Part shown: positions 1 through 64,000 of the stretch, in pieces
How positions within the stretch are numbered: position 1 is the stretch's first letter
Layout of the letters: every line of letters starts with the position of its first letter
Source: Neobacillus sp. PS3-12
GTDB lineage: Bacteria; Bacillota; Bacilli; Bacillales; Cytobacillaceae
Assembly (NCBI RefSeq): GCF_030915385.1
Contig: NZ_CP133268.1
Location: 2,097,430 to 2,161,429 of the forward strand
Reading direction: 5' to 3'
DNA length: 64,000 nt
The notes under the pieces: generated by a model
The model's input: only the letters and a program-made list of their open reading frames with translations
Databases searched by the model: none
What the model was told of the DNA's origin: nothing
Made by a program: the position numbers and the translations under genes

Positions 1-284
1 TTTAGCAGCCGTTATCCTAACGGGCTGGAGCCGAATTCTTGAAAAAAAGGATCAAAAAGAAGTTGGAATGATAGATCAAAAAATGTCCTTAAATTAATTT
101 GATTAAAGAATTTGACCTGAATATCAAATCAACTAGAAACTATACTCTTGGAAGTACAAATAACAAAACAAACAGACGCTTTCCTTCAATTAGGTAGTGT
201 CTGTTTGTTTTTAAAACAGCCCGAATCAATCAAGATAAAAATAAAAAAGCCTGTAGATGGTCCACAGACTTTTCAATATTCATA

Positions 285-677
285 TTAATTTTGCTCCAAC
301 ATTTTCTTTCTATTCACTGATTCAACATAAAACTCCCCGTCTTCTGCAGCTTTCAGAAATACGTCGATGGGTAAAAGTCCATCCTCAGGTATCGGCTTAG
401 GTCGGATACTTAAATATCCATCCTCTGATTCTAACAAAGCCTCCGTACCAATGAGAGAATTCACAACTGAAAGTCCCCATAACAGGGAAGGATCCTGAAT
501 ATCATGTGTTTTTACCTTCTGTTTGATGTTGTACACATCCTCATAACCCATAAAAGATAATACAATCACAGATTGTACCTGATGATTAGTAGATAGCAAA
601 AAAACTCTTCGATATCCATGAGGTATATGACAAACAGGCAGCCATCTTACAACAAGCGTTTCTTTAAACACGTGCAA
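285..677 (-). CDS. hypothetical protein, co-operonic with the DUF2249 gene; N-terminal part weakly DUF2249-like
   Basis: 130-aa ORF overlapping the upstream DUF2249 ORF by 14 nt; only a weak 'LVVRWLP' motif match. Confidence 0.35.
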   Translation of the reverse strand: MHVFKETLVVRWLPVCHIPHGYRRVFLLSTNHQVQSVIVLSFMGYEDVYNIKQKVKTHDIQDPSLLWGLSVVNSLIGTEALLESEDGYLSIRPKPIPEDGLLPIDVFLKAAEDGEFYVESVNRKKMLEQN

Positions 678-897
678 TTTTTACACGGAATGTTTCCGGT
701 CCTTGTTCAAGATAATCCCATGTGAATTGATTAGGATGTTCAATTTGAAATTGGAAAAATAACGGTTTGGGATCATGATCATTGATTAATAGCATCGCTT
801 CTCCTGGATTTAACGCATCAAAGGTTTCAAAAATAACCTTATGTTTAATTTGTGGTGGGTACTCTGTTGCATTTACTGTGGATTTAAAATTTTCCAT
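664..897 (-). CDS. DUF2249 domain protein
   Basis: 77 aa with 'HKVIFETFDALNPGEAMLLINDHDPKPL...FTWDYLEQGPETFRVKI', which fits the DUF2249 pattern. Confidence 0.6.
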   Translation of the reverse strand: MENFKSTVNATEYPPQIKHKVIFETFDALNPGEAMLLINDHDPKPLFFQFQIEHPNQFTWDYLEQGPETFRVKIARV

Positions 898-966
898 TAC
901 ATTTCCTCCTAAAATTATAATTTATACTCTATTTTCCATTCGCCTTTCGGAAATATTGCCAAACAC

Positions 967-1281
967 TTATTTTGCACAGTGTTCATGATACAGTGTCGAG
1001 ATGATGCCGAAGAAGGCATAATAAAATTCTTCAGGTGCAATTAATCGGAAATGACCCACCTCATCACAAGAAAAGTTAAGAGCCTTTTCTAGTAAGTGAT
1101 ACGTTGAGTATGCATAGAAACAAAAGTATTTATATTCAAATTTTGGCATTTTGTCATAGATGACGGCAATTTCCTCTTTATATTGTTCAATATTATTTAC
1201 AGCTTCCTTAACGATTTTTTCAATATCCTCAAGGTTTGCTTCAAGTAACAATTCATTTTTTTCTATGCGCGTATTTGCCAT
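967..1281 (-). CDS. hypothetical small His/Glu-rich protein
   Basis: 104-aa ORF; HxxxE and HEH motifs; probably first gene of an operon with the DUF2249 genes. Confidence 0.35.
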   Translation of the reverse strand: MANTRIEKNELLLEANLEDIEKIVKEAVNNIEQYKEEIAVIYDKMPKFEYKYFCFYAYSTYHLLEKALNFSCDEVGHFRLIAPEEFYYAFFGIISTLYHEHCAK

Positions 1282-1368
1282 TTATATCACCTCCATCGTT
1301 CTTATTATTATGCTTTGGCCGTATCTAACTTATAGCCGAGTATCAATGGTTGGGAGCAAACAATGTTT

Positions 1369-1384
1369 TGTGAACGTTTGCACC
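1369..1384. promoter_or_regulatory. Crp/Fnr-type box candidate TGTGAACGTTTGCACC (TGTGA-N6-GCACC) in the divergent intergenic region
   Basis: imperfect palindrome between the divergently transcribed DUF2249 operon and the Crp-family regulator gene. Confidence 0.3.
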
Positions 1385-1547
1385 ATATTAACTATCTTTA
1401 ACTTGTTTCTTCTTTTTTATTGTAAAGAAAATTTTTTAGAAAATTAGTGGTCTATATCACACTTTATAGATGATTTTATGCATATAATTAATTTTAACAA
1501 ATTCTACTGTTTCAATTATGAATACAGTAAATAGAGGTGATCTTGAA

Positions 1548-2237
1548 ATGAGAAATGAGGATATTCTCAAATTGTCGGAAGTCCCCTTATTTAAAGAGTT
1601 GTCCGAAGAGGAGATGGCGCTATTCACCAAGATTGCTCAGGTACGTTTTTATAAACATAAAATGTATGTTTTTATGCAGGACGACCCTCTCGACAGAGTT
1701 TTTCTTATCCATTCAGGAAAGATAAAAATATTTAAGACCGATTATTCTGGAAGAGAGCAGATTATTTCTGTTTTCGAACAGGGTGATTTATTTCCGCTGG
1801 CAGGTTTTTTTAGGAAGGGAACGTTCCCGGCCAGCGCAGAAGTAATGGAAGATGCCAAGCTTATTGTCATCCCGCTTGATCAATTCGAGCAAGTACTACT
1901 TTCCAACCCAGAAATTTGTATTAAATTATTTAAAGTATTAGGTGAAACAATTATTGATCTGCAAAGTAGATTAGAGTCCCAGATGCTTCATAATACTTAT
2001 GAACAAATCATCACGCTATTGGTGAGGCTGTGTAAATCAAATGGGGTAGAAGTGAACGGAAAGTATAAACTTACAACACATTTTACAAATCGCGAGTTGG
2101 CCAGCATGATTGGGACAACACGGGAAACAATCAGCCGTACAATCACCCAATTAAAAAAGAAAAATTACATAATCCAAGATGAGGACGGCTTTTATCTAAT
2201 TGAACGTGAAGCACTTCAGCAAGAACTGATTTATTAG
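1548..2237 (+). CDS. Crp/Fnr family transcriptional regulator (cNMP-binding domain plus C-terminal HTH, no Cys cluster)
   Basis: domain pattern; AGAGGTGAT RBS 6 nt upstream of ATG 1548; C-terminal 'RETISRTITQLKK' HTH. Confidence 0.85.
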   Translation: MRNEDILKLSEVPLFKELSEEEMALFTKIAQVRFYKHKMYVFMQDDPLDRVFLIHSGKIKIFKTDYSGREQIISVFEQGDLFPLAGFFRKGTFPASAEVMEDAKLIVIPLDQFEQVLLSNPEICIKLFKVLGETIIDLQSRLESQMLHNTYEQIITLLVRLCKSNGVEVNGKYKLTTHFTNRELASMIGTTRETISRTITQLKKKNYIIQDEDGFYLIEREALQQELIY

Positions 2238-2416
2238 GGATAGATGCTTCAAATACAATTGTTTTCGATTTCCTCGAATCAGCTTTTCAATTAATTGATT
2301 TACTAATAGTAAGCCGTTATTTAACCAAAAATCTCTCCCCTAGTACCTGACAATACTATCATTCCGAATGTGATAAAATTGTAATAAGGATAGTTTCAGC
2401 GAAGGCGGAGGTCATT

Positions 2417-3117
2417 TTGAATATTGTCGGAATTATTGGAGGAATCGGGCCTGAATCAACGGTCGATTACTACCAAACCATCATTACCAAGTTTCAAGAA
2501 AGGCTCGGCAGTAAAGAGATCCTGCCAGAGCTTGTGATTAACAGTATCAATATGTACAAAATTTTTGAGTTGATTAGTAATGGAAAAATTACGGAGTTGG
2601 TTGAGTACATAGCAGAATCAGTTCAGAAATTAGCAAGGGCCGGGCGGATTTTGCGGCGATTTCCGGAAATACTCCACATCTTGTTTTTGAACAGGTTCAA
2701 GCAAGGGTGGACATCCCGATTATCAGCATTGTTGAGGCCACATTTGTACAAACCAAGGAGTTGGGCATAGAGCGAATCGGCCTCATCGGAACCAAGTTTA
2801 CGATGGAGCACGATTTTTTCAAAAAACCCTTTGTTTCGGATCATAAAGAAATATTCGTGCCTACCCCAAACGAACAAGACTATATCCATCGAAAAATTGT
2901 GGAGGAATTGGAAAAAGGGATTGTTAAGGAAGAAACAAAAGCTAGATTTTTAGAGATCATTCAGCAGATGGTTCACCGTGATCAGCTTGAAGGAATGATC
3001 CTCGGATGTACAGAACTGCCAATGATTATCAAGAAGAACGATTTAGAGCTTCCGATATTAAACACGACAGAAATTCATGTGAATAAGATTGTTGATACGA
3101 TTTTTTTGAATCAATAA
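2417..3117 (+). pseudogene. aspartate/glutamate racemase family protein (RacX/YgeA-like), frameshifted at G-run 2642-2644 (likely 1-nt deletion, possibly an assembly error)
   Basis: two overlapping ORFs (2417-2770 and 2707-3117); after a +1 shift the translation reads LARAGADFAAISGNTPHLVFEQVQARVDIPIISIVEATF, typical of Asp racemases. Confidence 0.8.
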
Positions 3118-3174
3118 CAAGGATTGACGACTAGAAATTCGATTCTGGCCGTCAATCCTTTTTTTGGCTACGAA

Positions 3175-4174
3175 TTACTTTTCAATAACAATTGCCTGAC
3201 TTCCCATTTGTACCCAAGCTTTTTCAAAACTGCTGCGGTTCACCCTTTGATTTTTTTGACCATAAGGATTATTGATATAGATGTAGTTTGCGTCATAGCC
3301 TGTAATGACTACGCTATGCTCACTAAAGGTAATGCGGATGGTTCCTTGAGGAGTTTTCCACGTTTTAAAATCAGATACAGGGGCAAACGAACTGGTGGTG
3401 ATAACCCATACCGGCTCTCCTTGATCCACTCTCGCCAGTAAATCAGTAAACGGATGGTTTGTAAGATTAACCACTTCATCCCCACCATACTTTCTGGCCA
3501 AATTGTAGATCGGGCCATTGTATACCGCATATCCTGGCCCGACTTCCATATTTCCTACAAATCCTACATTTGGATTTCCTTTTAGTCCGTTTTGATAGGT
3601 CAATGGGACCCTTGCAATATTATTGGCTAAATCAGTTTTCGTGACATGATATCCGCTGTAATTAAGAATCATGGCTAGACTTGTGACCTCACAGCCATTG
3701 TAGAGATTTGGGGCACTCATTTGCGTAATAAGTGGTACATCTAGGATTTTGCTAGCTTGTAGTTTTGCAGCTGCTTGGGCAGCCTGTTGTTTTGCTGCGG
3801 CCTCTTTTGCTGCTTGTTCTTTGGCAGCGGCCTCTTTTGCTGCCTGCTCCTTTGCCGCTTGTTCTTTCGCTGCTGCTTTTTTGGCTGCTTGTTCCTTTGC
3901 GGCTTGTTCTTTCGCTGCCCTTTTCTTTTGCAGTCTGCTCCTTTGATGTCACTTCTTTTACCCCAGCAACTTTTACTCGTTGTTTTTCTGTTAAAGTCGT
4001 TTGCAGTTTTTTAACAAATGAAGGTTTAATAGCTAATGGAGAATTGATGTAAATCAAAACGATATCTCCTGCGATAAAAAGTAATACTATCATCACTAAA
4101 ATGAAAATTTTCTTTAGGAAAGTCTTCAAAAAAACACATCCAATTATCATGTTATCTATCTTTCTATCAATCAC
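3175..4174 (-). pseudogene. YvpB-like C39-type peptidase-domain protein with N-terminal TM helix and (AAKEQ)n repeat linker; 1-nt indel in the repeat (about 3918-3920)
   Basis: C-terminal ORF has 'ILDVPLITQMSAPNLYNGCEVTSLAMILN'; the alternative frame through 3749-3960 gives KEKAAKEQAAKEQAAKK...AAKLQASKILDVPLITQ, continuous with the peptidase domain. Confidence 0.7.
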
Positions 4175-4403
4175 CCTATCTGAAATAGCTTAATTTTTAC
4201 TTAACAAAACCACAGATTAAGCGCCTGCAGATTGATCAATGAGTTTCTCTGAAATATCCGTAAACTCCCCCCATTTTTCCGTAACTTTTAGCCATATATC
4301 CGTATCCTTCGGTCCATGCACCCAGAATCTTTGGAATGACCTGCAATTTAAAGTAAATGTTGGGGAATTAATAAATGATGTAAAACATTATTGGAGGATG
4401 CTA

Positions 4404-5270
4404 ATGTATATTTACGAAAAAAATAGTGATGTCTTTGAAACTCATCGATTGTCCAATTCAAAAAATGATACGTTCATTGAGGTTGTCCCCGAGCGCGGCG
4501 GAATCATTGCCAGTTTTGTTGTAAAGGGCAAGTCTGTTTTTTACCTGGATCGGGCTACCTTGATCGATCCTAATAAAAATATCAGAGGCGGCAATCCGAT
4601 TCTTTTTCCAATATGCAGCTATTTGAAAAATGACACGTATTCTCTTAATGGTCATCCATACACAATGAAGCAGCATGGTTTTGCCAGGAATTGCGCTTGG
4701 AACATTGCTGACGTGTCAACAGAAGAAGATTCAGCATCAATAAAAATAGAACTCCAGGACAATGAAAAAACCTATTCTCAGTATCCTTTTAAATTTAAAC
4801 TAATTTATGAATACAAACTCAGCGGGTCGACCCTTTCGGTGAATGCGACATACATCAATCAAGACGAACAGCCAATGCCTTTCTATGCCGGATACCATCC
4901 TTACTTTCAGGTCGAGGATAAGAATCAGCTTGAGATTGAGATCCCTTCTAAAACTCACACGGAATCAATCAACAACAGCTTGGTTAATAATCGATTTAAT
5001 TTTGAGCAGGAGGAAATCAATGTGTTTTTTCAGGACTTGACCGCACAAAGCTTACATATCACAGATCCTGTACAGAAGCGGAAGATTTATGTTCGCTTTG
5101 ATCCCATCTACAAACATATCGTTGTCTGGGCATTGAAGGGAAAGAATTTCATCTGTGTTGAGCCTTGGATGGCTAGTACGGATGCATTAAATACAAAGGA
5201 AGACCTCGTTTATATTCAACCTGGTCAAGAAATGAAGAGCCAAGTGGCTTATGAAGTTGAAGGTTTATAA
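4404..5270 (+). CDS. aldose 1-epimerase (galactose mutarotase-like) family protein
   Basis: family-typical sequence; GGAGG RBS 7 nt before ATG 4404. Confidence 0.8.
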   Translation: MYIYEKNSDVFETHRLSNSKNDTFIEVVPERGGIIASFVVKGKSVFYLDRATLIDPNKNIRGGNPILFPICSYLKNDTYSLNGHPYTMKQHGFARNCAWNIADVSTEEDSASIKIELQDNEKTYSQYPFKFKLIYEYKLSGSTLSVNATYINQDEQPMPFYAGYHPYFQVEDKNQLEIEIPSKTHTESINNSLVNNRFNFEQEEINVFFQDLTAQSLHITDPVQKRKIYVRFDPIYKHIVVWALKGKNFICVEPWMASTDALNTKEDLVYIQPGQEMKSQVAYEVEGL

Positions 5271-5280
5271 AAGAAGGCGC

Positions 5281-5745
5281 CTATTCAAGCATATTATCGA
5301 CTGCCTTTTTCATCGCATAGATCACTGTTTTCTTATAATGTGCTGCGATTAGCAGCACTCTTATTTGATCTGCGCGCGATAAATTTTGAAAACGTGGTTC
5401 TTGTTTGAGAAAGGCACGAAAGATGGACCAGCTCGCTGGCATTAAAGGAAAATCATCCAGAGGTTGTTTTTTTCGTAAACGGTGAAACCACGGCATTATA
5501 CCGGTGGAGCTAGTTTTATCTACAATACAGGGAGCATAAATACTTTTCGTGTGTTTTTTCAGGGAATCGAATCGCTCTTGCCCGCTAACAATGGTGTAGG
5601 TGCCATTCTTCCGATTTTTTTTCACAACCAAAACAAACATGCAATCCCACATTAATCTTTCAAGTTTTTTCATGTGCTCGGTGATTTTCTGCGATAAACC
5701 AGGCTTGATTTTGCTTAGTGGAATATACTGGATTGTAAATTTCAT
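5281..5745 (-). CDS. ParB/sulfiredoxin-like N-terminal domain protein
   Basis: N-terminus 'MKFTIQYIPLSKIKPG' resembles the ParB N-terminal motif. Confidence 0.45.
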   Translation of the reverse strand: MKFTIQYIPLSKIKPGLSQKITEHMKKLERLMWDCMFVLVVKKNRKNGTYTIVSGQERFDSLKKHTKSIYAPCIVDKTSSTGIMPWFHRLRKKQPLDDFPLMPASWSIFRAFLKQEPRFQNLSRADQIRVLLIAAHYKKTVIYAMKKAVDNMLE

Positions 5746-5983
5746 TATACTCAGCCCCCCTGTTCAGGTGCGTTGTACCCTTTATAGAATATTTTTATGA
5801 ATAACAGGCATGTCACATACACAGAAAAGAATTCAATCAAACGTTTGATTAAAAAAACAAAACTGGTGGACGGGCAAGCTCCGTCTCCCAATTTTACCTC
5901 TGCCATACGATTTTGGGAAAAGTACACGATGAGGTGCGTAGTGTATAATAGGATGACAATAAGAAATAATTGGAAGTGACACT

Positions 5984-6571
5984 ATGCGCAGGTTTTTTTA
6001 CCATAAAAAGCTCCTATTGATTTTGGGTATTTTGTCTGGAACCGTCCTTGTCTATTTTGGAGTGTTACAATGGAAAATTGCTCAATACAGTCATTTGAAA
6101 GCTCCGAATCATGCGGATTACTTAATTATTCTTGGAGCCAATGTAAAAGGAACGATTCCTTCATCCACACTGCAAAGCCGCATCGATACAGCTGCCATTT
6201 ATTTGCAGAAAAATCCAAAGACAATGGTCATTGCTTCAGGAGGAAAAGGTTCTGGCGAGGATATTTCAGAAGCTGAAGCGATTAAACGGGAACTGCTCAA
6301 AAAAGGGATCAATCAATCTCAAATTCTTTTGGAGAGTCAGTCTACGAATACCTATGAGAATATCAAGTTTTCAAAAAAATTACTTCCTAGGAATGCAAAG
6401 ACTGGGGTAGTTGTCACAAACCGCTTTCACCTTTACCGTGCCTTAATGATCGCAAGGGATCAACATTTGAATATACATGGGCTTGCAGCAAGCACTCCGC
6501 TTCTCACCATTCCAAGATCTTATCTTCGAGAATATTTGGCGATTACAAAGTATTATTTGTTCAAAATATAA
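5984..6571 (+). CDS. DUF218 (YdcF/SanA-like) membrane-anchored protein
   Basis: N-terminal TM helix plus 'YLIILGANV...RIDTAAIY...VIASGG...SEAEAI...SQSTNTYEN' motifs. Confidence 0.75.
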   Translation: MRRFFYHKKLLLILGILSGTVLVYFGVLQWKIAQYSHLKAPNHADYLIILGANVKGTIPSSTLQSRIDTAAIYLQKNPKTMVIASGGKGSGEDISEAEAIKRELLKKGINQSQILLESQSTNTYENIKFSKKLLPRNAKTGVVVTNRFHLYRALMIARDQHLNIHGLAASTPLLTIPRSYLREYLAITKYYLFKI

Positions 6572-6585
6572 ATGGAAACTTAATC

Positions 6586-6735
6586 GTGCCCGTGCCCGAC
6601 TGTTTTCCTTGAGCACGGGCACGATTAACTCCTTTTCGTTCCCTTGCTCGCCCATTTTCCTTGAGCATCGGCACGATTAACTCCTTTTCGTGCCCTTGCT
6701 CGCCCATTTTCCTTAAACACGGGCACGATTAGCAG
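6586..6735. repeat. tandem intergenic repeat, about 62-bp unit, about 2.5 copies (family R3; related fragments near 14583 and 47032)
   Basis: direct repetition 'ccttgagcacgggcacgattaactccttttcgtgcccttgctcgcccattttc'. Confidence 0.7.
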
Positions 6736-6817
6736 ACAGTGCCGGGGCATCTCCAAATTTGTATTAGGATAAATTTACTTTTATTATTTTAGTTAAGAAG
6801 ATCAAAGGGGTGTTTTC

Positions 6818-8020
6818 ATGGCACGTGTTTTATTTATTAATGGAGGATCAGAAGGACATATCAATCCAACGATCGGTGTTGTGCAAGAGCTTATTTCACG
6901 TGGCGAAGAGGTAGTGTACTTTGCGGTCGAAGATTTTCGGGAACGTATTGAGAAGACGGGAGCGACGGTCCGAACATTCGACGGTCAAAAATTTATAAAA
7001 GCCTTTATTGCGGGTGGAAGAAACTATTTAACCGAAAGAATCAATGGTCTATTACATACGGCAGATACCGTCATACCAAGTGTTCTTGAGCAAATCGAAG
7101 AGGAACACTTTGATTACATTATCCATGATTCCATGTTTGGCTGCGGCTTTTTGCTCGCACAAATCCTTAAACTTCCCGCCATTAGTTCTTGTACCTCTTT
7201 TGCGCAGAAAAAAGAAGACTTCGATCAAATGTTAGAATATCTTTCAAAAAAAATTCCTGCAGAAACAGCTGCTGTCATACACGATGAATATCAGCGCCTG
7301 ACAGGAGCAGTAATGGAAAAATACGGTGTAGACATTCGCTCACCTTACGAAGTTTTTTGCAATCCAGCACCACTTACGATTGTTTATACAACCAGGGCGT
7401 TCCAGCCATCGGGTGAGGAATTTGACCAATCATACAAATTTGTTGGTCCATCTATCTCTTCCCCAGCAACGAAAGATAACATCGACCTTGCTGCGATCAA
7501 GGGAAAAAGCCCGATTTACATATCACTGGGTACCGTCTTTAACCAAGCAATTGATTTCTATCAACTTTGTTTTAAGGCATTTGGGAATACGGAACATACC
7601 GTGATCATGTCGATTGGGGAAAAAGTACAACTAGCTGATTTGGGAGAAATTCCGCAAAACTTCATTGTAAAAAATTATGTTCCGCAAACTGAGGTGCTGA
7701 AACACACTAAATTATTTATCACCCATGGAGGAATGAACAGTACCAATGAAGCTCTCTATTACGGGGTTCCGCTTATTGTCATTCCGCAAGGTGCGGACCA
7801 GCCGATCATTGGTGGACAAGTTGCCAAAATCGGAGCTGGTATTACCTTACAAATGCAAAGCTTGACGGCCAATCAACTACGTGAAGCCGCAGACCACGTG
7901 TTAAACGAGCCCTCTTTCCATCAAGCAATTGCAACGATTCGGGAAGTGTTTCAAAAATCAGGCGGATCTCGCCAAGCTGCTGCTGAGATTTTTGAATTTA
8001 AAAATCAATATGATATCTAA
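6818..8020 (+). CDS. family-1 UDP-glycosyltransferase, macrolide glycosyltransferase (MGT/YjiC/YdhE-like)
   Basis: 400 aa; GT1 C-terminal 'HGGMNSTNEALYYGVPLIVIPQGADQP' signature. Confidence 0.85.
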   Translation: MARVLFINGGSEGHINPTIGVVQELISRGEEVVYFAVEDFRERIEKTGATVRTFDGQKFIKAFIAGGRNYLTERINGLLHTADTVIPSVLEQIEEEHFDYIIHDSMFGCGFLLAQILKLPAISSCTSFAQKKEDFDQMLEYLSKKIPAETAAVIHDEYQRLTGAVMEKYGVDIRSPYEVFCNPAPLTIVYTTRAFQPSGEEFDQSYKFVGPSISSPATKDNIDLAAIKGKSPIYISLGTVFNQAIDFYQLCFKAFGNTEHTVIMSIGEKVQLADLGEIPQNFIVKNYVPQTEVLKHTKLFITHGGMNSTNEALYYGVPLIVIPQGADQPIIGGQVAKIGAGITLQMQSLTANQLREAADHVLNEPSFHQAIATIREVFQKSGGSRQAAAEIFEFKNQYDI

Positions 8021-8075
8021 GCAGCTATATCATGCATCAGGAGGTGAACCTAACCGGTCCGCCTCCTGTTAATGT

Positions 8076-8767
8076 CTAAAAAATACAATTCTGGACCCCG
8101 CATTTATCACAATTCAGCAAATTCCTGAAGTAGGTCATATCTTTAATAAGCAATGTATTGCGATGAAATTCGATAATATCTTTTTTCCGCAAGTCATTCA
8201 GAACCCTTGTCACCGTTTCTCTGGAACTTCCAATATAGGTAGCAATTTGATAATGTGTCACTTGATCGTTAATGAGAATTCCCCCAGGCACTTGAATTCC
8301 CTGTGAATTGGCGATACGAATGAGAAAAGAAGCGACAGCACCCTCTGTCCCGAACATCATAAAATCCTTAATTTTTGAACTGCTAGTTTCCAGCTTTTCC
8401 GCTACCCATTTTAGAAAAACTGATGAAATCCTGCCATTTTCCGTTAATAATTTATCGAGTAATAGCGGGTCAATTGCATAGATTTCGCAATCTGTTTCTG
8501 CGCTTGATGAACAAGAGTAAGTCTTACCACTAAAGGGGCCGATTTCTCCAAATCCATCATTCTTATCTCTTACAAAAATGGTAATCTCTTTTCCATCCTG
8601 CAAGATTTTATGAACGCGTACAATTCCTTCCTTAATCAAAAAGAAATGTGTCGGGGATCCCCCTCGATAAAAATATAGGAACCTTTTGGTTTAAATAAAA
8701 CTTTTGCATGCTGAAGCAATAAATTCTGCTCTTCTTTGCTTAATCTCTCTAATAATCGCAGCCCCAA
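8076..8767 (-). pseudogene. fnr: Fnr-like Crp/Fnr family regulator with C-terminal Cys cluster (CDKCGVQNC); frameshift at G/C homopolymers 8653-8663 (likely 1-nt deletion)
   Basis: downstream frame starts FFLIKEGIVRV...; upstream frame reads (TTG)GLRLLERLSKEEQNLLLQHAKVLFKPKGSYIFIEGDP; GGGGG RBS before the TTG at 8767. Confidence 0.7.
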
Positions 8768-8919
8768 CTTTTAACCCCCATAATAAAATTTTTTCTCTCT
8801 AATTTAATTTTAATCTAGCATGATCCGATTTGTTCTCAGACTTTTCTACAAAATTAGTAACTTAATCATTGTGACAAAAATAGTAAAAAGCGGTTCCAAC
8901 GATGGAACCGCCCTTTGGG

Positions 8920-10359
8920 TTATTTTTTTACAGGCGCTGCAGCAGCAACGGGTGCTTGTGGAGGGAAATAGCTATTTACAGCATGGTCTTTTTTCTTCTC
9001 ATTCACTTTCTCGCTCTCAACGGCTTGTTTCACTTTTTCAATTTGATTGTTTAACTCTTCGATATTGACACCTTTCTTGACCAGTTCTTCGGTTGCAAGC
9101 TCAATTGCTTTGTTCGAGTTCTCTGTTGAAATTCGTAACGAATCCATCGAACCTTGCGGGTTGTGGAAGCCTGCTGAGCTTTCCGCTGCAACAATATCCC
9201 AGAACCACTGACCTTTTCGTACGAATTCTTGCGCTTCCTTAATTTTTGTCTGGTCGGCACCTGAGGTAATCATCTTGTTTACATAATAATGCGACTTCAC
9301 TGAGATGTCTTGAGCATCATGCAAGGCAAGCATATGTGTATCTTGAATGTCCGTTACCGTATTTTTTAACTCATCCAAGTCCCTGTCGGCATGACATTGT
9401 CCGCACGATGTTTGCATTGTCTTAAGTGGAGAAGTCCACCAGTGTGAAGAAATTTTTCTTTTTCCATCAACGCGTTCATATGGCATATGGCAGTCGGCAC
9501 ATGATACGCCAGCTTTCGCATGAGGGCCAGAACTAAACGTTTCAAAGTCTGGATGCTGCGCTTTTAAGATCGGTGTCCCTGAAATATTGCTAATATAGTC
9601 TTTTTCGAACCCCTGATTTTTCGCAATCGTATCATAGTATTGATACATGTCTTCAGGCTTAAATCCTTTGCTCCATGGGAAGGTGACTTCGCTTGAGCCG
9701 GAAGCAAAATAATATTCCACATGGCACTGGCCGCAGACATAACTGCGCATTTGGTTTTTCGTTGGATTGGAAACATCTACACCTTTTGCCTGCAGTGCTT
9801 TGAAAAAGCTAGGGCGGGTTACGCGTAAATCCATGGTTTGCGGGTCATGGCAGTCGGAACAGCCGATGGAATTGTGCCCCATCGCCTCGCCTTTTTTCCA
9901 AACTTCATCGAAGCTGGTATTCCAATATTTGTCGCCCAACTGCTTAATCAATTGCGGAGCAGCCGTTGATTTACATGTATAGCAGGAACCAACCGATTTA
10001 TCGGTGATCCGTTTTGTGCTGCGAACATCTTCAAGTGCATAGATATGGCCGCGGTCTTCATTATACATAGTCGCAAATGAGTAACCATTGAAAAGGATCG
10101 GCAGCAGCGGTTCTTTATCCGGATCGAATTTGCTTCGGTTGATCGAGCCACCATATTTGGTGTCTTCCATTTTTTTATTTTTCAAATAGCTGTTGTATTG
10201 GAGCGGAAATAATTTTCCGAACGCAACGTTGCTGATTTCATTTTTCGATAGTCCGGTTGTGCTTTTGCTTTCTGCTGTCGTCGTTTGATTGCTGCAGCCG
10301 CTGATCAGCAAAAAGGCTGCTAACAGCAGAAGGTATATTCCGTAGCGGAACCTAGCCAT
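8920..10359 (-). CDS. nrfA: cytochrome c nitrite reductase NrfA (pentahaem, ammonia-forming), lipoprotein signal
   Basis: CYTCK (CxxCK) active-site haem motif plus four CxxCH (CSDCH, CGQCH, CADCH, CGQCH); 'LLISGCS' lipobox. Confidence 0.9.
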   Translation of the reverse strand: MARFRYGIYLLLLAAFLLISGCSNQTTTAESKSTTGLSKNEISNVAFGKLFPLQYNSYLKNKKMEDTKYGGSINRSKFDPDKEPLLPILFNGYSFATMYNEDRGHIYALEDVRSTKRITDKSVGSCYTCKSTAAPQLIKQLGDKYWNTSFDEVWKKGEAMGHNSIGCSDCHDPQTMDLRVTRPSFFKALQAKGVDVSNPTKNQMRSYVCGQCHVEYYFASGSSEVTFPWSKGFKPEDMYQYYDTIAKNQGFEKDYISNISGTPILKAQHPDFETFSSGPHAKAGVSCADCHMPYERVDGKRKISSHWWTSPLKTMQTSCGQCHADRDLDELKNTVTDIQDTHMLALHDAQDISVKSHYYVNKMITSGADQTKIKEAQEFVRKGQWFWDIVAAESSAGFHNPQGSMDSLRISTENSNKAIELATEELVKKGVNIEELNNQIEKVKQAVESEKVNEKKKDHAVNSYFPPQAPVAAAAPVKK

Positions 10360-10361
10360 GA

Positions 10362-10874
10362 TTAATATCCTCCTTTATTTTTCAAAAGCTCGCCTGTTTG
10401 AGGCTGCTCATTAAATTGCTTCGTTTTAAACCCTTTTCCATGCGGTACAAATCGATGGCAGGACGTACAATCGTCCTTGGCATTATGCGACACATTGGTC
10501 AATGTACTCTTGTGACAGGAAATGCAGTTTTCATTGATGACTTCTTTTGTCCGGTCACTAGCATGGATCACATTTGGAATTTTGCTTGTCGCAAATGTGT
10601 TGTAATATACATGCGTCATCCCAGCTCTGCCTTTAAAAAATAAATGTCTCACAATGTTGTCGTTGGGCAGATGGCAATTATTACACGACAATTCGGAGTG
10701 AGTGGAAGCCGTAAATGTTTGATACTCGGATTCCATGTTATGGCAGGTTTTGCAAAAACCAGGCGAATCTGTGTACTCCATCGTTTTTACGGCCAGTAAG
10801 GATAGAAAAATTCCCGCTATCACGCCGATGAGAACGATTACTTTTTTATTCATTTTGAAGAATTGTTTCACCAT
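10362..10874 (-). CDS. nrfH: NrfH tetrahaem cytochrome c (NapC/NirT family) quinol dehydrogenase
   Basis: N-terminal TM helix plus four CxxCH motifs (CKTCH, CNNCH, CISCH, CTSCH); GGAGGTG RBS before ATG 10874. Confidence 0.85.
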   Translation of the reverse strand: MVKQFFKMNKKVIVLIGVIAGIFLSLLAVKTMEYTDSPGFCKTCHNMESEYQTFTASTHSELSCNNCHLPNDNIVRHLFFKGRAGMTHVYYNTFATSKIPNVIHASDRTKEVINENCISCHKSTLTNVSHNAKDDCTSCHRFVPHGKGFKTKQFNEQPQTGELLKNKGGY

Positions 10875-10926
10875 TTTCACCTCCTGTAAAAAACTTCCCA
10901 TTTTATGTATTAAAGTACTTGGTACT

Positions 10927-11727
10927 CTAATTCCTAGTTCTTTTTCTTATCAAAATGATAATGGTGCCAGCTGCCAACAGGCTTACTGCGCTGATCGATG
11001 CAATCATTGGATAAGAATTCTTTTTAGGTGTACTCGTGCTTTTTTCATTGATGAGTTCCATTAACGGCTTTGAATCGTTTCGGTTATAGGAAAGGGTAAA
11101 ACTTTTTTCATCCCCTGCTTTTACATTTTGGAAAAAGTAGGTGGAAGTGTTGGCATCCTCATCATGACTTGTTTCCTTTGGAGCTGGAGTCAACTTTAGG
11201 TTCATTGCTTTATATGGCTGGGTAATTGTCATACTGAGCAACCCGGTATCAGCGAAACTTTTAAAATGATAATCTAGGAGTCTTTTGTTCTCTGATACTT
11301 TTAAGCTGTCAGTGTAGTACTCAATCGTAAATTTATAGCGACCCTGCGGCTTTATTTTTTCGCTGGTTGTCCAGGAAATCGTTCCTTTGGCGCTGTCGAC
11401 GGTATATTCGATTTCATGTGTTTTTGACAAATCGCTAGAGTAATCAGCCACGTACCCGATTCGGAAGTTTTTTTCATTCATGGGAAGCGGAATTTCAATT
11501 CTTCCTTGGGTTGAATGATCGAGCGTATTAACAAGTGTGCCCTGGTAACCAATCAATAACGGCGGATGTGTCTTCTTATGATCTAATGGATGGAAAGCAA
11601 ATTCCGGCAATATTTTAATCGAGAGTTCTTCCATTATTAGTGGATTTTTGGATGTTTCGGCCAAGCTAACGGATGGCAATAAAAGCAAGCTGATTATGCT
11701 GATGAGTGTCAGAAATAGTTTTTTCAT
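10927..11727 (-). CDS. exported protein with signal peptide and C-terminal TM anchor; first gene of the nrf operon
   Basis: signal peptide 'LLLPSVSLAE'; C-terminal hydrophobic segment followed by RKRTRN; function unknown. Confidence 0.5.
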   Translation of the reverse strand: MKKLFLTLISIISLLLLPSVSLAETSKNPLIMEELSIKILPEFAFHPLDHKKTHPPLLIGYQGTLVNTLDHSTQGRIEIPLPMNEKNFRIGYVADYSSDLSKTHEIEYTVDSAKGTISWTTSEKIKPQGRYKFTIEYYTDSLKVSENKRLLDYHFKSFADTGLLSMTITQPYKAMNLKLTPAPKETSHDEDANTSTYFFQNVKAGDEKSFTLSYNRNDSKPLMELINEKSTSTPKKNSYPMIASISAVSLLAAGTIIILIRKRTRN

Positions 11728-11841
11728 CTTTGCTTCCTTTCAGGATTTTATTGGAATTGAAATTGGAATTGGAAGTGAATAAACTGCATTACCATAGTGT
11801 GAAAATGTATTTTATGGTGTAAAAAGGAAATTCTGCATCTT

Positions 11842-11886
11842 TATTTTAAAAGCTGGTAAAACCCTAAGTATGTGACAGCCATCACA
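11842..11886 (-). promoter_or_regulatory. Fnr/Crp box TGTGACAGCCATCACA (11871-11886) with a TAAAAT -10 about 32 bp downstream; class-II-type promoter for the nrf operon
   Basis: perfect TGTGA-N6-TCACA palindrome about 145 bp upstream of the first nrf-operon ORF. Confidence 0.6.
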
Positions 11887-11887
11887 A

Positions 11888-11919
11888 AAAAGGCAGGGAC
11901 GATTTCCCTGCCTTTTTTG
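11888..11919 (-). terminator. rho-independent terminator (aggcagggaNNNNNtccctgcct followed by a T-run) after the lipoprotein gene
   Basis: GC stem plus T-run. Confidence 0.55.
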
Positions 11920-11981
11920 TCATGTTATTCATGTCATAATCTCCTAATTAACATCGCAGCATGCCAAGGCACCGAAAACGG

Positions 11982-12284
11982 TCATTGTCTTCCATTTTTA
12001 AAGAATATCAAAGGCTTAATGTGATCTCTGCTATGTACTAAATTTTCTTTTATATATGTAATGGCGTCATTATTGGTGATCGAGGAACAGTTATTTACCG
12101 TTATCTCCACCCCCCTCCCTCCTCGTTTATTCGAGGATAATTTACAGCCAATCTTCTCTAAGTTCGTTCCAATATCACTTTGAGTATAGTTATTCACCAT
12201 TTTTGCATCCTGACTGACCGCATTCATTCCACAGCCCGCCAATAATCCGACGGCTGATAGGATAATTCCAAAAACCTTTTTCAT
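11982..12284 (-). CDS. hypothetical lipoprotein
   Basis: 'LLAGCG' lipobox; GGAG RBS 11 nt before ATG 12284. Confidence 0.55.
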   Translation of the reverse strand: MKKVFGIILSAVGLLAGCGMNAVSQDAKMVNNYTQSDIGTNLEKIGCKLSSNKRGGRGVEITVNNCSSITNNDAITYIKENLVHSRDHIKPLIFFKNGRQ

Positions 12285-12589
12285 TCTGCTCACATCTCCA
12301 GTTAGTATTTTGGTAAGACATTTTTACTATTTTTTTCTGAAGTTTATACTTTATTCACTGTGAGTGGAGAAACATTATATATGACATAAAGCTGGCTTAA
12401 TTCTTCCTGTTCTCTGAAAAAGTGGATGAGCAAGGCAAATAAAGTTTTTCTTGCTCTGAAATGGGTTTCATACATTATTCTAATTTTAAAGACAGAGAAT
12501 AATTTTGGTTGGCGTGACGCAAATGGCAGCGTAACAACCTTTTATTGAGTATTCCTTGGGGAGCGCTTCTTTTTTGCATTTTAAACGTA

Positions 12590-12632
12590 AAAAGCCCCGC
12601 AGGCGATGGGGGATTTAGCCTGCGGGGCTTTG
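12590..12632. terminator. bidirectional stem-loop terminator (aaagccccgcaggc ... gcctgcggggcttt)
   Basis: 14-bp GC-rich stem flanked by A/T runs. Confidence 0.65.
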
Positions 12633-12633
12633 A

Positions 12634-12750
12634 TTAATCAATATCCTGCATTTCACTTAACAATTCAGAAATTTGATAGTGAATTGCGATATAATCGACA
12701 TACTCGTATGGGTTTTCTGTTTCAACTTCAACATCTAGAATGGCTTCCAT
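12634..12750 (-). CDS. 38-aa acidic small protein (MEAILDVEVETENPYEYVDYIAIHYQISELLSEMQDID), coupled downstream of DoxX paralog 1
   Basis: AAGAGG RBS in the 33-nt gap after the DoxX stop; a near-identical ORF follows DoxX paralog 3. Confidence 0.5.
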   Translation of the reverse strand: MEAILDVEVETENPYEYVDYIAIHYQISELLSEMQDID

Positions 12751-12783
12751 AGCATTCTACCTCTTTTATAATGAATTTTTGCA

Positions 12784-13305
12784 TTACGCACTATGTTTAA
12801 CGGAATTGATAGGATCATTTCCTTTAGCGCCAAATTTATGAACAAATGGGATCACCCAGCGGTCTAAACCGATGCGGCCTGCATTGAAACCAGCAGCAAG
12901 AATGATTACACCAAGTAAAATATCTAATGGGTTGCTAGAAACTACTCCAGCAAACACATAAGAGAAGTTCATGACTAGTCCAAAAAATGCAGCAGCTGTT
13001 GTTAAGCATCCAAGGATTAAACCTACACCAACTAAAAACTCACCATAAGGAACAAGGACGTTAAAAAGGTGTGCATTTGGGATAGCAAAGTGTTTTAAGA
13101 AACTAACATATGTTGGATATTCAACTGCTTTTGTTGGACTTAGAACTGGATGCGCAGCAACTCCTGTTAAAAATCCAGTTACATCAAATTTACCGCCTGA
13201 TATTTTTTCAAAGCCCGCCAACATGAATTCATATCCAACATAAAGTCGAATGACGGTAAGAATGTAAGATGCAATTTTGTTTTCTCTTAAAAATTTGTTA
13301 AACAT
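12784..13305 (-). CDS. DoxX family membrane protein, paralog 1
   Basis: 'IRLYVGYEFMLAGFEKI' DoxX motif; 4 TM segments; AGGAG RBS before ATG 13305. Confidence 0.8.
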   Translation of the reverse strand: MFNKFLRENKIASYILTVIRLYVGYEFMLAGFEKISGGKFDVTGFLTGVAAHPVLSPTKAVEYPTYVSFLKHFAIPNAHLFNVLVPYGEFLVGVGLILGCLTTAAAFFGLVMNFSYVFAGVVSSNPLDILLGVIILAAGFNAGRIGLDRWVIPFVHKFGAKGNDPINSVKHSA

Positions 13306-13412
13306 ATAAAAGACTCCTTTCAAAAGTCAGTAAATATTATTAATGATTACACCGTTATTATAGAACTTTCGGTTGGCATTTTGTTCCGTTCCTAGGACTA
13401 TTCACATAGTAT

Positions 13413-13455
13413 TCAAAAAGAATTGAACAAATATTGACAATGATTCTCGATTAGA
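13413..13455. promoter_or_regulatory. conserved about 43-bp upstream element of the DoxX paralogs (TTCAAAAAGAATTGAACAAATATTGACAATGATTCTCGATTAG), copy 1
   Basis: same element at the same spacing (about 95-150 bp upstream of the start) at all three DoxX genes. Confidence 0.5.
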
Positions 13456-13649
13456 TAGATTAGATAGATTAGATAGGTCGACAGACGCTGGGAATTACTA
13501 GGGAAATTGACTCTTTTCATTATGATTAGTTTTGCTAAGCTTAGAGCCATGGAAGAAAATATAATTATGAAAAGTAAATGGAAGATCGTAGGATATAGTT
13601 TTTTGGGATTTATTATGTGTCATTTCTCAATGCTTTTTAAGTTAATAAA

Positions 13650-13694
13650 CATACAAAAGGTACATCACTCTCTATGTGATGTACCTTTTGTATG
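13650..13694 (-). terminator. perfect 19-bp-arm palindrome (catacaaaaggtacatcac tctctat gtgatgtaccttttgtatg); likely terminator of the small-protein pair
   Basis: inverted repeat read directly in the sequence. Confidence 0.5.
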
Positions 13695-13784
13695 CCATAT
13701 ATCCGTGAATTTTGGTATTATATCCTCACGTTTCCTCGATATCCGCAAGTTTCGGTATTATATCCGTATCTCGCCTAAAGCATT

Positions 13785-14033
13785 TCATAGAAAAAAATTC
13801 TTCGGATACATTAATTGATCCCAATGGCCAAGTTGATTGGACGATGGGTCGTTACCATCAGCTGCTAAAATATCGATTTTTTCAAGTAACATTCCCGTTA
13901 CTATTCTCTTTTGAGTTAGCAATCCTACAAATTTTTCAATATCTTTAGTGGTACCTAATGCAGTGACAGTTTCCAATGCCTCTGCTAAAGCTTGTTCCAA
14001 GCTTGTAAAGGCGTCACGTAATGAATCTGCCAT
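13785..14033 (-). CDS. small acidic alpha-helical protein, paralog A
   Basis: AGGTGAT RBS; similar to the adjacent paralog B. Confidence 0.5.
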   Translation of the reverse strand: MADSLRDAFTSLEQALAEALETVTALGTTKDIEKFVGLLTQKRIVTGMLLEKIDILAADGNDPSSNQLGHWDQLMYPKNFFL

Positions 14034-14077
14034 ATTCCTATCACCTTCTAATGATATGGATTCCAAGTAAGACTAGA

Positions 14078-14335
14078 CTATTTGGGTTGGGGATTGTTGG
14101 CCAATTCCGCTGCTTGAATAATGTCTTGAAGGATAATATCAATTGCGAGTTCTTTTCTAATGGATAATGCAACTAATTTAATTAAATTGTCCGTGAAGGT
14201 TTCCAATTGTTCGGCCTTGAAATTTCCTTTACTAAGGATTCTAGTTTGAACAGTTATTGCATCTGCTAATGCATTTTCTATGTGGGCAACGGAGGAAAGA
14301 ACTTCAAGAATTGTTTCTCGAGAAGATGGAGACAT
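14078..14335 (-). CDS. small acidic alpha-helical protein, paralog B
   Basis: GGTGAT RBS; 85 aa. Confidence 0.5.
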   Translation of the reverse strand: MSPSSRETILEVLSSVAHIENALADAITVQTRILSKGNFKAEQLETFTDNLIKLVALSIRKELAIDIILQDIIQAAELANNPQPK

Positions 14336-14644
14336 TCAATATCACCTTTATTTTAGACTTGTATTCTAATGTATGTACGCTCTTTACAAGTGGTGTATAT
14401 CCCCTTTTATACTCGAGGAACGTTTAAAAAGTTGTCGCAGCAACATCGACAAACTTCTTCCTATATATGTGTAAAAAAGATTGTATTCTAAAGGATAAAT
14501 AAAAATTCAATCAATCGATTGATTAAAATTGAAATAGTCGAATGGGGTCATAAGAATACCTTGTGAAACGGCGCAAAAGAACTTTTCCTTAAGCACGGGC
14601 AAAATAAAATACAAGTAGTTATTAGAGAATGGATGACGACCATG

Positions 14645-15001
14645 TTACGACTGCGTAATCGTTCCTTGATGGAAAAACATTTGCCATCTTCCGTCAATAA
14701 ATTTCCAAATGGAACTTCGTAAGGTATTCTGCATGCTTGTTTCGTCTTTTATGTGATATGTCGCCAATACCGCCTCTTCTGATAAAGGATATATTTCAAA
14801 ATCAGAAAGGCTCATTTTCCTTACACTAAGTCCTCCGCCAACACAATCTTTCTTATACCAAACTCTCCCTGAACTACCGAATTCAAAGAAGTCGTCTGCA
14901 AGTAACTTGTCTAACTCAGCCGGCGTTGTTCTAGTATTAGGCTCCAACAATTGCTGCTCTAATTCAAGTAAATGCTTTTTTAACACAGACAAATTTTCCA
15001 T
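14645..15001 (-). CDS. DUF4440/SnoaL-like (NTF2-fold) protein
   Basis: sequence pattern; RBS before ATG 15001. Confidence 0.55.
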   Translation of the reverse strand: MENLSVLKKHLLELEQQLLEPNTRTTPAELDKLLADDFFEFGSSGRVWYKKDCVGGGLSVRKMSLSDFEIYPLSEEAVLATYHIKDETSMQNTLRSSIWKFIDGRWQMFFHQGTITQS

Positions 15002-15118
15002 TTTAATCATCCTTTTTATGTTAATTATTGCATTAATAATGGAAGGCTGGAAGATGTACCGTTGACACCAGACCGAAAAAACTAACGATGTGTTAAATAT
15101 AGAGCTGAGAGAGTTACA

Positions 15119-15292
15119 CGCCGCTATGATGCTGCTTCTCTAACTTTTTTCATGAGATCGGGCATCATACAGATGCTATGGTGCCGTTTCTCACGCCTTT
15201 TTCATAAGATCCGACATCATACGGTCGCTATGGTGCCACTTCTCCCCCCTTTTTAGGAGATCCAGCATCATACGAAGTCTCCCCATATATAT
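15119..15292. repeat. tandem about 52-bp repeats, family R1 (atgagatccgacatcatacagccactatggtgccacttctcc), about 3 copies
   Basis: direct repetition; same family at 24588-24812 and 35836-35882. Confidence 0.7.
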
Positions 15293-15332
15293 AAAAAAAG
15301 AAGCGTGATGTACACACGCTTCGGCAAAAAAC

Positions 15333-16667
15333 TTACTTCACAACGTTGAACGTTGTGCTTGCATTGCTTGAATTGTAGTTTGCTAATGTAGTAGTTGCGG
15401 ACACAGTAAATGTTCCACGCAAATTTTTGGCGATGAAGTAACTATAAGTATAATTACCATTTACATCAGTTTTACCGGTAACCGATGTAACGCTGCCTCT
15501 TGGATTTTTCACGGTCAATGCTACCGTTGCCCCGCTTAATGGGTTACCGTTAGAATCTTTAACAGTCGTGGTTAATTTGGCAGTATTGCCGCTATTATAT
15601 TGGCTGCTGCCAGCTGTCACAGTGGTCACGGTTTGGGCAGTAGTTTTCGTTGTTGCTGATAGATTCACCACACTGCTTTGTCCCTGATCATTTACTGCGG
15701 TCAGAGTGTAAGAATAAGTAGTATTCTCTGAGAGTCCTGTATCTGTAAAGGTTGTTGCTGTGCCTGTATATACGATATTTCCATTACGCTGCAGCTGATA
15801 AGAAGTCGCATTAGCGGATGCGCTCCAGCTTAATTGGATCGAATTAGCCGTTGAATTAGCAGTAAAGTTACTTGGTGCAGCTGGCACAGTAGGTGCAGGA
15901 GCAGTCAGGTAACCCCTTAATGCATCGATGGATGTTGGACCATAATCTAAATCTACCGCTCCCGTTACTCCTGGGACTGACCCTTGGTCACTGTACTGCC
16001 AGGCTGTCCATTGGGTCCAGCCGCCAACTGCTGGTGGCTGCGTATTGCCATAGCGTGTCCATGCGGCGATCCAAACGGGAATATCTGAAAGCTGACCACC
16101 AAAATCGTTGTACTGCTCGACAAACCAATCACCTGTATAGATCATTACCTGACGATTCGTCAGTGACTTTACCGTATCGACAAAAACTCTTCCCCAGCTG
16201 GCTATTTCATCGGAAGTTAACGTACCAGTTGAAGCGGGTTCCTCTAAATCAAGAACAGGCATAATATCCCCAAAATCGCCCATTCCTGCATTCTGCATGA
16301 CATTGACAAAATTCTGTGCTTCGGCTATTGCTTGGTCAGAGCTATAGGGTGCAGTCGGATTTGCATAGTGGTATGCACCAATAGGAAGTCCCGCTGCCCT
16401 TGCTCCCTGAACATTCGTAGCAAACATAGGGTCGGTAATGGTTGTCCCTTGGGAAGCCTTTGCATAGGCGAAGGCTATACCGGAGTTTTTAACCTGATTC
16501 CAGTCAATGGTTCCTTGCCAATGCGATACATCGATTCCATTTATATTGGCGCTTGTCGCTGGCTGCATTAATCCTGTTGCGCCAGCTACCGAATGACTCG
16601 TTAAGAAAATGCTAAACAGAAGAACTACTGAAAAAAACGGACGAATCAACTTTGCTGCATGTTTCAA
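15333..16667 (-). CDS. secreted GH25 muramidase (lysozyme) with FN3 and Ig-like (Big) C-terminal domains
   Basis: 'GIDVSHWQGTIDWNQV...' GH25 core; signal peptide after the TTG 16667 start preceded by a GGGAGAGAGG RBS. Confidence 0.85.
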   Translation of the reverse strand: MKHAAKLIRPFFSVVLLFSIFLTSHSVAGATGLMQPATSANINGIDVSHWQGTIDWNQVKNSGIAFAYAKASQGTTITDPMFATNVQGARAAGLPIGAYHYANPTAPYSSDQAIAEAQNFVNVMQNAGMGDFGDIMPVLDLEEPASTGTLTSDEIASWGRVFVDTVKSLTNRQVMIYTGDWFVEQYNDFGGQLSDIPVWIAAWTRYGNTQPPAVGGWTQWTAWQYSDQGSVPGVTGAVDLDYGPTSIDALRGYLTAPAPTVPAAPSNFTANSTANSIQLSWSASANATSYQLQRNGNIVYTGTATTFTDTGLSENTTYSYTLTAVNDQGQSSVVNLSATTKTTAQTVTTVTAGSSQYNSGNTAKLTTTVKDSNGNPLSGATVALTVKNPRGSVTSVTGKTDVNGNYTYSYFIAKNLRGTFTVSATTTLANYNSSNASTTFNVVK

Positions 16668-16926
16668 AAAAATCCTCTCTCCCTTTTTACGAAACTGAAA
16701 TACTAGCAATCCTTCTGTAATATACTAGTTATATTTCTATCATAATAAGGAATAACTTTGTTGTATACATGGAATTACTGGTAAAAATACACTATGAATC
16801 TTGCTTATATCGGAGCCTACGAAGTATTCAAGACTTGAGGTTCCCAATTTTAAATATCCTCTCTTTACTAATTTATAAGCCTCTACAAGATCAATCCTCC
16901 AACATACCATATTAGAAATCGAACGT

Positions 16927-17448
16927 TTGGAGGTGATTGCAATTTCTGATGTACATGAACATAAAATGGACCGAAATTTAAAAGAAACAATCATTGTTCC
17001 AGATCACGAAAAACGTGCGGAATCAGCAGAGTTTCGCCGATCTAAACATCGGTTAAAAGAGGATGGCCATTATAAATGCTGGGTGTGCGGAGGAACAGAG
17101 AATCTTCACGTCCACCATTTTGGCATTGAATGGTCATTAGCAACTATAGCAGATTGGGATAAAGTGAAATCATTTTGTGAGGAATGGGATCCATATGGGT
17201 ATGGTCGTTTGCTTCGCAATGTTCCGATGACATCACCGGATGATGTCCGAAATATGCTTGTGCTTTGTCAAGAACACCATACAGGGGTCGATCATGAAAA
17301 CAGCGGAAGCGGAACCGGGATTCACCAAATTACCTTTCCAGTATGGCTGATTCAAAAACTCGCAAAAACCGGGATTGATGCTGTTCCACAATCCGGCGAA
17401 ACACTTGAGCAGGCAGAACAAACAGTTAAAGAGCATGAAGCAAATTAA
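16927..17448 (+). CDS. HNH nuclease-motif protein (stand-alone)
   Basis: 'CWVCGGTENLHVHH' and 'LCQEHH' Zn/HNH motifs; start codon uncertain. Confidence 0.5.
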   Translation: MEVIAISDVHEHKMDRNLKETIIVPDHEKRAESAEFRRSKHRLKEDGHYKCWVCGGTENLHVHHFGIEWSLATIADWDKVKSFCEEWDPYGYGRLLRNVPMTSPDDVRNMLVLCQEHHTGVDHENSGSGTGIHQITFPVWLIQKLAKTGIDAVPQSGETLEQAEQTVKEHEAN

Positions 17449-17607
17449 TATAGAATTTTCACTATTGATAGATTAAAAATTAGAAAGCCAGTTAAACTAA
17501 TAAATTGATAATTTCTATAGAAAAAGGCCTGAATCCCTATATGGATTCAGGCCTTAAGCATTCCCCTGCCAGGCTAATATTGCCTGCAGGATTGTTGATT
17601 AATTTCC

Positions 17608-18123
17608 TTATGCACTGTGTTTAATAGATTTGACTTCTTCTTTTGCACCAAATTTATGAATGAATGGAATCACCCAGCGGTCTAGACCAATACGGCCTGC
17701 ATTGAAGCCAGCAGCAAGAATAATCACACCAAGTAAGATGTCTAATGGGTTACTAGAAACAACACCAGCCATTACATAACTGAAGTTCATTACTAAGCCA
17801 AAGAATGCTGCTGCAGTTGTTAAGCAGCCAAGGATTAAGCCAAGACCTACTAGGAATTCACCATAAGGAACAAGAACGTTGAACAGGTGTGCGTTTGGCA
17901 AGGCAAAGTGTTGTAAGAAAGAAACATATCCAGGGTATTCTACAGCTTTTGCAGGGCTTAGTACTGGATTATGAATGGCGCCTGCTAAGAACCCGCTGGC
18001 ATCAAACTTGCCGCCTGAAATTTTTTCAAAACCAGCCATCATGAATTCATATCCAAGATAAAGACGAATGACTGTAAGAATGTAAGAAGCAATTTTATTT
18101 TCTCTTAAAAATTTATTAAACAT
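17608..18123 (-). CDS. DoxX family membrane protein, paralog 2 (no downstream small ORF)
   Basis: about 85 percent identical to paralogs 1 and 3; terminator hairpin downstream. Confidence 0.8.
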   Translation of the reverse strand: MFNKFLRENKIASYILTVIRLYLGYEFMMAGFEKISGGKFDASGFLAGAIHNPVLSPAKAVEYPGYVSFLQHFALPNAHLFNVLVPYGEFLVGLGLILGCLTTAAAFFGLVMNFSYVMAGVVSSNPLDILLGVIILAAGFNAGRIGLDRWVIPFIHKFGAKEEVKSIKHSA

Positions 18124-18229
18124 ATATAAGACCCCTTTTCTTAAAAACATCATTAATAACTTGTTTACACTGTTATTATAGTTCGTTTTTCTTGAATTGG
18201 GAGTCGTTTGTTCATTATTTCACATATCA

Positions 18230-18272
18230 TTCAAAAAGAGTTGAAAAAATGTTGACAACGATTATCGATTAG
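18230..18272. promoter_or_regulatory. conserved DoxX upstream element, copy 2
   Basis: ttcaaaaagagttgaaaaaatgttgacaacgattatcgattag. Confidence 0.5.
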
Positions 18273-18353
18273 CCAGTTTCCAAAAGATCACACCAATCTA
18301 AAGGCTTTTGAAATGGATATGTTCCCTTCTGCAAGGTCCGTTTCGGATTTCGG

Positions 18354-18476
18354 GCACATAGAAAGGTTCTACGTTTCCTTCTGCAATGCTCTATTGAACT
18401 TTTGGTCACATAGAGCAGTTCTATGTGACTTCCTGCCTGATCCTATTCGGTTTTAGGTCACATAGAACAGTTAGGC
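18354..18476. repeat. tandem palindrome-containing repeats, family R2 (ggtcacatagaacagttctatgtgacttcctgc), about 3 copies
   Basis: direct repetition; same family at 34590-34712 and 62085-62125. Confidence 0.65.
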
Positions 18477-19055
18477 TTCTCTGGTATCCAGTTTCCTGAA
18501 CAATAGAAAATAAATAAGATATCCTAAAACAGCACCGACTGCATTACAAATCACATCATCAATATCAACCGAGCGCCAAAGAACGATTCCAGATAATAGT
18601 TCAAAAAGCTGAATGCATTCAATGCAAATAGACGAAAACAAACCAAGTAAGAACACATTTTTAAAACTAGTAAACTTTTTAAACAATAGTGGTGCGCAAA
18701 ATCCTAAAGGCATCAAGAGCAAAAGATTGCCGCCTATATTTTTTGCAATTAATTCAATCATAAATCCAACATCACCATCATAAGCAGTACCAATATGACT
18801 AAAGTACTTGTAGATGGTTACAAGCGGTATAAGATTTAAGGAACGATATTCATTTTGAATTGTAGGATTTTGTCCGATTATGATTGGAAATAAAGTTATA
18901 GCCACAACCAAACTTAAGTAAAGAACAAATAAAAATTTAATACCTTCCCACATCCAAGTGACTGGTTTCTTATCCCTCATCCTGGCTACGATCTGCCAAG
19001 CTAAATAAACAATGACCACAAAAACGATTAACATCCTTCCACTAAGAAGAAACAT
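18471..19055 (-). CDS. VanZ family membrane protein
   Basis: VanZ-like TM pattern 'RSLNLIPL'; GGTGAT RBS. Confidence 0.7.
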   Translation of the reverse strand: MFLLSGRMLIVFVVIVYLAWQIVARMRDKKPVTWMWEGIKFLFVLYLSLVVAITLFPIIIGQNPTIQNEYRSLNLIPLVTIYKYFSHIGTAYDGDVGFMIELIAKNIGGNLLLLMPLGFCAPLLFKKFTSFKNVFLLGLFSSICIECIQLFELLSGIVLWRSVDIDDVICNAVGAVLGYLIYFLLFRKLDTREA

Positions 19056-19229
19056 TGAATCACCGCACACATATCTGTTTGATTTTTAAAAATTACTTTT
19101 CATCCATATTAATCATTTTATTTTTACTTAACTCATTCATTCCTTTTTCAAAAAATAAAAGGACAAAGTAGTAAACTCTGTCCTCTTCAAACAAGCTTAA
19201 ATAGTAATGCAACAGGCTCGAACGACTAC

Positions 19230-20632
19230 TTACTGTGCCTTTTTCCCCTCTGCTGCTGGTATAACTGCATCCCTTTTATTTAAACCTTTGATATAGTAAA
19301 AAGCAATTAAAAAAACGATGAATAGTGGCCCAATATACAAGGCAATCCTTGTATCCGGATCAAATGCCATAACAACAATGACCAGGGCTAAAAATGCAAG
19401 AGATAAGTAAGAAGAAAATGGAAATAAAGGTACTTTGAATTTTAGTGTATTCCTTTCCTCTGGCATTAAACTCTTACGATAACGAATTTGAGATAGAAGA
19501 ATGATTGCCCAAGTCCAAATGGCTCCAAACGTTGAAATACTTGTGATCCAGGTAAATACTTTTGCCGGGACAATATAATTTAAAAGAACGCCAATCAGCA
19601 AAACGGCGGCAGAAACGATAACGGCTAAACCCGGCACGCCGCTTTTTGTTACTTTTCCAAATTTTGGGGTGCATTTCCATTTTGTGCAAGATTAAATAAC
19701 ATCCTTGCCGTGCTAAAGATCCCACTATTGCAGGAGGATAGAGCAGCAGTTAGAACAACAAAATTGATGATACCCGCAGCCCCAGGTATTCCAATTTGCT
19801 CAAAAGTAAGAACAAATGGACTTCCCTTTGAACCAAGCTCATTCCATGGATAAATGGACATGATAACGGTTAGTGCTCCTATGTAAAAAATAAGAATACG
19901 CCAAAACACATTATCAATGGCTTTTGCCAGATTTTTCTCTGGATTTTTAGTCTCACCAGCTGTTACTCCAATCACTTCAATCCCAAGGTAAGCAAACATA
20001 ACCATTTGCAGGGACATTAAAATCCCCTTTATTCCATGTGGGAAGAATCCGCCATGCTGCCATAAATGATGGATCCCTGTGGCAATACCTCCATTACCAA
20101 GCCCAAAGAAAATGACTCCAGCCCCAACCACGATCATACAAACAATCGTAACAATTTTGATAAGGGCAAACCAAAACTCCAATTCACCATAAGCCTTTAC
20201 AGCAAGAATGTTAACTAAGGCCATAATGACAAGTGCAGCAAGTGACCAAATCCAGCGTGGAACCGATGGAAACCAGTATTCCATATAAATACCAACAGCA
20301 GTAATTTCCGCCATACAGGTAACAACCCATAAAAACCAGTAATTCCAACCGGTTATATAACCGGCAAGCGGTCCTAAATAATCATGCGCATATTGACTAA
20401 ATGAACCAGCAACAGGTTTTTGAATCGCCATCTCCCCAAGGGCCCGCATAATAAAAAACATGATAAGACCTGCTACGGCATAGCCGACCAAAATACCTGG
20501 TCCAGCGAGCTTTATGGCTGATGCTGACCCAAGAAACAAACCGACCCCAATAGCAGCTCCCAAAGACATCAAAGTAATATGTCTTTCCTCTAAACCGCGA
20601 TGAAGCTCTTTTTCTAGGGTGTTTTTACTCAT
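19230..20632 (-). pseudogene. amino acid permease (APC/AAT family), frameshift at G-run 19666-19669 (likely 1-nt deletion)
   Basis: ORFs 19649-20632 and 19230-19637 join as ...NLAQNGNAPPKFGKVTKSGVPGLAVIVSAAV if one base is added. Confidence 0.8.
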
Positions 20633-20923
20633 AATGAATTCCTCCCTGCTTGACCCACTTCTGATTTTTCATCCCATCTGAAAAAATAGTTTAAAACATT
20701 CAATGCTATTAAACCATCTTTTTCCCTTTAAATTATTTGTAAAATAGTTTTAAAACATAATAGCTAAGATTAACCTCTTCTTGCAATGATAGTACTTGAT
20801 AGATTGTCATAAATCTAACTTTATATATTGTAACATTTTTTTGATTTTTCTTTCCCTTAATTTTTGGTAGTGATCTCAAAACTGGTCTAATTACATGGAC
20901 AGAAATCTCCCATTAGAGGACGA

Positions 20924-22258
20924 ATGTGCATGGACCTGACAATAGTCGGTTTTACAGAAGTTCCAAAGTCCCAAACTGGTAATGCAGTAACCATCTTTGG
21001 ATACAACAAATCTTCTTTTCAATCCACTGATACCAACGCAGAATTATTGGGCAAAATGAATGATGAAGTCGTTTTATGCGAGGAGCGGGAAATGTTGAGA
21101 CCCATTGCATGTGGATTTACTGCGGATATTGATGTCATTGCCAACCTTTCACAAAAGTTTTATGAAGAGATCAAGGAACATGCCCGCGGCGGGACACCAA
21201 AGGCTGTCATTCATTCGTGGGAGGATTTTTGTTCAGCCGTTGACTGGAATGTTCAAAAGGGCAGCGGAGCAGAGTATATTGTTGCGGATCAGACCATTCT
21301 GAACCGTTTAGAAAAAAATTTAATATGGAAGAATGCGATCGGCGGCGGCGGCCTACAGGCTGGTTGTGTGGCAAGCTTTGCAGGCTATCGTGCACTGGTG
21401 AATGTTCCGATACAATCGACGGAATTAACCGCATTAGTTTCAGAATATAAAGGACTGACCCTGTTATCGGACCAGGAAGGTGAAGTACCCAGGCATTATA
21501 TTCTTGAATACGAAGACAGTGGTTCGCTTAACCGAATTATTTTTCGCAAGGAGCATGAATATCCATGCGATATGATTGCAACGAAGTTTATTGAAAAATT
21601 AAGGGAACAGGATATCTCCTGGATGTTAGTGGCTGGATATAATGCCGTTGATGGCAGTAAAGGAGTTAATTCTCTTTTACAAAAGACGATTCAAATGCTG
21701 GACACCCTGGGAAATAACAAGCCAAACGTTCATCTTGAACTTGCTTCAATTTGGTCTTTGGATGAACAGTGGAAAATCATCCGTACACTTGGGAGCTATG
21801 TTGATACGATTGGGCTAAATGAAGACGAATATCAAGAATTACTCGGAATAAAGGACCCGCTGTTAAGCTATGAAGATGAGGTCTTACTTAATTTCATCGG
21901 AAATGCTTGCGAAGTACTCAGTGTTTCCCATGTGATTCTACATACAAAGGAGTTTTCAGCCATTCAATCGGCTCAATATGATACATCACCGTGGGCAAAA
22001 GCATTATTAAATGGAAATCGATTTGCCTATTCCCGGGCTGTAACGGGTAAAATTTGCAACGAGGAGACCATCCGGAAAGTAACGGCTGATGCCAGCCTAA
22101 ACACAAGAGGCAAGAAGCTGCACGAATTAACACGTGATCGGAGAGATATCACGATCGCCCCTGCCTATATCGGAGTAACCGTCAGTACCACCGGCTTAGG
22201 AGATACCTTTACTTCTGGAGTATTGGTGGAAGCACCAGTAATAGTCCCTTGGGGCTAA
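20924..22258 (+). CDS. ADP-dependent sugar kinase family (ADP-GK/ADP-PFK, ribokinase-like superfamily) protein
   Basis: 444 aa; 'GGGGLQAGCVASFAG' (GGxAxxxA) and C-terminal 'TTGLGDTFTSG' (GxGD) motifs; assignment tentative. Confidence 0.45.
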   Translation: MCMDLTIVGFTEVPKSQTGNAVTIFGYNKSSFQSTDTNAELLGKMNDEVVLCEEREMLRPIACGFTADIDVIANLSQKFYEEIKEHARGGTPKAVIHSWEDFCSAVDWNVQKGSGAEYIVADQTILNRLEKNLIWKNAIGGGGLQAGCVASFAGYRALVNVPIQSTELTALVSEYKGLTLLSDQEGEVPRHYILEYEDSGSLNRIIFRKEHEYPCDMIATKFIEKLREQDISWMLVAGYNAVDGSKGVNSLLQKTIQMLDTLGNNKPNVHLELASIWSLDEQWKIIRTLGSYVDTIGLNEDEYQELLGIKDPLLSYEDEVLLNFIGNACEVLSVSHVILHTKEFSAIQSAQYDTSPWAKALLNGNRFAYSRAVTGKICNEETIRKVTADASLNTRGKKLHELTRDRRDITIAPAYIGVTVSTTGLGDTFTSGVLVEAPVIVPWG

Positions 22259-22345
22259 GGTATGCTGTTTTTTATTTCCCCTATGAATATATTATCCTTA
22301 TTACTTTAAATAACAAAAAACCGGCAATGATCTGTCGGTTCTTTG

Positions 22346-23188
22346 TTATTTAACTATATTGAAATAACCCATCATATAATTATCATGTGACATTGCCCAG
22401 CCATCGGCTACCTTATCGCATGGGACCGTACAATTCCACATGAACTTCCCTTCTTTTTGTGGAGTAAAAGTGAAAGTGGAGACAGCGGGAACACCGTCTT
22501 TCTTACTCGCTTTCGCTACGAAATTGAGTCCAAGGTCTTTAGCTGTAATGGAATGCTCGTTCTGATCAAGACTATAAACTGTCACCTCTACCGCCTGTCC
22601 AGCTTTCACAGTGATGTCGCCAGTCGCAAAGGAATCATGTTTTTTTCCATCCGAGCCCAATTTATAACTATGGTTCACCACCATAGATACATGTTGAACT
22701 TGGTTACTAGCTGGAAGAACCGTAATCTTTCCTGTCATATAACCTTGCTGCGACATTGACCATTCTTCAGTATCATCGCAGGCATCCGTACAATTCCATG
22801 GGAACGTGCCTGATTTGGAAGGGGTAAAGGTATAGGTGGTCTCTTTGGGCTGACCTTTCTTAGTGGATTCTTTGATTTTTACCCCAAGTCCAAGTTTAGG
22901 TGAAACATAGGTATGTTCCGCATCATCATAATTCAAAAAGTGAAGAGTGACTGGTTGGTTTTGTGTAATTTGTATATCACCATTGATAAAGGCATCGTGC
23001 TTCTTCCCATCAGGACCGAGTTTTGCACCCGCTTCTACAACGATATACTGATTGAAAGCCGTTTTTGTCTGAGGTGTAGCAGCCTTAATTGATTTTGTCG
23101 ATTGGCTTGTCCCACATCCTGCTAAAGAGAGGAAGACAAGAGAAGCCAGAGCGACTGCGATAGCACCTTTATTCGCTTTTTTGAACAT
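22346..23188 (-). CDS. lipoprotein with two tandem cupredoxin-like domains
   Basis: 'LAGCG' lipobox; internal duplication with 'WNCTxxCD...YMxG' in each half. Confidence 0.6.
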   Translation of the reverse strand: MFKKANKGAIAVALASLVFLSLAGCGTSQSTKSIKAATPQTKTAFNQYIVVEAGAKLGPDGKKHDAFINGDIQITQNQPVTLHFLNYDDAEHTYVSPKLGLGVKIKESTKKGQPKETTYTFTPSKSGTFPWNCTDACDDTEEWSMSQQGYMTGKITVLPASNQVQHVSMVVNHSYKLGSDGKKHDSFATGDITVKAGQAVEVTVYSLDQNEHSITAKDLGLNFVAKASKKDGVPAVSTFTFTPQKEGKFMWNCTVPCDKVADGWAMSHDNYMMGYFNIVK

Positions 23189-23430
23189 GAAAAAACCTCC
23201 TCAGAAAAATTTGAACATGGAAATCATATGAAGTTTCCTGGGAATCATAAGGCAATTTTAAATTTCCTAAACTATTCCAAAATATTCCGTTTTCCCAGCC
23301 ATGAGTGCGATTCCAGTTAGCAGAATTTGTTGTTATTTCCAGGGAAACATTGAAATTTGAAAAATAGTGAATCCGATAGTCGTAGTCGCCTTAGCTCTAA
23401 TTAGTAATGAAAATCATTTACAGCATCATG

Positions 23431-24138
23431 TTACTTTCGGAATATGAAAAAAAGTCTCTCCCATCTTCCTTTTGGTTTTTGTATCGCTTCTTCTAAACGT
23501 TGATTAAAATCATTCTGTGAACGCCATACTTTTTGCTGTTCGTCCCTCAAATTTTGTATTTCATTTGATAAGAATTCGTTTACTTGTTTTTCTTGTCGCT
23601 GCAACGTTTCAAAATGAGTCTTTTGTTGTTCCGCTAATTTTTCAATTTTAGTATTCGTTTTTTGCGCTGAATTTCCAATATTGGAACTTATAGCATGATG
23701 ATCTTGCTGGAGTCGGGAAACCGTTGTTTTAAGCTCCGACATATCGTTTTTCAATTGGACATTCATTTCACGTGTGGCTGCGAGTTCATTGACTAAAAAC
23801 ATAAATATCTCTCTTAATTGATTGGGATCTTGGGGTAAATTGGCCAATGTATCGGGTATGGCAATCACTTTTTCATTGGATCCTTCTAATTTTTCTTTTT
23901 GTTCATTCACGAGATCTTTAGCTGTATCGTCTAGAGGCTTGTCTGTATCGCGTAGCGCAATGAGCACTTTGATGTCGGATTGAACAAAGATGCGGCGATC
24001 ACCATCTTTTACAAACTCATATCCATTTCGCTCTAATATTTGGCCATACTTTCGAACAGTGGGTGTTGCAATCCCCACTTCTTCTGCCACTTCCTTGGAA
24101 GAGAAAGCTCGTTCATTCGGTTGTATATCACTTCGCAT
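23431..24138 (-). CDS. MerR-type HTH plus coiled-coil protein (DUF3967-like)
   Basis: 'FSSKEVAEEVGIATPTVRKYG' HTH; Q/E-rich coiled-coil tail. Confidence 0.55.
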   Translation of the reverse strand: MRSDIQPNERAFSSKEVAEEVGIATPTVRKYGQILERNGYEFVKDGDRRIFVQSDIKVLIALRDTDKPLDDTAKDLVNEQKEKLEGSNEKVIAIPDTLANLPQDPNQLREIFMFLVNELAATREMNVQLKNDMSELKTTVSRLQQDHHAISSNIGNSAQKTNTKIEKLAEQQKTHFETLQRQEKQVNEFLSNEIQNLRDEQQKVWRSQNDFNQRLEEAIQKPKGRWERLFFIFRK

Positions 24139-24376
24139 ATCGCTCATCCTTTTTCTCATTTCAAGTTATGTATCTTGTTTTAATGTATATCGCGTACCGT
24201 ATCGTCTTGAGGCTTGTTCGTATCGCCTTCAGACAATTAGATATCATATCGTATTTTTACCTCTTTCTCTATTAAATGTGAAGGCTTTTATATGAAATTA
24301 CAAGAGTCATATCACCTAGCGATACGTAATAAAACACATCCTTTTCTTGTAGAACTTCATTAAGGATGAGCCTATT

Positions 24377-24406
24377 CAAAAAACCGCAATAATGCGGTCT
24401 TTTTTT
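24377..24406. terminator. bidirectional terminator (aaaaaaccgcaataatgcggtcttttttt)
   Basis: stem-loop with flanking A and T runs. Confidence 0.6.
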
Positions 24407-24483
24407 CAATCCATTTGAGCTCTAATTCCAATCGCTGCCAGAATTGCAATCACCGAAATAAGGACTGCTACTAATAGATTCAT
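24406..24483 (-). CDS. 25-aa hydrophobic small protein (MNLLVAVLISVIAILAAIGIRAQMD)
   Basis: GGAGGA RBS 7 nt upstream; single predicted TM helix; terminator immediately downstream. Confidence 0.35.
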   Translation of the reverse strand: MNLLVAVLISVIAILAAIGIRAQMD

Positions 24484-24587
24484 ATAAGTTCCTCCTCCAT
24501 ATTTTGAATTTCTATTATACCACTTATTTCTAATATCCTTACCTTTAAAATCCAGATTGAATTTGTTTTACTGGCTTTATGCCTTTT

Positions 24588-24812
24588 TGCAACTTTTTCT
24601 TCCATGCCCGCTCTGGCTTCATACAGTCGCTACGGTGCCACTTCTCCTACTTTTTTTATGAGATCCGACATCATACAGCCACTATGGTGCCGCTTCTTCT
24701 GCTTTTCTTATAAGATCTGGCATCATACAGCCACTATGGTGCCACTTCTCCTACTTTTTTTATGAGATCCGGCATCATAGGCCGCAGCCGCCTCTCCTAC
24801 TTTTCAATGTTA
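24588..24812. repeat. tandem about 52-bp repeats, family R1, about 4 copies
   Basis: direct repetition. Confidence 0.7.
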
Positions 24813-24891
24813 TTGATTAATCGATTTGACAAAATCCTGATCTGCCGTTAATATCACTATCAATTCGAACTTATTTATGGGAGAGATAAAG

Positions 24892-25332
24892 ATGAAGATC
24901 TATGTTGATGCAGATGCTTGTCCGGTAAAAGATATTATTATCTCTGAGGGTACGAATGCGAAAATCCCTGTGATCCTTGTTACTAGCTTTTCTCATTTTT
25001 CCAGTGCAGAACAGCCATCAGGAGTGGACACCATTTATGTTGATTCTGGCGCCGATGCTGCGGATTATCGGATTATGAAGTTGGTGGAAAAAGGAGATAT
25101 AATCGTTACGCAGGATTACGGTCTTGCTTCACTAGGTTTAGCAAAAGGCTGCACAGTCCTACACCATAAAGGCTTTAGCTATACGAATGAAAACATTGAC
25201 CAATTATTGCAAACACGTTATTTTAGTGCAATGGCTCGAAAAAGCGGAAAGCGTACAAAGGGGCCAAAACCATTTACAACAGAAGACAGGGAGAACTTTA
25301 GGATACTTTTTAAAAAAGTGATTTCACAATAA
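24892..25332 (+). CDS. YaiI/YqxD (UPF0178, DUF188) family protein
   Basis: '[12 protein letters not shown]' N-terminus. Confidence 0.75.
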
Positions 25333-25392
25333 CGCAAAAAAACATGGTCATAAACAACCATGTTTTTTCCAGCGCTGCGCAAATCGCTAGAT

Positions 25393-26979
25393 CTACGCTA
25401 CAAATTTATTAATTTCTTCCGCCTCATCCATGTATTCTGTTTTAATCCCGCTTTTCACTCCCCAATAATAGAAGCCAAGTGCCAGACAAGCGATGACCGC
25501 CATATCCCAGCCAAATGGAATGATATTTTTTCCGCCGAACTTCTCACTTCCAATATAAGAAATCAAAATCATACATCCTAAGTAAAGAAGCATCCAAACA
25601 CCTGAAGTAAATTGTTTTTTGAATCCAATCCATTTATTTTTCGCTTGATAATAAAAGTAAATCGGAAGTCCAATGGCCATGATGAACACGACTTCTCCGG
25701 TTAACGGCCAGCGCGCCCAGTATAAAGTCAAGGATGCAAAAACAAATCCCAATGGTGCAATAACGGAAGCACCTTTTAAGCGAAACGGCCGATTAAATTG
25801 AGCAGCAGTACGTCTTAATGTGGTTAACGCAACAGGTCCCATGATGTACGAAATAAGAGTTGCAACTGAAATGATTTCAGCCAGAACGCCCCATCCACGG
25901 AATAAAAATAAAAAGAGATAACATACGCCTAAGTTTAAAAACATCGCAGGACGAGGTACACCGTATAGTGGATGCAAAGTACCAAAGATTTTCGGCAAGT
26001 ACCCATTTTTTTGCATCCCATAAATCATCCGCGATGTTGTAGCGGTATAAGTAGACCCTGTACCAGAAGGTGATATAAATGCATCAGCATATAATACAAT
26101 GGATAACCAGTTAAGCCCAAGAGCCAAGGCCAAATCGGCAAAAGGGGAATTAAAATTCAGATGATTCCAGCCGTTCACAATCATCGACGGCTCAACAGCA
26201 CCGATAAACACAACTTGTAAAATAATATAGACAAAACCTGCGATTAAAATAGAGCCGATAACAGCAATCGGAATCGATTTATTCGGTGACTTCGCTTCCC
26301 CTGCCATGTTAACAGGACTTTGAAATCCGTTAAAGGCAAACACGATACCAGAAGTGGCGACTGCTGTTAACACACTTGCCCCGCCGTATGGCGCCATTCC
26401 TTGAGCACTTGTAAAGTTCCCGCTATGGAATCCAGCAAAAAACAACGCTCCCACCACGACTCCTGGAACAATTAATTTCAAAACAGTAATAAATGAATTC
26501 GCCTTCGCAAAAAGATTGACCGTCCAATAGTTGACGAAGAAATAGACTAATAGTAGTACAGCAGCGATGAACACTCCTTTGATCGTTAAGATATTGTTAT
26601 GAACGAGAGAATGAGTCCATACTGCCCATTTCCAAGGCCACGTACTCATATATTGTACCGAGGCAATGGCCTCCACCGTAATCGTCGACGCAATTGAGAT
26701 CCAGTTCGCCCACGCCGCTAAAAATCCAATAAAAGAGCCATGTGAATATTGAGGATACTTAACCATCCCTCCAGCTTCCGGAAACATAGCCCCAAGCTCT
26801 GCGTAAGATAAAGCAATGAATAAAATAACAACCATACCGATTATCCAAGAAAAAATAGCTGCTGGCCCAGCAATTTGAGCAGCCTTCCACGCTCCAAACA
26901 ACCAGCCTGATCCGATAATCGAACCAATACCAGTCATCGTTAAAGCAAATGTCCCCATTTTTCTTTGCAAATTACCCAT
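25393..26979 (-). CDS. APC superfamily amino acid/polyamine permease
   Basis: 12-TM pattern; 'GSIIGSGWLFG' motif; GGGAGAGGTG RBS. Confidence 0.8.
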   Translation of the reverse strand: MGNLQRKMGTFALTMTGIGSIIGSGWLFGAWKAAQIAGPAAIFSWIIGMVVILFIALSYAELGAMFPEAGGMVKYPQYSHGSFIGFLAAWANWISIASTITVEAIASVQYMSTWPWKWAVWTHSLVHNNILTIKGVFIAAVLLLVYFFVNYWTVNLFAKANSFITVLKLIVPGVVVGALFFAGFHSGNFTSAQGMAPYGGASVLTAVATSGIVFAFNGFQSPVNMAGEAKSPNKSIPIAVIGSILIAGFVYIILQVVFIGAVEPSMIVNGWNHLNFNSPFADLALALGLNWLSIVLYADAFISPSGTGSTYTATTSRMIYGMQKNGYLPKIFGTLHPLYGVPRPAMFLNLGVCYLFLFLFRGWGVLAEIISVATLISYIMGPVALTTLRRTAAQFNRPFRLKGASVIAPLGFVFASLTLYWARWPLTGEVVFIMAIGLPIYFYYQAKNKWIGFKKQFTSGVWMLLYLGCMILISYIGSEKFGGKNIIPFGWDMAVIACLALGFYYWGVKSGIKTEYMDEAEEINKFVA

Positions 26980-27464
26980 CCCTGCCTGCACCTCTCCCTA
27001 GAAAAATAAAAAACACTCGATCTATATATAAATCAAGTGTTTGCCCAGGCGTACGACGAATAGTCTATATGCTCCCTCATGGTAATCCATGTGCGCCAGT
27101 TACATATAGAAGTATAGTTTTTTTATTAGTATAAAGGATTTTTACACTATTCACAATACATATATTCGTTATAATAAAAACTTTATATTTCGGATTTTGG
27201 CGCAAACTTCCTAATAAAAATTCATAAATTAGGTAACTTAAGTTCAAAAAACAAACATTCCCATACATTTCTACGTATTGTAAAAACAGAATAAGTCCCA
27301 TTTAAAATTATATTGACCAACCTTTAGGATTTATAATTAAATACGAAAAATTATGTCAGAAAAATAAGAATATTTTATATTGTTATTCAATGCTAGTTTG
27401 TTACATAATTTAGGTTGTACAAGAGAATTTGTACATAACTATTCCAAAAGAAAGAAGGGGTTAA

Positions 27465-29390
27465 ATGAAAAAACTTTGGAAAAAATTTTCTGCCGTTTCA
27501 ACCTTCAGTTCAATGATGCTTTTGACAGCTGTACCTTCTCTCACAAATGCAGCAACACCAACAAATGTAGCTGTCCAGCAAGGAATTAATCCTCAAGTTT
27601 TACAAAACGCCAGTGTATTTGGAAATGTTCCTGGTGATACCCCGGTTACAGTCGACATCGTGATGAAAATCAACAACAAAAATGATCTTGCAGAATTTAT
27701 CAAAAATACAACTACACCTGGAAACAGAAATTACCGTCACTATCTTTCTGTTGATCAATTCAAGAAAAACTTTGGAGCCGATCCGGAATCGATTAACAGA
27801 GCCACCAGTTACCTAAATGCATTCGGCATCAAAACAAGTGTCTATCCGAACAATTTAATCATCACAGCCAATGGTACAGCCGATCAGTTTAACAAGGCCT
27901 TTTCTGTTAAATTAAAAAAAGAAAAGTATAAAGAAAAGGAATTTCACGGCACAGAAGACAATCCAAAAGTACCCGCCACGTTCGGAAAAGATATTCTTTG
28001 TATCTTAGGATTAAGCAACTATTCCAATTACACTTCCCATGCGGTTAAACAGGTGGTTCCGTTGGAGGAAAACGGGAGCACCCCAGTAGGCCCCCTAAGT
28101 CTTGATCCTAAAGATTTAATCAAGCAATACAATGTACAACCTTTATACGATAAAGGCGCCACGGGTTCAGGTCAGACAATTGGAGTCGTTAGCCTGGCTG
28201 ATTTTAACCCCGAAGATGCCTATCAATTCTGGGCTAATGCAGGAATACCAGCAAAAGAAAACCGAATCACGAAAACTAATGTAGACGGCGGGTCAGGCTG
28301 GGATGGCTATGATGAGACGACCTTGGATGTTCAACAATCAGGATCGTTAGCACCACAGGCAAATATTAATGTGTATGTCGGGCCAAACAGTGACACTGGT
28401 TTTGCTGATGCTTTCGCCCAGGCCATTAATGATAATAAAGCACAACAAATTTCAGTAAGCTGGGGAGAAAGCGAGCCGACCATAAATTACCTTGTTGGCT
28501 TGCAACAGGAAACACCTCAATACGCAGAGGTGTTCAATCAACTGTTTATGCAGGCAGCTGCTCAAGGCATCTCCATGTTTGCCGCATCGGGAGACGAAGG
28601 GGCGTATGATGCCGCAAGAGAATGGGGGATTGGCTCCGGAGTTCCGAATGCTGATTCACTATCAGTCGATAGTCCGGCAGACAGCCCCTATATTACGGCT
28701 GCAGGTGGTACAACCTTACCGTTCCACTTCCATTCAACTACTTATAATGTCGATGTAAGCAATGACCAGGAACGTGCTTGGGGCTGGGATTATTTATATA
28801 ATTATTTCGATGCGAGAGGATTAAATACGCCTCAAGGCTGGGGTGACAGATACCTCGTTGGGGGTGGCGGCGGTTTCAGCCAGCTGTTCAGCACACCTCT
28901 CTACCAAAAAGGGGTTAAAGGAGTCAATACCTTCACAGCAGTAAAACAATGGACTCCAAATGCAGACCAATCTTCCTTAACAAGAGATGCCGCTGCAACC
29001 ATTGTGAAAGGAAAAGGAACAGGCCGGAACGTACCGGATCTTTCCATGAATGCCGATCCATATACTGGATATAAAGTATGGTTCAGCGACCCAGGTGCTC
29101 CTGGAACAAATTCAGGATATGCTGTCTACGGTGGAACCTCGTTCGTGTCTCCACAATTATGCGGCCTGTCTGCCCTAATCAACAGCGCTGACCATACGCA
29201 AGTTGGATTCTGGAATACACAAATCTACCGCTTTGCCCAGCAAAAGACTTCACCGTTACATCCATTAAACACGACAGGTGCTACTAACGATAACGGTTAC
29301 TATACAGGAACTCCTGGTACCGTTTATAACCAGGCTACAGGACTTGGTGTTCCTGATATCGCAGCACTGGCAGATAAGTTCTCACGATAA
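27465..29390 (+). CDS. secreted sedolisin (S53) family serine peptidase with pro-kumamolisin activation domain
   Basis: signal peptide; propeptide region; C-terminal 'GGTSFVSPQ' catalytic Ser motif. Confidence 0.8.
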   Translation: MKKLWKKFSAVSTFSSMMLLTAVPSLTNAATPTNVAVQQGINPQVLQNASVFGNVPGDTPVTVDIVMKINNKNDLAEFIKNTTTPGNRNYRHYLSVDQFKKNFGADPESINRATSYLNAFGIKTSVYPNNLIITANGTADQFNKAFSVKLKKEKYKEKEFHGTEDNPKVPATFGKDILCILGLSNYSNYTSHAVKQVVPLEENGSTPVGPLSLDPKDLIKQYNVQPLYDKGATGSGQTIGVVSLADFNPEDAYQFWANAGIPAKENRITKTNVDGGSGWDGYDETTLDVQQSGSLAPQANINVYVGPNSDTGFADAFAQAINDNKAQQISVSWGESEPTINYLVGLQQETPQYAEVFNQLFMQAAAQGISMFAASGDEGAYDAAREWGIGSGVPNADSLSVDSPADSPYITAAGGTTLPFHFHSTTYNVDVSNDQERAWGWDYLYNYFDARGLNTPQGWGDRYLVGGGGGFSQLFSTPLYQKGVKGVNTFTAVKQWTPNADQSSLTRDAAATIVKGKGTGRNVPDLSMNADPYTGYKVWFSDPGAPGTNSGYAVYGGTSFVSPQLCGLSALINSADHTQVGFWNTQIYRFAQQKTSPLHPLNTTGATNDNGYYTGTPGTVYNQATGLGVPDIAALADKFSR

Positions 29391-29698
29391 TTTTTAACCA
29401 AAGCCCGTCCCCATTTTTTTGCAGGATGGGTTTTGGCTTTTTTTTTGAAAAAAATGATGATGTCGGTTTAATGGGAGTTTTTAGTGCCTTCCCTGATATT
29501 GAATCCTCTTAGATGAAATATATGGTGCTGCTTATCATGCCTTTTTCCTGAAAGGTTTTCGTTGTTGCTGATCAGGTTCTGGTGCATTTATTATGGGGGG
29601 AAGAAATTGAAGGTCTGTAAAAATTTAACGGAATATTCACATTTATCTTTCTTGTATTTTTATAAAATAGGCTTAGATAGGAAGAAAGGAAGTGGCTT

Positions 29699-30607
29699 AT
29701 GTTACTGAAAAGCAGAACTGAATCTGATGAATTACTGAAAATGCGATCATTAAACAACAGGATGGAGTTATCACTAGAAGACAAGTCCCATTATTTCAAC
29801 CTCGAAAAAGGGTATGAAGGTGAGGTGAAATTTGACAGGATGGCAGAAAGTCATCAAGAAGAAAGATATCTCATTAATGACTTGCTGCTAAGAGTAGGTA
29901 ATTCTTATTTTCAAATTGATACCACAATGATTTCACAGGAAATCATTCGACTACTGGATATTAAAAATTTCGAAGGTGATTTTTGCCTGGAGAATGACAG
30001 ATTTTACTCCGTTAAAACCGGCCGTGAATATAAAAATCCTATCAGACAATTACAGAATAGTGCCTCCCAATTCCGCCAACTGCTCCAAATCCTCAAGCTA
30101 CATTACCTCGTTGAAGCCTCTGTTATTTTTATAAACCCAGAATTCGCCTTATACAATGCCTCTAGGGACTTGCCAATTATTCTTCCCAATCAAGTTGATC
30201 GGTTTTTAAAAGGCATCAATCAAACACCTTCCAAGTTGAATGATGGGCAAAAAAAACTGGCCCACCGATTAATTTCATTGCATCAAACTAAAAATCCATT
30301 TTCGTTAGTTCCAAAATATAATTATGAGCAGCTGCAAAAGAATCTCTTTTGTAAATTTTGTTATTCCTTTTTAGTCACTTTTCAAAATCATACTTTAGTT
30401 TGCGGAAAGTGTGGAGGTCATGAAACGGTTGAAGAAGGGATTTTGCGGAATGTGAGGGAGTTTCAGCTGCTGTTCCCTGAAAGGAAGGTTACGACTTCGG
30501 GCATCTACGAGTGGTGCAACATTGGTCTATCAAAAAAGACTTTTCGTAGGGTTTTAAACAAGAACTTTGCGGCTTTTGGAAAAACGAGCGACTGTTTTTT
30601 TAAATAA
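29699..30607 (+). CDS. NERD (nuclease-related domain) protein with C-terminal Cys4 zinc ribbon
   Basis: 'EKGYEGEVKFDRM...QIDTTMIS' NERD pattern; CKFC...CGKCGG. Confidence 0.7.
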   Translation: MLLKSRTESDELLKMRSLNNRMELSLEDKSHYFNLEKGYEGEVKFDRMAESHQEERYLINDLLLRVGNSYFQIDTTMISQEIIRLLDIKNFEGDFCLENDRFYSVKTGREYKNPIRQLQNSASQFRQLLQILKLHYLVEASVIFINPEFALYNASRDLPIILPNQVDRFLKGINQTPSKLNDGQKKLAHRLISLHQTKNPFSLVPKYNYEQLQKNLFCKFCYSFLVTFQNHTLVCGKCGGHETVEEGILRNVREFQLLFPERKVTTSGIYEWCNIGLSKKTFRRVLNKNFAAFGKTSDCFFK

Positions 30608-30640
30608 TTCCCGGGTCTGGTGTTGGTGTATGGTGTGATA

Positions 30641-31180
30641 TTCAGACAATGTTCCGAAGTTATCTTGAACTTGAACTAAAACTTCGGACATGGCCACGCC
30701 TTTTTGCGTTTGCTTTGTCCGAAGTTAGCCCGTCTTCGGACACGTCCACCCTTTTTTCGCCTTGCTTTGTCCGAAGCTAGCCCGACTTCGGACACGTCCA
30801 CCCTTTTTTTACCTTACTTTGTCCGAAGTTATCTTGAACTTAAACTTCGGACATGGCCACGCCTTTTTGCCTTGGCTTTGTCCGAAGTTAGCCCGTCTTC
30901 GGACACGTCCACCCTTTTTTCGCCTTGCTTTGTCCGAAGCTAGCCCGACTTCGGACACGTCCACCCTTTTTTTACCTTACTTTGTCCGAAGTTATCTTGA
31001 ACTTAAACTTCGGACATGGCCACGCCTTTTTGCCTTTGCTTTGTCCGAAGTTAACCCGACTTCGGACACGATCACCCTTTTTTCGCCTTGCTTTGTCCGA
31101 AGTTTACCCGTCTTCGGACACGACCACCCTTTTTTTGCTTTGCCTTGTCCGAAGTTATCTTGTCACCGACCTTATTGAAC
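30641..31180. repeat. higher-order tandem array of hairpin units (about 10 units of 52-59 bp; about 163-bp A-B-C super-unit x3) between convergent genes
   Basis: each unit is gtccgaag-loop-cttcggac, then acgtccaccc and a T6-7 run. Confidence 0.85.
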
Positions 31181-31244
31181 CAATGACTCCGACTGTTTTT
31201 TTTAAAAAAGGGATCCATTTTCATAATAGATCCCAGCAAAAAAA

Positions 31245-32756
31245 TTATTCACCATCTTTACTAATTTCTTTAATACCCTGAGCAATCGCCCCAAGTTCAC
31301 CTTTTAAGTTATGTTTCCCTGAATAGTTTTCTATCAGTTCTTTCAAGTCCAATCCTGTTGTCTCTTTCAGAGATTCCTGCAGGCCGGCCATTAAACTGGT
31401 TATATTACCACTGACAGTTGAAATTCCGCTGCCATTTCCAGAGTCAATAACGGTTACCTTATCAATATTACCAATCGGTTCAGCAACGGCTTTTGCGTAT
31501 TCCGGTAACATTTTAATGATCATATCCATAATGGCAGCATTGCCAAATTCTTCGAATGCCCTTGCTTTTTCTCTCAATACATTTGCTTCCGCCATCCCCT
31601 GTTTTTCAATGGCTGATGCGGTCGCTTCCCCTTCAGCAGCAATAGCCTTTGCATTAGCAAGACCTTCTAATTCTACTTTCCTCGCCTCAGCTTCGGCCTT
31701 GTTAATTTCCTGGATTTTTAAAGCTTCCGATTGATTTTGAATGCGAATCTTTTCAGCTTCTGATTCTTTAACCTTTTTATAATATTCAGCATCGGCCAAT
31801 TTCACAACAGTGGCCGTGTACTCTTTTTCTTTTCTTTGAATCTCTTTTTCTTCCAACTCAATTTTCTTTTCACGTTCGACAATTTCTACTTGAATCTCTT
31901 GTTGCTTTAATTCTTGATTACGTTGCGTCGTTTGTAGTTCAAAGGCAATCGCAGCATTCGCTTTTGCTGTATCTTCGACGATTTTAAATTCGGCAAGTCT
32001 TAATTCATTATTTTTCTTCGCTTCTGCGATTTCAGCCGCTCTTTCATACTCAGCAGAAGTCGCCTCTTTTTTTGCCTGAGCAACTTGAATTCTCTGCTCC
32101 TTCTCGGCATTCGCACGAGCAACCTCTGCATCCCGTTTTACCTCTGCCGTACGCCTTTGCGCCAAACTGCTAATGTAGTCATGGTCATCCGTAACGTGGG
32201 TAATATTAAACGTAACAATTTCAATCCCGAGTTTCTGTAAATCGGTTTCACTGGTTCTTTTGACAGAGGAAGAAAAGCTATCCCGATTCTTATTCGCTTC
32301 CTCAACGGTTAATGTTGCGATGATCGCCTTTAAATGTCCCTCTAAAATCTGGCGGATTTGTTGTTCACGATGTTCCGTCTGCACGCCTAAAAAGTTTTCC
32401 GCCGCACTAATCAGATTTTTTGTATCGTTATAAAATTTCACCGTTGCCACAGCCGTAACGTTAATGGGGACATCCTCTCTAGTTACAATCCCTTTTGCTT
32501 CAACGGTTAAGTTTGAAGGCTGCAGGCTCACTGTCCCCATTTTATGAATAATTGGTAAAACTACAGCTCCTCCACCGACAACAACTTTAATTTTTTTCCC
32601 TTGTTCATCTGTTTCTACGTTTCTGTTGCCCAAAGCACTCCCTGTAATCACCATCGCCGTGTCTCTTCCTACAACCTTATACCGGCTAATGGCATAAAGG
32701 ATTACGCCCAATATGACGACTACTAATACGCCGCCTATACCAATTGTTGAAGCCAT
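31245..32756 (-). CDS. floT: flotillin-like SPFH protein FloT (YuaG)
   Basis: N-terminal TM, Band-7 domain, long EA-rich coiled coil; 503 aa. Confidence 0.85.
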   Translation of the reverse strand: MASTIGIGGVLVVVILGVILYAISRYKVVGRDTAMVITGSALGNRNVETDEQGKKIKVVVGGGAVVLPIIHKMGTVSLQPSNLTVEAKGIVTREDVPINVTAVATVKFYNDTKNLISAAENFLGVQTEHREQQIRQILEGHLKAIIATLTVEEANKNRDSFSSSVKRTSETDLQKLGIEIVTFNITHVTDDHDYISSLAQRRTAEVKRDAEVARANAEKEQRIQVAQAKKEATSAEYERAAEIAEAKKNNELRLAEFKIVEDTAKANAAIAFELQTTQRNQELKQQEIQVEIVEREKKIELEEKEIQRKEKEYTATVVKLADAEYYKKVKESEAEKIRIQNQSEALKIQEINKAEAEARKVELEGLANAKAIAAEGEATASAIEKQGMAEANVLREKARAFEEFGNAAIMDMIIKMLPEYAKAVAEPIGNIDKVTVIDSGNGSGISTVSGNITSLMAGLQESLKETTGLDLKELIENYSGKHNLKGELGAIAQGIKEISKDGE

Positions 32757-32774
32757 GAAATCTCCTCATTCCTA

Positions 32775-33317
32775 TTAGAATTTAAAAATATCTATTTCAG
32801 CAGTGTTTCTTTGAAAAACAACAAATCGGTTATCTTTTACTTCCCATACAATTACTTCTGCATCTAACGGAATGGCATTTCCATCCCTGCTGATGGCTGT
32901 TCGAAAAATAAATCCTAAGTCATGTTCAACTTTTACTTCACCTAATGAATCCGTTCCTTCCCCTATTCCCATTGTAATAATTCCTTTTCTGCCCACCATA
33001 TCTTCTAAATCAATAGCAGAAGAATTCTCCATATGTTTTAAAGGTCGTAAGAAGAAATAAGAAATAAGAAACGTAAAGACAAGAGCTCCTAGTGCAGAAA
33101 TCATTAATATTCCATTTGACGGAAACACGGAATGGATCATTTTTTGAAGAATCAACCCAACTCCGCCTAGAAAACTTGCAAACAATACGACTTCGCTCGG
33201 TCCAAAGGGCAATACATCTAGATGGCCCGTTATTGCATCCATGAGGTCGCCTAATAGTAAAACAACGATTAATAATATGACGCCTCCAATCAACAGATAC
33301 CAATAAATGTGTTCCAT
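32775..33317 (-). CDS. yuaF: NfeD-like membrane protein (YuaF), upstream partner of floT
   Basis: 3 TM segments plus C-terminal OB-like domain; synteny with floT. Confidence 0.7.
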   Translation of the reverse strand: MEHIYWYLLIGGVILLIVVLLLGDLMDAITGHLDVLPFGPSEVVLFASFLGGVGLILQKMIHSVFPSNGILMISALGALVFTFLISYFFLRPLKHMENSSAIDLEDMVGRKGIITMGIGEGTDSLGEVKVEHDLGFIFRTAISRDGNAIPLDAEVIVWEVKDNRFVVFQRNTAEIDIFKF

Positions 33318-33744
33318 TGTGGCTCCATCGACGTGCAAAGTCATCACCGCCTTTTCAGTTATATGAGCTTGCTTTACGGATCGTTCTTTGACTTTCCCTA
33401 AACTGAAAGCACTCTATAAACATATTTTACCAGAGCTAACAGTATTAAAGGCACCAAATATTTTAAAAAAACAGAAAGCACTCAAGTACCAGTTCACAAA
33501 AATTTCACTAAATCTCACCTGTCCTTTTGCCCCCTTTCTTCCTATATAGAAGGTGAAAGGGTGGTGTTTATGGGGGTTTTCATGGAGGAGTTGGAGCAAT
33601 TGGTTGAATAATGTTGCCTTACAAGCGCTTTTAATAACTATTTATGAGCTTAGTTAAGTCAAAAAGCAGAGTTTCTCGGGGGCACAAAACGTGGAAAACC
33701 CACAGGCTCTTGGGGGATTTCACCTGTGGGTTAATCTGAATTTT

Positions 33745-33855
33745 TTATTCCTGGATTGCACTTAACAATTCTGAAATCTGATAGGGAATGGCAATGTAAT
33801 TCACATACTCGAATGGGTTTTCTGTTTCAACTTCAACATCTAGAATGGCTTCCAT
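33745..33855 (-). CDS. 36-aa acidic small protein (MEAILDVEVETENPFEYVNYIAIPYQISELLSAIQE), coupled downstream of DoxX paralog 3
   Basis: paralog of ORF 12634-12750. Confidence 0.5.
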   Translation of the reverse strand: MEAILDVEVETENPFEYVNYIAIPYQISELLSAIQE

Positions 33856-33889
33856 AGCATTCTAACCTCTTTTATATTGAATTTTTGCA

Positions 33890-34411
33890 TTACGCACTGT
33901 GTTTAACAGAATGGGTAGTATCATTTCCTTTGGCAGCAAATTTACGAACGAATGGGATTACCCAACGGTCTAAACCGATACGTCCTGCATTGAAACCAGC
34001 AGCAAGGATGATCACACCAAGTAAAATATCTAATGGGTTACTAGAAACTACTCCAGCAAACACATAAGAGAAGTTCATGACTAGTCCAAAAAATGCCGCT
34101 ACTGTTGTTAAGCATCCAAGGATTAAACCTACACCAACTAAAAACTCACCATAAGGAACAAGGACGTTGAAAAGGTGTGCATTTGGTATGGCAAAGTGTT
34201 TTAAGAAACTAACATATGTTGGATATTCAACTGCTTTTGTTGGACTAAGAACTGGATGCGCAGCTACTCCTGTTAAAAATCCAGTTACATCAAACTTGCC
34301 GCCAGATATTTTTTCAAATCCCGCCAGCATGAATTCATAACCAACATAAAGTCGAATGACAGTTAGAATGTAAGCAGCAATTTTATTTTCTCTTAAAAAT
34401 TTGTTAAACAT
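33890..34411 (-). CDS. DoxX family membrane protein, paralog 3
   Basis: near-identical to paralog 1. Confidence 0.8.
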   Translation of the reverse strand: MFNKFLRENKIAAYILTVIRLYVGYEFMLAGFEKISGGKFDVTGFLTGVAAHPVLSPTKAVEYPTYVSFLKHFAIPNAHLFNVLVPYGEFLVGVGLILGCLTTVAAFFGLVMNFSYVFAGVVSSNPLDILLGVIILAAGFNAGRIGLDRWVIPFVRKFAAKGNDTTHSVKHSA

Positions 34412-34504
34412 ATAAAAGACTCCTTTTTTATAAACATAATTATTAACTTGATTACACTGTTATTATAAATAATTTATCTCGAATTAAGGGCTTTTTGTTC
34501 AATA

Positions 34505-34558
34505 ATTCACATATAGTTCAAAAAGAATTGAACAAAAATTGACAACGATTATCAATTA
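34505..34558. promoter_or_regulatory. conserved DoxX upstream element, copy 3
   Basis: ttcacatatagttcaaaaagaattgaacaaaaattgacaacgattatcaattag. Confidence 0.5.
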
Positions 34559-34589
34559 GCCAACCCTAAGGTTTCATGAAAAAACCGTC

Positions 34590-34712
34590 TCAACGGAGGC
34601 AGTCTTTACATCGAACGGTTCTATATTACCTTCTACTTCATTCTTTTCGGCTTTCGGTCATATAGATGGTTCTATGTTACCTTCTACCTCATTCACCAAC
34701 GCAATCACCTAA
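34590..34712. repeat. family R2 palindrome-containing tandem repeats, about 2 copies
   Basis: ggtcatatagatggttctatgttaccttc. Confidence 0.6.
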
Positions 34713-34758
34713 ATTTTAGCAAAACCCCTTCAGGTATAGTTGAAGGGGTTTAAAGTAA

Positions 34759-35634
34759 CTATTTTTTCTCTTTGATAACAAATAAAACACCAGTAAGAAT
34801 GAGGATAGATCCTATCCAAAACGTTACACCAATGCTCTCTCCTAAAATAAGCCATCCGAGTAATGTCCCCACCACGGGTTGAAAGAAGAAAAACAGCCCA
34901 CCGCTTGAGGCGTTTAGCATTTGTAATCCACGATTCCAAAGTAGAAAGCCACCTGCTGTTGATACAATCCCCAAATACAAGATTCCTCCCCAAATGGCCG
35001 GGTGAGTCAGTTGCGAGATATGAATTGAATGTAACCTTGGCAAGACAAATGGGGTCAACACGATAAGGGCTACCAGGATGGAATAGGTTGTAACCACAAT
35101 TTGTGAATATTCACTCGGCACACGCTTTACAAGTACAGACATGAGCGCCCATGTTAACGCAGCAATCAAGAGTGCAATACCACCAAGTTTACTGGACAAA
35201 TTCACATGACCGACTCCAACAATGAGAAAAACCCCAATTGTCGCTAAACAAACGGAAAGTGCCTTTTTTAACGTGAATCGTTCTTTAAGAAGCAGCCGAG
35301 CAAAAATAACCATAAATGCTGGTGTTGCCGAGGTGATAATCGCACCCGTTTGTGCTGACGATAGCATGGTACCCGTTTCCTGCGTCACAATTGAAATGGC
35401 GTTACCAATGATCCCAATGGCTATGATGATTAAGAAATGCCGTTTATCAATTTGCCATTTTTGCCGTGAGATAAAGCCGATAACTAGAAGTGCGACAATA
35501 GCCACTAAATAGCGCATCCACACAAGTTCCAGCGGAGGTATGACCATTACTGTAACTTTAACAACGACGTACATACCGCCCCAAATACTGGATGCTAAGG
35601 CTAAATATATCGAACCTAATAATGTGTTTTTCAT
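34759..35634 (-). CDS. EamA/DMT family transporter
   Basis: 10 TM segments; two EamA repeats. Confidence 0.8.
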   Translation of the reverse strand: MKNTLLGSIYLALASSIWGGMYVVVKVTVMVIPPLELVWMRYLVAIVALLVIGFISRQKWQIDKRHFLIIIAIGIIGNAISIVTQETGTMLSSAQTGAIITSATPAFMVIFARLLLKERFTLKKALSVCLATIGVFLIVGVGHVNLSSKLGGIALLIAALTWALMSVLVKRVPSEYSQIVVTTYSILVALIVLTPFVLPRLHSIHISQLTHPAIWGGILYLGIVSTAGGFLLWNRGLQMLNASSGGLFFFFQPVVGTLLGWLILGESIGVTFWIGSILILTGVLFVIKEKK

Positions 35635-35835
35635 TTTTTATACCCTCCGTCTTTTTTTAGGTCGAAAATGCCCCTAACGGAGAGAGGTAGTCACCCACAC
35701 TCCACTAAGAGCAGAAGTGTGCTACTGGTACGTCGTTTTCAAATAATGGGGTCCAATACATTTTGATTCACCTCTAGTCAATTTGTTTTTTATTGTAGCA
35801 GAATATTGAGATTTTTTATATCATTCCATACCAGA

Positions 35836-35882
35836 CTCTATAATGCCGTATCTCTCTTCTTTTTTATGAGATCGGGCATCAT
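35836..35882. repeat. single R1-family unit
   Basis: ttttttatgagatcgggcatcatagaaacc. Confidence 0.45.
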
Positions 35883-35920
35883 AGAAACCTCAAAACTGAG
35901 TGAGGGTCCGCCCTCTTTTT

Positions 35921-36095
35921 CAAGAAAAAAACCCAATTCAAACCTTCTGAATTGGGCTCCTCATACAAGCTTTTTAAATATCACCTCAAGGTCCATTGAT
36001 CTTTTTAACGTATTGTAAATAGGCCCTAAAAGCAAAAACCATCAAAATCATTGTCCTGAAGATCAGCAAATAAATAAAGGTTACGGTTATTTTTC
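35921..36095 (-). pseudogene. degenerate copy of the last about 55 codons of the OsmC-like gene (direct repeat of 37662-37825); contains in-frame stop
   Basis: translation ...NNRNLYLFADLQDNDFDGFCF*GLFTIR.. versus the OsmC-like C-terminus ITVTAFLYVELEDDDFNDFCFGALKHSPIYNTLKRSM; ends NTLKRSMDLEVIFKKLV*. Confidence 0.6.
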
Positions 36096-36098
36096 TGA

Positions 36099-37370
36099 TT
36101 AACGGTTCATCGGGTCGTGACGGGTACCATTCAAAGGGAGGATAATATCAACGGTTGTCCCCTTATTTATTCCACTTTCTATCATTATGGTTCCCTGATG
36201 TTCTTCGATAATTTTATAGCTGACCATTAAACCCAAACCAGTTCCTTTTTCTTTTGTTGTATAGAAGGGTTCGCCTAATTTGGGTAATAAGTCGCTAGGG
36301 ATCCCGCGCCCATTATCGGTAAATTGAATCCGTACTTTATCTTCTTCCCATTTTGTGATCTTAATATCGATTTTTCCGTTTTCCCGAACAGCCTCTATCG
36401 CATTTTTAAAGATATTGATAAATACCTGCTTTATTTGATTTCCTTCACATTTAACCATCATATCCGGTTCAAGCTCTTTTGTGACCTCTATGTTCTTTAC
36501 AATGGCGATAGTCTCAAGCAATGTGATGACATCTGTTAATAAAGATGTAATATTTTCAATTCGATAAGTCACCGCCTGAGGCTTGGAAAGGACCATAAAC
36601 TCACTTACAATTAAATTGATGCGCTCAATTTCTGATAACATAATGTCATAATATTGTTTATCCTCCGTCTCCTTGCCTTCAAGTAATTGGAGAAAACCCT
36701 TTATTGAAGTTAGCGGATTTCGAATTTCATGTGCGACAGCCGCAGCTAATTCCCCTACAATGGAAAGCTTCTCCGATCTCCTGATCAGTTCCTCTCTATC
36801 TTTTGAATTTGTAAGATCCCTAAGTATGACGAATGTCCCAACCATCCTTTCCTCTATTACAATCGGTACACTTTTTAGACTTACAATGATACAATTTCCA
36901 TTTTTGGTCAAACACCTGCACTCAATCATGAAAGACGTTTCTTTTCCTATTTCATGAAAGTGCTTTTGAACTTTATCTAAATCCTTTTCGCAAATAAGAT
37001 CTTTAAAAGAAATTTCCCTTAGCTCTCCTGTACTAAATCCCGTGACTTTCGCGGTTACATCATTAACAGATAGGATGTTTCCGGTTAAATCCAATTGCAG
37101 GATGGCATCCATATTATTTTCAATAAGACTTTTTAACTGCCGCTCCCGATCTTCAATATTTTTAATATTTCTTTTAATTAATTTGTATAAAAAAATGGCC
37201 GTTATCGTAACAAACACACATGCTTTTACCGTACTTGCCCAAACAATTTGGAGATCATGAAACAAGGATAATATCCAATCGGTCGAGTAAATCCAGAGAA
37301 AACTAGATAAAATATAGAGCATCGTTATTTTAAAAGAGATTTTTTTACTAGAACTTGCATTACTCTGCAT
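36099..37370 (-). CDS. PAS-domain sensor histidine kinase (orphan, Kin-type)
   Basis: N-terminal TM helices, PAS, 'AHEIRNPLTSIKGF' H-box, HATPase_c; AAGGGAG RBS. Confidence 0.8.
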   Translation of the reverse strand: MQSNASSSKKISFKITMLYILSSFLWIYSTDWILSLFHDLQIVWASTVKACVFVTITAIFLYKLIKRNIKNIEDRERQLKSLIENNMDAILQLDLTGNILSVNDVTAKVTGFSTGELREISFKDLICEKDLDKVQKHFHEIGKETSFMIECRCLTKNGNCIIVSLKSVPIVIEERMVGTFVILRDLTNSKDREELIRRSEKLSIVGELAAAVAHEIRNPLTSIKGFLQLLEGKETEDKQYYDIMLSEIERINLIVSEFMVLSKPQAVTYRIENITSLLTDVITLLETIAIVKNIEVTKELEPDMMVKCEGNQIKQVFINIFKNAIEAVRENGKIDIKITKWEEDKVRIQFTDNGRGIPSDLLPKLGEPFYTTKEKGTGLGLMVSYKIIEEHQGTIMIESGINKGTTVDIILPLNGTRHDPMNR

Positions 37371-37670
37371 TACGGGCTCCCTTTCACATACAATCATTCA
37401 TTTTTTTCTAATTAAATTTTAAATGATTACAAGCAAGTAATGAAATGGGAAAATGAACCATCTGAAACATGGGGACGGTTCGCGTGTTTCATTTTGGCGA
37501 AAAACCCATAAAAATTCAGAATGGGTTTTAACACGGTTTGGTGAATAATGCATGTGGTTGTCATTAAGCCATGATGCGAAGATTTTTGGTGATTCCCTGA
37601 GTCTTATATATGAAGGATTGAAACACTAGGTAGATTAGACTGAAACGTTGGAACCGTCCCGTTGTTTCCC

Positions 37671-38144
37671 TCATACAAGTTTTTTAAATATGACTTCAAG
37701 GTGCATTGATCTTTTTAACGTATTGTAAATAGGGGAATGTTTAAGCGCCCCGAAGCAAAAATCATTAAAATCATCGTCCTCAAGTTCAACATATAAAAAA
37801 GCGGTTACGGTTATTTTTCTGATAAACGGTTCTTCCTCATACCCTTTTACACCAACCAAGGATAGCGGGTTTTCCAGTGAAAGGTTCAAAACTCCTTCAA
37901 TTTCTTCAATCATTGAACCTCTTTTTTTCGACTGTTCCAAGAGCGTCAATAGGATGCTGCTTAACACAGAGCCTGCGAAGTATTCGAGACTGCTGATTGG
38001 TTGGTATTCTGAATCAAAACTAATTTGCTTTTCGATCTGAAAGCTGTTTTTGTTTGTAAAAATTTTCACAGATGATAGATCATTCGACGTTCCCCTAAAG
38101 TTCATTTCGAAAATCCTGGATTCATCTAGTGGCCGCTTATTCAT
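37671..38144 (-). CDS. OsmC/Ohr-like family protein
   Basis: weak OsmC-like pattern 'SSLEYFAGSVLSSILLTLLE'. Confidence 0.5.
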   Translation of the reverse strand: MNKRPLDESRIFEMNFRGTSNDLSSVKIFTNKNSFQIEKQISFDSEYQPISSLEYFAGSVLSSILLTLLEQSKKRGSMIEEIEGVLNLSLENPLSLVGVKGYEEEPFIRKITVTAFLYVELEDDDFNDFCFGALKHSPIYNTLKRSMHLEVIFKKLV

Positions 38145-39306
38145 ACTTGCTCCTTAGTATGGAAGCCGCTTCTGTTAATGCGCCTATTTTTCCAGAGATA
38201 TTTTCAAGGATGTTCACTGGGCTATTTGCGAAGGTGGCAAAACCGCAGTCAGGATTGAGCCATAATTTTTCCTTTGGAAGATACGACAGGGCCTCCTCAA
38301 CTCTTGAAAGGATGGAGTCCACCTTCTCCATTTCATCCGTACGTGGATTGATTACTCCTAAGCCAAGTGCTGTATGGTCTGATATCCTTAATGAACTTAG
38401 CTCCCCTGCCCTTGGCGTTGAGAATTCAAGTGTTAAAAGGTTCGGATTCACACTAGAAAATAACTCAAGCAGCGGCGTATAGGGGCCTGTCAATAATATA
38501 CTTTCATCCTTGCTCCAGTTTCCTCTGCAGACATGAAGCGAAGCAACCGTCTTTTTCCTATCGATATGCTCCATAATCTGCCCAATCAACGAACTGGCAA
38601 ATTCGAGTTCTTCTTTAGGATCCTTTCTCTCGGAAAGAGCGGCGCACATAAAGGACCGTGGCTTTCCCTCTGTAAAAACAACCTCGGTCAGAACGGGTTC
38701 ATCAAATTGAATCACATCCACCCCAATGCTCATAAGATGGTCGATCTCATCCTTCATGATTTTGATGACATCATGCCCAAGTTCTTCCTTACTCCCATAA
38801 GCTTTACCAGAGAGATTGGGAAGCCACATCGATCTGGTCAAAAGATAGGGACCCGGCATGGTGATTTTAACGGGCTTGTTGGTGAACTTTTTCATCATCA
38901 ATAGCTCATTTGCGACAATATCACCATTGTAGGTCAACTTATCCACACAAATGGCATTTTTAATACTGACGGCCGGAACATCAAGCGCAGTCAAAATGTT
39001 CTCAAAAGCCTGTTTATCATCAATATAATCAAGCATTTCACTCATGCTCATCATGCGCACACCGCCAATTCTATCGGAGACGAAGGACACATAGTTATCC
39101 CGTCCGAGTTCTCCGCTTGTGATGATATCTATCCCTAGATTCTCCTGGAGCTTAATGACCTTTTGCGTTTCACTCTCAATAAGCTTGTTGAAGTCGCTTA
39201 GTTCCATCGTTCCTCTTCTAATCATTCTGAGGGCCTTGAGAACCTCTTTTGATCTTGGCATGCTTCCTATTAAGGAAGTGGGAAAAAGCGGTAATGAGGT
39301 TTTCAT
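38137..39306 (-). CDS. cobalamin-independent methionine synthase C-terminal-domain family protein (MetE-like, YxjG/YxjH-type)
   Basis: about 390 aa; UROD/MetE_C-like; 'LWLNPDCGF' near the C-terminus. Confidence 0.75.
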   Translation of the reverse strand: MKTSLPLFPTSLIGSMPRSKEVLKALRMIRRGTMELSDFNKLIESETQKVIKLQENLGIDIITSGELGRDNYVSFVSDRIGGVRMMSMSEMLDYIDDKQAFENILTALDVPAVSIKNAICVDKLTYNGDIVANELLMMKKFTNKPVKITMPGPYLLTRSMWLPNLSGKAYGSKEELGHDVIKIMKDEIDHLMSIGVDVIQFDEPVLTEVVFTEGKPRSFMCAALSERKDPKEELEFASSLIGQIMEHIDRKKTVASLHVCRGNWSKDESILLTGPYTPLLELFSSVNPNLLTLEFSTPRAGELSSLRISDHTALGLGVINPRTDEMEKVDSILSRVEEALSYLPKEKLWLNPDCGFATFANSPVNILENISGKIGALTEAASILRSKYE

Positions 39307-39439
39307 GTTTGTCATCTCCCAAAGGTTAGGCTGTGTGAAATTTGCTTGTTGATTGGAGTGGAAGGACCGCTTCCACGGGTGTGCCGAGGGGGGGGCCGCT
39401 TCAATCTATGGACTACCTTCTGAGCTGTTCTTTCTTCTT

Positions 39440-39672
39440 CTCGGTCGTCAATAAATTTTATTGGCTACCGTGACGCCTGTTTTTTTGGCATTCTCGGTCG
39501 TCTATTAGCCCTATTGGCTACCGTGAAGCCTACTTTTCCACCATCTCGGTCGTCAATTAGCTCTATTGGCTACCGTGAAGCCTATTTTTTCCGCCTCCTC
39601 GGTCGTCTATAAGCTCTATTGGCTACCGTGAAGCCTATTTTTTCCGCCTCCTCGGTCGTCAATAAGTTTGTG
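39440..39672. repeat. tandem about 60-bp repeat, about 4.5 copies (ctcggtcgtcaattagctctattggctaccgtgaagcctattttttccgcctc)
   Basis: direct repetition. Confidence 0.75.
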
Positions 39673-39748
39673 AAAAAATCAACAATGTCCTTTAATAAAG
39701 CCAAAGAGAAGCATGGAAAAAACCACGCTTCTCTACTTAATTGCCCCC

Positions 39749-40573
39749 TTAGAATAAACTAGTCTTATGAAAAAATCTCAAATATTCATTAGCCTCACGC
39801 AACTGCTGAAATCCTGTGATTCTACCATCCACCCATTCCTTCAAACCTTCCATATCCATCATCTTTTTATGGGACTCATTGGTATAATCCATTCTATGAA
39901 GCACTTTCTGCCATTCTCTGAATCTTTCAGTTGAAAAATCAGAATGAGCCACGAAAATACAGTGGTCAAAAGAGTCCGTTGTATCGATGCATACCAATTG
40001 ATTTTCATCAATGGTGCCATCCTTCTTCCAAGCGTCCCAGTTCAAATCCAGCGTGACAGAGGCATCTACCGTTCCCGCCATTAATGCCCGAATGGCATCC
40101 AGCTCTCCCCCGATGTGGTCTCCATGGAGGCCGACGCCAATATCAAATCTTTTCTCCTTGTAATCCCCACCGTACTCAAGTCCATTTTTATGCAAATGGT
40201 TGATAGGGATCAATCTTGCTTGAGGAGAGTCGATCGCTCCAAAGCCAATCGTCTTGCCCCTTAGCCCCTCGAGACCCTTGATACCGCTATTTTTTCTTAC
40301 AATGAAGCAGGTCTTTCTGTCTCTGTCCGTATCTCTCATGGAACCCATCTGGCATTTTCCATCAGTTCGCAAATAAGCGTCCAGCCAGGCCAGAGGCGAA
40401 TTCCAAGCGATGTCAATTTCCCTATTCATTAAACCATCAACCTGTCGTTCATAATCCTTATAGAAGGTACATTCAATTTCGAGCCCTTCTTTTTTAAAAA
40501 AATCAGCGATGATCCCCCAGATTACCGTAACCTTTGGATCATAAATAACAGCTCCCACTTTAATTCTACTCAT
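39749..40573 (-). CDS. PhnD/SsuA/transferrin-family substrate-binding-like protein lacking a signal peptide
   Basis: PF12974-like pattern; N-terminus MSRIKVGAVIYDP is not a secretion signal. Confidence 0.5.
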   Translation of the reverse strand: MSRIKVGAVIYDPKVTVIWGIIADFFKKEGLEIECTFYKDYERQVDGLMNREIDIAWNSPLAWLDAYLRTDGKCQMGSMRDTDRDRKTCFIVRKNSGIKGLEGLRGKTIGFGAIDSPQARLIPINHLHKNGLEYGGDYKEKRFDIGVGLHGDHIGGELDAIRALMAGTVDASVTLDLNWDAWKKDGTIDENQLVCIDTTDSFDHCIFVAHSDFSTERFREWQKVLHRMDYTNESHKKMMDMEGLKEWVDGRITGFQQLREANEYLRFFHKTSLF

Positions 40574-40588
40574 TGAACTCCCTCCTTT

Positions 40589-41716
40589 TTATGGAATCAT
40601 TTGACCTGTTAATGCTTTTCCAAGCCAAACAGCCAAAACGTCGGCACTCGGAGCCATAATTTGACCTGCATAGGCATCTCGCAAAAGCCTTTCCGTAGGA
40701 AGGGACTTATTGTAAGCTTTCCCGCCGCCAACTCTCATCGCCAGCCTTCCACATTCGATTGCTGCTTCTGAGGCAACGATCCTTGCCGTTAAAATTTTTG
40801 CAAGGGCATCCGCTTCGCCGTTCGCACCTGCTCTCGCAGCTTCCAAAGTGATCGCTCTAGCGGCTGCCGCATGTTTATAGATATTTCCAATATGCACCTG
40901 GATGGTTTCAATATTCGCCAAGGTAGTTCCATCAGGATATTGCCGGTCCACAGCATGGTTGCTGGCAACTTCAAACATATGCATGGCTGTACCGCTGTAA
41001 ACGGCTCCCAGCCCTGTGACGAAGAATGGAGCGACCACGTTGAATACCTGCTCTTGGCCCGAGCCTTCTACGCCAATGCGGAAAGATGAATCCAAAGTGA
41101 CATGATCAATATGCATTGGACCTGACGAATTCCCCCTCATTCCCAGGCCATTCCATTTAGACATGTCGAAGGATAGACCTCTTGTTTCCAGCGGGAATAC
41201 CCAATTGTTTATTTTTCCTTCTTCAACAGATGGTGCCAGAACAAGATAGTAGGAAGCATAGGTGGCGGATGTTACCATGCTCTTTGTTCCAGTAAAAGTT
41301 GTGTAGTCCCCGTTCACCTTAGCTGTCATTTCGGGAATATAAAAGTGGGTTCCACTACCGAATTCGCTGTAGGCTAACGCCAGGAATTTCCCATCCTCTA
41401 TAACATCTGTAAAAATCCTCCGCTTAAGTTCGTCACTTCCATGGGTTTGAATGCACATCAATGCAACGTTGTGCATCATATAGCAAAGAGCTGTTGTGGA
41501 GCAGGCCTCCGCAAATGCCAGACAAGCCTGGGCATGCTCTTCAAGACCTTTGCCAAGTCCACCATATTCTTTAGGAATCAAGAGTTTTAAAAAGCCCTTT
41601 TCACCCAGCTTCTTGAAGGATTCTTCAGGAAATCTCGACTCCTTATCAGTCATTTCAGTGAAAGGCAGTATGTAGGACTTCGCAAAATCCTTGCCCTCTT
41701 GATAAACATTGTTCAA
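40589..41716 (-). CDS. acyl-CoA dehydrogenase family protein (possibly SfnB/DszC-like monooxygenase type)
   Basis: ACAD N-, middle- and C-terminal domain pattern; 375 aa. Confidence 0.75.
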   Translation of the reverse strand: MNNVYQEGKDFAKSYILPFTEMTDKESRFPEESFKKLGEKGFLKLLIPKEYGGLGKGLEEHAQACLAFAEACSTTALCYMMHNVALMCIQTHGSDELKRRIFTDVIEDGKFLALAYSEFGSGTHFYIPEMTAKVNGDYTTFTGTKSMVTSATYASYYLVLAPSVEEGKINNWVFPLETRGLSFDMSKWNGLGMRGNSSGPMHIDHVTLDSSFRIGVEGSGQEQVFNVVAPFFVTGLGAVYSGTAMHMFEVASNHAVDRQYPDGTTLANIETIQVHIGNIYKHAAAARAITLEAARAGANGEADALAKILTARIVASEAAIECGRLAMRVGGGKAYNKSLPTERLLRDAYAGQIMAPSADVLAVWLGKALTGQMIP

Positions 41717-41825
41717 AATATGCGCCTCCTTGTATTAGCTTTTTTTATACTTCCTATAAAAATCTATTATGCTAATTTGATATTATGTGTACTGGCGGAT
41801 TATTTTTTAAAAATACAGGCCAAAA

Positions 41826-41862
41826 GAAAAGGAAGCCCGTAACTTACTCGGGCTTCCCAGTG
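41826..41862 (-). terminator. rho-independent terminator (ggaagcccgagtaagttacgggcttcc plus T-run) after the kinase gene
   Basis: 9-bp GC stem followed by ttttctttt. Confidence 0.55.
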
Positions 41863-42138
41863 AAAAATATTAAACTGATAGGTTTCGTCAGATTTTACCT
41901 TACCGCTTTTATGTTGAATTTCCTGCAGTTCCACTCATCCGTTCAGATTTACCCATGCACTACTGAAGTCCGCCGCAAGAAAAGGGGAATATATATGAAC
42001 ATACGGAAATGAACGGTCATCATTAAATGAAGAACTGAAAAAAATGGTTATTTTCACAAAGAGTGGCCAGTCTATACAAGCGCGCTATATTATTTTTGCA
42101 GCGGGTTATAAAGGAAGGCCCTATAGACTAAACATCTA

Positions 42139-43344
42139 CTAATCTTTGGCAAAATCCAGAGCGTAACTTGCACCAGCATCTAAAGGAAGACTAATAGTAA
42201 ATATAGATCCATATTTCGGAGTACTACTCACCTCAATCGTTCCCCCATGGTCCTGAATAATTTTCTGACATATGGGTAGCCCCAGACCCGTTCCTTCAGA
42301 TTTCGTTGTAAAGAAGGGATTAAAGATTTTTTTCAAGTCTGCGCCTTCTATACCCACACCCGTATCGCGAACCTCACAAACTGCTAAGTTCCCCACTTTG
42401 AACAATCGAATCGTAATATGTCCACTTTCAACCATAGACTGAATGGCATTGTTAATTAAATTTACAAAAACCTGTACCATTTTATTGAAGTCCATTTTCA
42501 CCAAAAGATCAGGATTATACTCCGTGTATACGATTTGATGTCCTAAACAGTGGGCTTCGGATTTGGTTAAGGAAATGACTCTCTTTAAACACTCGTGGAT
42601 GGAATACGCTTGGTATTGAGTGACATCTGGTTTTGAAAATTGTAGGAATTCAACCGTTAATTTATTCATCCTGCTCACTTCACTAAAGATTAAATCATAC
42701 CAAGGCTGTATATTATAATTAGCCTCTTTGGAATATTGCAGAAACCCTTGAATGATCGTCAACGGGTTTCTAATTTCATGGGCAAGTCCAGCAGCCATTT
42801 CTGCTATTAGCTTCCCTTTTTCCTCTTTGTGCTGTATTTCTTCACGTTTCTTCTCTTCAATAAGGGTATTTTTTTTCGTCTCCATTTCAATAATGTACTG
42901 AATGATCAGTACTACAGCTATTGAAGTTAAGAAGTCCGATCCAACCCCAAATATGCTATAGGAATTTACAGGGGAATACGTAGCTCGAATAGCGGTGTAA
43001 AAAATCATGAAAACAAAACCAAGAAAAATCCCCTTGACGGCTCCCTTGACTTGGAATAAAAATTTACTAAGTAAAATGATATAGATGGAGTAACACCAAT
43101 TCAGTTGGCTGGTGAAATGAAACAATAGTAACGAAATGATTTCACTAGATGCGATTAACAAAAATAAGCGGGTATAAATTCTTTCCAAAAAAATGCTGGT
43201 TATAAAAAGAAGGCCAATTACAATCATAAAAAAAGTATTTTGAGTCTTCTCTAACGAAATCGAGGCAAAAATGACAAATACTACATAAATAGGCAAGACA
43301 ATATAATACATTAAGCGATAAAACATTATTTCTCTCCATTTCAT
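42139..43344 (-). CDS. membrane-embedded sensor histidine kinase (orphan, KinB-like)
   Basis: 6 TM segments; 'AHEIRNPLTIIQGF' H-box; HATPase_c. Confidence 0.8.
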   Translation of the reverse strand: MKWREIMFYRLMYYIVLPIYVVFVIFASISLEKTQNTFFMIVIGLLFITSIFLERIYTRLFLLIASSEIISLLLFHFTSQLNWCYSIYIILLSKFLFQVKGAVKGIFLGFVFMIFYTAIRATYSPVNSYSIFGVGSDFLTSIAVVLIIQYIIEMETKKNTLIEEKKREEIQHKEEKGKLIAEMAAGLAHEIRNPLTIIQGFLQYSKEANYNIQPWYDLIFSEVSRMNKLTVEFLQFSKPDVTQYQAYSIHECLKRVISLTKSEAHCLGHQIVYTEYNPDLLVKMDFNKMVQVFVNLINNAIQSMVESGHITIRLFKVGNLAVCEVRDTGVGIEGADLKKIFNPFFTTKSEGTGLGLPICQKIIQDHGGTIEVSSTPKYGSIFTISLPLDAGASYALDFAKD

Positions 43345-43786
43345 CTTTCATGGTAATCCAAGTAATTATACACAAATTTCTGCTTAAACTATTAGTTAAA
43401 GTTTACCTTAAAATAAGGAAAGCGCCTACCCGAATATACCATGTCTTTTTTCGATGTCTGACTACAAGTTAATAATTTGTTAAGGTTAATGGGGTATGAT
43501 ACTAGCATGGAAAATGAAACTTTTTCATTGACCCCCTTTAATAATATTAATCTTTAGCCTTCGAAAATTTTTCGAGGGTAATTTTTTGTCTAGGTGTACT
43601 TCTCACAGTCAAAAAGGAAAATCGTTTCTTATCTAGAAAGTAATTATAGAGGGATTAATTCATGTAGTTCGTTACATTCTTATCCTGACCATTGTCCGTT
43701 TCTACTACGGGCGATGTGATTGATGTAACTGGAGGAATATGGAACGCTGTTCAGTATTAAAAGGTTTGTGATAAGGAGAAAATGCG

Positions 43787-44584
43787 ATGTCTGAAGGAAG
43801 TAAAGTGGTTAGTTTCGTTGAAAATCCAAATATTAAAATTGAGGTTTTGGAGTATCAAAATTTAGGCGGGAATGATAATTTTTCTGTTGCAGAAAAGTTA
43901 TTTTTTGCTCAAAGGTCAAACATAAAATTAAGACAAGTAAGAATCACACTTAACAACAGCTCCCTTACCGCTGAATCCGGTGCCTTGCAGTTTATGAAAG
44001 GGAATATTGCATTAAAAAGTTTAGGAGGAAATGGGGCAAAGGGTTTTTTCAAAGGAATTGCCTCTAGTGTGCTAGCAAATGAATCCATGATTAAGCCACA
44101 ATACCAAGGCACCGGGATCATTTACTTGGAACCAAGTTTCAAACACTATATGATCGTTGAACTAAATAATGAAGAAATCATTGCGGATAAAGGACTTTTT
44201 TACTGCTGTGAATCAAGTGTTTCTGTTTCTGTTCAGGCAATGAAAAACATTTCCTCTGCTATTGCAGGTGGAGAAGGATTATTTCAAACAAAAGTATCTG
44301 GAAGCGGTTTTTGCGTATTTGAAATTCCTGTTCCGGAAGAAGAACTTGTGGAGTTTGAACTTCAAAATGAAATGGTTCAAGTAGACGGGAATTTCACCCT
44401 TTTCCGACTCGGAAACATTGACTTTACAGTTGAGAAATCAACAAAAAGCATCTTCGGTTCTGTTGCATCCGGCGAAGGTCTACTTCAAACATTTAGAGGT
44501 ACGGGGAAAGTCATTATCGCCCCAACATTGCCTGTTTATGAAAAGTTAGGTCATATCCTAAGCCCAACGCCACCATCAAAATAA
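43787..44584 (+). CDS. AIM24 family (DUF124/TIGR00266) protein
   Basis: 'GGEGLFQTKVSGSGFCVFE' repeat pattern. Confidence 0.65.
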   Translation: MSEGSKVVSFVENPNIKIEVLEYQNLGGNDNFSVAEKLFFAQRSNIKLRQVRITLNNSSLTAESGALQFMKGNIALKSLGGNGAKGFFKGIASSVLANESMIKPQYQGTGIIYLEPSFKHYMIVELNNEEIIADKGLFYCCESSVSVSVQAMKNISSAIAGGEGLFQTKVSGSGFCVFEIPVPEEELVEFELQNEMVQVDGNFTLFRLGNIDFTVEKSTKSIFGSVASGEGLLQTFRGTGKVIIAPTLPVYEKLGHILSPTPPSK

Positions 44585-44865
44585 AATGTAAAATTAAAAT
44601 GGGGTCTGTCCCCCATTACGATAGAGTAACGGGGGACAGACCCTTGAACGCTAGTGCCCACCCCGCCGCTCAATCGTCAAAGGATTATCACATAACCACT
44701 GACTATAAACATGACGTACGGATAAGAATGAATATCTCGCGGATATATGGCTTATCAGCAGAAAGAATCTATGGATTTTAAATTGGTGCCTGACACTCAA
44801 ACTAATGTTGTTACTATTGATGGATATGGCATAAAACTCCACTTCCCATGCAACTTAGATTTATG

Positions 44866-45491
44866 TCAACTAAATACCTTCTTAGCTGTCTTCCCAATGG
44901 TATTAGTCCCTATTCCATCAACAGCCCCTCCAATTACTCCACCTATTAGAGGAACAGCCTTTCCTAAATTTACAATGCCCTTTTGTCCAAATTTCGTTAC
45001 AAGTTTAACTCCTACTGCTTTATTAATCGCCTTTATTACCTCTCCAGGTATTTTTTTTATAACTTGTATAGCTAGTGAAGTCCCTAATTTAATGCCAGCT
45101 TGTTTTAATATGTCTGAAGCAGCCTGTCCAGTCAAACACACAAATACGAAGGTTTTAACTTGATCATCTTTTAAATCATAGCCTCTCATGTTGGCAATAG
45201 TAGCTATCATTCTAATTTGAACGTACATAACAGATGCAACATTTGCCGGAATAGCCACAGGTAATGTAATTAAACCACCTAATACTGTTAGAAAACCACT
45301 TGTTATACCTTTAGCATTTTGCCATCGTATTAAGCTATCAATGGCTTTTCCTCAACAGAAGAATGCTTACTTAAATAGTTTTCCGCTAACTTTGCTGCTG
45401 TATCAGTCCCAGGTAATCCATTAACTGCCTTTTCGTAAGCCCAATCCAATACTTGAGTCATTTTACTTTCGGTTAAACTATTGGTTGACAA
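44866..45491 (-). pseudogene. EcsC family protein, frameshift at T-run about 45346-45349 (likely 1-nt deletion)
   Basis: upstream frame (TTG 45491, AGGGGAG RBS) ...LSKHSSVEEK joins AIDSLIRWQNAKGITSGFLTVLGGLITLPVAIPANVASVM... if one A is added. Confidence 0.65.
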
Positions 45492-45756
45492 GATAATCTC
45501 CCCTAAGATGAAATTAATAGGTTATTTGAAAAATATGAGTAATATATACTATAATTTTACCACTAACGATAAATATCCCAATCATTTTCCACGAATTTAT
45601 CCGACCTAATTCCTATAAATTGGCAATGGAGGATAAAGGATCAATTACTTTCAGTCTTTTCAACAAATAATCCGAACAATTACACCGACACGAGGGGCGA
45701 GGGCCGATGCCCTTAGTAGGTGATGAAGACAGGTTGTATTTTGCCTGGTAGCGATA

Positions 45757-46287
45757 TTTATGTTGCCTGCCGCGAATCTTTCAGTTTTTTATAATAAATA
45801 ATAGTAGCATCCAATTTTCCATTTTGAGATTTTGCATAGTCAGGGATCCGTCGGCCTGGATGTAGCCTAATGAGGTATAAAGGGAATTGGAAGGGTCCCC
45901 TTCTCTTGTATCAAGAAGCAGCAGTGACCTGCCCTCGAGGACCGCTTGCTCCTCCACCTTTTGCATGAGGGATCTACCAATCCCCTTTTTTCGGTGTAGT
46001 GGATGCGTCATTAATTTGGCGATTTCAGCTCGATGAATTCCATTTTCTTTTGTGCATAAATGCAACTGGACACTACCTACTAGTTTGTTGTTGAGCCTGG
46101 CAGCAAATAGAATCACTTCTTGTTTTAGTATGTTTCCCCAGTATTTTTTAGCCTCTGAAAGGTCCAATGGAGGTAAAAATCCAATCGATGCACCGTCCTC
46201 TACTACCTGTTTGAGCAGTTCTGAAAATTCATCCAGATGTTCATCTATTTTGTATATTTGTTCGATTTGCACTTCATCCGCCATCAC
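45757..46287 (-). pseudogene. GNAT family N-acetyltransferase, frameshift about 45848-45856 (likely 1-nt deletion)
   Basis: alternative frame restores the typical GNAT C-terminus ...IPDYAKSQNGKLDATIIYYKKL. Confidence 0.65.
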
Positions 46288-46319
46288 AATCCCCCCCCCA
46301 TTTATTTTTTAATATCTAT

Positions 46320-46694
46320 TTATTCCTCCATCTCTTTATAGTAATCAATCTTTTTTTCAATCTCCGACAAGTTATCCTTCAACGCTTTAATTTCTTCAAG
46401 GACTTTATGTTGATGCACTTCTAATAATTCTCGTCTTGCGCTTATTGTGGATTCACCTTGACTGCGCAGGTCGGAAAATCGTTTCATGTCTGTGACCGAC
46501 ATCCCTGTTACCCTTAGACGGATTAAAAAATGGATCCAGGAAATATCAGCTTCCGAAAACTGGCGATAGCCATTTTTATCTCGGTTTACCTCATTAAGTA
46601 AGCCAACTTTTTCGTAATAACGCAAGGTGTGCACGGTTAGCCCTGTCATCTTTGAAATTTGCTGAATAGTAAATATATTTTCCATAAAATTCAT
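46320..46694 (-). CDS. MerR family transcriptional regulator
   Basis: 'FTIQQISKMTGLTVHTLRYYEKVGLL' HTH; coiled-coil dimerisation region. Confidence 0.8.
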   Translation of the reverse strand: MNFMENIFTIQQISKMTGLTVHTLRYYEKVGLLNEVNRDKNGYRQFSEADISWIHFLIRLRVTGMSVTDMKRFSDLRSQGESTISARRELLEVHQHKVLEEIKALKDNLSEIEKKIDYYKEMEE

Positions 46695-46776
46695 TATATC
46701 ACAAAAAATGGGGTTGCTTTCGAGTGCACTCTAAAGTGTAGCATTGGTTCAAGATCATTTTTAGGAGGTAGATGAG

Positions 46777-46902
46777 ATGAGTAACGAACGTTACCAGCGT
46801 GGTTGGGAAAAACTTATGGAAGTAGATGGTGAAGGCGGTCAGCTTGTAGCAAAGGGAATTTTTGAAGAGCGTAAACTGATTTTGGGGAGAGATCTTGATT
46901 AG
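46777..46902 (+). pseudogene. truncated carboxymuconolactone decarboxylase (CMD/AhpD-like) gene fragment, 41 aa
   Basis: 'MSNERYQRGWEKLMEVDGEGGQLV' is a typical CMD N-terminus; a stop follows after 41 codons, then a terminator hairpin. Confidence 0.45.
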
Positions 46903-47111
46903 GTGAGAGTAGCTCTGATCATGTGGAAAAAGTTTCATCACTATAAGAAAGAGGCCTGGTTTCTGCCAGCCTCTTTCTTATAGTCAGCTATATGATTCTT
47001 CTCGAACTCGTTCACTTTTTCGGAGAACAGGCAGAATACACTACTTATTCTACCCGTGCCCATTCATTTTTCCAGAGAACGGGAAGAATCGCAATTCTCC
47101 TGCAATGACAC

Positions 47112-47786
47112 TCACAACCTATTAAATTGCGAAAACCGTTTTTCCACTTGCTCTGTGATCATGGAAATGAGTATACAAATCCCCCAGTAAATGAGAGCCG
47201 CTAATAAATATAAGGTAATAGAGTCATAGGTTCTTCCTGCAACAATCTGCGCATTATACAGGACCTCTGGAACAGAAATGACAGCTGCTAATGATGAAGC
47301 TTTCACCAGATCTAAAAAAATATTTAATAAGGGAGGAATGGCAATCCTTGCTGCTTGCGGAATGATGATTCGATATAGATTCTGCCAATAGGTTAACCCG
47401 ATCGCATAGCCTGCATCCCATTGGCCTTTCGAAATACTATTCAGTGATGCTCGCTGGACCTCAGCAATATAAGCCGCACTATTAATACTAAAGCCAATCA
47501 TGGCTGATGTTAAGGCCGATAGTTGGATTCCAATAACAGGTAATCCAAAATATAAAATAAAAAGTAATGCAAGCATAGGGATTCCCCGCATAAACGAAAT
47601 ATACAGCCTTGCAGGCCATCTTAGGAATTTAGCTGAAGAACTGCGGGCAAGACAAAGGAAAAAACCAATAATTAATCCTGCCCCCATGCTTACGATTGAA
47701 ATGAATAAGGTATAGCCAATGCCCCGAATCACAAACGGGAAGCTATCAATGGCTAGATGTAGGTTAAAGAAATGTTTCCAATCCAA
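47112..47786 (-). CDS. polar amino acid ABC transporter permease (TcyB/YckA-like)
   Basis: EAA-loop permease pattern; 224 aa. Confidence 0.85.
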   Translation of the reverse strand: MDWKHFFNLHLAIDSFPFVIRGIGYTLFISIVSMGAGLIIGFFLCLARSSSAKFLRWPARLYISFMRGIPMLALLFILYFGLPVIGIQLSALTSAMIGFSINSAAYIAEVQRASLNSISKGQWDAGYAIGLTYWQNLYRIIIPQAARIAIPPLLNIFLDLVKASSLAAVISVPEVLYNAQIVAGRTYDSITLYLLAALIYWGICILISMITEQVEKRFSQFNRL

Positions 47787-47804
47787 GGTTCGATCACCTT
47801 TTGC

Positions 47805-48653
47805 TTATTTTACATTCACATTGACAAACTTCACATTCGGTTTTTTAGTTACATCCATGCCTACAAAGAACTCTTTAGAAAGTTTCGACAGTGTACCATC
47901 TTTTTTCATCTCATCAAGAGCACTATTAACTTTACTGATTAGTTCATTATTCCCCTTCTTTGTGACAAGGGCTGAATAGCTTGGCATATAAAATAGATTT
48001 GGATTAATTTCTAAGTTGAACTGCGGCATCATTTTTACAGCAATGGATTGTAAATAATAGTCATTTAAAATAACATCTGTACGGCCTAGTGCAACATCAC
48101 GAAGATAAACATCATTTGCGACATTACCGTAAGTCACAATTTGAGCTCCATTTTGTTTCGCAATTTCGCTAAAAATAGAGGTTGCTGCCCCAGCTGCCTT
48201 TTTCCCTTTTAAATCTGCAAAACTATGAATTCCAGACTGGTCCGCTTTCCTCACAAGCATCGAGCCAAAAGAAAATTTATAGGGTTTACTAAAATCAAAA
48301 GATTTCTCTCTTTCCTTCGTCACACCAATGTCATTGGCAGCAAGATCGACCATACCGGATTCAAGGCTTGGAAGCATACCATCAAAACCCATTTCTTTAA
48401 ATTGAACCTTCAGATGTAATCGTTTTGCCACCTCTTTTGCGACCTCTACATCATACCCTGTTAAGTTATTGGTTTTATCTTCATGATAGGAAGTTGGATA
48501 TAATGTACCTGAAGTAGCGACCACAAGTGTGCCTTTATTTTTAATTTTGTCCCAGGCGGTTGTTGTCTTTTTTTTCGTTGTTGTTTGACCGCATCCTGCC
48601 AGGGCCACGAGTAATATGAAACTTAAAAGATAAATGAAACCATATTTTTTCAT
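47805..48653 (-). CDS. polar amino acid ABC transporter substrate-binding lipoprotein (TcyA/YckB-like)
   Basis: 'LAGCGQ' lipobox; SBP_bac_3 pattern; AGGAG RBS before ATG 48653. Confidence 0.85.
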   Translation of the reverse strand: MKKYGFIYLLSFILLVALAGCGQTTTKKKTTTAWDKIKNKGTLVVATSGTLYPTSYHEDKTNNLTGYDVEVAKEVAKRLHLKVQFKEMGFDGMLPSLESGMVDLAANDIGVTKEREKSFDFSKPYKFSFGSMLVRKADQSGIHSFADLKGKKAAGAATSIFSEIAKQNGAQIVTYGNVANDVYLRDVALGRTDVILNDYYLQSIAVKMMPQFNLEINPNLFYMPSYSALVTKKGNNELISKVNSALDEMKKDGTLSKLSKEFFVGMDVTKKPNVKFVNVNVK

Positions 48654-48872
48654 GTTTCTTCTCCTAAATGAAAGTAATTGGGAACATAACCAGGGGGGGC
48701 TATGTTCCTCTATGATAATGTTTAATTCTTTACCTAAAGGAGTCGGGGAACTCTTATCGGGCATCTTTACTTTATCCCATTATCCCTTTCGAAAAATTGA
48801 TAATGGTCAATAATTGCTTTTTTTCTTTGAGCTAAAAAATCGGAGAGGTCAACTCTGTCCTCTCCGATTTTT

Positions 48873-50819
48873 CTAAAGCGCTTCTTCTATTAATTTTTTA
48901 TAGTAACGAATGGAGAGGAGACCGAAGATGGAATAGAGTGCTGTGTATACGATCATGACAGCAATCATCGGTGTCCAAAGTTCTGCGCCGAAGAAGAACC
49001 ATCCGGATTGGACGGCGAAATAGCTGTGGGACAGTCCGACAACCAGCGGGATGCCGAAGCTAAACAGCTGTTTTGCCTGGATTCCTCTCAGAAGATCTCC
49101 CTGCGTGAAACCAAGTTTCCTCAGGATGGTGTAGTTTGGCTTCTCCTCTTCGCCTTCACCCATTTGTTTAAAATAGAGAATGCAACCTGAGGTCACCAAA
49201 AAGGTTAATCCTAGAAAACCGACGATAAACATCAAAAGTCCAATATTTTTCTTTTGCTTGGTGCTCAGTGCCAGCTGTGAATCTTGGACATTGTCCCGAT
49301 TAAACTTCACCTTTTTAAAAATAGCATTTGCTTTTTCTACATCTGCATCCTTATTGATATTAATCCCGATATACAATGAAGAACCCCGCTGCAGCTTTGG
49401 ATCTTTATCCTTTTTCAAGCGGTCGAACGTGGTTTCATCCACAATAGCTGCCGGAAAACTTCCATTGGTAAAATACCAGGAAAGAATGTACACCTTTCTT
49501 TGTCCTGCAAAGGAAAGCGGAAATCGCTCCTTCTTCCCTGATAATTCCATACTCCCAGAACTTTTCAGCGGCATAAACTTTTCCTGACTATTACTTAAAC
49601 CTGTAAAGAGTGCTTCTCCCGGACGAACATCTACCCCTTCAACGTCTTTGTCACTGATAACGGCCATCGTCGTCGCATTCTGCAGGGCTTTTTGTGCTAA
49701 CTTACTTGGAACCGCAATGTGCTGTAAGTTGGCCTTTGCTTGAACCACATCAATTATTTTTTCACTGTAACCAATTTGCTTGGCCTTCAAGGCTTGTTCA
49801 AATTTCGCTGCATCATGTGTGTCCATGAAGGAAAAATGGTCGGGCACCTCTTGCTCCGCTGTTTTTTCCGCAGAATAGTAGGCGATATAGCTCAGCGACA
49901 ATAATCCAATCGCCAAAGCGGACACGGTCGTAATGATGGTCAATAATAACGCATTGGATTTAATCCGAAACATGATCGAAGAAAGGGATAAAACCTCTTT
50001 AATCGTTAGATACCCATCCTTCTTTTTTCGGATCATAAAAAAGAGAAATTGAACCGATCCTTTGTAAAATAAATAGGTTCCAATGATGACCGATGCCAAG
50101 ATAAAGATCATTGAACCCAGTAATACAGAGTTTGTGGTGATGTCACCTGCAAACAATTTTGACGAGATATAGTAGCCAAGGGCGATCAGTACAATGCCGG
50201 CAATCCCGATGGCGATTTCCAACCATGATATTTTTTTCGCCTTACTCTCCGTTGATGACAAGACGCGAAATAACGCTAAAATGCTTTGCTTTTTCATAAA
50301 AATATAATTTACTGCCAGGATCAAAACAAAGATCGCACCAAAAACAACAAGCGTTTGAACGAGTGCCTTCGCAGAAAAATGTAATGTGGCAATCGCATTC
50401 ACGGTTGTAATTTTATACAGAATCATAATCAAGAGCTTCGAAACGGAGAATCCAATCAAGATTCCGACCAGTAGTGAACCGAAATAAAGAATAAAGTTTT
50501 CGGTGCTGAGGATGCGGAAAATCCGATTTTTCGTCATCCCGATTAGCTGAAATAAACCAAACTCTTTGCTGCGCCGCTTGAGAAAAATGCTATTGGCATA
50601 AAGCAAAAAGATGGTAACAATGGCGACCAGCAGGATGGAGCCTGCTTTCATTGCGGCAGCTCCTTTGATTGTCCCTTTCACCGCATCCATGGATGGGTCA
50701 TATTGCAAGGTCACGAACGCAAAATAAAGCGCGGTGCTAAAGATTAACGCAAACACATAGAGATAATAGTTTGTTACATTCTTTTTCAGGTTGCGGAGGA
50801 TAAGCTGATTAATGCTCAT
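48873..50819 (-). CDS. bceB: BceB-type ABC transporter permease (FtsX-like, 10 TM)
   Basis: 648 aa with two FtsX domains and a large extracellular loop. Confidence 0.85.
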
Positions 50820-51570
50820 ACTGCACCCCGCTCAGCACACCCTGCGTTTTCATGATGTCATTGAAAAATGTCTGCCTCGATTGCTCGCCCTTTGTCAGCT
50901 GGGTATAAACTTGGCCGTCTTTAATAAAAATAACCCGGCTGCAAAAGCTGGCGGCAACGGGATCATGGGTAACCATGACAATGGTGGAGTTGCGGTTTTG
51001 ATTTAATTGGCCCAACTTGTTTAACAAATCAGCTGCCGACTTGGAATCGAGTGCCCCGGTTGGTTCATCAGCAAAAATAATGCTTGGTTCATGGATAAAC
51101 GCACGTGCGGCAGAAGTCCGCTGTTTTTGGCCGCCTGATATTTCGTTCGGATACTTGTCTGCTATGTCAGAGATGCCGAGTTCGTCAGCGACTACCTGGA
51201 ATTTCTGCAGTGCTGCCTGCTTTGGCATTTTTGAAATCGACAACGGCAGGATGATATTTTCCTTCACCGTCAGGGTGTCCAAGAGGTTATATTCCTGAAA
51301 AATAAAGCCTAAATGGTTTTTCCGAAATTCAGCGAGCTGCTTCTCCTTCATTGTGGTCATTTCATTTCCCTCGATCTTGATCGAGCCGTTGCTGACTTTA
51401 TCAATGGAAGAAAGAACGTTGAGCAAGGTCGTTTTTCCAGAACCAGATGCCCCCATGATCCCAACAAACTCACCTTTTTCAATCGTTATATCAATGCCCT
51501 TAAGCACTTCTTGTCTATTAAATTTATTTCCATAGGATTTATGAATCTTTGCCGCTTCTAAAATTGGCAT
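50809..51570 (-). CDS. bceA: BceA-type ABC transporter ATP-binding protein
   Basis: Walker A 'GASGSGKTT', ABC signature 'ISGGQKQR', Walker B; AGGAG RBS. Confidence 0.85.
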
Positions 51571-51686
51571 TTTTCGCACACTCCTTACTTTTGCATTTTA
51601 GCATTTCGTCTTCTTTATTATAAAAACAGGTAGCGGCTTTTTCCTTCGATTATCCGAACAAAAAAGAAACGCATGTGACATTTTTG

Positions 51687-52718
51687 TCACATGCGTGTGA
51701 TCCTGGTGAAGTCATTTCTTTTTGGAAAAATTAAGGTGAAGGTTGTTCCTTCTCCTAGTGTAGAGGAAACATCGATCTTGATGAGCAGTGGCTTTGCAGC
51801 TTTTTTTGCTAAAAATAGCCCCATGCCTGTTGCTGAATGGTCCTGGTGGTTCGCTGTAGAGGTAAAGCCTTTGTCAAAAATACGCGGCAAATCCTTGGGG
51901 TCGATGCCTCTGCCAAAATCCTCAATGGTCAGTTTTGTTTGATCACTTTGAGTGTCACTTTTGATCAGGATATCGGATACTTCGCTGTATTTGACCGCAT
52001 TTGTCAATAGCTGCCTGATGATAAACGCAAGCCATTTGCCGTCACTTAACACCGAATCTCCCTCTAAATCTACATCAAAACCAATGTTTTTCTGGATGCA
52101 CCAGGATTGCAAATCCTTGATTTCCTTGAAGACAACGGCTTTTAAATCCACTTTTTCAATAAAAAGGTCATTCTCCATAAACGGCAGGCGCTTTTGATGA
52201 AGCTGCTGGTCAAGAAGATGGTGAATTCGCAGCCACTCCACCGTTAATTTATTTTTCAGCGTCACATCGTTCATGCTTTCAATCATTAAGTGCATCGATG
52301 TCAATGGCGTTTTTACTTCATGGATCCAAGTGAGCAGATCATCTTTTTCCTCTTCCAGGGCAATCTGGCTTTTCGATGTATCCTGTTTCAGCCTTATTGT
52401 CTGGTTGGTGATGATGGTTTCGATTAATTTTCCAAAGGGTCTTTCAGCGTGGGATAGGCTTGTTAAATCCAGGGTATTGTCCCATTCTGACAGGCTCCGA
52501 TAGAATTTCGTTTCCTTATGATAACGGATGAATAGGAAAAAGATGAAAATAATCATTGATAGAAAAACGATGTAAACGATCGGACCCAAAGGGATGGCGT
52601 CATCAAGATAGGCGACAAATATCAGCAGGCCCTGCAGGCCGATAAAAAGCAGAATCCAGCTGCGCCTTTCGATTAAAAAGTTCTTGATCATATTTTCTTT
52701 GCGAACATGTTCAATCAT
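51687..52718 (-). CDS. bceS: BceS-type intramembrane-sensing histidine kinase
   Basis: 2 TM segments with a very short loop; 'IHEVKTPLTS' H-box; HATPase_c. Confidence 0.8.
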   Translation of the reverse strand: MIEHVRKENMIKNFLIERRSWILLFIGLQGLLIFVAYLDDAIPLGPIVYIVFLSMIIFIFFLFIRYHKETKFYRSLSEWDNTLDLTSLSHAERPFGKLIETIITNQTIRLKQDTSKSQIALEEEKDDLLTWIHEVKTPLTSMHLMIESMNDVTLKNKLTVEWLRIHHLLDQQLHQKRLPFMENDLFIEKVDLKAVVFKEIKDLQSWCIQKNIGFDVDLEGDSVLSDGKWLAFIIRQLLTNAVKYSEVSDILIKSDTQSDQTKLTIEDFGRGIDPKDLPRIFDKGFTSTANHQDHSATGMGLFLAKKAAKPLLIKIDVSSTLGEGTTFTLIFPKRNDFTRITRM

Positions 52719-53416
52719 AAAGAGTTTCCTTCTTCAACAGCGATGTAACCTTGGCCGACCTTTGTTTCGATAAAGCGGCCCAATCCAATTTCATCGAGCT
52801 TCTTCCTAAGCCGATTGACATTGACGGTTAAGGTATTATCGCTGACAAAACGTTCGTCGTCCCAGAGACTTTTGATCAGCTCTTCACGGCTGACAATCTT
52901 ATTTTTCTGTTCGATCAATTTTTTTAAGATAAATATTTCATTTTTGGTCAATTCAATGGATCCAAGGTCATTCGTTACCGTATTTTGCTGATAATCGACC
53001 GTCGCACTGCACCATGTTTTCAGCAGAGGCTGCTCAGAATTGTAATTATAGACGCGTCGAAGAATCGCCTGGATTTTGGCAATCAGTACATCGGTATGGA
53101 ACGGCTTTTGAACAAAATCATCTGCCCCAAGCTGCATAGCCATCACCATATCAGTGGGGTGGTCGCGGGATGAAAGAAACAGAATCGGCACATTGGAATG
53201 GGCGCGGATCATCCGACACCAATGAAACCCATCGAACTTCGGCAGCTGGATATCAATGATCACCAAATCCGGATTGATTTCGGCAAACTCCTGCAAAACC
53301 CTGCTAAAGTCCGTAATCCCAAACACCTCATACGACCAGCCCTCCAGCCGCTCCTTTAACTCACTAAACAGCGTAACATCATCCTCAACCAGCAAAAACT
53401 TAAACAACCCGTTCAC
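52715..53416 (-). CDS. bceR: BceR-type OmpR-family response regulator
   Basis: REC plus winged-helix domains; overlaps the bceS start (ATGA). Confidence 0.85.
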   Translation of the reverse strand: MNGLFKFLLVEDDVTLFSELKERLEGWSYEVFGITDFSRVLQEFAEINPDLVIIDIQLPKFDGFHWCRMIRAHSNVPILFLSSRDHPTDMVMAMQLGADDFVQKPFHTDVLIAKIQAILRRVYNYNSEQPLLKTWCSATVDYQQNTVTNDLGSIELTKNEIFILKKLIEQKNKIVSREELIKSLWDDERFVSDNTLTVNVNRLRKKLDEIGLGRFIETKVGQGYIAVEEGNSL

Positions 53417-53767
53417 CCTCTTTTAACGGTAAGCTAGATACGATATGATCATATCATTTTTTTCCTGCTATTGGGTAAATGGTTCTGATTTTTGGGATGT
53501 GGATATATTAAGGGAAGTTGCGGATATATATCAAGTAAAAAAGTAGGCACAGGCACCAGCATTTATTTGAAAAATGGCTCCTCATAAAAAATAAAAGATT
53601 GCCCAAAAAGCATAAAACTTTTTAAGGCCCCCTCCTAATGGTTGAATCTTTTTAAATTTCATAAATATATTAGTTAAATCTCCATACTAGAATTCCCATA
53701 AATCATAGAACCTATCAAACTTCTCAAATTTCGGGTGGTCTTTTAATCAACTTCCTTTTTGAATTAT

Positions 53768-54410
53768 TCAACAGTTTTCCAACTTAATTTCCGCCAGCGA
53801 ATTTACCACCTGATCTGCGATGGAAAGATCTAACCTGGTATGTTGATGCCTGATGCCGATTCCATACATGTTGGCCCTTTTGGCTGCTACCATTCCATTA
53901 TAGGAATCTTCCACCACCAAACAATGTTCAGGCGGAAGATTGAGTTTTTTAGCTGCAGTCAGAAAAATCTCCGGAATTCGGCTTCCCTGAATCAATTTCA
54001 TCTCCTGCAATGGTCACTATAAAATAACTTTTTAGGCCGCATTGTTCCAGGACCTCATTAACTCTTAATCTTTCAGATGATGACGCTAATGCACACGGGA
54101 CCCCCAATTCCTGAAGTTTACCGAGGAACGGAATGACCTCCGAAAACAGAATACTTTTAAAGTTCCATTCATAATTGTGAAAAATACCATTTTGAAATTG
54201 AATCAACTCATCAATGCTTTGCTCCAAATGGTAATGCTCTTTTAAAATCTGCCATTTGGTCCTCTTTGTGACCCCTACGTATTGGAGTTGTACATCCTCC
54301 TCAACCGTAAGCCCCAACTGCCTGAATATTTTTTTATTCAGCATCTTGTATATCGGTTCGCTGTCAATAATGACTCCGTCCATATCGAAAATGACCCCAA
54401 ATTTTTGCAC
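53768..54410 (-). pseudogene. HAD-superfamily hydrolase, beta-phosphoglucomutase-like; 1-nt indel about 53970-53980
   Basis: 'VIFDMDGVIIDS' motif I; frames join as ...[35 protein letters not shown]. Confidence 0.7.
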
Positions 54411-54485
54411 CTGCTACTTTACCTCCTTACAATAAAAAGAGACTACTGCAAACATGTCATTGCAGCAGTCCCTATTTTCAGTCGA

Positions 54486-55201
54486 TTACTCCCAACTCAT
54501 TTCCAATAACTGCTTTATTTTAGAAATTTCTGTCTTGCCTGTTTGTTTGTCAATCAATGAAGTATATAAGTGAGGAATCACCGTTTCCACTCCATTGTCG
54601 AAACAAGTTTGAACAATATTATGAACATTCTCCACTGTGATTCCACCGGTTGGTTCAAAGTACTTTAATCCGGCATTGGCAGCAGCTTTAGCCATAGCAG
54701 CAACTTCGTCAAGTTTTTGTTCTCCTTTGATCGGATAAAATTTCACCGATTGAACGCCGATCTCAGCGAGCATGGCAGCAGCCATTTTGCAGGATACTTT
54801 TTCTTTATAGTCAGTACTTACAGGGCCTGTAGAGATGAATACTTGCCCCGGGTTCTGGAAGGTTCAATAACTCCGTTAATGATTGGGCTTTCCCCGAGCT
54901 CTTTTAAACGGCCCAACGTTAAACCTGCCGCAGTAAAGACCTGATTGATGTGGGCCGGCTTGGTTTGCGCCGCAACATTAGCCACTTTCTCCCACATAGC
55001 AGGATCGGCTGCACCAAGTCCCACTGATACACGAACACCATTCTCCTGATAGGTTTTGACTTGTTGAACAGCAGATTCCTCAGTTGGGAAGTTTTTCACC
55101 ATCACGCCGATTAATACCCGGTCGCCACCTACTTCCGTAACTTCTTTGGCGTTTTCTACATCTTTTGCCAGTACGTTAAAAATCACATTGCGTTTCATAA
55201 T
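54486..55201 (-). pseudogene. KDGP/KDPG-aldolase family protein (DgaF-like), frameshift at 54846-54852 (likely 1-nt deletion)
   Basis: frames join as ...INGVIEPSRTPGQVFISTGPVSTDYKEKVSCKMAAAMLAEIGVQSVKFYP. Confidence 0.7.
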
Positions 55202-55205
55202 ATAT

Positions 55206-56312
55206 TTACTTCTCCTTTGTAATGATTTTGATGATCTCATCGGAAATAATATCCTCTTGTCCATTTAAGAGTGGACGCGGATCCACTGATAAAATGCCGA
55301 TATTTGCATAGTGATCGCGCAGGAAGATGGCCAGATTCCCGGATTTAAGCATATGGAGCAGCTCCATAGCTGAATAACCGATCTTCATCTTATCCACCTG
55401 GATTTGGGCACGATAGATTTCTCTTCCCGCTTCATCTTGTTTAATGGAGCAAGTTAACCCGTCATATTCATTCAATCGATTGCATAGTTTTGTCATCCGT
55501 TCCAATTGAAGCTCAGCTGTGCTTGTTTTGGAGGAATACAGCTTTAATGCGGTGATGAGGCCGGCCATTCCTTCCTTGCCGATCTTCATTGGGCGTCCTA
55601 CACCTTTGTACTGCTTTCTGCAGGCTTCCATCAGTTCTTTTTTGCCGCAAATCAGCCCTGAGGTTGGTCCTTCCAGTGCTTTACCACCGCTGTAGATGAC
55701 GATATCTGCACCCATTTTGATATATTTTTGGAAGTCCTCTTCTGCAGCCGCATCGATAATGAGCGGCAGATTGTGGCGATGGGCAACATCCAGCATCGCT
55801 TCGATCGATTGCATCCCTTTTTGCACGGCATGATGCGATTTAATATAGAAAATCGCAGCCGTTTTTTCATTAACAGCCTCTTCGATATGATCTTTTTGTA
55901 CCTTATTGGCCTGTCCGACTTCGACGACTTTACCGCCGCCAATTCGAATCATTTGGGCAATGCTTGCACCAAAATTTACAACATGCCCTTTTTGAACAAT
56001 AATTTCATTTTGGAGGCCTTCCGTATCCGGAATGCGTTCAATCAGGGAAAGATTTTTCCCTGCAATGACCGCGGCGGTTGCAATGGCAATGCCGGCAGAT
56101 GCGCCGCAGGTCGGGCAGCCATCCTCGGCTCTTGTTATTTCTGCAATCACTTGTCCTGCGTATTCATAAAGTTCTTCAATATCGACATAATCCTGTGATG
56201 CGTCTTTCAATGCCTGCCCAATCTCATCCCTCACGGCAGATGCACCAAGAGCAGTCATTTTTCCGCTTGCATTGATAATTTCTCTTAATCCTTGCTGTTT
56301 AAAAAATCCCAT
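55206..56312 (-). CDS. DgaE-like, SelA-like PLP-dependent ammonia-lyase family protein
   Basis: 368 aa; 'YSGGKALEGPTSG' PLP-lysine motif as in SelA/DgaE. Confidence 0.7.
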   Translation of the reverse strand: MGFFKQQGLREIINASGKMTALGASAVRDEIGQALKDASQDYVDIEELYEYAGQVIAEITRAEDGCPTCGASAGIAIATAAVIAGKNLSLIERIPDTEGLQNEIIVQKGHVVNFGASIAQMIRIGGGKVVEVGQANKVQKDHIEEAVNEKTAAIFYIKSHHAVQKGMQSIEAMLDVAHRHNLPLIIDAAAEEDFQKYIKMGADIVIYSGGKALEGPTSGLICGKKELMEACRKQYKGVGRPMKIGKEGMAGLITALKLYSSKTSTAELQLERMTKLCNRLNEYDGLTCSIKQDEAGREIYRAQIQVDKMKIGYSAMELLHMLKSGNLAIFLRDHYANIGILSVDPRPLLNGQEDIISDEIIKIITKEK

Positions 56313-56324
56313 TTTATATTAACC

Positions 56325-57020
56325 TCACTTTACTATTGGTGGAATTGGAATCGGGAAGAATGCTCCAAAAATCATGGCTCCTAAAATAGCTCCCCCAGCA
56401 ATCGGCTTTTTCCAGGCATAGAAGATCGCTGCACCGATCACGGAACCAACGCCGACCGGTATAGATGCTGTACAAGCAGAAAGAATGATTAGTGGTCCAA
56501 GGAAACGGCCGGATGTATTTCCTGCACCCATCATAATATCGGCTCCGAAAGTGGAATCGGATTGTCCGACGGTAAATTTACGAATTCCAATAATGATATA
56601 ACCAGTGATCAGACCTAATAACGCTCCTGTGATTAAAGCAAGAGGGAAAGATTGAATCGGGGCCGTAATCCCAGCTCCGAGCATCAATGCCGGAATACCA
56701 ATCCCAATACCTGTCTGGATGGAACCACCGATATCGAGGATCCCGACAAGAGATCCTTCCAAAATACGGGCAAATAAGAAGCTAGCGCCAAATGCTGCAG
56801 CTGCACCATACCCGCCGCCTTTCATTCCTGCCGCAAGCATTGCCACAATGGCAACGTCGTTAAAAGCACCTACATGGAATGTGTAATACATATGGGTCCC
56901 AGCAAAAATACCTGCTGAAATAAAGGCCACAAAAATCGGAAAGGCCCAGTCTCCATACCAAAAACTTTTTAAATTAAGTTGATTTTGATCCGGACTTTCT
57001 ACAAATTGTCTATCTATCAT
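56325..57020 (-). CDS. glycine-rich polytopic membrane protein (DUF4310/DUF4311 group)
   Basis: 231 aa; about 6 TM segments; Gly/Ala-rich. Confidence 0.6.
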   Translation of the reverse strand: MIDRQFVESPDQNQLNLKSFWYGDWAFPIFVAFISAGIFAGTHMYYTFHVGAFNDVAIVAMLAAGMKGGGYGAAAAFGASFLFARILEGSLVGILDIGGSIQTGIGIGIPALMLGAGITAPIQSFPLALITGALLGLITGYIIIGIRKFTVGQSDSTFGADIMMGAGNTSGRFLGPLIILSACTASIPVGVGSVIGAAIFYAWKKPIAGGAILGAMIFGAFFPIPIPPIVK

Positions 57021-57808
57021 TACTTTTTCACCTCTAGACCCATCATTTTATGAAGTTCAACTAACCATCCTGGAATTCCCATATGGAAACCTTTAACCAG
57101 GCTGACATCAAAGCCACGGAAGAAACCGCTCAAGACAAACAGCAGAATGACAGATGTAAATAGAATCTTGGTTACCTTAGACCATCCGGCCTCATCGACA
57201 CCTTTACCAATTAAAATACCAAGTACAACCCCAGGTACGGCATTTCCCATGATGAGATGAGCAGCACCGCCGAAAATGGTTCCCCAAAGACCGGACCGTT
57301 TTCCTGCATCAAGTGCAGCCAGCCAGAAAATAACCGGCATGACAGGGTTAATTAACAAGTTGGCAGCAGGAACAAGAACTTGAATGGCGACATCCTGCAA
57401 AGATTTTGGAATCGCTGCAGCAGTAGAGTTCAGGAAAGCAACCACAATTGCGCCAATAATAGCACCGGCGATTGCCATCTTTTTCGGATCGTGCAGCGTG
57501 TCTTCAGGACGTTTGCCTTTTCTTAAAAGAACAGCAGCCGACCAGTTTGGAATAATCCGATGATCCACATCCTGTGTAAATGCACCGGCACCAACCACTG
57601 ATGCCCAGGCGTTAAAGAAGAAACCAAGACCGAAAGAAAAGTGGGAAGCAGCGTCACCTGCGCAGGCGTTCAATTCCCCAAGTGTACGGAATGCGCCCAT
57701 CCCTTGAACGGTTGGAGCGTGGAACATTCTCGCGGCACCTGCGCCTACGGCAAAGCCGACCAAAGCCCCAATTATGATGGATTCAAATAAAATTTCTACA
57801 AAATGCAT
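57020..57808 (-). CDS. glycine-rich polytopic membrane protein (DUF4310/DUF4311 group)
   Basis: 262 aa; about 7 TM segments; start overlaps the upstream stop. Confidence 0.6.
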   Translation of the reverse strand: MHFVEILFESIIIGALVGFAVGAGAARMFHAPTVQGMGAFRTLGELNACAGDAASHFSFGLGFFFNAWASVVGAGAFTQDVDHRIIPNWSAAVLLRKGKRPEDTLHDPKKMAIAGAIIGAIVVAFLNSTAAAIPKSLQDVAIQVLVPAANLLINPVMPVIFWLAALDAGKRSGLWGTIFGGAAHLIMGNAVPGVVLGILIGKGVDEAGWSKVTKILFTSVILLFVLSGFFRGFDVSLVKGFHMGIPGWLVELHKMMGLEVKK

Positions 57809-57823
57809 AAGGCCACCACCTAA

Positions 57824-58168
57824 CTATTTAGTCTGATTGCCCAGAATCATCGTTTTGAACGTTTCGGGCTGCTCAGTTTTTTCAAATTGAATTTGATCTG
57901 TTTCCAGCAGAAAAACGTTAACATCAATTTCCATGACAACCTTGTATGTGGTTCTTTTCCTTGGGAAAAAGAAAAATAGAAAGCGCTCGGTGTACGTTGT
58001 TTCTTTTGCTTCGACAACTCGGATATCCTCGGGTTCAATCCGGAGAATCAAGCCTTTATAGGAGGACATGACCTTCTGTTGAATCTTGCCCAATGCCTTG
58101 TTAATCGCTTGTTCCTTTGAATTGCCAATCCCGTCAATCTCAACGGTTGTTTGAAAAGTTTTCTTCAT
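57824..58168 (-). CDS. small soluble protein of the cassette (DUF4312-like)
   Basis: 114 aa; conserved position in the cassette. Confidence 0.5.
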   Translation of the reverse strand: MKKTFQTTVEIDGIGNSKEQAINKALGKIQQKVMSSYKGLILRIEPEDIRVVEAKETTYTERFLFFFFPRKRTTYKVVMEIDVNVFLLETDQIQFEKTEQPETFKTMILGNQTK

Positions 58169-58175
58169 ATTCGCC

Positions 58176-58535
58176 TCACCCTTTTATTTTTGCGTATGCT
58201 TCGGTGATCCTCTTTCCTAACTCCTCTTTATCCATAAATCCAAATCCAAGTGCCCGCTTTCCTGCGCGAAGAGCCGTCAGGCCTTCCTCAATGGAGCGCA
58301 TGCCATACTGGCAAGGATAACCGTATTTGGATTGAGCGGTAATAGCTCCAGCACCGCCGCTTCCGCAGAAGGAAATTCCGATATCGGCATTTTCCGTTTT
58401 CATAACATCTCCAAGTTTCATATCGGCGCCCATGCCTTTGATCAGAATAGCTTTCCCGCCGGCTGCTTCTACTCCTTTCGCTACATTCTGGCCTTTGCCC
58501 AAACGGTCGCCAATCACTACCACTACTTGACTCAT
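58176..58535 (-). CDS. glycine-rich SFCGS-motif protein
   Basis: 119 aa with 'ISFCGSGGAGAITAQ'. Confidence 0.55.
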   Translation of the reverse strand: MSQVVVVIGDRLGKGQNVAKGVEAAGGKAILIKGMGADMKLGDVMKTENADIGISFCGSGGAGAITAQSKYGYPCQYGMRSIEEGLTALRAGKRALGFGFMDKEELGKRITEAYAKIKG

Positions 58536-58554
58536 TTAAATTCCTCCTTGTTTA

Positions 58555-58905
58555 TTAACACATCTTTGCTGACTCAAAATGAATGGATAACAGGTATTTC
58601 TCATCATCCTGTAAGCCCTTAAGCCTGCCGCAAATTTTGGCTGCCAATTCGATGGACTCTTCTGATACCTCGGAAAACAGAACTTTATCAATCGGTGCCA
58701 ACTGTTCATTGTTAATGGAACGGTAGACCATCGCGGAAAGGTGCGATGTAAGGGATAATAACTGGGAGTCGCTCAAGTGGATCTCTTGTTCCTCCAAAAG
58801 CTCCCGAGTGAATTGGATCAGTTCCTTACATGTTTCCGCGTCCCGCTCCTTTCTAGTAATCTTTCTATATCTGTGGTATTCAATTGTTTTACACAACCCT
58901 TCCAT
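58555..58905 (-). CDS. stand-alone PRD-domain protein
   Basis: 116 aa; 'LSLTSHLSAMVYR' PRD-like helix. Confidence 0.55.
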   Translation of the reverse strand: MEGLCKTIEYHRYRKITRKERDAETCKELIQFTRELLEEQEIHLSDSQLLSLTSHLSAMVYRSINNEQLAPIDKVLFSEVSEESIELAAKICGRLKGLQDDEKYLLSIHFESAKMC

Positions 58906-60004
58906 CCTTAATCGTCATTTTTGGCTGAAGTACTCGATCTGCCAGAATCGAAACACCTTCTGAATCAGTCAGCGTTGTTGGTTCCTCCACGATTCGGAAT
59001 ATGGTCAGATCGGCACGGGTTCCGGATTTCAGCGTACCTTGTTCCGTAAGCCCGATTCTCTGTGCAGCCCTGATGGTGACAGCCTGGACCACCTCTTCAA
59101 GTGAAAATCCTAGTTGCATGAATTTGGACATGGTCAGCATTAGGCTGCCAACTGGTTTTTGATAATTCCCCAAATAAATATCGGTACTAATAGAAAACGG
59201 TGTCGAGTATCGTTCTTTGAATTTTCGAATGGTGTCAAAGCTGAAACTGGACGTTCCGTGGCCGACATCAAAGAGTACTCCTCGTGCCAATGCATCTTCT
59301 GCTTCAGGAATTAAGGTGCGATCCTCGTTTAAAATGCCATGCTTTTTCCCGTGAAAGGCATGGGTGACAATATCCCCTTTTCGAAGCAGCGGAAACACTT
59401 CCTGTAAATAAGGAGGCGGGTTTCCGATATGGACCATAATCGGTACATCAATGGCATTTGCGAGCATCCTGGCATGTTTAAGCGGTGCAATCCCCTGCTC
59501 TTTCACAACCGATGAACTCATTCGCGCCTTGAACCCAACCAGGTTGGGTTCACGAGCAAAAATGTCCGCTGCCTCTTCCACTGTCATCAGGTTGGAGGGA
59601 TCCGCCAGTTCTGATTTCCAGGTGCTTAAGCCCACATGAGAAATATTCAAGAAGCACAGAACTTCCGTTTTGCTCTTGCTAACAACGTTTTCCTTAAAAA
59701 CACCATAGTTGCTATATCCCGCACTGCCGGCATCGACAATGGTGGTGACGCCCTGTTCGACTCCAACGCGGTCTGCTTCTATCCCGAGGTATGTTACATC
59801 TTTAAAAACATGGACATGAAGATCGATAAACCCCGGAGCAACATAGCACCCGTAAGCGTCAATACGCTGGATATTTTCTCCTTTCGCAAGCACTTCCTCA
59901 ATCGCAGCAAGTTTGCCATCGATGATTCCAATGTCTTGCTTTTCAATCCTGCCTTTCTCAGGATCAATCACAAGACCATTTTCTACTATTGCATAGTCAG
60001 ACAT
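58889..60004 (-). CDS. metal-dependent amidohydrolase (dihydroorotase/deacetylase-like)
   Basis: 'DLHVHV' metal-binding motif; 371 aa. Confidence 0.8.
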   Translation of the reverse strand: MSDYAIVENGLVIDPEKGRIEKQDIGIIDGKLAAIEEVLAKGENIQRIDAYGCYVAPGFIDLHVHVFKDVTYLGIEADRVGVEQGVTTIVDAGSAGYSNYGVFKENVVSKSKTEVLCFLNISHVGLSTWKSELADPSNLMTVEEAADIFAREPNLVGFKARMSSSVVKEQGIAPLKHARMLANAIDVPIMVHIGNPPPYLQEVFPLLRKGDIVTHAFHGKKHGILNEDRTLIPEAEDALARGVLFDVGHGTSSFSFDTIRKFKERYSTPFSISTDIYLGNYQKPVGSLMLTMSKFMQLGFSLEEVVQAVTIRAAQRIGLTEQGTLKSGTRADLTIFRIVEEPTTLTDSEGVSILADRVLQPKMTIKDGRVV

Positions 60005-60018
60005 CTTCCCACTTCCCT

Positions 60019-61857
60019 TTACTTAAAATATTGTAATAAGGCGATAAGCTCTGATTCATGAACAGGCAATTCCTTTTCGTCAAGAATCTTTTTGATTTCC
60101 CTCAAGTGTTGCTTATTTTTCTCCGAGATTGAATGGCCGTTAAACATGAAGTCGTCATATTGCTTATCAAAGTAGTATCGGTGAACCATTAAGAATATGT
60201 GAAGTTGCAGGGCCTGCAGCCTTGCTTCCATAATGTCTTCCCGAAACTCCGAGAGGATTTCCTGTTGCACTTCAAATCCTTTTAAAATAATCTCCTGGCT
60301 GATATCCTCACTATCTTCATCCAACGGGTTCTGCTCCTCAAAAAGTGAATTGGACTGAGACCGTGGATGTTTTTTCATCAACCTGTCTACCGTTTCACGA
60401 ATCTTTTGAATATCATGTTTGGACGGAATGGCATCCACCACGATGACCTGTATTTCCGCTTTTATCGGAAAAACACTGATAATCAGGTCGACGTTCTCTT
60501 TTTTGCATAATTCTTCTACCTTCATCATGGAGCAATGGCCCACCAGGTCGATTTCACGGATTTCTTTTTCCACCCGGCTTTTAATCAGCCTTGCAACCCC
60601 TCTGCCTGTGGAGCAGACATATAAGGCCCGAACTTTTGCCCATTTGGTAAACGTATTTTCAAACGATGCCAAAAAATGCAGGGTAATAAAGGATACAAAA
60701 TATTCCTGATTAGCCATTACGGATGCTCCCAAGAATTTCTCGCATGCTTTCAAAACATGTTCAAAAAGTTTCGGGTAATGATGCTTGATCTCATCGGCAA
60801 ACGGATTATCTTCCACCATATTAAACATGCCTCTTTGCAGACGGAGTGACAGATGGGCAAACAAGTTGCTGAAAAGTCTCGGGTCTCTCCGATATTCAAT
60901 GCCTTCCAGTTCTCCAACATAGCCGATAATACCGTTTGTAACCTGAATTAAATCAATTCCGTTTTTCTCCGTCTTAATTTCCCCAGAGATATAAAGGAAC
61001 TCGTTTTCCAATAGCGGCAATTCCAATTCGGAAAAGACACCCTCCATAAAGGAAAGAACAAACAGCGAAATATTGTCTGTATAATGTTTCTTATTCAAAA
61101 CCCGGTAACCTTTTAATGCCTCTCCCAAAATTAACCGCTTAATCGAAACCGTAACCCGGATTAAAAGTGCGATCAGATCTGATTGCTGAAACAGATCGGA
61201 AACCTCAGTCCGATATAATTGACTTAAATGTTTGACGGCAACGGTATAGAAGGGAAGCAAGGAATGTTCGATCAAAAGTCCCTGTCCGTCCACCTGCTCA
61301 TGATTGGTAATCATGGTCATCATTTGATAGATATCGTAATTCGTCAGGCCTGAATAAATCAGGTGTTCAAGCAATAATCGGAGATGAAGTTCCTCCCCGA
61401 CAAGCCTGTACCCTCTGCGCCTTGCCCTCTCGAGCTTGATTTTCCAGGGAGCAACAAACTCATCCACCAGGTTCATATCATTTAAAATGGTATTCCGGCT
61501 CACCAGGAGACTGTCGGCGAATTCCGCCGCCGTCAGATATTCATCTTTCAGCAACAGCATCAACAAAATTTTCCTCAGACGAAAATTCGGATCGGGAATC
61601 TGATTTTGACGCTCGTTTCCCAAAATTTCATTTAAGGCCTGACTCCGTGTCTCTTCATCGCCATTTACCCAAATCCCTTTGCCTGGTTGTGAGTCAACCT
61701 CCATTTGATGGGCTTTGAACCAATCTCTTACTTGGCTGAGATCATTTTTAATCGTTCTGGTACTAATATTAAAATCCTCTGACAACTCTTTAGTTGTAAT
61801 AGGCACCCTTGATTCCAAAAGTTTGGTTGCAATCTTAAGTTCTCTTTCAGTTAGCAT
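60019..61857 (-). CDS. PRD-containing transcriptional activator (HTH-PRD-PRD-EIIB-EIIA; MtlR/LicR/BglG family)
   Basis: 612 aa; N-terminal HTH; two PRDs; 'LYVCSTGRGVARL' EIIB-like segment. Confidence 0.8.
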   Translation of the reverse strand: MLTERELKIATKLLESRVPITTKELSEDFNISTRTIKNDLSQVRDWFKAHQMEVDSQPGKGIWVNGDEETRSQALNEILGNERQNQIPDPNFRLRKILLMLLLKDEYLTAAEFADSLLVSRNTILNDMNLVDEFVAPWKIKLERARRRGYRLVGEELHLRLLLEHLIYSGLTNYDIYQMMTMITNHEQVDGQGLLIEHSLLPFYTVAVKHLSQLYRTEVSDLFQQSDLIALLIRVTVSIKRLILGEALKGYRVLNKKHYTDNISLFVLSFMEGVFSELELPLLENEFLYISGEIKTEKNGIDLIQVTNGIIGYVGELEGIEYRRDPRLFSNLFAHLSLRLQRGMFNMVEDNPFADEIKHHYPKLFEHVLKACEKFLGASVMANQEYFVSFITLHFLASFENTFTKWAKVRALYVCSTGRGVARLIKSRVEKEIREIDLVGHCSMMKVEELCKKENVDLIISVFPIKAEIQVIVVDAIPSKHDIQKIRETVDRLMKKHPRSQSNSLFEEQNPLDEDSEDISQEIILKGFEVQQEILSEFREDIMEARLQALQLHIFLMVHRYYFDKQYDDFMFNGHSISEKNKQHLREIKKILDEKELPVHESELIALLQYFK

Positions 61858-62084
61858 AAACTCACCGCTCTACATGTAGTTGGAGTTGAAATCGTTTACA
61901 TATTTATTGTAGTAATAAATGAATATCCTTTAAAGACCAAATACCTTCCCTCGACTTAGGGAAGTATTTTATTGTTTAACTTCAAATATTTTAAATTTTC
62001 ACCCACTGTCTTTTTTGTGGAGCACACCGCCTCCACTCAATCGTTAAATGATTATTACATAACCGACAACTTTAAACGCTTTTC

Positions 62085-62125
62085 CGCTTTCCGTCACATA
62101 GAAGAGTTCTACATCCTTCTAAGGA
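62085..62125. repeat. single R2-family unit
   Basis: ccgtcacatagaagagttctacatcc. Confidence 0.4.
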
Positions 62126-62130
62126 AAAAA

Positions 62131-62181
62131 AGTGCCAGGTAGTACAAAAAGACAAATATGTCTTTTGTACTACCTGGCACT
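62131..62181. repeat. near-perfect 23-bp-arm inverted repeat (agtgccaggtagtacaaaaagaca aatat gtcttttgtactacctggcact)
   Basis: read directly in the sequence. Confidence 0.75.
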
Positions 62182-62206
62182 CAAACTTAAACTAAAGCAG
62201 GAGAAC

Positions 62207-62275
62207 ACGGGGGCGGTTCGCGTGTTTCGAAACAGAGGGACGGGGGTGAAACGTTGGAACCGTCGCCCTGTTCCC
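62207..62275. repeat. GC-rich hairpin element downstream of sdhB (gggcggttcgcgtgtttc ... gaaacgttggaaccgtcgccc); related halves at 37463-37500 and 37638-37672
   Basis: inverted repeat; probable sdh operon terminator. Confidence 0.5.
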
Positions 62276-62277
62276 TT

Positions 62278-63038
62278 TTAGAAACTGCCGAAGAAGTTTT
62301 TAAACGATTGTACCGTTGTTTGCCTGTTTAAATGGGCAATGGAGGTTGTAAGCGGAATTCCTTTCGGGCATACCTGAACGCAGTTTTGAGAACCGCCGCA
62401 GGAGGTAATTCCTCCTTCTCCCATGATCCCTGCCAGTCGTTCTTCCTTGTTCATTTTTCCTGTTGGGTGAGAATTAAACAGGCTAACCTGTGAAATTGGA
62501 GCTGGCCCGATAAAATTGGAAGAGCTATTGACATTTGGACAGGCTTCCAGGCAACAGCCGCATGTCATACATTTTGATAATTCATATGCCCACTGCCGCG
62601 TTTTTCCGGCATTCTCGGACCAGGACCTAAATCATATGTTCCATCAATGGGAATCCAAGCCTTTACTCTTTTTAAAGCATCAAACATCCGCGAGCGGTCC
62701 ACTTTTAAATCACGAATAACTGGAAACGTTGACAGCGGTGCAATTCGAATTGGCTGATCAAGCAGATCAATTAAAGAAGAACAGGCCTGACGTGGTTTTC
62801 CATTAATAACCATGGAGCATGCACCGCAGACCTCCTCTAAGCACGATGATTCCCAATTAACCGGTATGACTTTTTCCCCATTCGCATTAACCGGATGCCT
62901 TTGAATTTCTATTAATGCAGAAATAATATTCATGTTCGGCCGATATGGAATGAAAAACTCCTCGGTGTATGGAGAGGAATTGACATCTTTTTGTCTTTTA
63001 ATGATTAAATGAATTTTCTTATCCTTTTCCATGATCAT
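62278..63038 (-). pseudogene. sdhB: succinate dehydrogenase iron-sulfur subunit SdhB, frameshift at T-run 62601-62605 (1-nt deletion; almost certainly a sequencing artefact)
   Basis: frames join as ...DLGPGPRMPEKTRQWAYELSKCMTCGCCLEACPNVN... Confidence 0.85.
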
Positions 63039-64000
63039 TTCCCTCCTTTTTTTGTTTTGGTATAATCACGTTTTCGCGGTTTAATGAGGGAAATATCAAC
63101 GTCTTGGTAGGAAAGCTCAGGCTGTTTGGTTTCAGAATGATAATGGGCAATAGTTGTTTTTAGCCAGTCATCATCATTCCGGTCTGGAAACTCGGCTTAT
63201 AGTGGGCACCACGGCTTTCATTACGGTTGTAGGCCCCGAGAGTAATGACTTGAGCAAGATTGATCATTCCTTCTAGCTGGCGGACAAACACAGCACTCGA
63301 ATTGCTCCATTTTGCCGAATCTTCGATATTGATATTTTTATAGCGTTCAACAAACTCCTGAAGCTTATCATAGGTCGCTTTTAGTTTTTTATTTTCTCTG
63401 ACGACCGTCACGTTAGCCGTCATCAACTCACCCATCTCTTTATGAAGCAGATAGGCATTTTCCGTTCCGTTCATTTTTAAAATAGATTCATATTTATGAG
63501 CATCTTCCCGTGTTTGCTTTTCAAAAACAGCCCCTGGAAGACTGTCCGTCGGCACTGCAAGTCCTTCCATATACTCCAATGCTTTCGGACCGGCTACCAT
63601 TCCACCATAGACTGCGGATAATAATGAATTGGCTCCAAGCCGGTTGGCCCCATGCTGGGAAAAATCACATTCTCCTGCAGCAAATAAACCTGGAATATTG
63701 GTTTGCTGATTAAGATCCACCCATAATCCGCCCATTGAATAATGAACACCTGGAAAGATTTTCATAGGTACTCTTCGCGGATCTTCGCCGACAAATTTTT
63801 CATAGATTTCCATAATTCCTCCGAGGCGAATATCCAATTGCCTAGCATCGATATGGCTTAAATCAAGGTACACTTTGTTTTCACCATTAATCCCGAGCTT
63901 TTGATTGATGCAAACATCAAAGATTTCCCTGGTTGCAATATCCCTTGGCACAAGGTTTCCGTACGCAGGATATTTTTCTTCTAAAAAGTACCATGGTTTG
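63035..64000 (-). pseudogene. sdhA: succinate dehydrogenase flavoprotein subunit SdhA (C-terminal part; continues beyond the window), frameshift about 63188-63196 (1-nt deletion)
   Basis: frames join as ...RGAHYKPEFPDRNDDDWLKTTIAHYHSETKQPELSYQDVDISLIKPRKRDYTKTKKGGK*; stop overlaps the sdhB start (ATGA). Confidence 0.85.

Follow-up and report, generated by a model that had tools for sequence, protein, structure and literature searches.

Genomes with many disrupted reading frames are known from decaying lineages, such as Mycobacterium leprae and host-restricted enterobacteria. Their lesions are a mixture of nonsense mutations, deletions, IS insertions and frameshifts, which are shared within a lineage and followed by further decay. 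The stretch of DNA analysed here (64 kb, hereafter the window), a part of the single 5,612,023-bp contig CP133268 of Neobacillus sp. PS3-12, also contains many genes with disrupted frames; in contrast to decaying genomes, its lesions are very small indels that are confined to one assembly and affect genes otherwise 97-100% conserved. Mismatch-repair-deficient hypermutators and contingency loci share with the window that mononucleotide runs acquire indels and that G/C runs are more mutable than A/T runs. However, their slippage occurs in long tracts, whereas the window is affected in 2-4-nt runs and at CCGG, and the load implied for the whole genome would be incompatible with viability. Errors of 454 and Ion Torrent sequencing are 1-nt frameshifting indels as well and result in false pseudogenes, but they scale with run length and affect the abundant A/T runs, whereas several events in the window are located outside homopolymers.

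The window resembles assemblies with Oxford Nanopore systematic errors in its nanopore-only, unpolished source, in the private 1-nt indels that split ORFs, in the clustering of these indels at a short palindromic motif and in G/C contexts, and in the accompanying G>A/C>T-type substitutions known from R10.4 data (PMC11170131, PMC11610573). The genome of PS3-12, a free-living, readily cultured soil isolate (5.6 Mb), was indeed obtained from such an error-prone platform: MinION R10.4.1 reads were processed with Guppy and Filtlong and assembled with Flye 2.9.1 at >254x coverage (PMC13577133). Polishing and short reads are unmentioned in that paper (the words "polish", "Medaka", "Illumina" and "PacBio" have zero occurrences). 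Strain- and motif-specific methylation-induced errors have been published for R10.4.1/Kit 14 data (PMC11610573, PMC11170131). Note that the methylation-linked errors in the literature consist mainly of purine/pyrimidine substitutions, whereas the CCGG events described here are single-base deletions at a motif whose methylation we infer. Furthermore, the indel density in the window (about 17 per 100 kb) exceeds that of published R10.4.1 benchmarks; R9.4.1 sup data with Medaka contain 1 to >10 indels per 100 kb, and R10.4.1 sup data far fewer than the window (PMC11170131). A density above these benchmarks counts against consensus errors and would require a weak basecalling model or missing polishing.

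Eleven private frameshifts in the window

An earlier note on the window, made from its sequence, listed ten frame breaks. Three-frame translation revealed a frame switch at each of these sites, within a few bases or less of the listed positions, and nucleotide alignment to close relatives reduced them to one indel per gene. An eleventh break, at 58842 in a PRD-like gene, had been missed; it is masked by a chance upstream ATG at 58905, which gives rise to an ORF of 116 aa whose N-terminus is wrong. The relatives belong to the same species (95-99% identical) and are metagenome contigs obtained independently of the PS3-12 assembly, from several samples of JGI, ENA and Logan; the closest is L015 (99.1-99.7% identical). 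For the permease, the sole relative was L017, which is about 90% identical. The affected genes are as follows (positions in the window; gains and losses are those of the window):

2417..3117, + strand: Asp/Glu racemase; break at 2642-2645, -1 G (window GGG, L015 GGGG, in CCGGGG)
3175..4150, - strand: YvpB-like peptidase C39_2; break at 3918-3920 in an AAKEQ-type repeat (array), +1 C with adjacent substitutions (L015 GCCTCTTC, window GCCCTTTTC)
8076..8767, - strand: Crp/Fnr-family regulator, adjoining nrfHA; break at 8653-8654, -1 C (relatives TCGCGGGATCC, window TCGGGGATCC; TCGCGGG to TCGGGG)
19230..20632, - strand: amino-acid permease; break within 19662-19669 (TTTTGGGG, T4G4 tract), -1 base, ambiguous as to which because L017 is only about 90% identical
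44866..45491, - strand: EcsC-family protein; break at 45346-45349, +2 T (window TTTT, L005 TT)
45758..46284, - strand: GNAT acetyltransferase; break near the 3' end, 45851-45852, -1 C, TCCGG to TCGG (L005 GTCCGGCC, window GTCGGCC; CCGG site lost)
53768..54410, - strand: HAD-family hydrolase; break at 53975-53978, complex, +1 A and C to T (relatives GGATCCGG, window GGAATTCGG)
54486..55198, - strand: KDGP aldolase; break at 54850-54853, -1 G, G4 to G3 (window CCCCGGG; relatives CCCCGGGG, CCCCGTGG or CCCCGCGG)
58555..58883, - strand: PRD-like 109-aa gene of a dga-type operon; break at 58841-58843, -1 C, C4 to C3 (+ strand)
62278..63038, - strand: sdhB, succinate dehydrogenase/fumarate reductase iron-sulfur subunit; break at 62601-62606, -1 T, T6 to T5 (T5 immediately 5' of CCGG in the window, T6 in L019)
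63035..64000, - strand: sdhA, flavoprotein subunit, 3' part, extending past the window edge; break at 63193-63194, -1 C, TCCGG to TCGG (L019 CTCCGGCT, window CTCGGCT; CCGG site lost)

One small edit per gene restored a full-length ORF with 91-100% amino acid identity to a relative and no internal stops. Adding one G resulted in a racemase of 233 aa (99.6% identical to the L015 protein) and a KDGP aldolase of 237 aa (97.9%, L005); adding one C gave a Crp/Fnr protein identical to that of L015 (230/230) and a PRD-like protein of 109 aa (97.2%, L005), and brought back the conserved C-terminus of the sdhA product (...HYKPEFPDRNDDDWLKTT...), as in L019. With one additional T, the permease ORF comprised 467 aa (96.6% identical to the 469-aa L017 protein) and that of sdhB 253 aa (97.2%, L019). 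Conversely, one base was removed to obtain the YvpB-like ORF of 324 aa (98.8%, L015) and the HAD ORF of 213 aa (97.7%, L005), and TT was removed to obtain the EcsC ORF of 207 aa (99.0%, L005); a natural extra codon combined with a 1-nt deficit would lead to the same outcome in EcsC. A further break at 46705, ahead of the MerR gene, was considered as a twelfth candidate but dismissed because it precedes what is probably the true start codon.

All eleven frameshifts are private to the PS3-12 assembly. The genes are unbroken in relatives at 11/11 sites (1-6 relatives per site), e.g. the Crp/Fnr gene in L015, L017 and L018, the HAD gene in four close relatives and L001, the KDGP aldolase gene in six close relatives, and the PRD-like gene in five, with its N-terminal 14 residues being kept in the distant homologues L001-L004. 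None of the relatives aligned at the eleven sites shares a frameshift with the window. An 8.27-kb alignment of ten sequences contains three private indel columns for the window and none for the nine relatives. Over 15 kb of alignment to L015, the sole 1-nt indels are three coding frameshifts, which is the opposite of the outcome of purifying selection. The same frameshifts in related strains would have spoken for real lesions according to the earlier note; instead, the genes are intact in contigs of this species that were sequenced independently. The breaks in both catalytic subunits of succinate dehydrogenase, which the note cited, are confirmed, but the argument from implausibility is weaker than it seemed: in L019 sdhCAB adjoins genes for a DcuA/DcuB-family C4-dicarboxylate transporter and a fumarase/aspartase-class lyase, and it may not be the only copy in the genome.

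In total, 11 of the 55 genes checkable against relatives are frameshifted and the 44 others are intact (P about 1e-8 against a pseudogene baseline of 2%, which is an assumption of this analysis). The spectrum consists of eight deletions and three insertions, all of them 1-2-nt indels, and nonsense mutations were absent from the about 55 genes compared with relatives. No secondary decay of the kind expected for genuine pseudogenes was found, both halves of the split genes being 91-100% identical to relatives. A CMD-family gene near 46848 lacks about 255 bp internally; this lesion, separate from the eleven, is probably real and not an artefact.

Sequence context of the frameshifts

The events follow sequence context rather than gene function or selection. 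CCGG is present within 1 nt of four of the eleven sites in the window, and of six if the sequence of the relatives is taken into account (P about 2e-6 and 2e-10). Of 113 G4/C4 runs, three are shortened, whereas this applies to none of the 836 A/T runs that are 4-5 nt long (P = 0.0016); A/T runs are by far the most abundant homopolymers, yet they are essentially unaffected. Coding runs of 6-8 nt are nearly unaffected as well, and the events are found in 2-4-nt runs and in non-repeat contexts, with about 5/11 in runs of at least 3 bases. The C lost from the Crp/Fnr gene, for instance, is outside any homopolymer in the relatives; the G4 of the window arises from the loss of C between G's. That short G/C runs are affected and A/T runs are not suggests motif-specific basecalling errors, and the statistical association with CCGG suggests that they are specific for this motif and possibly linked to its methylation. 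Substitutions at CCGG are asymmetric (18 versus 10), but not significantly so.

The earlier note had explained the breaks as a sequencing or assembly artefact, namely homopolymer under-calling, rather than as pseudogenes. An artefact is supported by the assembly method, the private indels, the lesion spectrum and the single-edit repair. Its finding that eight of the ten breaks need one extra base holds as frame arithmetic, but the missing base is inside a homopolymer for about four of the ten only. Under-calling fits about half of the events (those in runs of at least 3), but not the three insertions, the 6/11 sites on CCGG or the essentially unaffected A/T runs. As to the source, the uncorrected nanopore consensus proposed there agrees with a MinION-only Flye assembly for which no polishing is mentioned, whereas 454/IonTorrent agrees less well: the platform was nanopore (PMC13577133), and none of the 836 A/T runs of 4-5 nt was changed.

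The eleven frameshifts are therefore, with high probability, consensus errors of the nanopore-only, unpolished Flye assembly CP133268 and not lesions in the DNA of the organism. The basecaller and the consensus step would lose a base, or less often gain one, in certain sequence contexts, i.e. short G/C runs and chiefly CCGG with its flanks (TCCGG, CCGGGG, T-run plus CCGG), where a modified (methylated) cytosine may disturb the pore signal. Each such error would split an ORF, leading to an annotated pseudogene or to a protein with a wrong end. There is no protein accession between WML55021.1 and WML55022.1, where the Crp/Fnr regulator is expected.

Genes that look intact appear to be affected too. 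Between 53.7 and 62 kb, substitutions private to the window are 26 nonsynonymous to 23 synonymous, versus 11:39 for the relatives (P = 0.0018), and 9 of the 26 nonsynonymous changes, mostly radical (G>W, G>R, P>L), hit residues that are invariant in four distant genera. In DgaE (WML55060.1), for example, three positions that do not vary among four other genera are changed (G61R, E323K and P327L). These comparisons of sequences suggest that base-substitution errors are also present in apparently intact genes, probably from the same error process.

Mutation as an alternative to consensus error

It is possible, although we consider it rather doubtful, that one or two ordinary strain-specific pseudogenes are present among what are mostly artefacts, an explanation that overlaps with the one preferred here. 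Bacillaceae genomes typically have a few percent pseudogenes, so that about one real case would be expected among 55 genes. The EcsC (+2), HAD and YvpB events (the latter two an indel with an adjacent substitution) do not conform to the simple deletion pattern and are not classic nanopore deletions, and the CMD-family deletion in the same window looks clearly non-artefactual. However, no individual site stands out as real, all eleven being private to the window, and an indel combined with a substitution is likewise a typical form of consensus error where a motif is hard to call; the HAD event is located on CCGGATCCGG.

A real Crp/Fnr frameshift (8654) in PS3-12, or CCGG-linked deletions made in vivo by CCGG-directed modification, nicking or repair, is very unlikely. 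If the former were true, loss of this predicted oxygen-responsive-type regulator could aid the published aerobic expression of DNRA genes and the reduction of nitrate to ammonium.

We regard it as highly improbable that the indels in general are real, i.e. very recent pseudogenes in a mutator (mismatch-repair-deficient) or mutagenised PS3-12 lineage, with unselected substitutions alongside. The ratio of private nonsynonymous to synonymous changes of about 1, mostly G/C to A/T, would indeed resemble fresh unselected mutations, and G/C runs are inherently more slippage-prone than A/T runs. Nevertheless, mutator slippage favours long runs, whereas coding runs of 6-8 nt are almost unaffected; there are zero nonsense mutations and no event common to any relative; at 11/55, a free-living soil isolate would, by extrapolation, have about 1,000 broken genes; and the assembly method by itself predicts such errors. 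Two observations on the distribution count against consensus errors: the breaks are unevenly spread, the interval from 19.7 to 45.3 kb being free of coding frameshifts (max-gap P = 0.024), and the region 6.7-15 kb matches L015 closely, with merely six coding substitutions.

Lesion support from independent isolates or accurate reads was not found; the sole concordant data set is the Logan run SRR29190360. Its contig L022 matches the window at 100% identity over 4301 bp, with the racemase and YvpB frameshifts in identical form, which counts for real mutations and against an artefact, and these two frameshifts would be real if SRR29190360 were accurate short-read data. However, the run appears noisy. 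It is a fragmented isolate-scale run with contigs of only 3.6-6.3 kb, and four of seven window-exact proteins are missing from Logan; its contig L020, 100% identical to the window, stops precisely at the GNAT site, where its last base does not match, and has its other end inside TTTT|CCGG, as would be expected if reads disagree there. The missing proteins, the short contigs and the break at the GNAT site indicate that SRR29190360 probably represents the same noisy nanopore data as the PS3-12 assembly.

Functional frame changes (programmed ribosomal frameshifting or phase-variable contingency loci) are effectively refuted, judging from the aligned orthologues: although some sites are in short mononucleotide runs, the orthologues of every close relative are in one frame, runs of 2-6 nt are too short for phase variation, and the eleven housekeeping and accessory genes are functionally unrelated, with no common slippery motif seen.

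Consequences for the use of the PS3-12 genome

If the frameshifts are consensus errors, about one gene in five is wrongly broken in the window, or roughly 1,000 genome-wide if the window is representative (an extrapolation). Apparently intact genes probably contain wrong residues, as in DgaE, whose sequence WML55060.1 (a 100% match to the window protein) is already present in NCBI, nr and UniRef. CP133268 should be polished or re-basecalled ahead of pseudogene, pan-genome or metabolic-reconstruction claims, and the link to CCGG is a useful hint for the choice of a methylation-aware model. The PS3-12 genome has served to assess gene content with respect to aerobic denitrification and DNRA (PMC13577133) as well as coding density and gene gain and loss (PMC11767280). 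In such studies, the nrfA-adjoining regulator, two sdh subunit genes, the permease and several enzyme genes may be falsely scored as lost. For the biology of PS3-12, the eleven breaks are almost certainly a data-quality warning, an artefact of low biological interest, rather than gene loss.

Genes interrupted by indels in the window

The window (64 kb, ~40% G+C) is densely packed with Bacillaceae-type genes. A scan of species-representative genomes returned genus-level relatives only (72-80% amino-acid identity), which were used solely as outgroups, and the 266-aa gene at 10927-11727, scanned against metagenome contigs, matched a single contig of 1.2 kb. Close relatives were reached through proteins that share a 90% cluster with window proteins, i.e., through the metagenome and SRA-assembly contigs encoding them; the same-species contigs come from several independent samples. 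The closest relative is contig L015 (99.1-99.7% nucleotide identity, window 1-15 kb). Contigs L005-L013 cover 41-48.8 kb and 53.7-62.2 kb (97-99% nucleotide identity) and L016 covers 22.3-38.5 kb (95.5-98.3% nucleotide identity); L019 matches the sdh genes (95% identity), and L017 and L018 are ~90% identical.

Genes were called on these relatives, translated and aligned to the window, which made 55 genes assessable. Full-length collinearity with no stop codon was found for 44 of them, and 11 switch frame once. An earlier note, made from the sequence alone, had listed ten frame breaks as "at least ten" interrupted ORFs; three-frame translation located every one of them, the protein continuing in another frame at each. 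The eleventh lies in the 109-aa PRD-like gene of a dga-type operon, where a fortuitous ATG at 58905 opens a 116-aa ORF whose N-terminus is false; four distant genera keep the 14 residues of the true N-terminus.

Frame-breaking indels in the window, relative to the nearest intact sequence (position; event; gene)
2645; -1 G, G4 to G3; racemase
3920; +1 C with adjacent substitutions; YvpB-like
8654; -1 C, TCGCGGG to TCGGGG; Crp/Fnr-type regulator
~19662-19669; -1 within TTTTGGGG; permease
45346; +2 T; EcsC
45852; -1 C, TCCGG to TCGG; GNAT
53976; +1 A and C to T, GGATCCGG to GGAATTCGG; HAD
54853; -1 G, G4 to G3; KDGP aldolase
58842; -1 C, C4 to C3; PRD-like
~62606; -1 T, T6 to T5, before CCGG; sdhB
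63194; -1 C, TCCGG to TCGG; sdhA

One edit per site gives a full-length ORF with 91-100% identity to the relative's protein at all 11 sites, several of which were compared with a single relative (at the permease site, one of 90% identity). After repair, the Fnr-like regulator matches the L015 protein in 230/230 residues. Fragment proteins of the frameshifted genes were absent from the protein collection searched. The regulator gene directly adjoins nrfA (8920-10359) and nrfH (10362-10901), the three together occupying 8076-10901. These DNRA genes are the topic of the strain paper, in which the regulator goes unmentioned (PMC13577133).

In the stretches without close relatives (14.6-22.3, 38-41.7 and 48.9-50.8 kb) no further split genes were seen, and Pfam domains are complete. 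In an ADP_PFK_GK-family kinase gene (20924-22258, + strand), the first ~50 residues of the longest ORF match the C-terminal end of the alanine racemase domain (PF00842, 24.9 bits, just below the cut-off); they may be left over from a truncated alr gene, or the ORF may be over-long. Three DoxX-family paralogues (12637-13323, 17608-18153, 33748-34411) are 84-100% identical to one another's relatives, and two of them are preceded by a conserved mini-ORF of 36-38 aa. A ZMP/ZTP riboswitch (RF01750, 27036-27113, - strand, 57.7 bits) lies upstream of a 528-aa AA_permease-family gene (25393-26991).

A length difference at 46705 (A7 in L005, A6 in the window) was at first taken as a twelfth frameshift and then dropped. 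It looked like one only because the call of the MerR gene in L005 is overlong by 17 codons; a complete N-terminal HTH is present in the 124-aa form, so the indel falls 11 nt upstream of the likely start at 46694. This 124-aa form is found exactly in Logan, and two JGI contigs call a form of 124 aa too. Nearby, a CMD-family (carboxymuconolactone decarboxylase) gene, 132 aa in L005, persists in the window as a remnant (~46777-46899, + strand) with an internal deletion of ~255 bp (junction near 46848), which is too large for a basecalling error and probably a genuine strain difference.

Synteny with the closest relatives stops just downstream of sdhB (62199-62278). The dga-type operon of L005 and L008 is flanked by aldose epimerase, sugar kinase and MFS genes, and sdhCAB of L019 follows genes for a DcuA/DcuB-family transporter, a fumarase/aspartase-class lyase and a two-component system; with such different flanks, the neighbourhood has been rearranged between strains. 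The sdh copy in the window may not be the only one. L017 carries an IS605 OrfB/TnpB-type gene (14743-15903) between DUF218 and aldose-epimerase genes that is absent from the window.

Consensus error and gene decay as explanations

The PS3-12 genome was sequenced on MinION only (R10.4.1 flow cell, Kit 14), with Guppy for basecalling, Filtlong for read filtering and Flye 2.9.1 for assembly at >254x (PMC13577133); the words "polish", "Medaka" and "Illumina" have zero occurrences in that paper. The proposal of the earlier note that the breaks are sequencing or assembly artefacts is supported by this nanopore-only pipeline with no polishing mentioned and by the lesions themselves. All eleven are private to the PS3-12 assembly and uniformly 1-2-nt indels, the affected genes show perfect conservation elsewhere, the indels strike coding as readily as non-coding sequence, and there are no nonsense mutations among the 55 assessable genes aligned with relatives. 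Consensus error fits this combination and gene decay does not.

The frequency of disruption (11/55 genes) is far beyond a pseudogene baseline of 2%, which is our assumption (P ~1e-8). When ten sequences are aligned over 8.27 kb, three indel columns are private to the window, against none for the nine relatives. Over 15 kb shared with L015, the sole 1-nt indels are three coding frameshifts, the other two length differences being whole repeat units in spacers. Natural indel variation shows the opposite pattern: comparison with L016 over 22-38 kb shows nine indels of 1-2 nt, every one of them intergenic, with coding sequence untouched. Counting against the artefact reading, the frameshifts occur in clumps, and the interval from 19.7 to 45.3 kb is free of them (P = 0.024).

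The window has six intergenic tandem arrays (6584-6731, 15122-15273, 24615-24779, 30682-31157, ~35820-35940, 39438-39666) with a common period of ~52-53 bp and different unit sequences. Several units hold inverted repeats (e.g., CTTCGGACA...TGTCCGAAG), and copy number varies between strains in whole 52-bp units. In L016, one array is annotated as a gene of 143 aa that lacks a Pfam match.

Among the alternatives, a mixed case survives best: a genuine pseudogene may underlie one or two of the sites, as about one among 55 genes is expected as background. Genuine pseudogene accumulation at all sites differs from what is found here, namely unshared lesions, an unmixed spectrum and genes without decay; extrapolated genome-wide, it would leave a freely growing soil isolate with ~1,000 broken genes, which we regard as not viable. 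Slippage in a mutator or at contingency loci does not fit because the tracts are too short, and programmed frameshifting is at odds with the in-frame orthologues. As a set, the eleven frameshifts show the testable features of systematic consensus errors in an assembly built from nanopore long reads alone, and we do not regard them as a real biological feature. Against this, three of the events are complex or insertional, and the density (~17 per 100 kb) exceeds published benchmarks for R10.4.1 and even for R9.4.1 with Medaka, which calls for a weak basecalling model on top of the lack of polishing.

Run SRR29190360 yielded two Logan contigs that match the window at 100.000% identity. One, L022, spans 1-4301, including the racemase and YvpB frameshifts. 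The other, L020, spans 45853-49457; it breaks off precisely at the GNAT frameshift, its last base mismatching, and its other end (49457) lies inside TTTT|CCGG. By a hand estimate, such a coincidence between one end out of three and one of the eleven sites has a probability of ~0.0015. With contig numbers of 160 and 1401, the run looks like an isolate run; its assembly is badly fragmented, and of seven proteins exact to the window, Logan lacks four. As Logan covers every public SRA run irrespective of platform (PMC12424806), the fragmentation and the missing proteins make it most likely that SRR29190360 represents the PS3-12 nanopore data themselves. In that case, the contig break at the GNAT site suggests read disagreement there, and the agreement at the racemase and YvpB sites is not independent evidence. 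Were it a short-read run, these two frameshifts would have to be taken as real.

Sequence contexts of the indels

Homopolymer under-calling, the cause put forward in the earlier note, accounts for only part of the events: there are eight deletions and three insertional or complex events (counted as insertions), and only ~5/11 lie in runs of at least 3 bases. The G run at the fnr site exists because the C between the G's was lost. The length of A/T runs of 4-5 nt is changed in 0/836 cases, versus 3/113 G4/C4 runs shortened (P = 0.0016). The motif CCGG lies within 1 nt of 4/11 sites in the window sequence, compared with 0.9% of window positions (P ~2e-6); if the relatives' sequence is counted, the number rises to 6/11 (P ~2e-10) because two deletions destroy TCCGG. 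GGATCC or GATC as alternative motifs fit 2-3 sites only.

We therefore refine the mechanism from plain homopolymer under-calling to errors that concentrate at CCGG and in G/C contexts. Strain- and motif-specific methylation-induced errors have been reported for R10.4.1/Kit 14 data (PMC11610573, PMC11170131). By analogy, and given the statistical association, a modified cytosine in CCGG could be the cause of about half of the events. Directional substitution errors at CCGG were considered as well and rejected: the asymmetry (18 vs 10) is not significant, CCGG mutates in relatives too, and much of the raised substitution rate there is natural. What survives for CCGG is only its association with indels, along with the relatives-unanimous test (5/25, P = 3.5e-4, borderline after correction).

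Probable consequences for intact-looking proteins

Substitutions private to the window at 53.7-62 kb comprise 26 nonsynonymous and 23 synonymous changes, compared with 11 and 39 private to L005 or L006 (P = 0.0018). This nonsynonymous excess (53761-62027) is mostly G/C to A/T, and 9/26 changes affect residues invariant in four distant genera, several being radical (G129W in the amidohydrolase; G61R, E323K and P327L in DgaE; G115R in KDGP aldolase). The signal is regional, as just six coding substitutions separate the window from L015 at 6.7-15 kb. Given the excess and the changes at invariant residues, intact-looking proteins of the PS3-12 assembly probably carry wrong residues too, e.g., the deposited DgaE-family protein WML55060.1, identified by homologue search (100% identity) as the product of the intact gene at 55206-56312. 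The value of these findings is that of a quality warning for the deposited PS3-12 record CP133268 and for the analyses built on it (PMC13577133; PMC11767280).

Follow-up and report, generated by a model that had tools for sequence, protein, structure and literature searches.

Two of the three DoxX genes found in the analyzed window (the whole stretch of 64,000 nucleotides of Neobacillus sp. PS3-12 DNA) are followed by a second, very short cistron that is very likely real and probably an autonomous small gene located at the 3' ends of operons, lost in the remaining DoxX copy, rather than an obligate subunit of the DoxX protein. The DoxX genes as such are nothing unusual, and it is this appended second cistron that sets the locus apart.

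The DoxX copies and the duplicated cassette

A preliminary description of this DNA had listed three same-strand DoxX genes and all the positions check out, the strand being the minus one (Table 1). The three products score 43-46 bits against PF07681 (gathering score 23.6), and NCBI lists their exact sequences as 'DoxX family protein', that of copy 1 under Neobacillus sp. PS3-12. For copy 2, the alignment of the AAAGGGGTC ribosome-binding site and a 171-aa protein in NCBI both favor the start used here. Copies 1 and 3 (93% nt, 96% aa) are closer to each other than the 85-90% originally given for the three genes; copy 2 compared with either of them gives 86-88% aa and ~83% nt. There are at least five DoxX-family paralogs, three of them inside the window, with a conserved upstream region common to all. 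This region is kept in the three window copies and in loci L059, L060, L068, L069 and L070, a related architecture appears at other Neobacillus DoxX loci, and the region may have a regulatory role. Several DoxX copies within ~20 kb were also found, among the matches listed, in N. niacini MER531, N. novalis and N. dielmonensis.

Table 1. Features of the three DoxX loci, with positions in the window
Feature	Coordinates	Strand	Remarks
DoxX copy 1	12784..13305	-	173 aa; Pfam DoxX 43.2 bits (cut-off 23.6)
DoxX copy 2	17608..18123	-	171 aa; without small ORF; exact match NCBI WML55031.1
DoxX copy 3	33890..34411	-	173 aa; Pfam DoxX above cut-off
Micro-protein gene, copy 1	12634..12750	-	38 aa, MEAILDVEVETENPYEYVDYIAIHYQISELLSEMQDID; begins 33 nt past DoxX stop
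Micro-protein gene, copy 3	33745..33855	-	36 aa, MEAILDVEVETENPFEYVNYIAIPYQISELLSAIQE; begins 34 nt past DoxX stop
Intercistronic leader, cassette 1	12751..12783	-	33 nt; ribosome-binding site AAAGAGGT at 12759-12766
Intercistronic leader, cassette 3	33856..33889	-	34 nt; ribosome-binding site AAAGAGGT at 33865-33872
Terminator, cassette 1	12589..12630	-	14-bp stem, AAAUCCCCC in loop, U run; -28.6 kcal/mol, z -6.6
Terminator, cassette 3	~33695..33732	-	11-bp stem, AAAUCCCCC in loop, U run; -19.4 kcal/mol, z -4.2
Terminator, copy 2	17521..17555	-	strong hairpin with U run, 52 nt past DoxX stop, no small ORF between; -24.3 kcal/mol
Upstream region, copy 1	13354..13446	-	repeated TTGTNCAA-type boxes 13390-13446; TATAAT box 13357-13362
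Upstream region, copy 2	18172..18264	-	boxes and TATAAT as in copy 1
Upstream region, copy 3	34459..34551	-	boxes and TATAAT as in copy 1

The homology between copies 1 and 3 extends from ~140 nt upstream of DoxX through the terminator and takes in the promoter, DoxX, the ribosome-binding site, the small ORF and the terminator, which bears out the idea of a duplicated cassette. The two leaders differ by one mismatch and one indel, and the terminator stem of cassette 3 is unlike that of copy 1 in sequence, with the pairing kept. Copy 2 lacks the small ORF and has a terminator of its own, as had been described, DoxX running straight into the hairpin. The gene found after copy 1 codes for a 100-aa lipoprotein and the one after copy 3 for NfeD, both on the same strand. 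Elsewhere, the small-ORF cassette is intact despite differing flanks (L058, L068), and at L070 a ~140-nt insertion separates DoxX from the small ORF, the ribosome-binding site and the ORF being undamaged.

The two cistrons had been called translationally coupled, with a gap of 33-35 nt and an AGGAG-type ribosome-binding site. The length of the gap stands (33-34 nt), but the site is of the GAGG type, and coupling is too strong a term. Given this gap, the small ORF's own Shine-Dalgarno and the in-frame stops in the copy 1 gap, it is probable that the two genes are co-transcribed and each initiated independently.

Coding evidence for the small ORF

Across 105 nt the two small ORFs, 83% identical as proteins, show 11 substitutions, of which 6 are synonymous (P=0.004, placement simulation); the comparison of synonymous and non-synonymous changes suggested earlier gives a dN/dS of 0.16-0.20. 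The dS (0.37) is close to that of DoxX (0.28), and the five other frames show a dN/dS of 0.55-2.8 or zero synonymous changes. In 12 pairwise comparisons the dN/dS is 0.19-0.62; in three strain variants the differences are all synonymous, at third positions, and over the 17-codon core of 15 unique sequences the pairwise differences per site are 0.19, 0.13 and 0.36 for codon positions 1, 2 and 3. Purifying selection in the sense frame, together with membership in a conserved family, upholds the earlier argument from conservation: selected in its own frame only, the small ORF very likely represents a real protein-coding gene. It is also unannotated, as had been proposed: the exact small-ORF sequences are not in NCBI, although the flanking DoxX and NrfA proteins of Neobacillus sp. 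PS3-12 are. The IMG gene calls do contain a product identical to the copy 1 micro-protein.

The micro-protein family and its genomic contexts

When 1.84 billion proteins were searched exhaustively with HMMER, a family of ~15 clusters (33-40 aa) was retrieved, together with a 62-aa member that is a natural head-to-tail fusion of two units, all sharing the invariant core [YF]EYV[DN]YIxIxYQISxLL. No match was found in Pfam, NCBIfam, PHROGs or PDB and, by these comparisons, it is a small and undescribed closed orphan family. Lys, Arg and Cys are absent from the micro-protein. Its net charge is -8 to -11 and its GRAVY about 0, it contains no hydrophobic segment, and it is best pictured as a soluble cytoplasmic peptide. 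Its N-terminal half is acidic, with alternating V/E and then a Tyr-rich segment; Glu and Tyr residues are invariant in the family. AlphaFold2 models of 14 sequences confidently predict a helix in the C-terminal half, at residues 20-37 (pLDDT 85-91), with lower values in the N-terminal half (55-69), which may be flexible or strand-like; the model of the 62-aa fusion is of low confidence.

Outside the window, every member was found on a metagenome contig, often a short one, so the context counts are small and partly non-independent. DoxX is the commonest context, with six to seven cases (L054, L057-L060, L065/66, L068/69, L070), and the linkage is kept down to ~72% DoxX identity (L065); this majority context would also fit a DoxX-related role. 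Elsewhere the micro-protein gene follows a CoA-transferase gene (L061/L062 and L072, two different organisms in which synteny is conserved), a short-chain dehydrogenase gene (L067), a Spo0E-like gene (L063) or a 124-aa gene (L064), and no DoxX gene was called at any of these loci. The TATAAAAGAGG ribosome-binding motif accompanies the small ORF in the unrelated contexts L063, L065 and L067.

In related organisms the family is thus also found behind non-DoxX genes. Of the 53 other DoxX loci listed, which belong to further Neobacillus and to related Bacillota except for three of distant phyla, none matched the small ORF. For the other Neobacillus species this absence refers to a sample of genomes, among the matches listed, rather than to a census; in nearly all the Neobacillus DoxX loci examined a terminator is found directly 3' of DoxX. 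Copy-2-type DoxX genes of related strains (L060, L070) do have the small ORF, and copy 2 nests within the small-ORF-linked clade in a neighbor-joining tree (~170 residues, no support values), so that, on these sequences, a secondary loss in copy 2 appears more likely than a primary absence.

Comparison with known systems

The three large genes of the window (~170 aa, above the Pfam cut-off) are clear members of the DoxX family PF07681, examples of which are MhqP and CatD of B. subtilis; the DoxX loci of other species sampled are without the appended second cistron. The DoxD-DoxA pair of the Acidianus TQO (NF041179) likewise places a DoxX/DoxD-type membrane protein gene beside a second, smaller one. 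However, DoxA, itself a membrane protein, is far larger, the partner here being a soluble acidic peptide of 36-38 aa with no detectable family, and the window DoxX copies reach only 20-25 bits (equivalog cut-off 300). Judged by these scores, the IMG label of the window genes, 'thiosulfate dehydrogenase (quinone) large subunit', is an over-annotation.

The small bacterial modulators of membrane proteins, such as CydX, AcrZ, KdpF and MgtS, are a parallel in size (<50 aa), in their location in or next to a membrane-protein operon and in being often missed by annotation pipelines. These are single-pass hydrophobic peptides, whereas the micro-protein has neither a hydrophobic span nor basic residues and is not limited to one host operon. 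In HvfX (NF050144) and MauE (PF07291) systems a DoxX-like membrane protein gene also adjoins a short peptide gene, but here the family cut-offs are missed, no maturation enzymes are nearby and the micro-protein lacks both Cys and a signal peptide.

Alternative explanations

The earlier proposal that the micro-protein is a regulatory or assembly factor specific to DoxX is not borne out in that form. A role dedicated to DoxX, be it as accessory subunit, assembly factor or regulator, the genes forming an obligate functional pair, would account for the small ORF lying directly downstream of DoxX inside one terminator-bounded unit, in the window and at L060, L065/66, L068/69 and L070, for the duplication of both as a unit and for a linkage that has persisted to ~72% DoxX identity and outlasted the insertion at L070. 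It is nevertheless unlikely: members of the family stand behind unrelated genes where no DoxX gene is called, those behind CoA-transferase genes with conserved synteny in two organisms, none of the 53 DoxX loci of other species match and copy 2 lacks the ORF as well. Since it has no hydrophobic segment, a GRAVY of about 0 and a strong negative charge, it cannot be a membrane-embedded subunit. A modified precursor (a RiPP or a peptide-derived cofactor) matured with the help of DoxX, in the manner of MauE/HvfX, is suggested by the invariant Glu and Tyr, the multiple copies of the peptide and weak, sub-threshold MauE and HvfX matches of the DoxX copies, and has next to no probability in our view. 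The HvfX score is 20-22 bits (cut-off 80), the Pfam annotations of the fetched contexts include no radical-SAM, MNIO/DUF692, YcaO or lanthipeptide-type enzyme among the neighbors, the peptide lacks Cys and shows neither a signal nor a leader-core architecture, and copies exist without DoxX.

The conservation could also come from a recent duplication or from a function of the DoxX 3'UTR as RNA, for example an sRNA whose 3' end is the C-rich-loop terminator, with the ORF untranslated. The two copies scarcely differ in the leader and in the first 42 nt of the ORF, the codons TAT CAA ATT TCT are nearly invariant at the nucleotide level family-wide, and the AAAUCCCCC loop is conserved, C-run loops being found in other Neobacillus DoxX terminators too. 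We find this very improbable, as the synonymous excess is specific to the sense frame, variability follows the order third > first > second codon position, the amino-acid motif is kept via different codons in members ~50% identical and a correctly spaced Shine-Dalgarno is kept in all contexts; the RNA structure of the start-codon region is unremarkable (z -0.3 to -0.7), and Rfam gave no match. A regulatory leader peptide, the hairpin acting as attenuator of the next gene, would suit the ORF and terminator hairpin located upstream of same-strand genes in the window, L061, L065 and L067. The chances of this are slimmer still: the downstream gene is different in every context, on the opposite strand in L058, L064 and L068/69, and 80 to ~400 nt away, the folds contain no alternative antiterminator pairing, and protein conservation spans the whole core, unlike in codon-run leaders.

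A probable autonomous gene at operon 3' ends

The space between the DoxX stop and the terminator in copies 1 and 3 very likely holds a genuine second cistron with its own Shine-Dalgarno. As the interval between the two genes showed neither a promoter nor a terminator, this cistron would depend on the DoxX promoter, be the distal one of a two-gene operon and be translated independently through its own ribosome-binding site. The occurrence of the same unit of ribosome-binding site and ORF after genes for CoA-transferase, short-chain dehydrogenase and a Spo0E-like protein, and its absence from most DoxX loci, point to an autonomous small gene riding operon 3' ends, for which DoxX would be the commonest host. 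With family members behind unrelated genes in related bacteria, the micro-protein is probably not a dedicated DoxX partner. The tandem-fusion member and the helix prediction suggest, as its most likely mode of action, self-association or the binding of another protein, and the best reading of these sequences is a lineage-restricted, fast-evolving acidic micro-protein, co-transcribed as a distal cistron.

Layout of the DoxX cassettes

The window contains three DoxX genes on the minus strand, which scored 43.2, 45.7 and 43.0 bits against the Pfam profile PF07681 (gathering threshold 23.6). Copies 1 and 3 are followed by a small ORF and a terminator, and copy 2 by its own terminator, 52 nt past its stop codon, a layout that agrees with the preliminary description of this region. 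The identity of 85-90% proposed there among the three genes is too low for copies 1 and 3 (93% DNA and 96% protein identity); copy 2 shares ~83% DNA and 86-88% protein identity with each of the latter two. The similarity between copies 1 and 3 runs from ~140 nt upstream of DoxX through the terminator, so that the duplicated unit comprises the promoter region, DoxX, spacer, small ORF and terminator, as expected for the duplicated cassette that had been suspected. The spacer between DoxX and the small ORF is 33 or 34 nt long and holds AAAGAGGT 8-9 nt ahead of the ATG. None of the shuffled controls was as stable as the terminator hairpins of cassettes 1 and 3. When the copies were compared, no similarity to the small-ORF region was found 3' of DoxX copy 2. 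The genome of Neobacillus sp. PS3-12 carries at least two further DoxX paralogs outside the window (WML53292.1 and WML53313.1), both at least 90% identical to copy 2.

Coordinates of the DoxX cassettes and of other features of the window and related loci
Feature	Position	Strand	Details
DoxX copy 1	12784-13305	-	173 aa
Small ORF, copy 1	12634-12750	-	38 codons
Terminator, cassette 1	12589-12630	-	GC-rich hairpin and U run, -28.6 kcal/mol
DoxX copy 2	17608-18123	-	171 aa; without small ORF
DoxX copy 3	33890-34411	-	173 aa
Small ORF, copy 3	33745-33855	-	36 codons
Terminator, cassette 3	33695-33732	-	GC-rich hairpin and U run, -19.4 kcal/mol
Antisense ORF, copies 1 and 3	12606-12752, 33756-33857	+	
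Conserved upstream block	13390-13446, 18208-18264, 34495-34551	-	TTGTNCAA-type repeats and ATGTGAA-N4-TGAACAA box
Small-gene pair, window	~13785-14400	-	~85 aa and 82-101 aa, no Pfam match
Small-gene pair, other loci	L054 728-1278; L068 3633-4160; L070 5300-5859; L073 277-856		
Repeat-like element	L070 4840-4975		~140 nt, between DoxX and small ORF
Crp/Fnr-family gene	8076-8639	-	
nrfH-nrfA	8920-10901	-	cytochrome c nitrite reductase
Split amino-acid permease	19230-20632	-	adjacent ORFs of 327 and 135 aa; Pfam AA_permease 1-321 and 330-463
APC-type amino-acid permease	25393-26991		532 aa
ZMP/ZTP riboswitch	27036-27113	-	57.7 bits, gathering score 39
52-53-nt tandem arrays	6584-6731, 15122-15273, 24615-24779, 30670-31162, 39438-39666		intergenic, 3-9 copies each
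Single unit related to the arrays	35829-35883		
15/30/45-nt periodic repeat	3782-3945		within coding region

The DoxX genes themselves are ordinary. Their scores against the large subunit DoxD of TQO (NCBIfam NF041179, an equivalog with a cut-off of 300) were 20.3, 25.4 and 21.7 bits, and those against the HvfX DoxX of copper-binding RiPP maturation (NCBIfam NF050144, cut-off 80) were 19.7-22.4 bits. The TQO DoxD system has a DoxA-type second subunit, whereas here the adjoining ORF codes for an acidic peptide of 36-38 aa, neither copy of which matched Pfam or NCBIfam at E<=1. No gene for a precursor-modifying enzyme was seen nearby, judging by the Pfam annotations at the fetched loci and by the scanned neighbours in the window.

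Coding evidence for the small ORF

We regard the small ORF, with high confidence, as a real protein-coding gene of an undescribed and narrow family, and predict that it is translated. The two copies in the window differ by 11 substitutions in 105 aligned nt, six of them synonymous, a number reached in only 0.4% of 20,000 trials in which the same substitution types were placed at random (P=0.004). The dN/dS between them is 0.16-0.20, with a dS (0.37) near that of the adjoining DoxX (0.28), while the five other frames of the region, the open antisense frame included, gave values of 0.55-2.8 or zero synonymous changes. Purifying selection is therefore seen in the sense frame, and the argument made from conservation in the preliminary description, that the ORF is real, is upheld by this synonymous excess and by the in-frame family found elsewhere together with its ribosome-binding site. 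A plus-strand antisense ORF, open in both copies, was considered as an alternative and rejected: its omega is 2.8, the third positions of the sense frame being its second positions.

Along the same lines, the three substitutions that separate two metagenome strain variants (L055 and L056) from copy 1 are all synonymous and at third positions. In the core of 17 codons (15 unique nucleotide versions) the third codon position had 0.36 pairwise differences per site, against 0.19 at the first and 0.13 at the second. The small gene is under selection yet evolves faster than DoxX; in 12 pairwise comparisons of more distant cassettes its dN/dS was 0.19-0.62, and that of DoxX 0.06-0.17.

Genome annotation systematically overlooks proteins shorter than 50 residues. 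NCBI has the flanking proteins of Neobacillus sp. PS3-12 (the three DoxX and NrfA) and not the products of the small ORFs, which thus seem to be missing from the NCBI annotation, as had been supposed. These products are present only as metagenome gene calls of IMG or ENA, under the name "hypothetical protein".

A narrow family of acidic micro-proteins

When 1.84 billion representative proteins were searched exhaustively by HMMER with both window copies, small proteins of 36-40 aa at ~50-60% identity were retrieved, plus one of 62 aa. The family was then extended by profile searches of a collection of 5.8 billion sequences, partly via an alignment led by a 40-aa member, and closed at ~15 clusters of 33-40 aa (save for the 62-aa member), all metagenome-derived, none of them named and none with a Pfam domain. 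The 62-aa member is a tandem fusion, a head-to-tail duplication of the unit. The family consensus is MEAILxVEVExENP[FY]EYVDYIAIxYQISELLSE, with variable extreme N- and C-termini. Residues Y17, V18, Y20, Y25, I27 and S28 (copy 1 numbering) are invariant in 16 out of 16 sequences, and E8, E10 and E12 in the 14-sequence alignment, or nearly so when both halves of the tandem member are added.

A Pfam scan of the whole family gave a single chance-level match in one member, and the best match of the micro-protein among PDB sequences had an E-value of 2.9. There was no match in plasmids and phages by tblastn, nor one better than E=0.05 in PHROGs; nothing points to an origin from phages or mobile elements. 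Scanning metagenomes with back-translated patterns added one near-identical locus. Nothing relevant to a DoxX-associated small protein was found in the literature.

The micro-protein contains 8-11 acidic residues and 3-4 tyrosines, but neither basic residues nor cysteine. Because a hydrophobic span is lacking, we read it as a soluble cytoplasmic peptide. AlphaFold2, run with the 14-sequence alignment, predicted a confident helix for residues 20-37 (pLDDT 85-91) and left the acidic N-terminal half unstructured at lower confidence. Judged by sequence, two short strands would be compatible as well with the alternating V/E run and the Y-x-Y-x-x-Y run. Self-association is hinted at by the natural tandem fusion; the AlphaFold2 model of this 62-aa member, in which a pseudo-dimer might have shown, was of low confidence (pLDDT 66). 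The micro-protein is probably a small binding protein whose tyrosine-rich segment and helix would dock either on another protein or on a second copy of itself, and it would be co-expressed with whichever operon carries the small ORF.

Translation signals and coupling to DoxX

To describe the pair as "translationally coupled", as was done originally, is an overstatement. At neither cassette does the stop codon of DoxX overlap or abut the start of the small ORF; the gap is 33-34 nt long, includes a separate GAGG Shine-Dalgarno sequence and, in copy 1, in-frame stops. Read-through or fusion with DoxX was also discarded, since the small ORF of copy 1 is in frame but behind two such stops in the gap and that of copy 3 is out of frame. 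A Shine-Dalgarno sequence precedes the small ORF in every context, and the ribosome-binding region (T)TATAAAAGAGG accompanies it at all DoxX and non-DoxX loci. RNA structure around the start codon was no better than in shuffled controls. The small ORF would be translated independently, from its own Shine-Dalgarno sequence. Its transcription would start from the DoxX promoter region, since no promoter-like or terminator-like site was seen in the spacer.

Linkage to DoxX

Genomic contexts were recovered for most clusters of the family. Linkage to DoxX was found at both window cassettes and their strain variants (L054, L057-L059), at L060, at L068/L069 (syntenic with copy 1, nrfHA included, except for the downstream insertion of an opposite-strand alcohol-dehydrogenase gene), at L070 (where a ~140-nt repeat-like insert separates DoxX from an intact ribosome-binding site and small ORF) and at L065/L066, where DoxX shares only 72-75% identity with the window copies. 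Co-occurrence with DoxX does not extend to the whole family, since five contexts lack it. In two organisms with the same synteny (L061/L062 and L072) the small ORF follows genes for BKACE, an ApbA-like reductase, 3-hydroxyacyl-CoA dehydrogenase and CoA-transferase A and B, and precedes a GntP permease. The 62-aa tandem member (L067) lies between a short-chain dehydrogenase and an adenosine deaminase. In the other two the small ORF comes after a CCG-domain Fe-S oxidoreductase and a Spo0E-like gene (L063) or behind a 124-aa gene of no identified family (L064).

The preliminary description took the micro-protein for a candidate partner of DoxX. DoxX is indeed its commonest host; however, besides the five contexts without DoxX, none of 53 DoxX loci of other species, among the matches listed, carried the small ORF in six-frame translations (best tblastn E=1.2, best HMM E=2.2), so that the family is missing from this sample. 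DoxX at these loci is 47-68% identical in Bacillota and 31-33% in three distant phyla. DoxX is hence not an obligate host, the linkage being only preferential, and we consider it unlikely that the micro-protein is a dedicated DoxX partner. When a shared terminator or a 3' fragment of DoxX was sought beside the non-DoxX copies none was found, only the ribosome-binding site and the ORF being common. A broader and very doubtful proposal is that these two form a self-contained module which operons for redox enzymes (DoxX, 3-hydroxyacyl-CoA dehydrogenase/CoA-transferase, short-chain dehydrogenase and Fe-S CCG-domain oxidoreductase) in a single Neobacillus-related lineage have repeatedly captured, each time after the stop codon and ahead of the terminator. 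The peptide that it encodes would then be of a new kind, soluble, rich in Tyr and Glu and free of Lys and Arg, and would modulate such enzymes or serve them, DoxX being the main client.

History of the cassettes

In a neighbour-joining tree of DoxX (~170 residues, no support values) copy 2 was nested within a clade of small-ORF carriers, with the DoxX of L065, a more distant carrier, branching outside the clade of copy 2. The DoxX of two other carriers (L060 and L070) falls in one 90%-identity cluster with copy 2. From this nesting and the shared cluster we infer, if weakly, that copy 2 most likely lost its small ORF secondarily.

The loop AAAUCCCCC is common to the terminator hairpins of cassettes 1 and 3, and their stems differ with compensating changes. 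At nearly all Neobacillus DoxX loci among the matches listed the terminator lies ~10-40 nt after DoxX, and in several other species of the genus its loop contains runs of 5-6 C (L011, L012, L016, L020, L024 and L025). The C-run loops common to both groups of terminators suggest that the small ORF moved in ahead of the ancestral terminator of DoxX, coming to lie between the two. These loops could be a conserved 3'-end RNA feature. The element inserted in L070 has terminal inverted repeats (aaggctgtgttaaa...tttaacacagcc) and looks like a miniature repeat element; a related stretch (ctgttgatttc.gctccaggc) is found in L009, ~60-110 nt after DoxX.

Upstream boxes and neighbourhood

A block of ~60 nt, reading TTGTCAATATTTGTTCAATTCTTTTTGAAT..ATGTGAA, is found upstream of the TATAAT box (13357-13362 in copy 1, 34462-34467 in copy 3) in all three DoxX copies and in related cassettes, and related boxes precede DoxX in other Neobacillus species, e.g., TTGTGAACTATTTCACAT in L011. 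The Rex operator is TTGTGAA-W4-TTCACAA (PMC2883068). The boxes of the window copies match it at only 11 of 14 positions and also resemble Crp/Fnr boxes, and none of the operons that host the small ORF is preceded by a box with at least 12 of 14. Redox or anaerobic control through this putative operator is therefore a weak lead and not a result. The nrfH-nrfA genes, adjoined by a Crp/Fnr-family gene, lie ~2 kb downstream of DoxX cassette 1, a possible anaerobic-respiration neighbourhood.

A pair of small, conserved genes also accompanies the DoxX cassettes, upstream of DoxX in the window and in L068 and downstream of the small ORF in L070, L071 and L073. In L073 the pair is followed by two more small genes, GerPA/GerPF-like by eye only.

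Other features of the window may be mentioned. The only hit of the Rfam scan was a ZMP/ZTP riboswitch, away from the cassettes and directly upstream of an APC-type amino-acid permease; this class normally controls purine or folate genes, and a permease is an unusual cargo. Another amino-acid permease is split in adjacent ORFs, a frameshift or pseudogene, and is intact (469 aa) at the syntenic metagenome locus L068. The units of the 52-53-nt tandem arrays each have their own inverted repeat and differ in sequence by locus, with the same period. The coding-region repeat has a GC(T/A)-rich unit that would give an Ala/Lys/Glu-rich repeat on the other strand.

Significance

The micro-protein is a lineage-restricted, orphan small protein of bacteria, whose family has no relatives in any curated library. 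Orphan families of small proteins are numerous, so the finding is incremental and unsurprising whether or not the micro-protein acts on DoxX. DoxX is a very widespread and poorly understood family of membrane proteins, and the cassette layout is simple enough for deletion or tagging in a cultivable Neobacillus strain, providing a clean and testable case. Should the micro-protein act on DoxX, it would be a first handle on this family; should it act independently, it would exemplify the spread of small genes that settle in the stretch separating a host gene from its terminator.

Follow-up and report, generated by a model that had tools for sequence, protein, structure and literature searches.

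How does a substrate reach DgaE- and DgaF-like enzymes in an operon that encodes no classical PTS permease? This question is raised by nine minus-strand genes in the window, the whole 64,000-nucleotide stretch of Neobacillus sp. PS3-12 DNA that was analysed. An earlier note had described these genes as co-directional and tightly packed, with a membrane pair and two small soluble proteins in the place of the permease genes; its observations were partly confirmed and its interpretation was partly supported. Profile searches recovered all nine ORFs with family matches far beyond chance and intergenic gaps of -17 to +19 nt (Table 1), and found no classical PTS permease in the operon, the four proteins in question matching only DUF or "hypothetical equivalog" models.

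Table 1. Features of the operon and its flanks (window coordinates)
Feature	Coordinates	Strand	Basis
Promoter-like site TTTAAA-17-TACAAT, 5' of regulator gene	61906..61934	-	Consensus scan
PRD activator, 612 aa: HTH_11, Mga-type HTH, PRD1-like, PRD2, EIIB(Gat/Lac)-like, C-terminal PRD-like	60019..61857	-	Pfam, NCBIfam, segment scans, hhalign
Amidohydrolase/deacetylase-family metallohydrolase, EF_0837/cog3964 type, 371 aa	58889..60004	-	NF006689, 428 bits (cutoff 371); Pfam Amidohydro_1/3, EF_0837-like_N
Stand-alone PRD protein, EF_0829 family	58555..58905; true start probably ~58883	-	TIGR03582, 117.5 bits (cutoff 69.35); L001 comparison
SFCGS protein, 119 aa, soluble, RpiB/LacAB-like (beta-alpha)5 fold	58176..58535	-	PF14272 at 2.8e-60, TIGR03577
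DUF4312 protein, 114 aa, soluble	57824..58168	-	PF14189/TIGR03578
DUF4311 polytopic membrane protein, 262 aa, Gly/Ala-rich	57020..57808	-	PF14188/TIGR03580
DUF4310 polytopic membrane protein, 231 aa; start overlaps DUF4311 stop by 1 nt	56325..57020	-	PF14187/TIGR03579
DgaE-family PLP-dependent ammonia-lyase, 368 aa	55206..56312	-	TIGR01437, 502.8 bits (cutoff 385.3)
KDGP-aldolase family gene, EF_0839/DgaF-like (ORFs 54818-55264 and 54486-54785)	54486..55198	-	Halves match PF07071 positions 1-117 and 140-217
Intrinsic-terminator-like hairpin, 14-bp stem then T-run, closes operon	54438..54473	-	Sequence read
HAD-IA sugar-phosphatase-like gene, optional accessory, 3' of terminator	53768..54410	-	Intact L001 copy matches HAD_2, resembles HxpB and beta-PGM

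A known cassette and its conservation

The gene set is already on record as the NCBIfam/TIGRFAM "EF_0829-EF_0839 / AHA_3910-AHA_3917" cassette, for whose neighbourhood precisely the models TIGR03577-TIGR03583 were made, joined by TIGR01437 and the Pfam families SFCGS, DUF4310, DUF4311 and DUF4312. Each gene of the window operon matches the corresponding model without essential difference; the models are "hypothetical equivalogs" of a cassette without assigned function, and a literature search found no paper characterising it. The cassette is present in at least 581 species, and its strong conservation beyond this genome was evident from neighbourhood comparison of 80 genome and 80 further metagenome loci. 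The order SFCGS-DUF4312-DUF4311-DUF4310 is fixed in these ~160 loci, and the companions in the genome loci are a PRD regulator (77 of 80), the amidohydrolase (76), the DgaE-like enzyme (75), the aldolase (71) and the stand-alone PRD protein (72, plus four divergent); the metagenome loci carry the same set, including 27 of the 80 in which DUF4311 is only ~45-55% identical to the retrieval query. Fixed order and constant companions indicate inheritance of the cassette as one unit, and the gene order in the window is its commonest layout (43 of 80 genome loci).

The terminator-like hairpin stands directly 3' of the aldolase gene, placing beyond it the HAD phosphatase gene that had been thought possibly to follow. 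This gene adjoins the cassette in 11 of the 80 genome loci and, in one divergent lineage from metagenomes, overlaps the aldolase gene. Upstream, promoter-like sites are no more frequent in the region than in shuffled sequence, so that the site before the regulator gene is weak evidence.

Enzymes and regulators

The PLP enzyme, previously described as SelA-like and DgaE-like with a GGK lysine (SGGK, K211), was borne out as such by TIGR01437. It is 44% identical to Salmonella DGL (PDB 7lc0; E 2.4e-95) and scores 416.5 against the DgaE equivalog NF047797, below the cutoff of 600. In Salmonella DGL, three arginines hold the substrate phosphate (PMC9529869); these arginines, the His-His pair and the PLP lysine are all kept in the window enzyme (R301, R332, R346, H160/H161 and K211) and recur in 75-76 of the 76 cassette homologues. 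Because the lyase keeps the phosphate-binding arginines, the pathway intermediate is expected to carry a terminal phosphate. The aldolase of metagenome contig L001, which is 99.15% identical to the window region and has every gene intact, is 237 aa long and scores 307 bits against TIGR03581 (cutoff 222.4); with the DgaF equivalog it reaches 279 bits, just below the cutoff of 300. The amidohydrolase, likewise recognised earlier, passes NF006689 and falls below the narrower TIGR03583 (348 versus 432); its PDB relatives are 8wzy, 2ogj and 2ics, and the only substrate reportedly known for the family is a surrogate one (Ornelas et al. 2013).

The regulator had been read as HTH-PRD-PRD-EIIB-EIIA. 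Its length and its HTH, PRD and EIIB-like parts stood, residues ~404-498 giving only a weak PTS_IIB match (E 0.0053), but an EIIA domain was undetectable in it by Pfam/NCBIfam searches and segment scans. Residues 505-612 align instead to the stand-alone PRD family (local hhalign E 6e-4), and the C-terminus thus looks like a third PRD. Conservation of H335, H394, C415, H553 and R560 is complete or almost complete (63-64 of 64 Bacillota homologues). All cassette regulators examined by Pfam are PRD activators except one of GntR type. The cassette regulators share with MtlR/LicR/ManR-class activators and Mga/AtxA-type regulators an N-terminal HTH joined by one of Mga type, PRDs whose histidines are conserved, and an invariant Cys in an EIIB(Gat/Lac)-like domain; they differ from the MtlR/LicR/ManR class in that the Bacillota proteins have, in place of the C-terminal EIIA(Mtl), a PRD-like domain in which an H-x6-R signature is invariant, whereas the enterobacterial ones keep a true EIIA domain (Pfam). 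This arrangement fits PRD modules replacing EIIA in this system.

The stand-alone protein is a PRD family member, as had been proposed, but its reported 116-aa form did not hold: the first ~20 residues are out of frame owing to an indel at 58844, and it is the N-terminus of the 109-aa L001 version that matches homologues. Both canonical phosphorylatable PRD histidines are invariant among the aligned cassette members.

A candidate uptake and phosphorylation module

The two membrane proteins, DUF4311 and DUF4310, are hydrophobic and polytopic with many invariant polar residues. DUF4311 is ~70% identical between Bacillota and Enterobacterales; its AlphaFold model, all-helical, is of only moderate confidence (pLDDT 75.7). 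Searches by structure and by sequence turned up no relative outside its own family, solved transporters included. No relative of DUF4310 was found in the PDB, and homology between the two was undetectable. The two soluble proteins proved to be members of the SFCGS and DUF4312 families. SFCGS, a point missed by the earlier note, is not fold-less but an RpiB/LacAB-fold protein, whose loop C57-G-S-G-G-A-G within the SFCGSGGAGA motif is invariant (134/134 distinct sequences, 100%) and places its Cys at the RpiB/LacAB catalytic position. It differs from these isomerases in being ~30 residues shorter, in lacking conservation of the ring-opening His99/Asn100 and the C-terminal phosphate-binding arginines of RpiB, in not matching PF02502 in the Pfam search, and in being invariably encoded beside two membrane proteins. 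For DUF4312, family alignments show no His or Cys to be conserved, and a PDB relative was not found.

An HPr gene (PF00381) lies inside or adjoins the operon in Paenibacillus, Brevibacillus and a divergent lineage, where it is the last operon gene, and an Enzyme I gene follows it in five Paenibacillus loci; HPr is operon-encoded in only ~10% of loci. These genes make phosphoryl-relay control without a classical EIIC, as suggested earlier, plausible, the regulator's supposed EIIA being the part that fell away. No EIIA-type gene was found in Bacillota operons, and no kinase or classical EII gene recurs in the ~160 neighbourhoods; therefore the cassette itself must supply the phosphate. Enterococcal cassettes have canonical EII genes inside or beside them, namely a Lac-type EIIC with a MupG-like gene within, or a full fructose-type EIIBCA following (PMC11934601).

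We tentatively favour, with somewhat less than even confidence, a reading in which the operon catabolises a D-glucosaminate-type 2-amino-2-deoxy-aldonic acid, the substrate being, by analogy only, N-acyl-glucosaminate-like, and in which the four ever-linked proteins form a new type of PTS-fed module that replaces the classical Enzyme II in uptake and phosphorylation, with DUF4311 and DUF4310 as its membrane part and SFCGS and DUF4312 as its cytoplasmic part. Enzyme I and HPr would relay phosphoryl groups from PEP, perhaps by way of the histidines of the stand-alone PRD protein, to Cys57 of SFCGS and thence to the substrate during its crossing of the membrane pair. Against such a module count the missing EIIA gene in Bacillota, the composition of DUF4312 and the rarity of operon-encoded HPr; the general PTS state likewise affects PRD activators, which hence are no proof of a dedicated relay, and the enterococcal EIIC or EIIBCA could be the real permease there.

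These same gaps, with DUF4312 lacking a phosphorylatable residue and ~90% of operons lacking HPr, would also suit a scheme in which DUF4311/DUF4310 represents a new family of ion-coupled permease and SFCGS, given its fold and the position of its Cys, an RpiB-like isomerase or epimerase acting with DUF4312 on a cytoplasmic sugar(-phosphate) intermediate, the kinase being encoded elsewhere and the PRD proteins reporting only the general PTS state (catabolite control). We consider this rather unlikely: a simple deacylase-lyase-aldolase route requires no isomerase, SFCGS departs from RpiB as listed above, the kinase is unlinked in ~160 loci despite the phosphate-binding arginines retained by the lyase, the soluble pair is never separated from the membrane pair, and operon-encoded HPr and Enzyme I in several lineages are hard to account for. 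The enterococcal permease genes, and a degree of conservation in DUF4311 and among its polar residues that is extreme for a simple permease, could instead mean that the four proteins form a membrane-anchored complex for signalling or processing, a "transceptor" or EII-like sensor governing the PRD activator. The substrate would then enter through a conventional permease encoded elsewhere or, as in enterococci, alongside. This reading is improbable, as no further transporter gene is present in most operons (those of Bacillaceae, Paenibacillaceae and Enterobacterales), two polytopic and two soluble proteins are costly for sensing, and the cassette is transferred horizontally as a self-sufficient unit.

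We give slightly less credence still to a decaying operon, in which the cassette would be a cluster of pseudogenes and the frameshifts in the aldolase, PRD and HAD genes would be genuine. The frameshifts do stand in the window sequence, but comparison with L001 traces each to one base gained or lost in a homopolymer run: GGGG->GGG at 54852 (aldolase), a 1-nt insertion at 53976 (HAD) and a 1-nt deletion at 58844 (PRD N-terminus), together with like indels at 62605 and 63193 in the housekeeping genes sdhB and sdhA (3' end). Other disabling changes are absent, and long ORFs are few throughout the window, as expected of systematic sequencing error. The five indels look like assembly errors rather than biology, and the aldolase frameshift reported earlier is very probably an artefact in a gene whose family assignment stood.

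Relation to known systems

The uncharacterised E. coli yhfZ-yhfY-yhfX-yhfW-php-yhfU-yhfT-yhfS cluster has a parallel architecture without a kinase: YhfY is a stand-alone PRD protein, YhfT a polytopic membrane protein, Php an amidohydrolase-superfamily enzyme, and PLP enzymes are also encoded. YhfU (DUF2620), a soluble protein of 117 aa, has an invariant Cys in a C-x-T-G-A-G-A-A loop in register with that of SFCGS, but the sequences are not significantly similar (hhalign: YhfU/SFCGS, E 0.27; YhfT/DUF4311, E 0.005 over 46 columns). The cluster has one 434-aa membrane protein rather than two, no DUF4312 and different downstream enzymes, and YhfY retains only the first PRD histidine, whereas the cassette protein retains both.

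The Salmonella system comprises the mannose-family PTS DgaABCD, DGL and DgaF (PMC9529869). It has in common with the window operon the ammonia-lyase, with the same catalytic and phosphate-binding residues, and the KDGP-aldolase family, with pyruvate and glyceraldehyde-3-phosphate as predicted products; the window operon lacks the mannose-type EIIA/B/C/D and adds the amidohydrolase, the PRD protein and the four DUF proteins. The Salmonella dga operon is not known to encode an amidohydrolase or deacetylase. That the operon is an ordinary Dga operon of unchanged substrate and chemistry with the permease alone swapped is very improbable, for all the lyase's likeness to DGL and the aldolase's near miss of the DgaF cutoff: both enzymes stay below their equivalog cutoffs (416 versus 600; 279 versus 300), the regulator is a PRD and not a sigma-54 activator, and the conserved amidohydrolase implies an N-substituted or otherwise masked precursor.

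The same chemical logic, deacetylase to deaminase to a 2-keto-3-deoxy-gluconate-type product, operates in the non-phosphorylative OngB/OngC pathway for GlcNAc1A (oxidised chitin) of marine Gammaproteobacteria (PMC9537276, PMC12017989). There, according to one summary (PMC11653859), phosphorylation comes only after deamination, via KDG kinase, whereas the cassette has a lyase made to take a phosphorylated substrate and no linked kinase; a link of the cassette to GlcNAc1A is speculation. With the four proteins as a PTS-fed module, the substrate would most likely be imported N-acylated, the amidohydrolase would remove the acyl group, the lyase would convert the 6-phospho-amino-aldonate to 2-keto-3-deoxy-6-phospho-aldonate and ammonia, and the aldolase would cleave this to the products named above, while the phosphorylation state of that relay would govern expression by way of the PRD activator.

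The operon, its conservation and the quality of the record

Nine co-directional genes run on the minus strand from 61857 to 54486 with gaps of -17 to +19 nt, and the tight packing claimed for them was borne out by the ORF listing and by the Pfam and NCBIfam assignments (see table). Searches with the DUF4310, DUF4311 and DUF4312 models and their TIGRFAM counterparts, proposed in the earlier note as a check, passed the cutoffs of TIGR03577, TIGR03578, TIGR03579 and TIGR03580. The amidohydrolase scores 348.4 bits with TIGR03583 (EF_0837 type; cutoff 432.15) and exceeds the cutoff of the sister model NF006689. No Rfam element, such as an antiterminator RNA target, was found within the operon, a promoter scan was uninformative (site counts equaled the shuffled expectation), and megablast returned no plasmid match to the operon.

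Features of the operon and an RNA element elsewhere in the window
Feature	Coordinates	Strand	Assignment
Regulator, 612 aa		minus	HTH_11, Mga HTH and PRD (Pfam, NCBIfam)
Amidohydrolase/deacetylase-family metallohydrolase		minus	NF006689, 428 bits (cutoff 371); Pfam EF_0837-like_N
Stand-alone PRD protein		minus	TIGR03582, 117.5 bits (cutoff 69.35)
SFCGS		minus	PF14272; TIGR03577, 203.5 bits (cutoff 141.1)
DUF4312		minus	TIGR03578, 121.5 bits (cutoff 89.65)
DUF4311		minus	TIGR03580, 472.5 bits (cutoff 301.1)
DUF4310		minus	TIGR03579, 361.9 bits (cutoff 215.45)
DgaE-family PLP lyase (SelA-related)		minus	TIGR01437, 502.8 bits (cutoff 385.3)
KDGP aldolase		minus	two ORFs in the window, each half below the TIGR03581 cutoff
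Strong terminator-like hairpin	54473-54438	minus	directly 3' of the aldolase gene; HAD gene beyond the hairpin
ZMP/ZTP riboswitch, RF01750	27036-27113	minus	57.7 bits; upstream of a 532-aa ORF (25393-26991)

When one genome per species was scanned, at least 581 species proved to carry a relative of DUF4311. The order SFCGS-DUF4312-DUF4311-DUF4310 is constant in 80 of 80 genome loci, where these genes are accompanied by the regulator in 77, the amidohydrolase in 76, the PRD protein in 72 (with a divergent form in another 4), the lyase in 75, the aldolase in 71 and a HAD gene in 11; the layout of the window occurs in 43 of these loci, and an Enterococcus/Enterobacterales layout, in which DUF4310 precedes the amidohydrolase, in 15. 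With the DUF4311 clusters that diverge most as seed, a metagenome scan added 80 loci, and in 27 of them DUF4311 is only about 45-55 % identical to the seed, all 27 harboring the same enzyme set. The gene neighborhood is therefore conserved outside this genome (80 genome and 80 metagenome loci), where the earlier note would have taken a lack of conservation as refutation, and nowhere among these loci was the four-protein set seen with different enzymes.

The cassette is present, among other taxa, in Enterococcus, Listeria, Paenibacillus larvae, Providencia, Morganella and Xenorhabdus. Its DUF4311 protein retains about 70 % identity from Bacillota to Enterobacterales (Providencia, Morganella, Xenorhabdus, Arsenophonus, Budvicia and Klebsiella; the loci for this comparison are L048, L052, L057, L059, L060, L064, L067, L070-L075, L080 and L082), and the E. 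faecium cassette is part of the composite transposon TnEFM-UMCG-1 (PMC11934601); together, the identity across phyla and the transposon point to horizontal spread and strong constraint. One locus, L031 (DASQNU010000240.1), comes from a metagenome-assembled genome labelled 'Candidatus Bathyarchaeia archaeon'; its cassette layout and match scores are Brevibacillus-like, its DUF4311 is 72 % identical to that of the window, and it is probably a mis-binned bacterial contig.

The best NCBIfam matches are the 'hypothetical equivalog' models EF_0829/0830/0831/0832/0833/0839, made for this very neighborhood, and the window locus clearly belongs to the EF_0829-EF_0839/AHA_3910-3917 cassette of NCBIfam/TIGRFAM. 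The observation is real and well conserved, and the gene set is already catalogued as a 'known unknown': full-text literature searches revealed no functional study of SFCGS, DUF4312, DUF4311 or DUF4310, only incidental mentions. Tn-seq has given fitness hints for EF0838 and EF0839 (PMC7701990), and an E. faecalis urine R-IVET screen yielded an insert with a putative ef_0839/ef_2975 promoter.

A JGI metagenome contig (L001) that is 99.15 % identical to the window over 16.9 kb carries intact copies of the aldolase (237 aa), HAD (213 aa) and SdhB genes, and its aldolase scores 307.1 bits with TIGR03581 (EF_0839; cutoff 222.4). Relative to this contig, the window has single-base indels in homopolymer runs at 53976 (HAD), 54852 (aldolase), 58844 (N-terminus of the PRD gene), 62605 (sdhB) and 63193 (sdhA). 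Because the indels are of this kind, the aldolase frameshift reported in the earlier note is, on sequence comparison, most likely an assembly artefact. In the 116-aa PRD ORF of the window, the ~20 N-terminal residues are read in the wrong frame, and it is the N-terminus encoded in L001 that fits the homologues. ORFs of 200 aa or more number only 25 in positions 1-51000 of the window; the homopolymer indels and this scarcity of ORFs suggest systematic long-read-type assembly error throughout the record. Of the 109 mismatches to L001, about 70 cluster at 52331-53281, a stretch that also has small indels at 52695-52706 and 53022-53031. This patch, which covers the 5' portion of a histidine-kinase gene (51687-52718) plus the 3' portion of a response-regulator gene (52715-53416), both belonging to a Bce-like two-component/ABC-FtsX module, looks recombined or hypervariable. 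Just 3' of the sdhB stop codon, at 62277, lies a 13-nt indel (CCCCTGTTCCCTT in L001, missing from the window).

Catabolic enzymes, membrane pair and small soluble proteins

In the DgaE ammonia-lyase of Salmonella (DGL), the substrate phosphate is held by Arg301, Arg332 and Arg346, and His162/His163 are used (PMC9529869). The window lyase carries the equivalents R301, R332, R346, H160/H161 and the PLP lysine K211, all of which are kept in 75-76 of 76 cassette homologues. Given this retention of phosphate-binding and catalytic residues, the pathway intermediate is predicted to be a terminally phosphorylated 2-amino-aldonate. No kinase gene recurs in any cassette neighborhood. The window locus is related to the Salmonella Dga PTS pathway without belonging to it: it misses the equivalog cutoffs (416.5 bits for the window lyase against 600 for the DgaE model NF047797, and 279.3 bits for the intact L001 aldolase against 300 for the DgaF model NF047796) and has no mannose-family EIIA, EIIB, EIIC or EIID in the operon. 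Since lyase and aldolase fall below these cutoffs and a deacetylase-family amidohydrolase is a near-constant companion, the natural substrate is probably related to D-glucosaminate, as an epimer or an N-substituted form; our guess is N-acetyl-D-glucosaminate.

The proteins of the window operon match no PTS permease family (Pfam, NCBIfam), in agreement with the absence of a classical permease claimed from the sequence. DUF4311 and DUF4310 are hydrophobic, Gly/Ala-rich, polytopic and exceptionally conserved, and the residues of DUF4311 that are invariant even in divergent clusters include R41, E45, H56, Q79, D80, R84 and N189. A DUF4311 profile search of 1.84 billion representative proteins returned 123 hits, all within its own family and with no fusion or tie to another family among them. 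That the membrane pair might turn out to be ordinary EIIC/EIID proteins, an outcome the earlier note had named as fatal to its proposal, did not come to pass: profile searches, Pfam included, match only the DUF4310 and DUF4311 models, and PDB sequences gave no match; certain PTS families (e.g. Gut) have, to our knowledge, no solved structure. The structure model behind this assessment of the pair is that of DUF4311 alone (pLDDT 75.7). A duplicated half-transporter pair was rejected, homology between DUF4311 and DUF4310 being undetectable (hhalign E 0.073).

The AlphaFold model of SFCGS (40 homologues; pLDDT 94.2) has a (beta-alpha)5 fold, conforming to the alpha/beta fold of the RpiB/LacAB isomerases, and C57 pairs with Cys66, the catalytic cysteine of E. 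coli RpiB, in an alignment of weak statistics (hhalign E 0.0018, probability 15 %) whose placement agrees with the fold. The C57-G-S-G-G-A-G loop shows no variation among all 134 distinct sequences. SFCGS thus shares the fold and the catalytic-Cys loop with RpiB/LacAB but gives no match to the family model PF02502 at E <= 0.01 (Pfam), has the non-conserved R90/A91 opposite RpiB His99/Asn100 (hhalign), and stops short of the C-terminal helix bearing Arg133/Arg137, all four RpiB residues having roles in that enzyme and the two arginines binding phosphate. DUF4312 is soluble and far less conserved (40 % mean identity), and was rejected as an EIIA-like carrier for want of a conserved His or Cys. 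Profile matches of SFCGS and DUF4312 to PDB sequences were spurious only (nitrogenase; RecA repeat).

Links to the phosphotransferase system

The HTH-PRD-PRD-EIIB-EIIA reading of the regulator survives in part: HTH_11, Mga and one PRD are clear, the EIIB-like domain gives a weak hit (E 0.0053), and no EIIA is present. The window regulator therefore does not match in full the MtlR/LicR layout (HTH, Mga-HTH, PRD, PRD, EIIB(Gat), EIIA(Mtl)), since EIIA is missing and the C-terminus is PRD-like. Pfam and segment scans found no EIIA domain in any protein of the window operon, PTS_EIIA_2 occurring only in enterobacterial cassette regulators. Eight regulators were seen by Pfam, seven of them PRD activators and one, from Companilactobacillus, of the GntR type; a genuine PTS_EIIA_2 ends both Enterobacterales regulators (2/2), and the Bacillota regulators are without EIIA (5/5). 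The C-terminal 110 residues of the Bacillota regulators can be aligned to the stand-alone PRD family (E 6e-4), scoring much as the bona fide PRD2 of these same regulators does, and an H553-x6-R560 signature is invariant in this PRD-like region. All 64 Bacillota regulators have PRD2 His335 and the EIIB-like Cys415, and 63 of the 64 have PRD2 His394. Both canonical histidines of the stand-alone PRD protein are kept in the aligned cassette members, and this protein, with its two invariant histidines, is a candidate substitute for EIIA.

As genomic context for a dependence on HPr and Enzyme I, about 17 of 160 loci have an HPr gene inside or adjoining the operon, and 5 have one for EI. The HPr gene (PF00381) directly follows the aldolase gene in Brevibacillus-type and divergent-lineage operons, precedes the regulator gene in Paenibacillus dendritiformis-type loci, and lies together with the Enzyme I gene upstream of the regulator gene in five Paenibacillus species. 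In the divergent lineage, the HPr paralogue is the last operon gene (L087, 13312-13569; L090/L091, 13241-13513; L117, 13271-13540; L137, 13448-13711) and retains the His15 motif GLHARPA with no serine at the regulatory Ser46 position, as would be expected of a carrier dedicated to phosphotransfer. In enterococcal and Pseudolactococcus cassettes, genes for a Lac/Cel-type EIIC and a MupG-like 6-phospho-glycosidase separate DUF4310 from the amidohydrolase or, alternatively, the aldolase is followed by a fructose-type EIIB-IIC-IIA gene and by a second regulator, of the BglG type; these variant loci are L062, L068 and L081 (about 11600-14400) and L123 (14703-16643).

A possible uptake and phosphorylation module

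Because the lyase substrate is phosphorylated, no kinase is linked, the soluble and membrane pairs are inseparable, and PRD, HPr and EI genes recur, the simplest reading is that the four proteins constitute a new type of module for uptake and phosphorylation, fed by the PTS. We put this forward tentatively, at a little below even confidence. Cys57 of SFCGS would be the last phosphoryl carrier, and the PRD module may occupy the position of EIIA.

Possible too, albeit doubtful, is the more specific proposal that SFCGS, DUF4312, DUF4311 and DUF4310 represent an unrecognized PTS Enzyme II superfamily, with the RpiB-fold, invariant-Cys protein as EIIB. The stand-alone PRD protein would then be a His phosphocarrier between HPr and the SFCGS cysteine, the PRD-like domain of the regulator would take the place of EIIA in Bacillota, likewise as a phosphocarrier, and the translocator would be a heterodimer of two membrane proteins of new fold. 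E. coli YhfY/YhfU/YhfT would be a second, distantly analogous case. The architecture of the yhfZYXW-php-yhfUTS cluster is parallel, combining a PRD protein and a membrane protein with a 117-aa protein that carries a Cys loop, with PLP enzymes and with a member of the amidohydrolase superfamily. Homology of SFCGS to YhfU and of DUF4311/DUF4310 to YhfT was not significant, and the likeness is kept as an architectural analogy only.

The main rival reading, which we regard as unlikely, makes SFCGS an isomerase and treats the membrane pair as a secondary permease, with phosphorylation supplied from elsewhere; it takes at face value the RpiB fold of a protein that lacks His99/Asn100 and the C-terminal arginines. 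A sensor or accessory role of the four proteins, which would suit the canonical EII genes in the enterococcal versions, is improbable.

The mechanism of the four-protein module is possibly new. These hypotheses are made testable by the Cys protein of RpiB fold, by a lyase with phosphate-binding residues but no linked kinase, by the HPr and EI genes of the operons and by the replacement of EIIA by PRD. Concrete targets are C57 in SFCGS, H48/H102 in the PRD protein, and HPr as a partner. N-acetyl-glucosaminate from oxidised chitin or host glycans is one candidate substrate. If the module is a PTS-fed group translocator, it would constitute a new Enzyme II architecture in a system studied for 60 years, PRD domains would gain a phosphocarrier role outside transcription control, and the RpiB fold would gain a non-isomerase function. 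Even as a new permease and isomerase, the cassette would define an unassigned route of amino-sugar-acid catabolism in gut, insect-associated and pathogenic bacteria.
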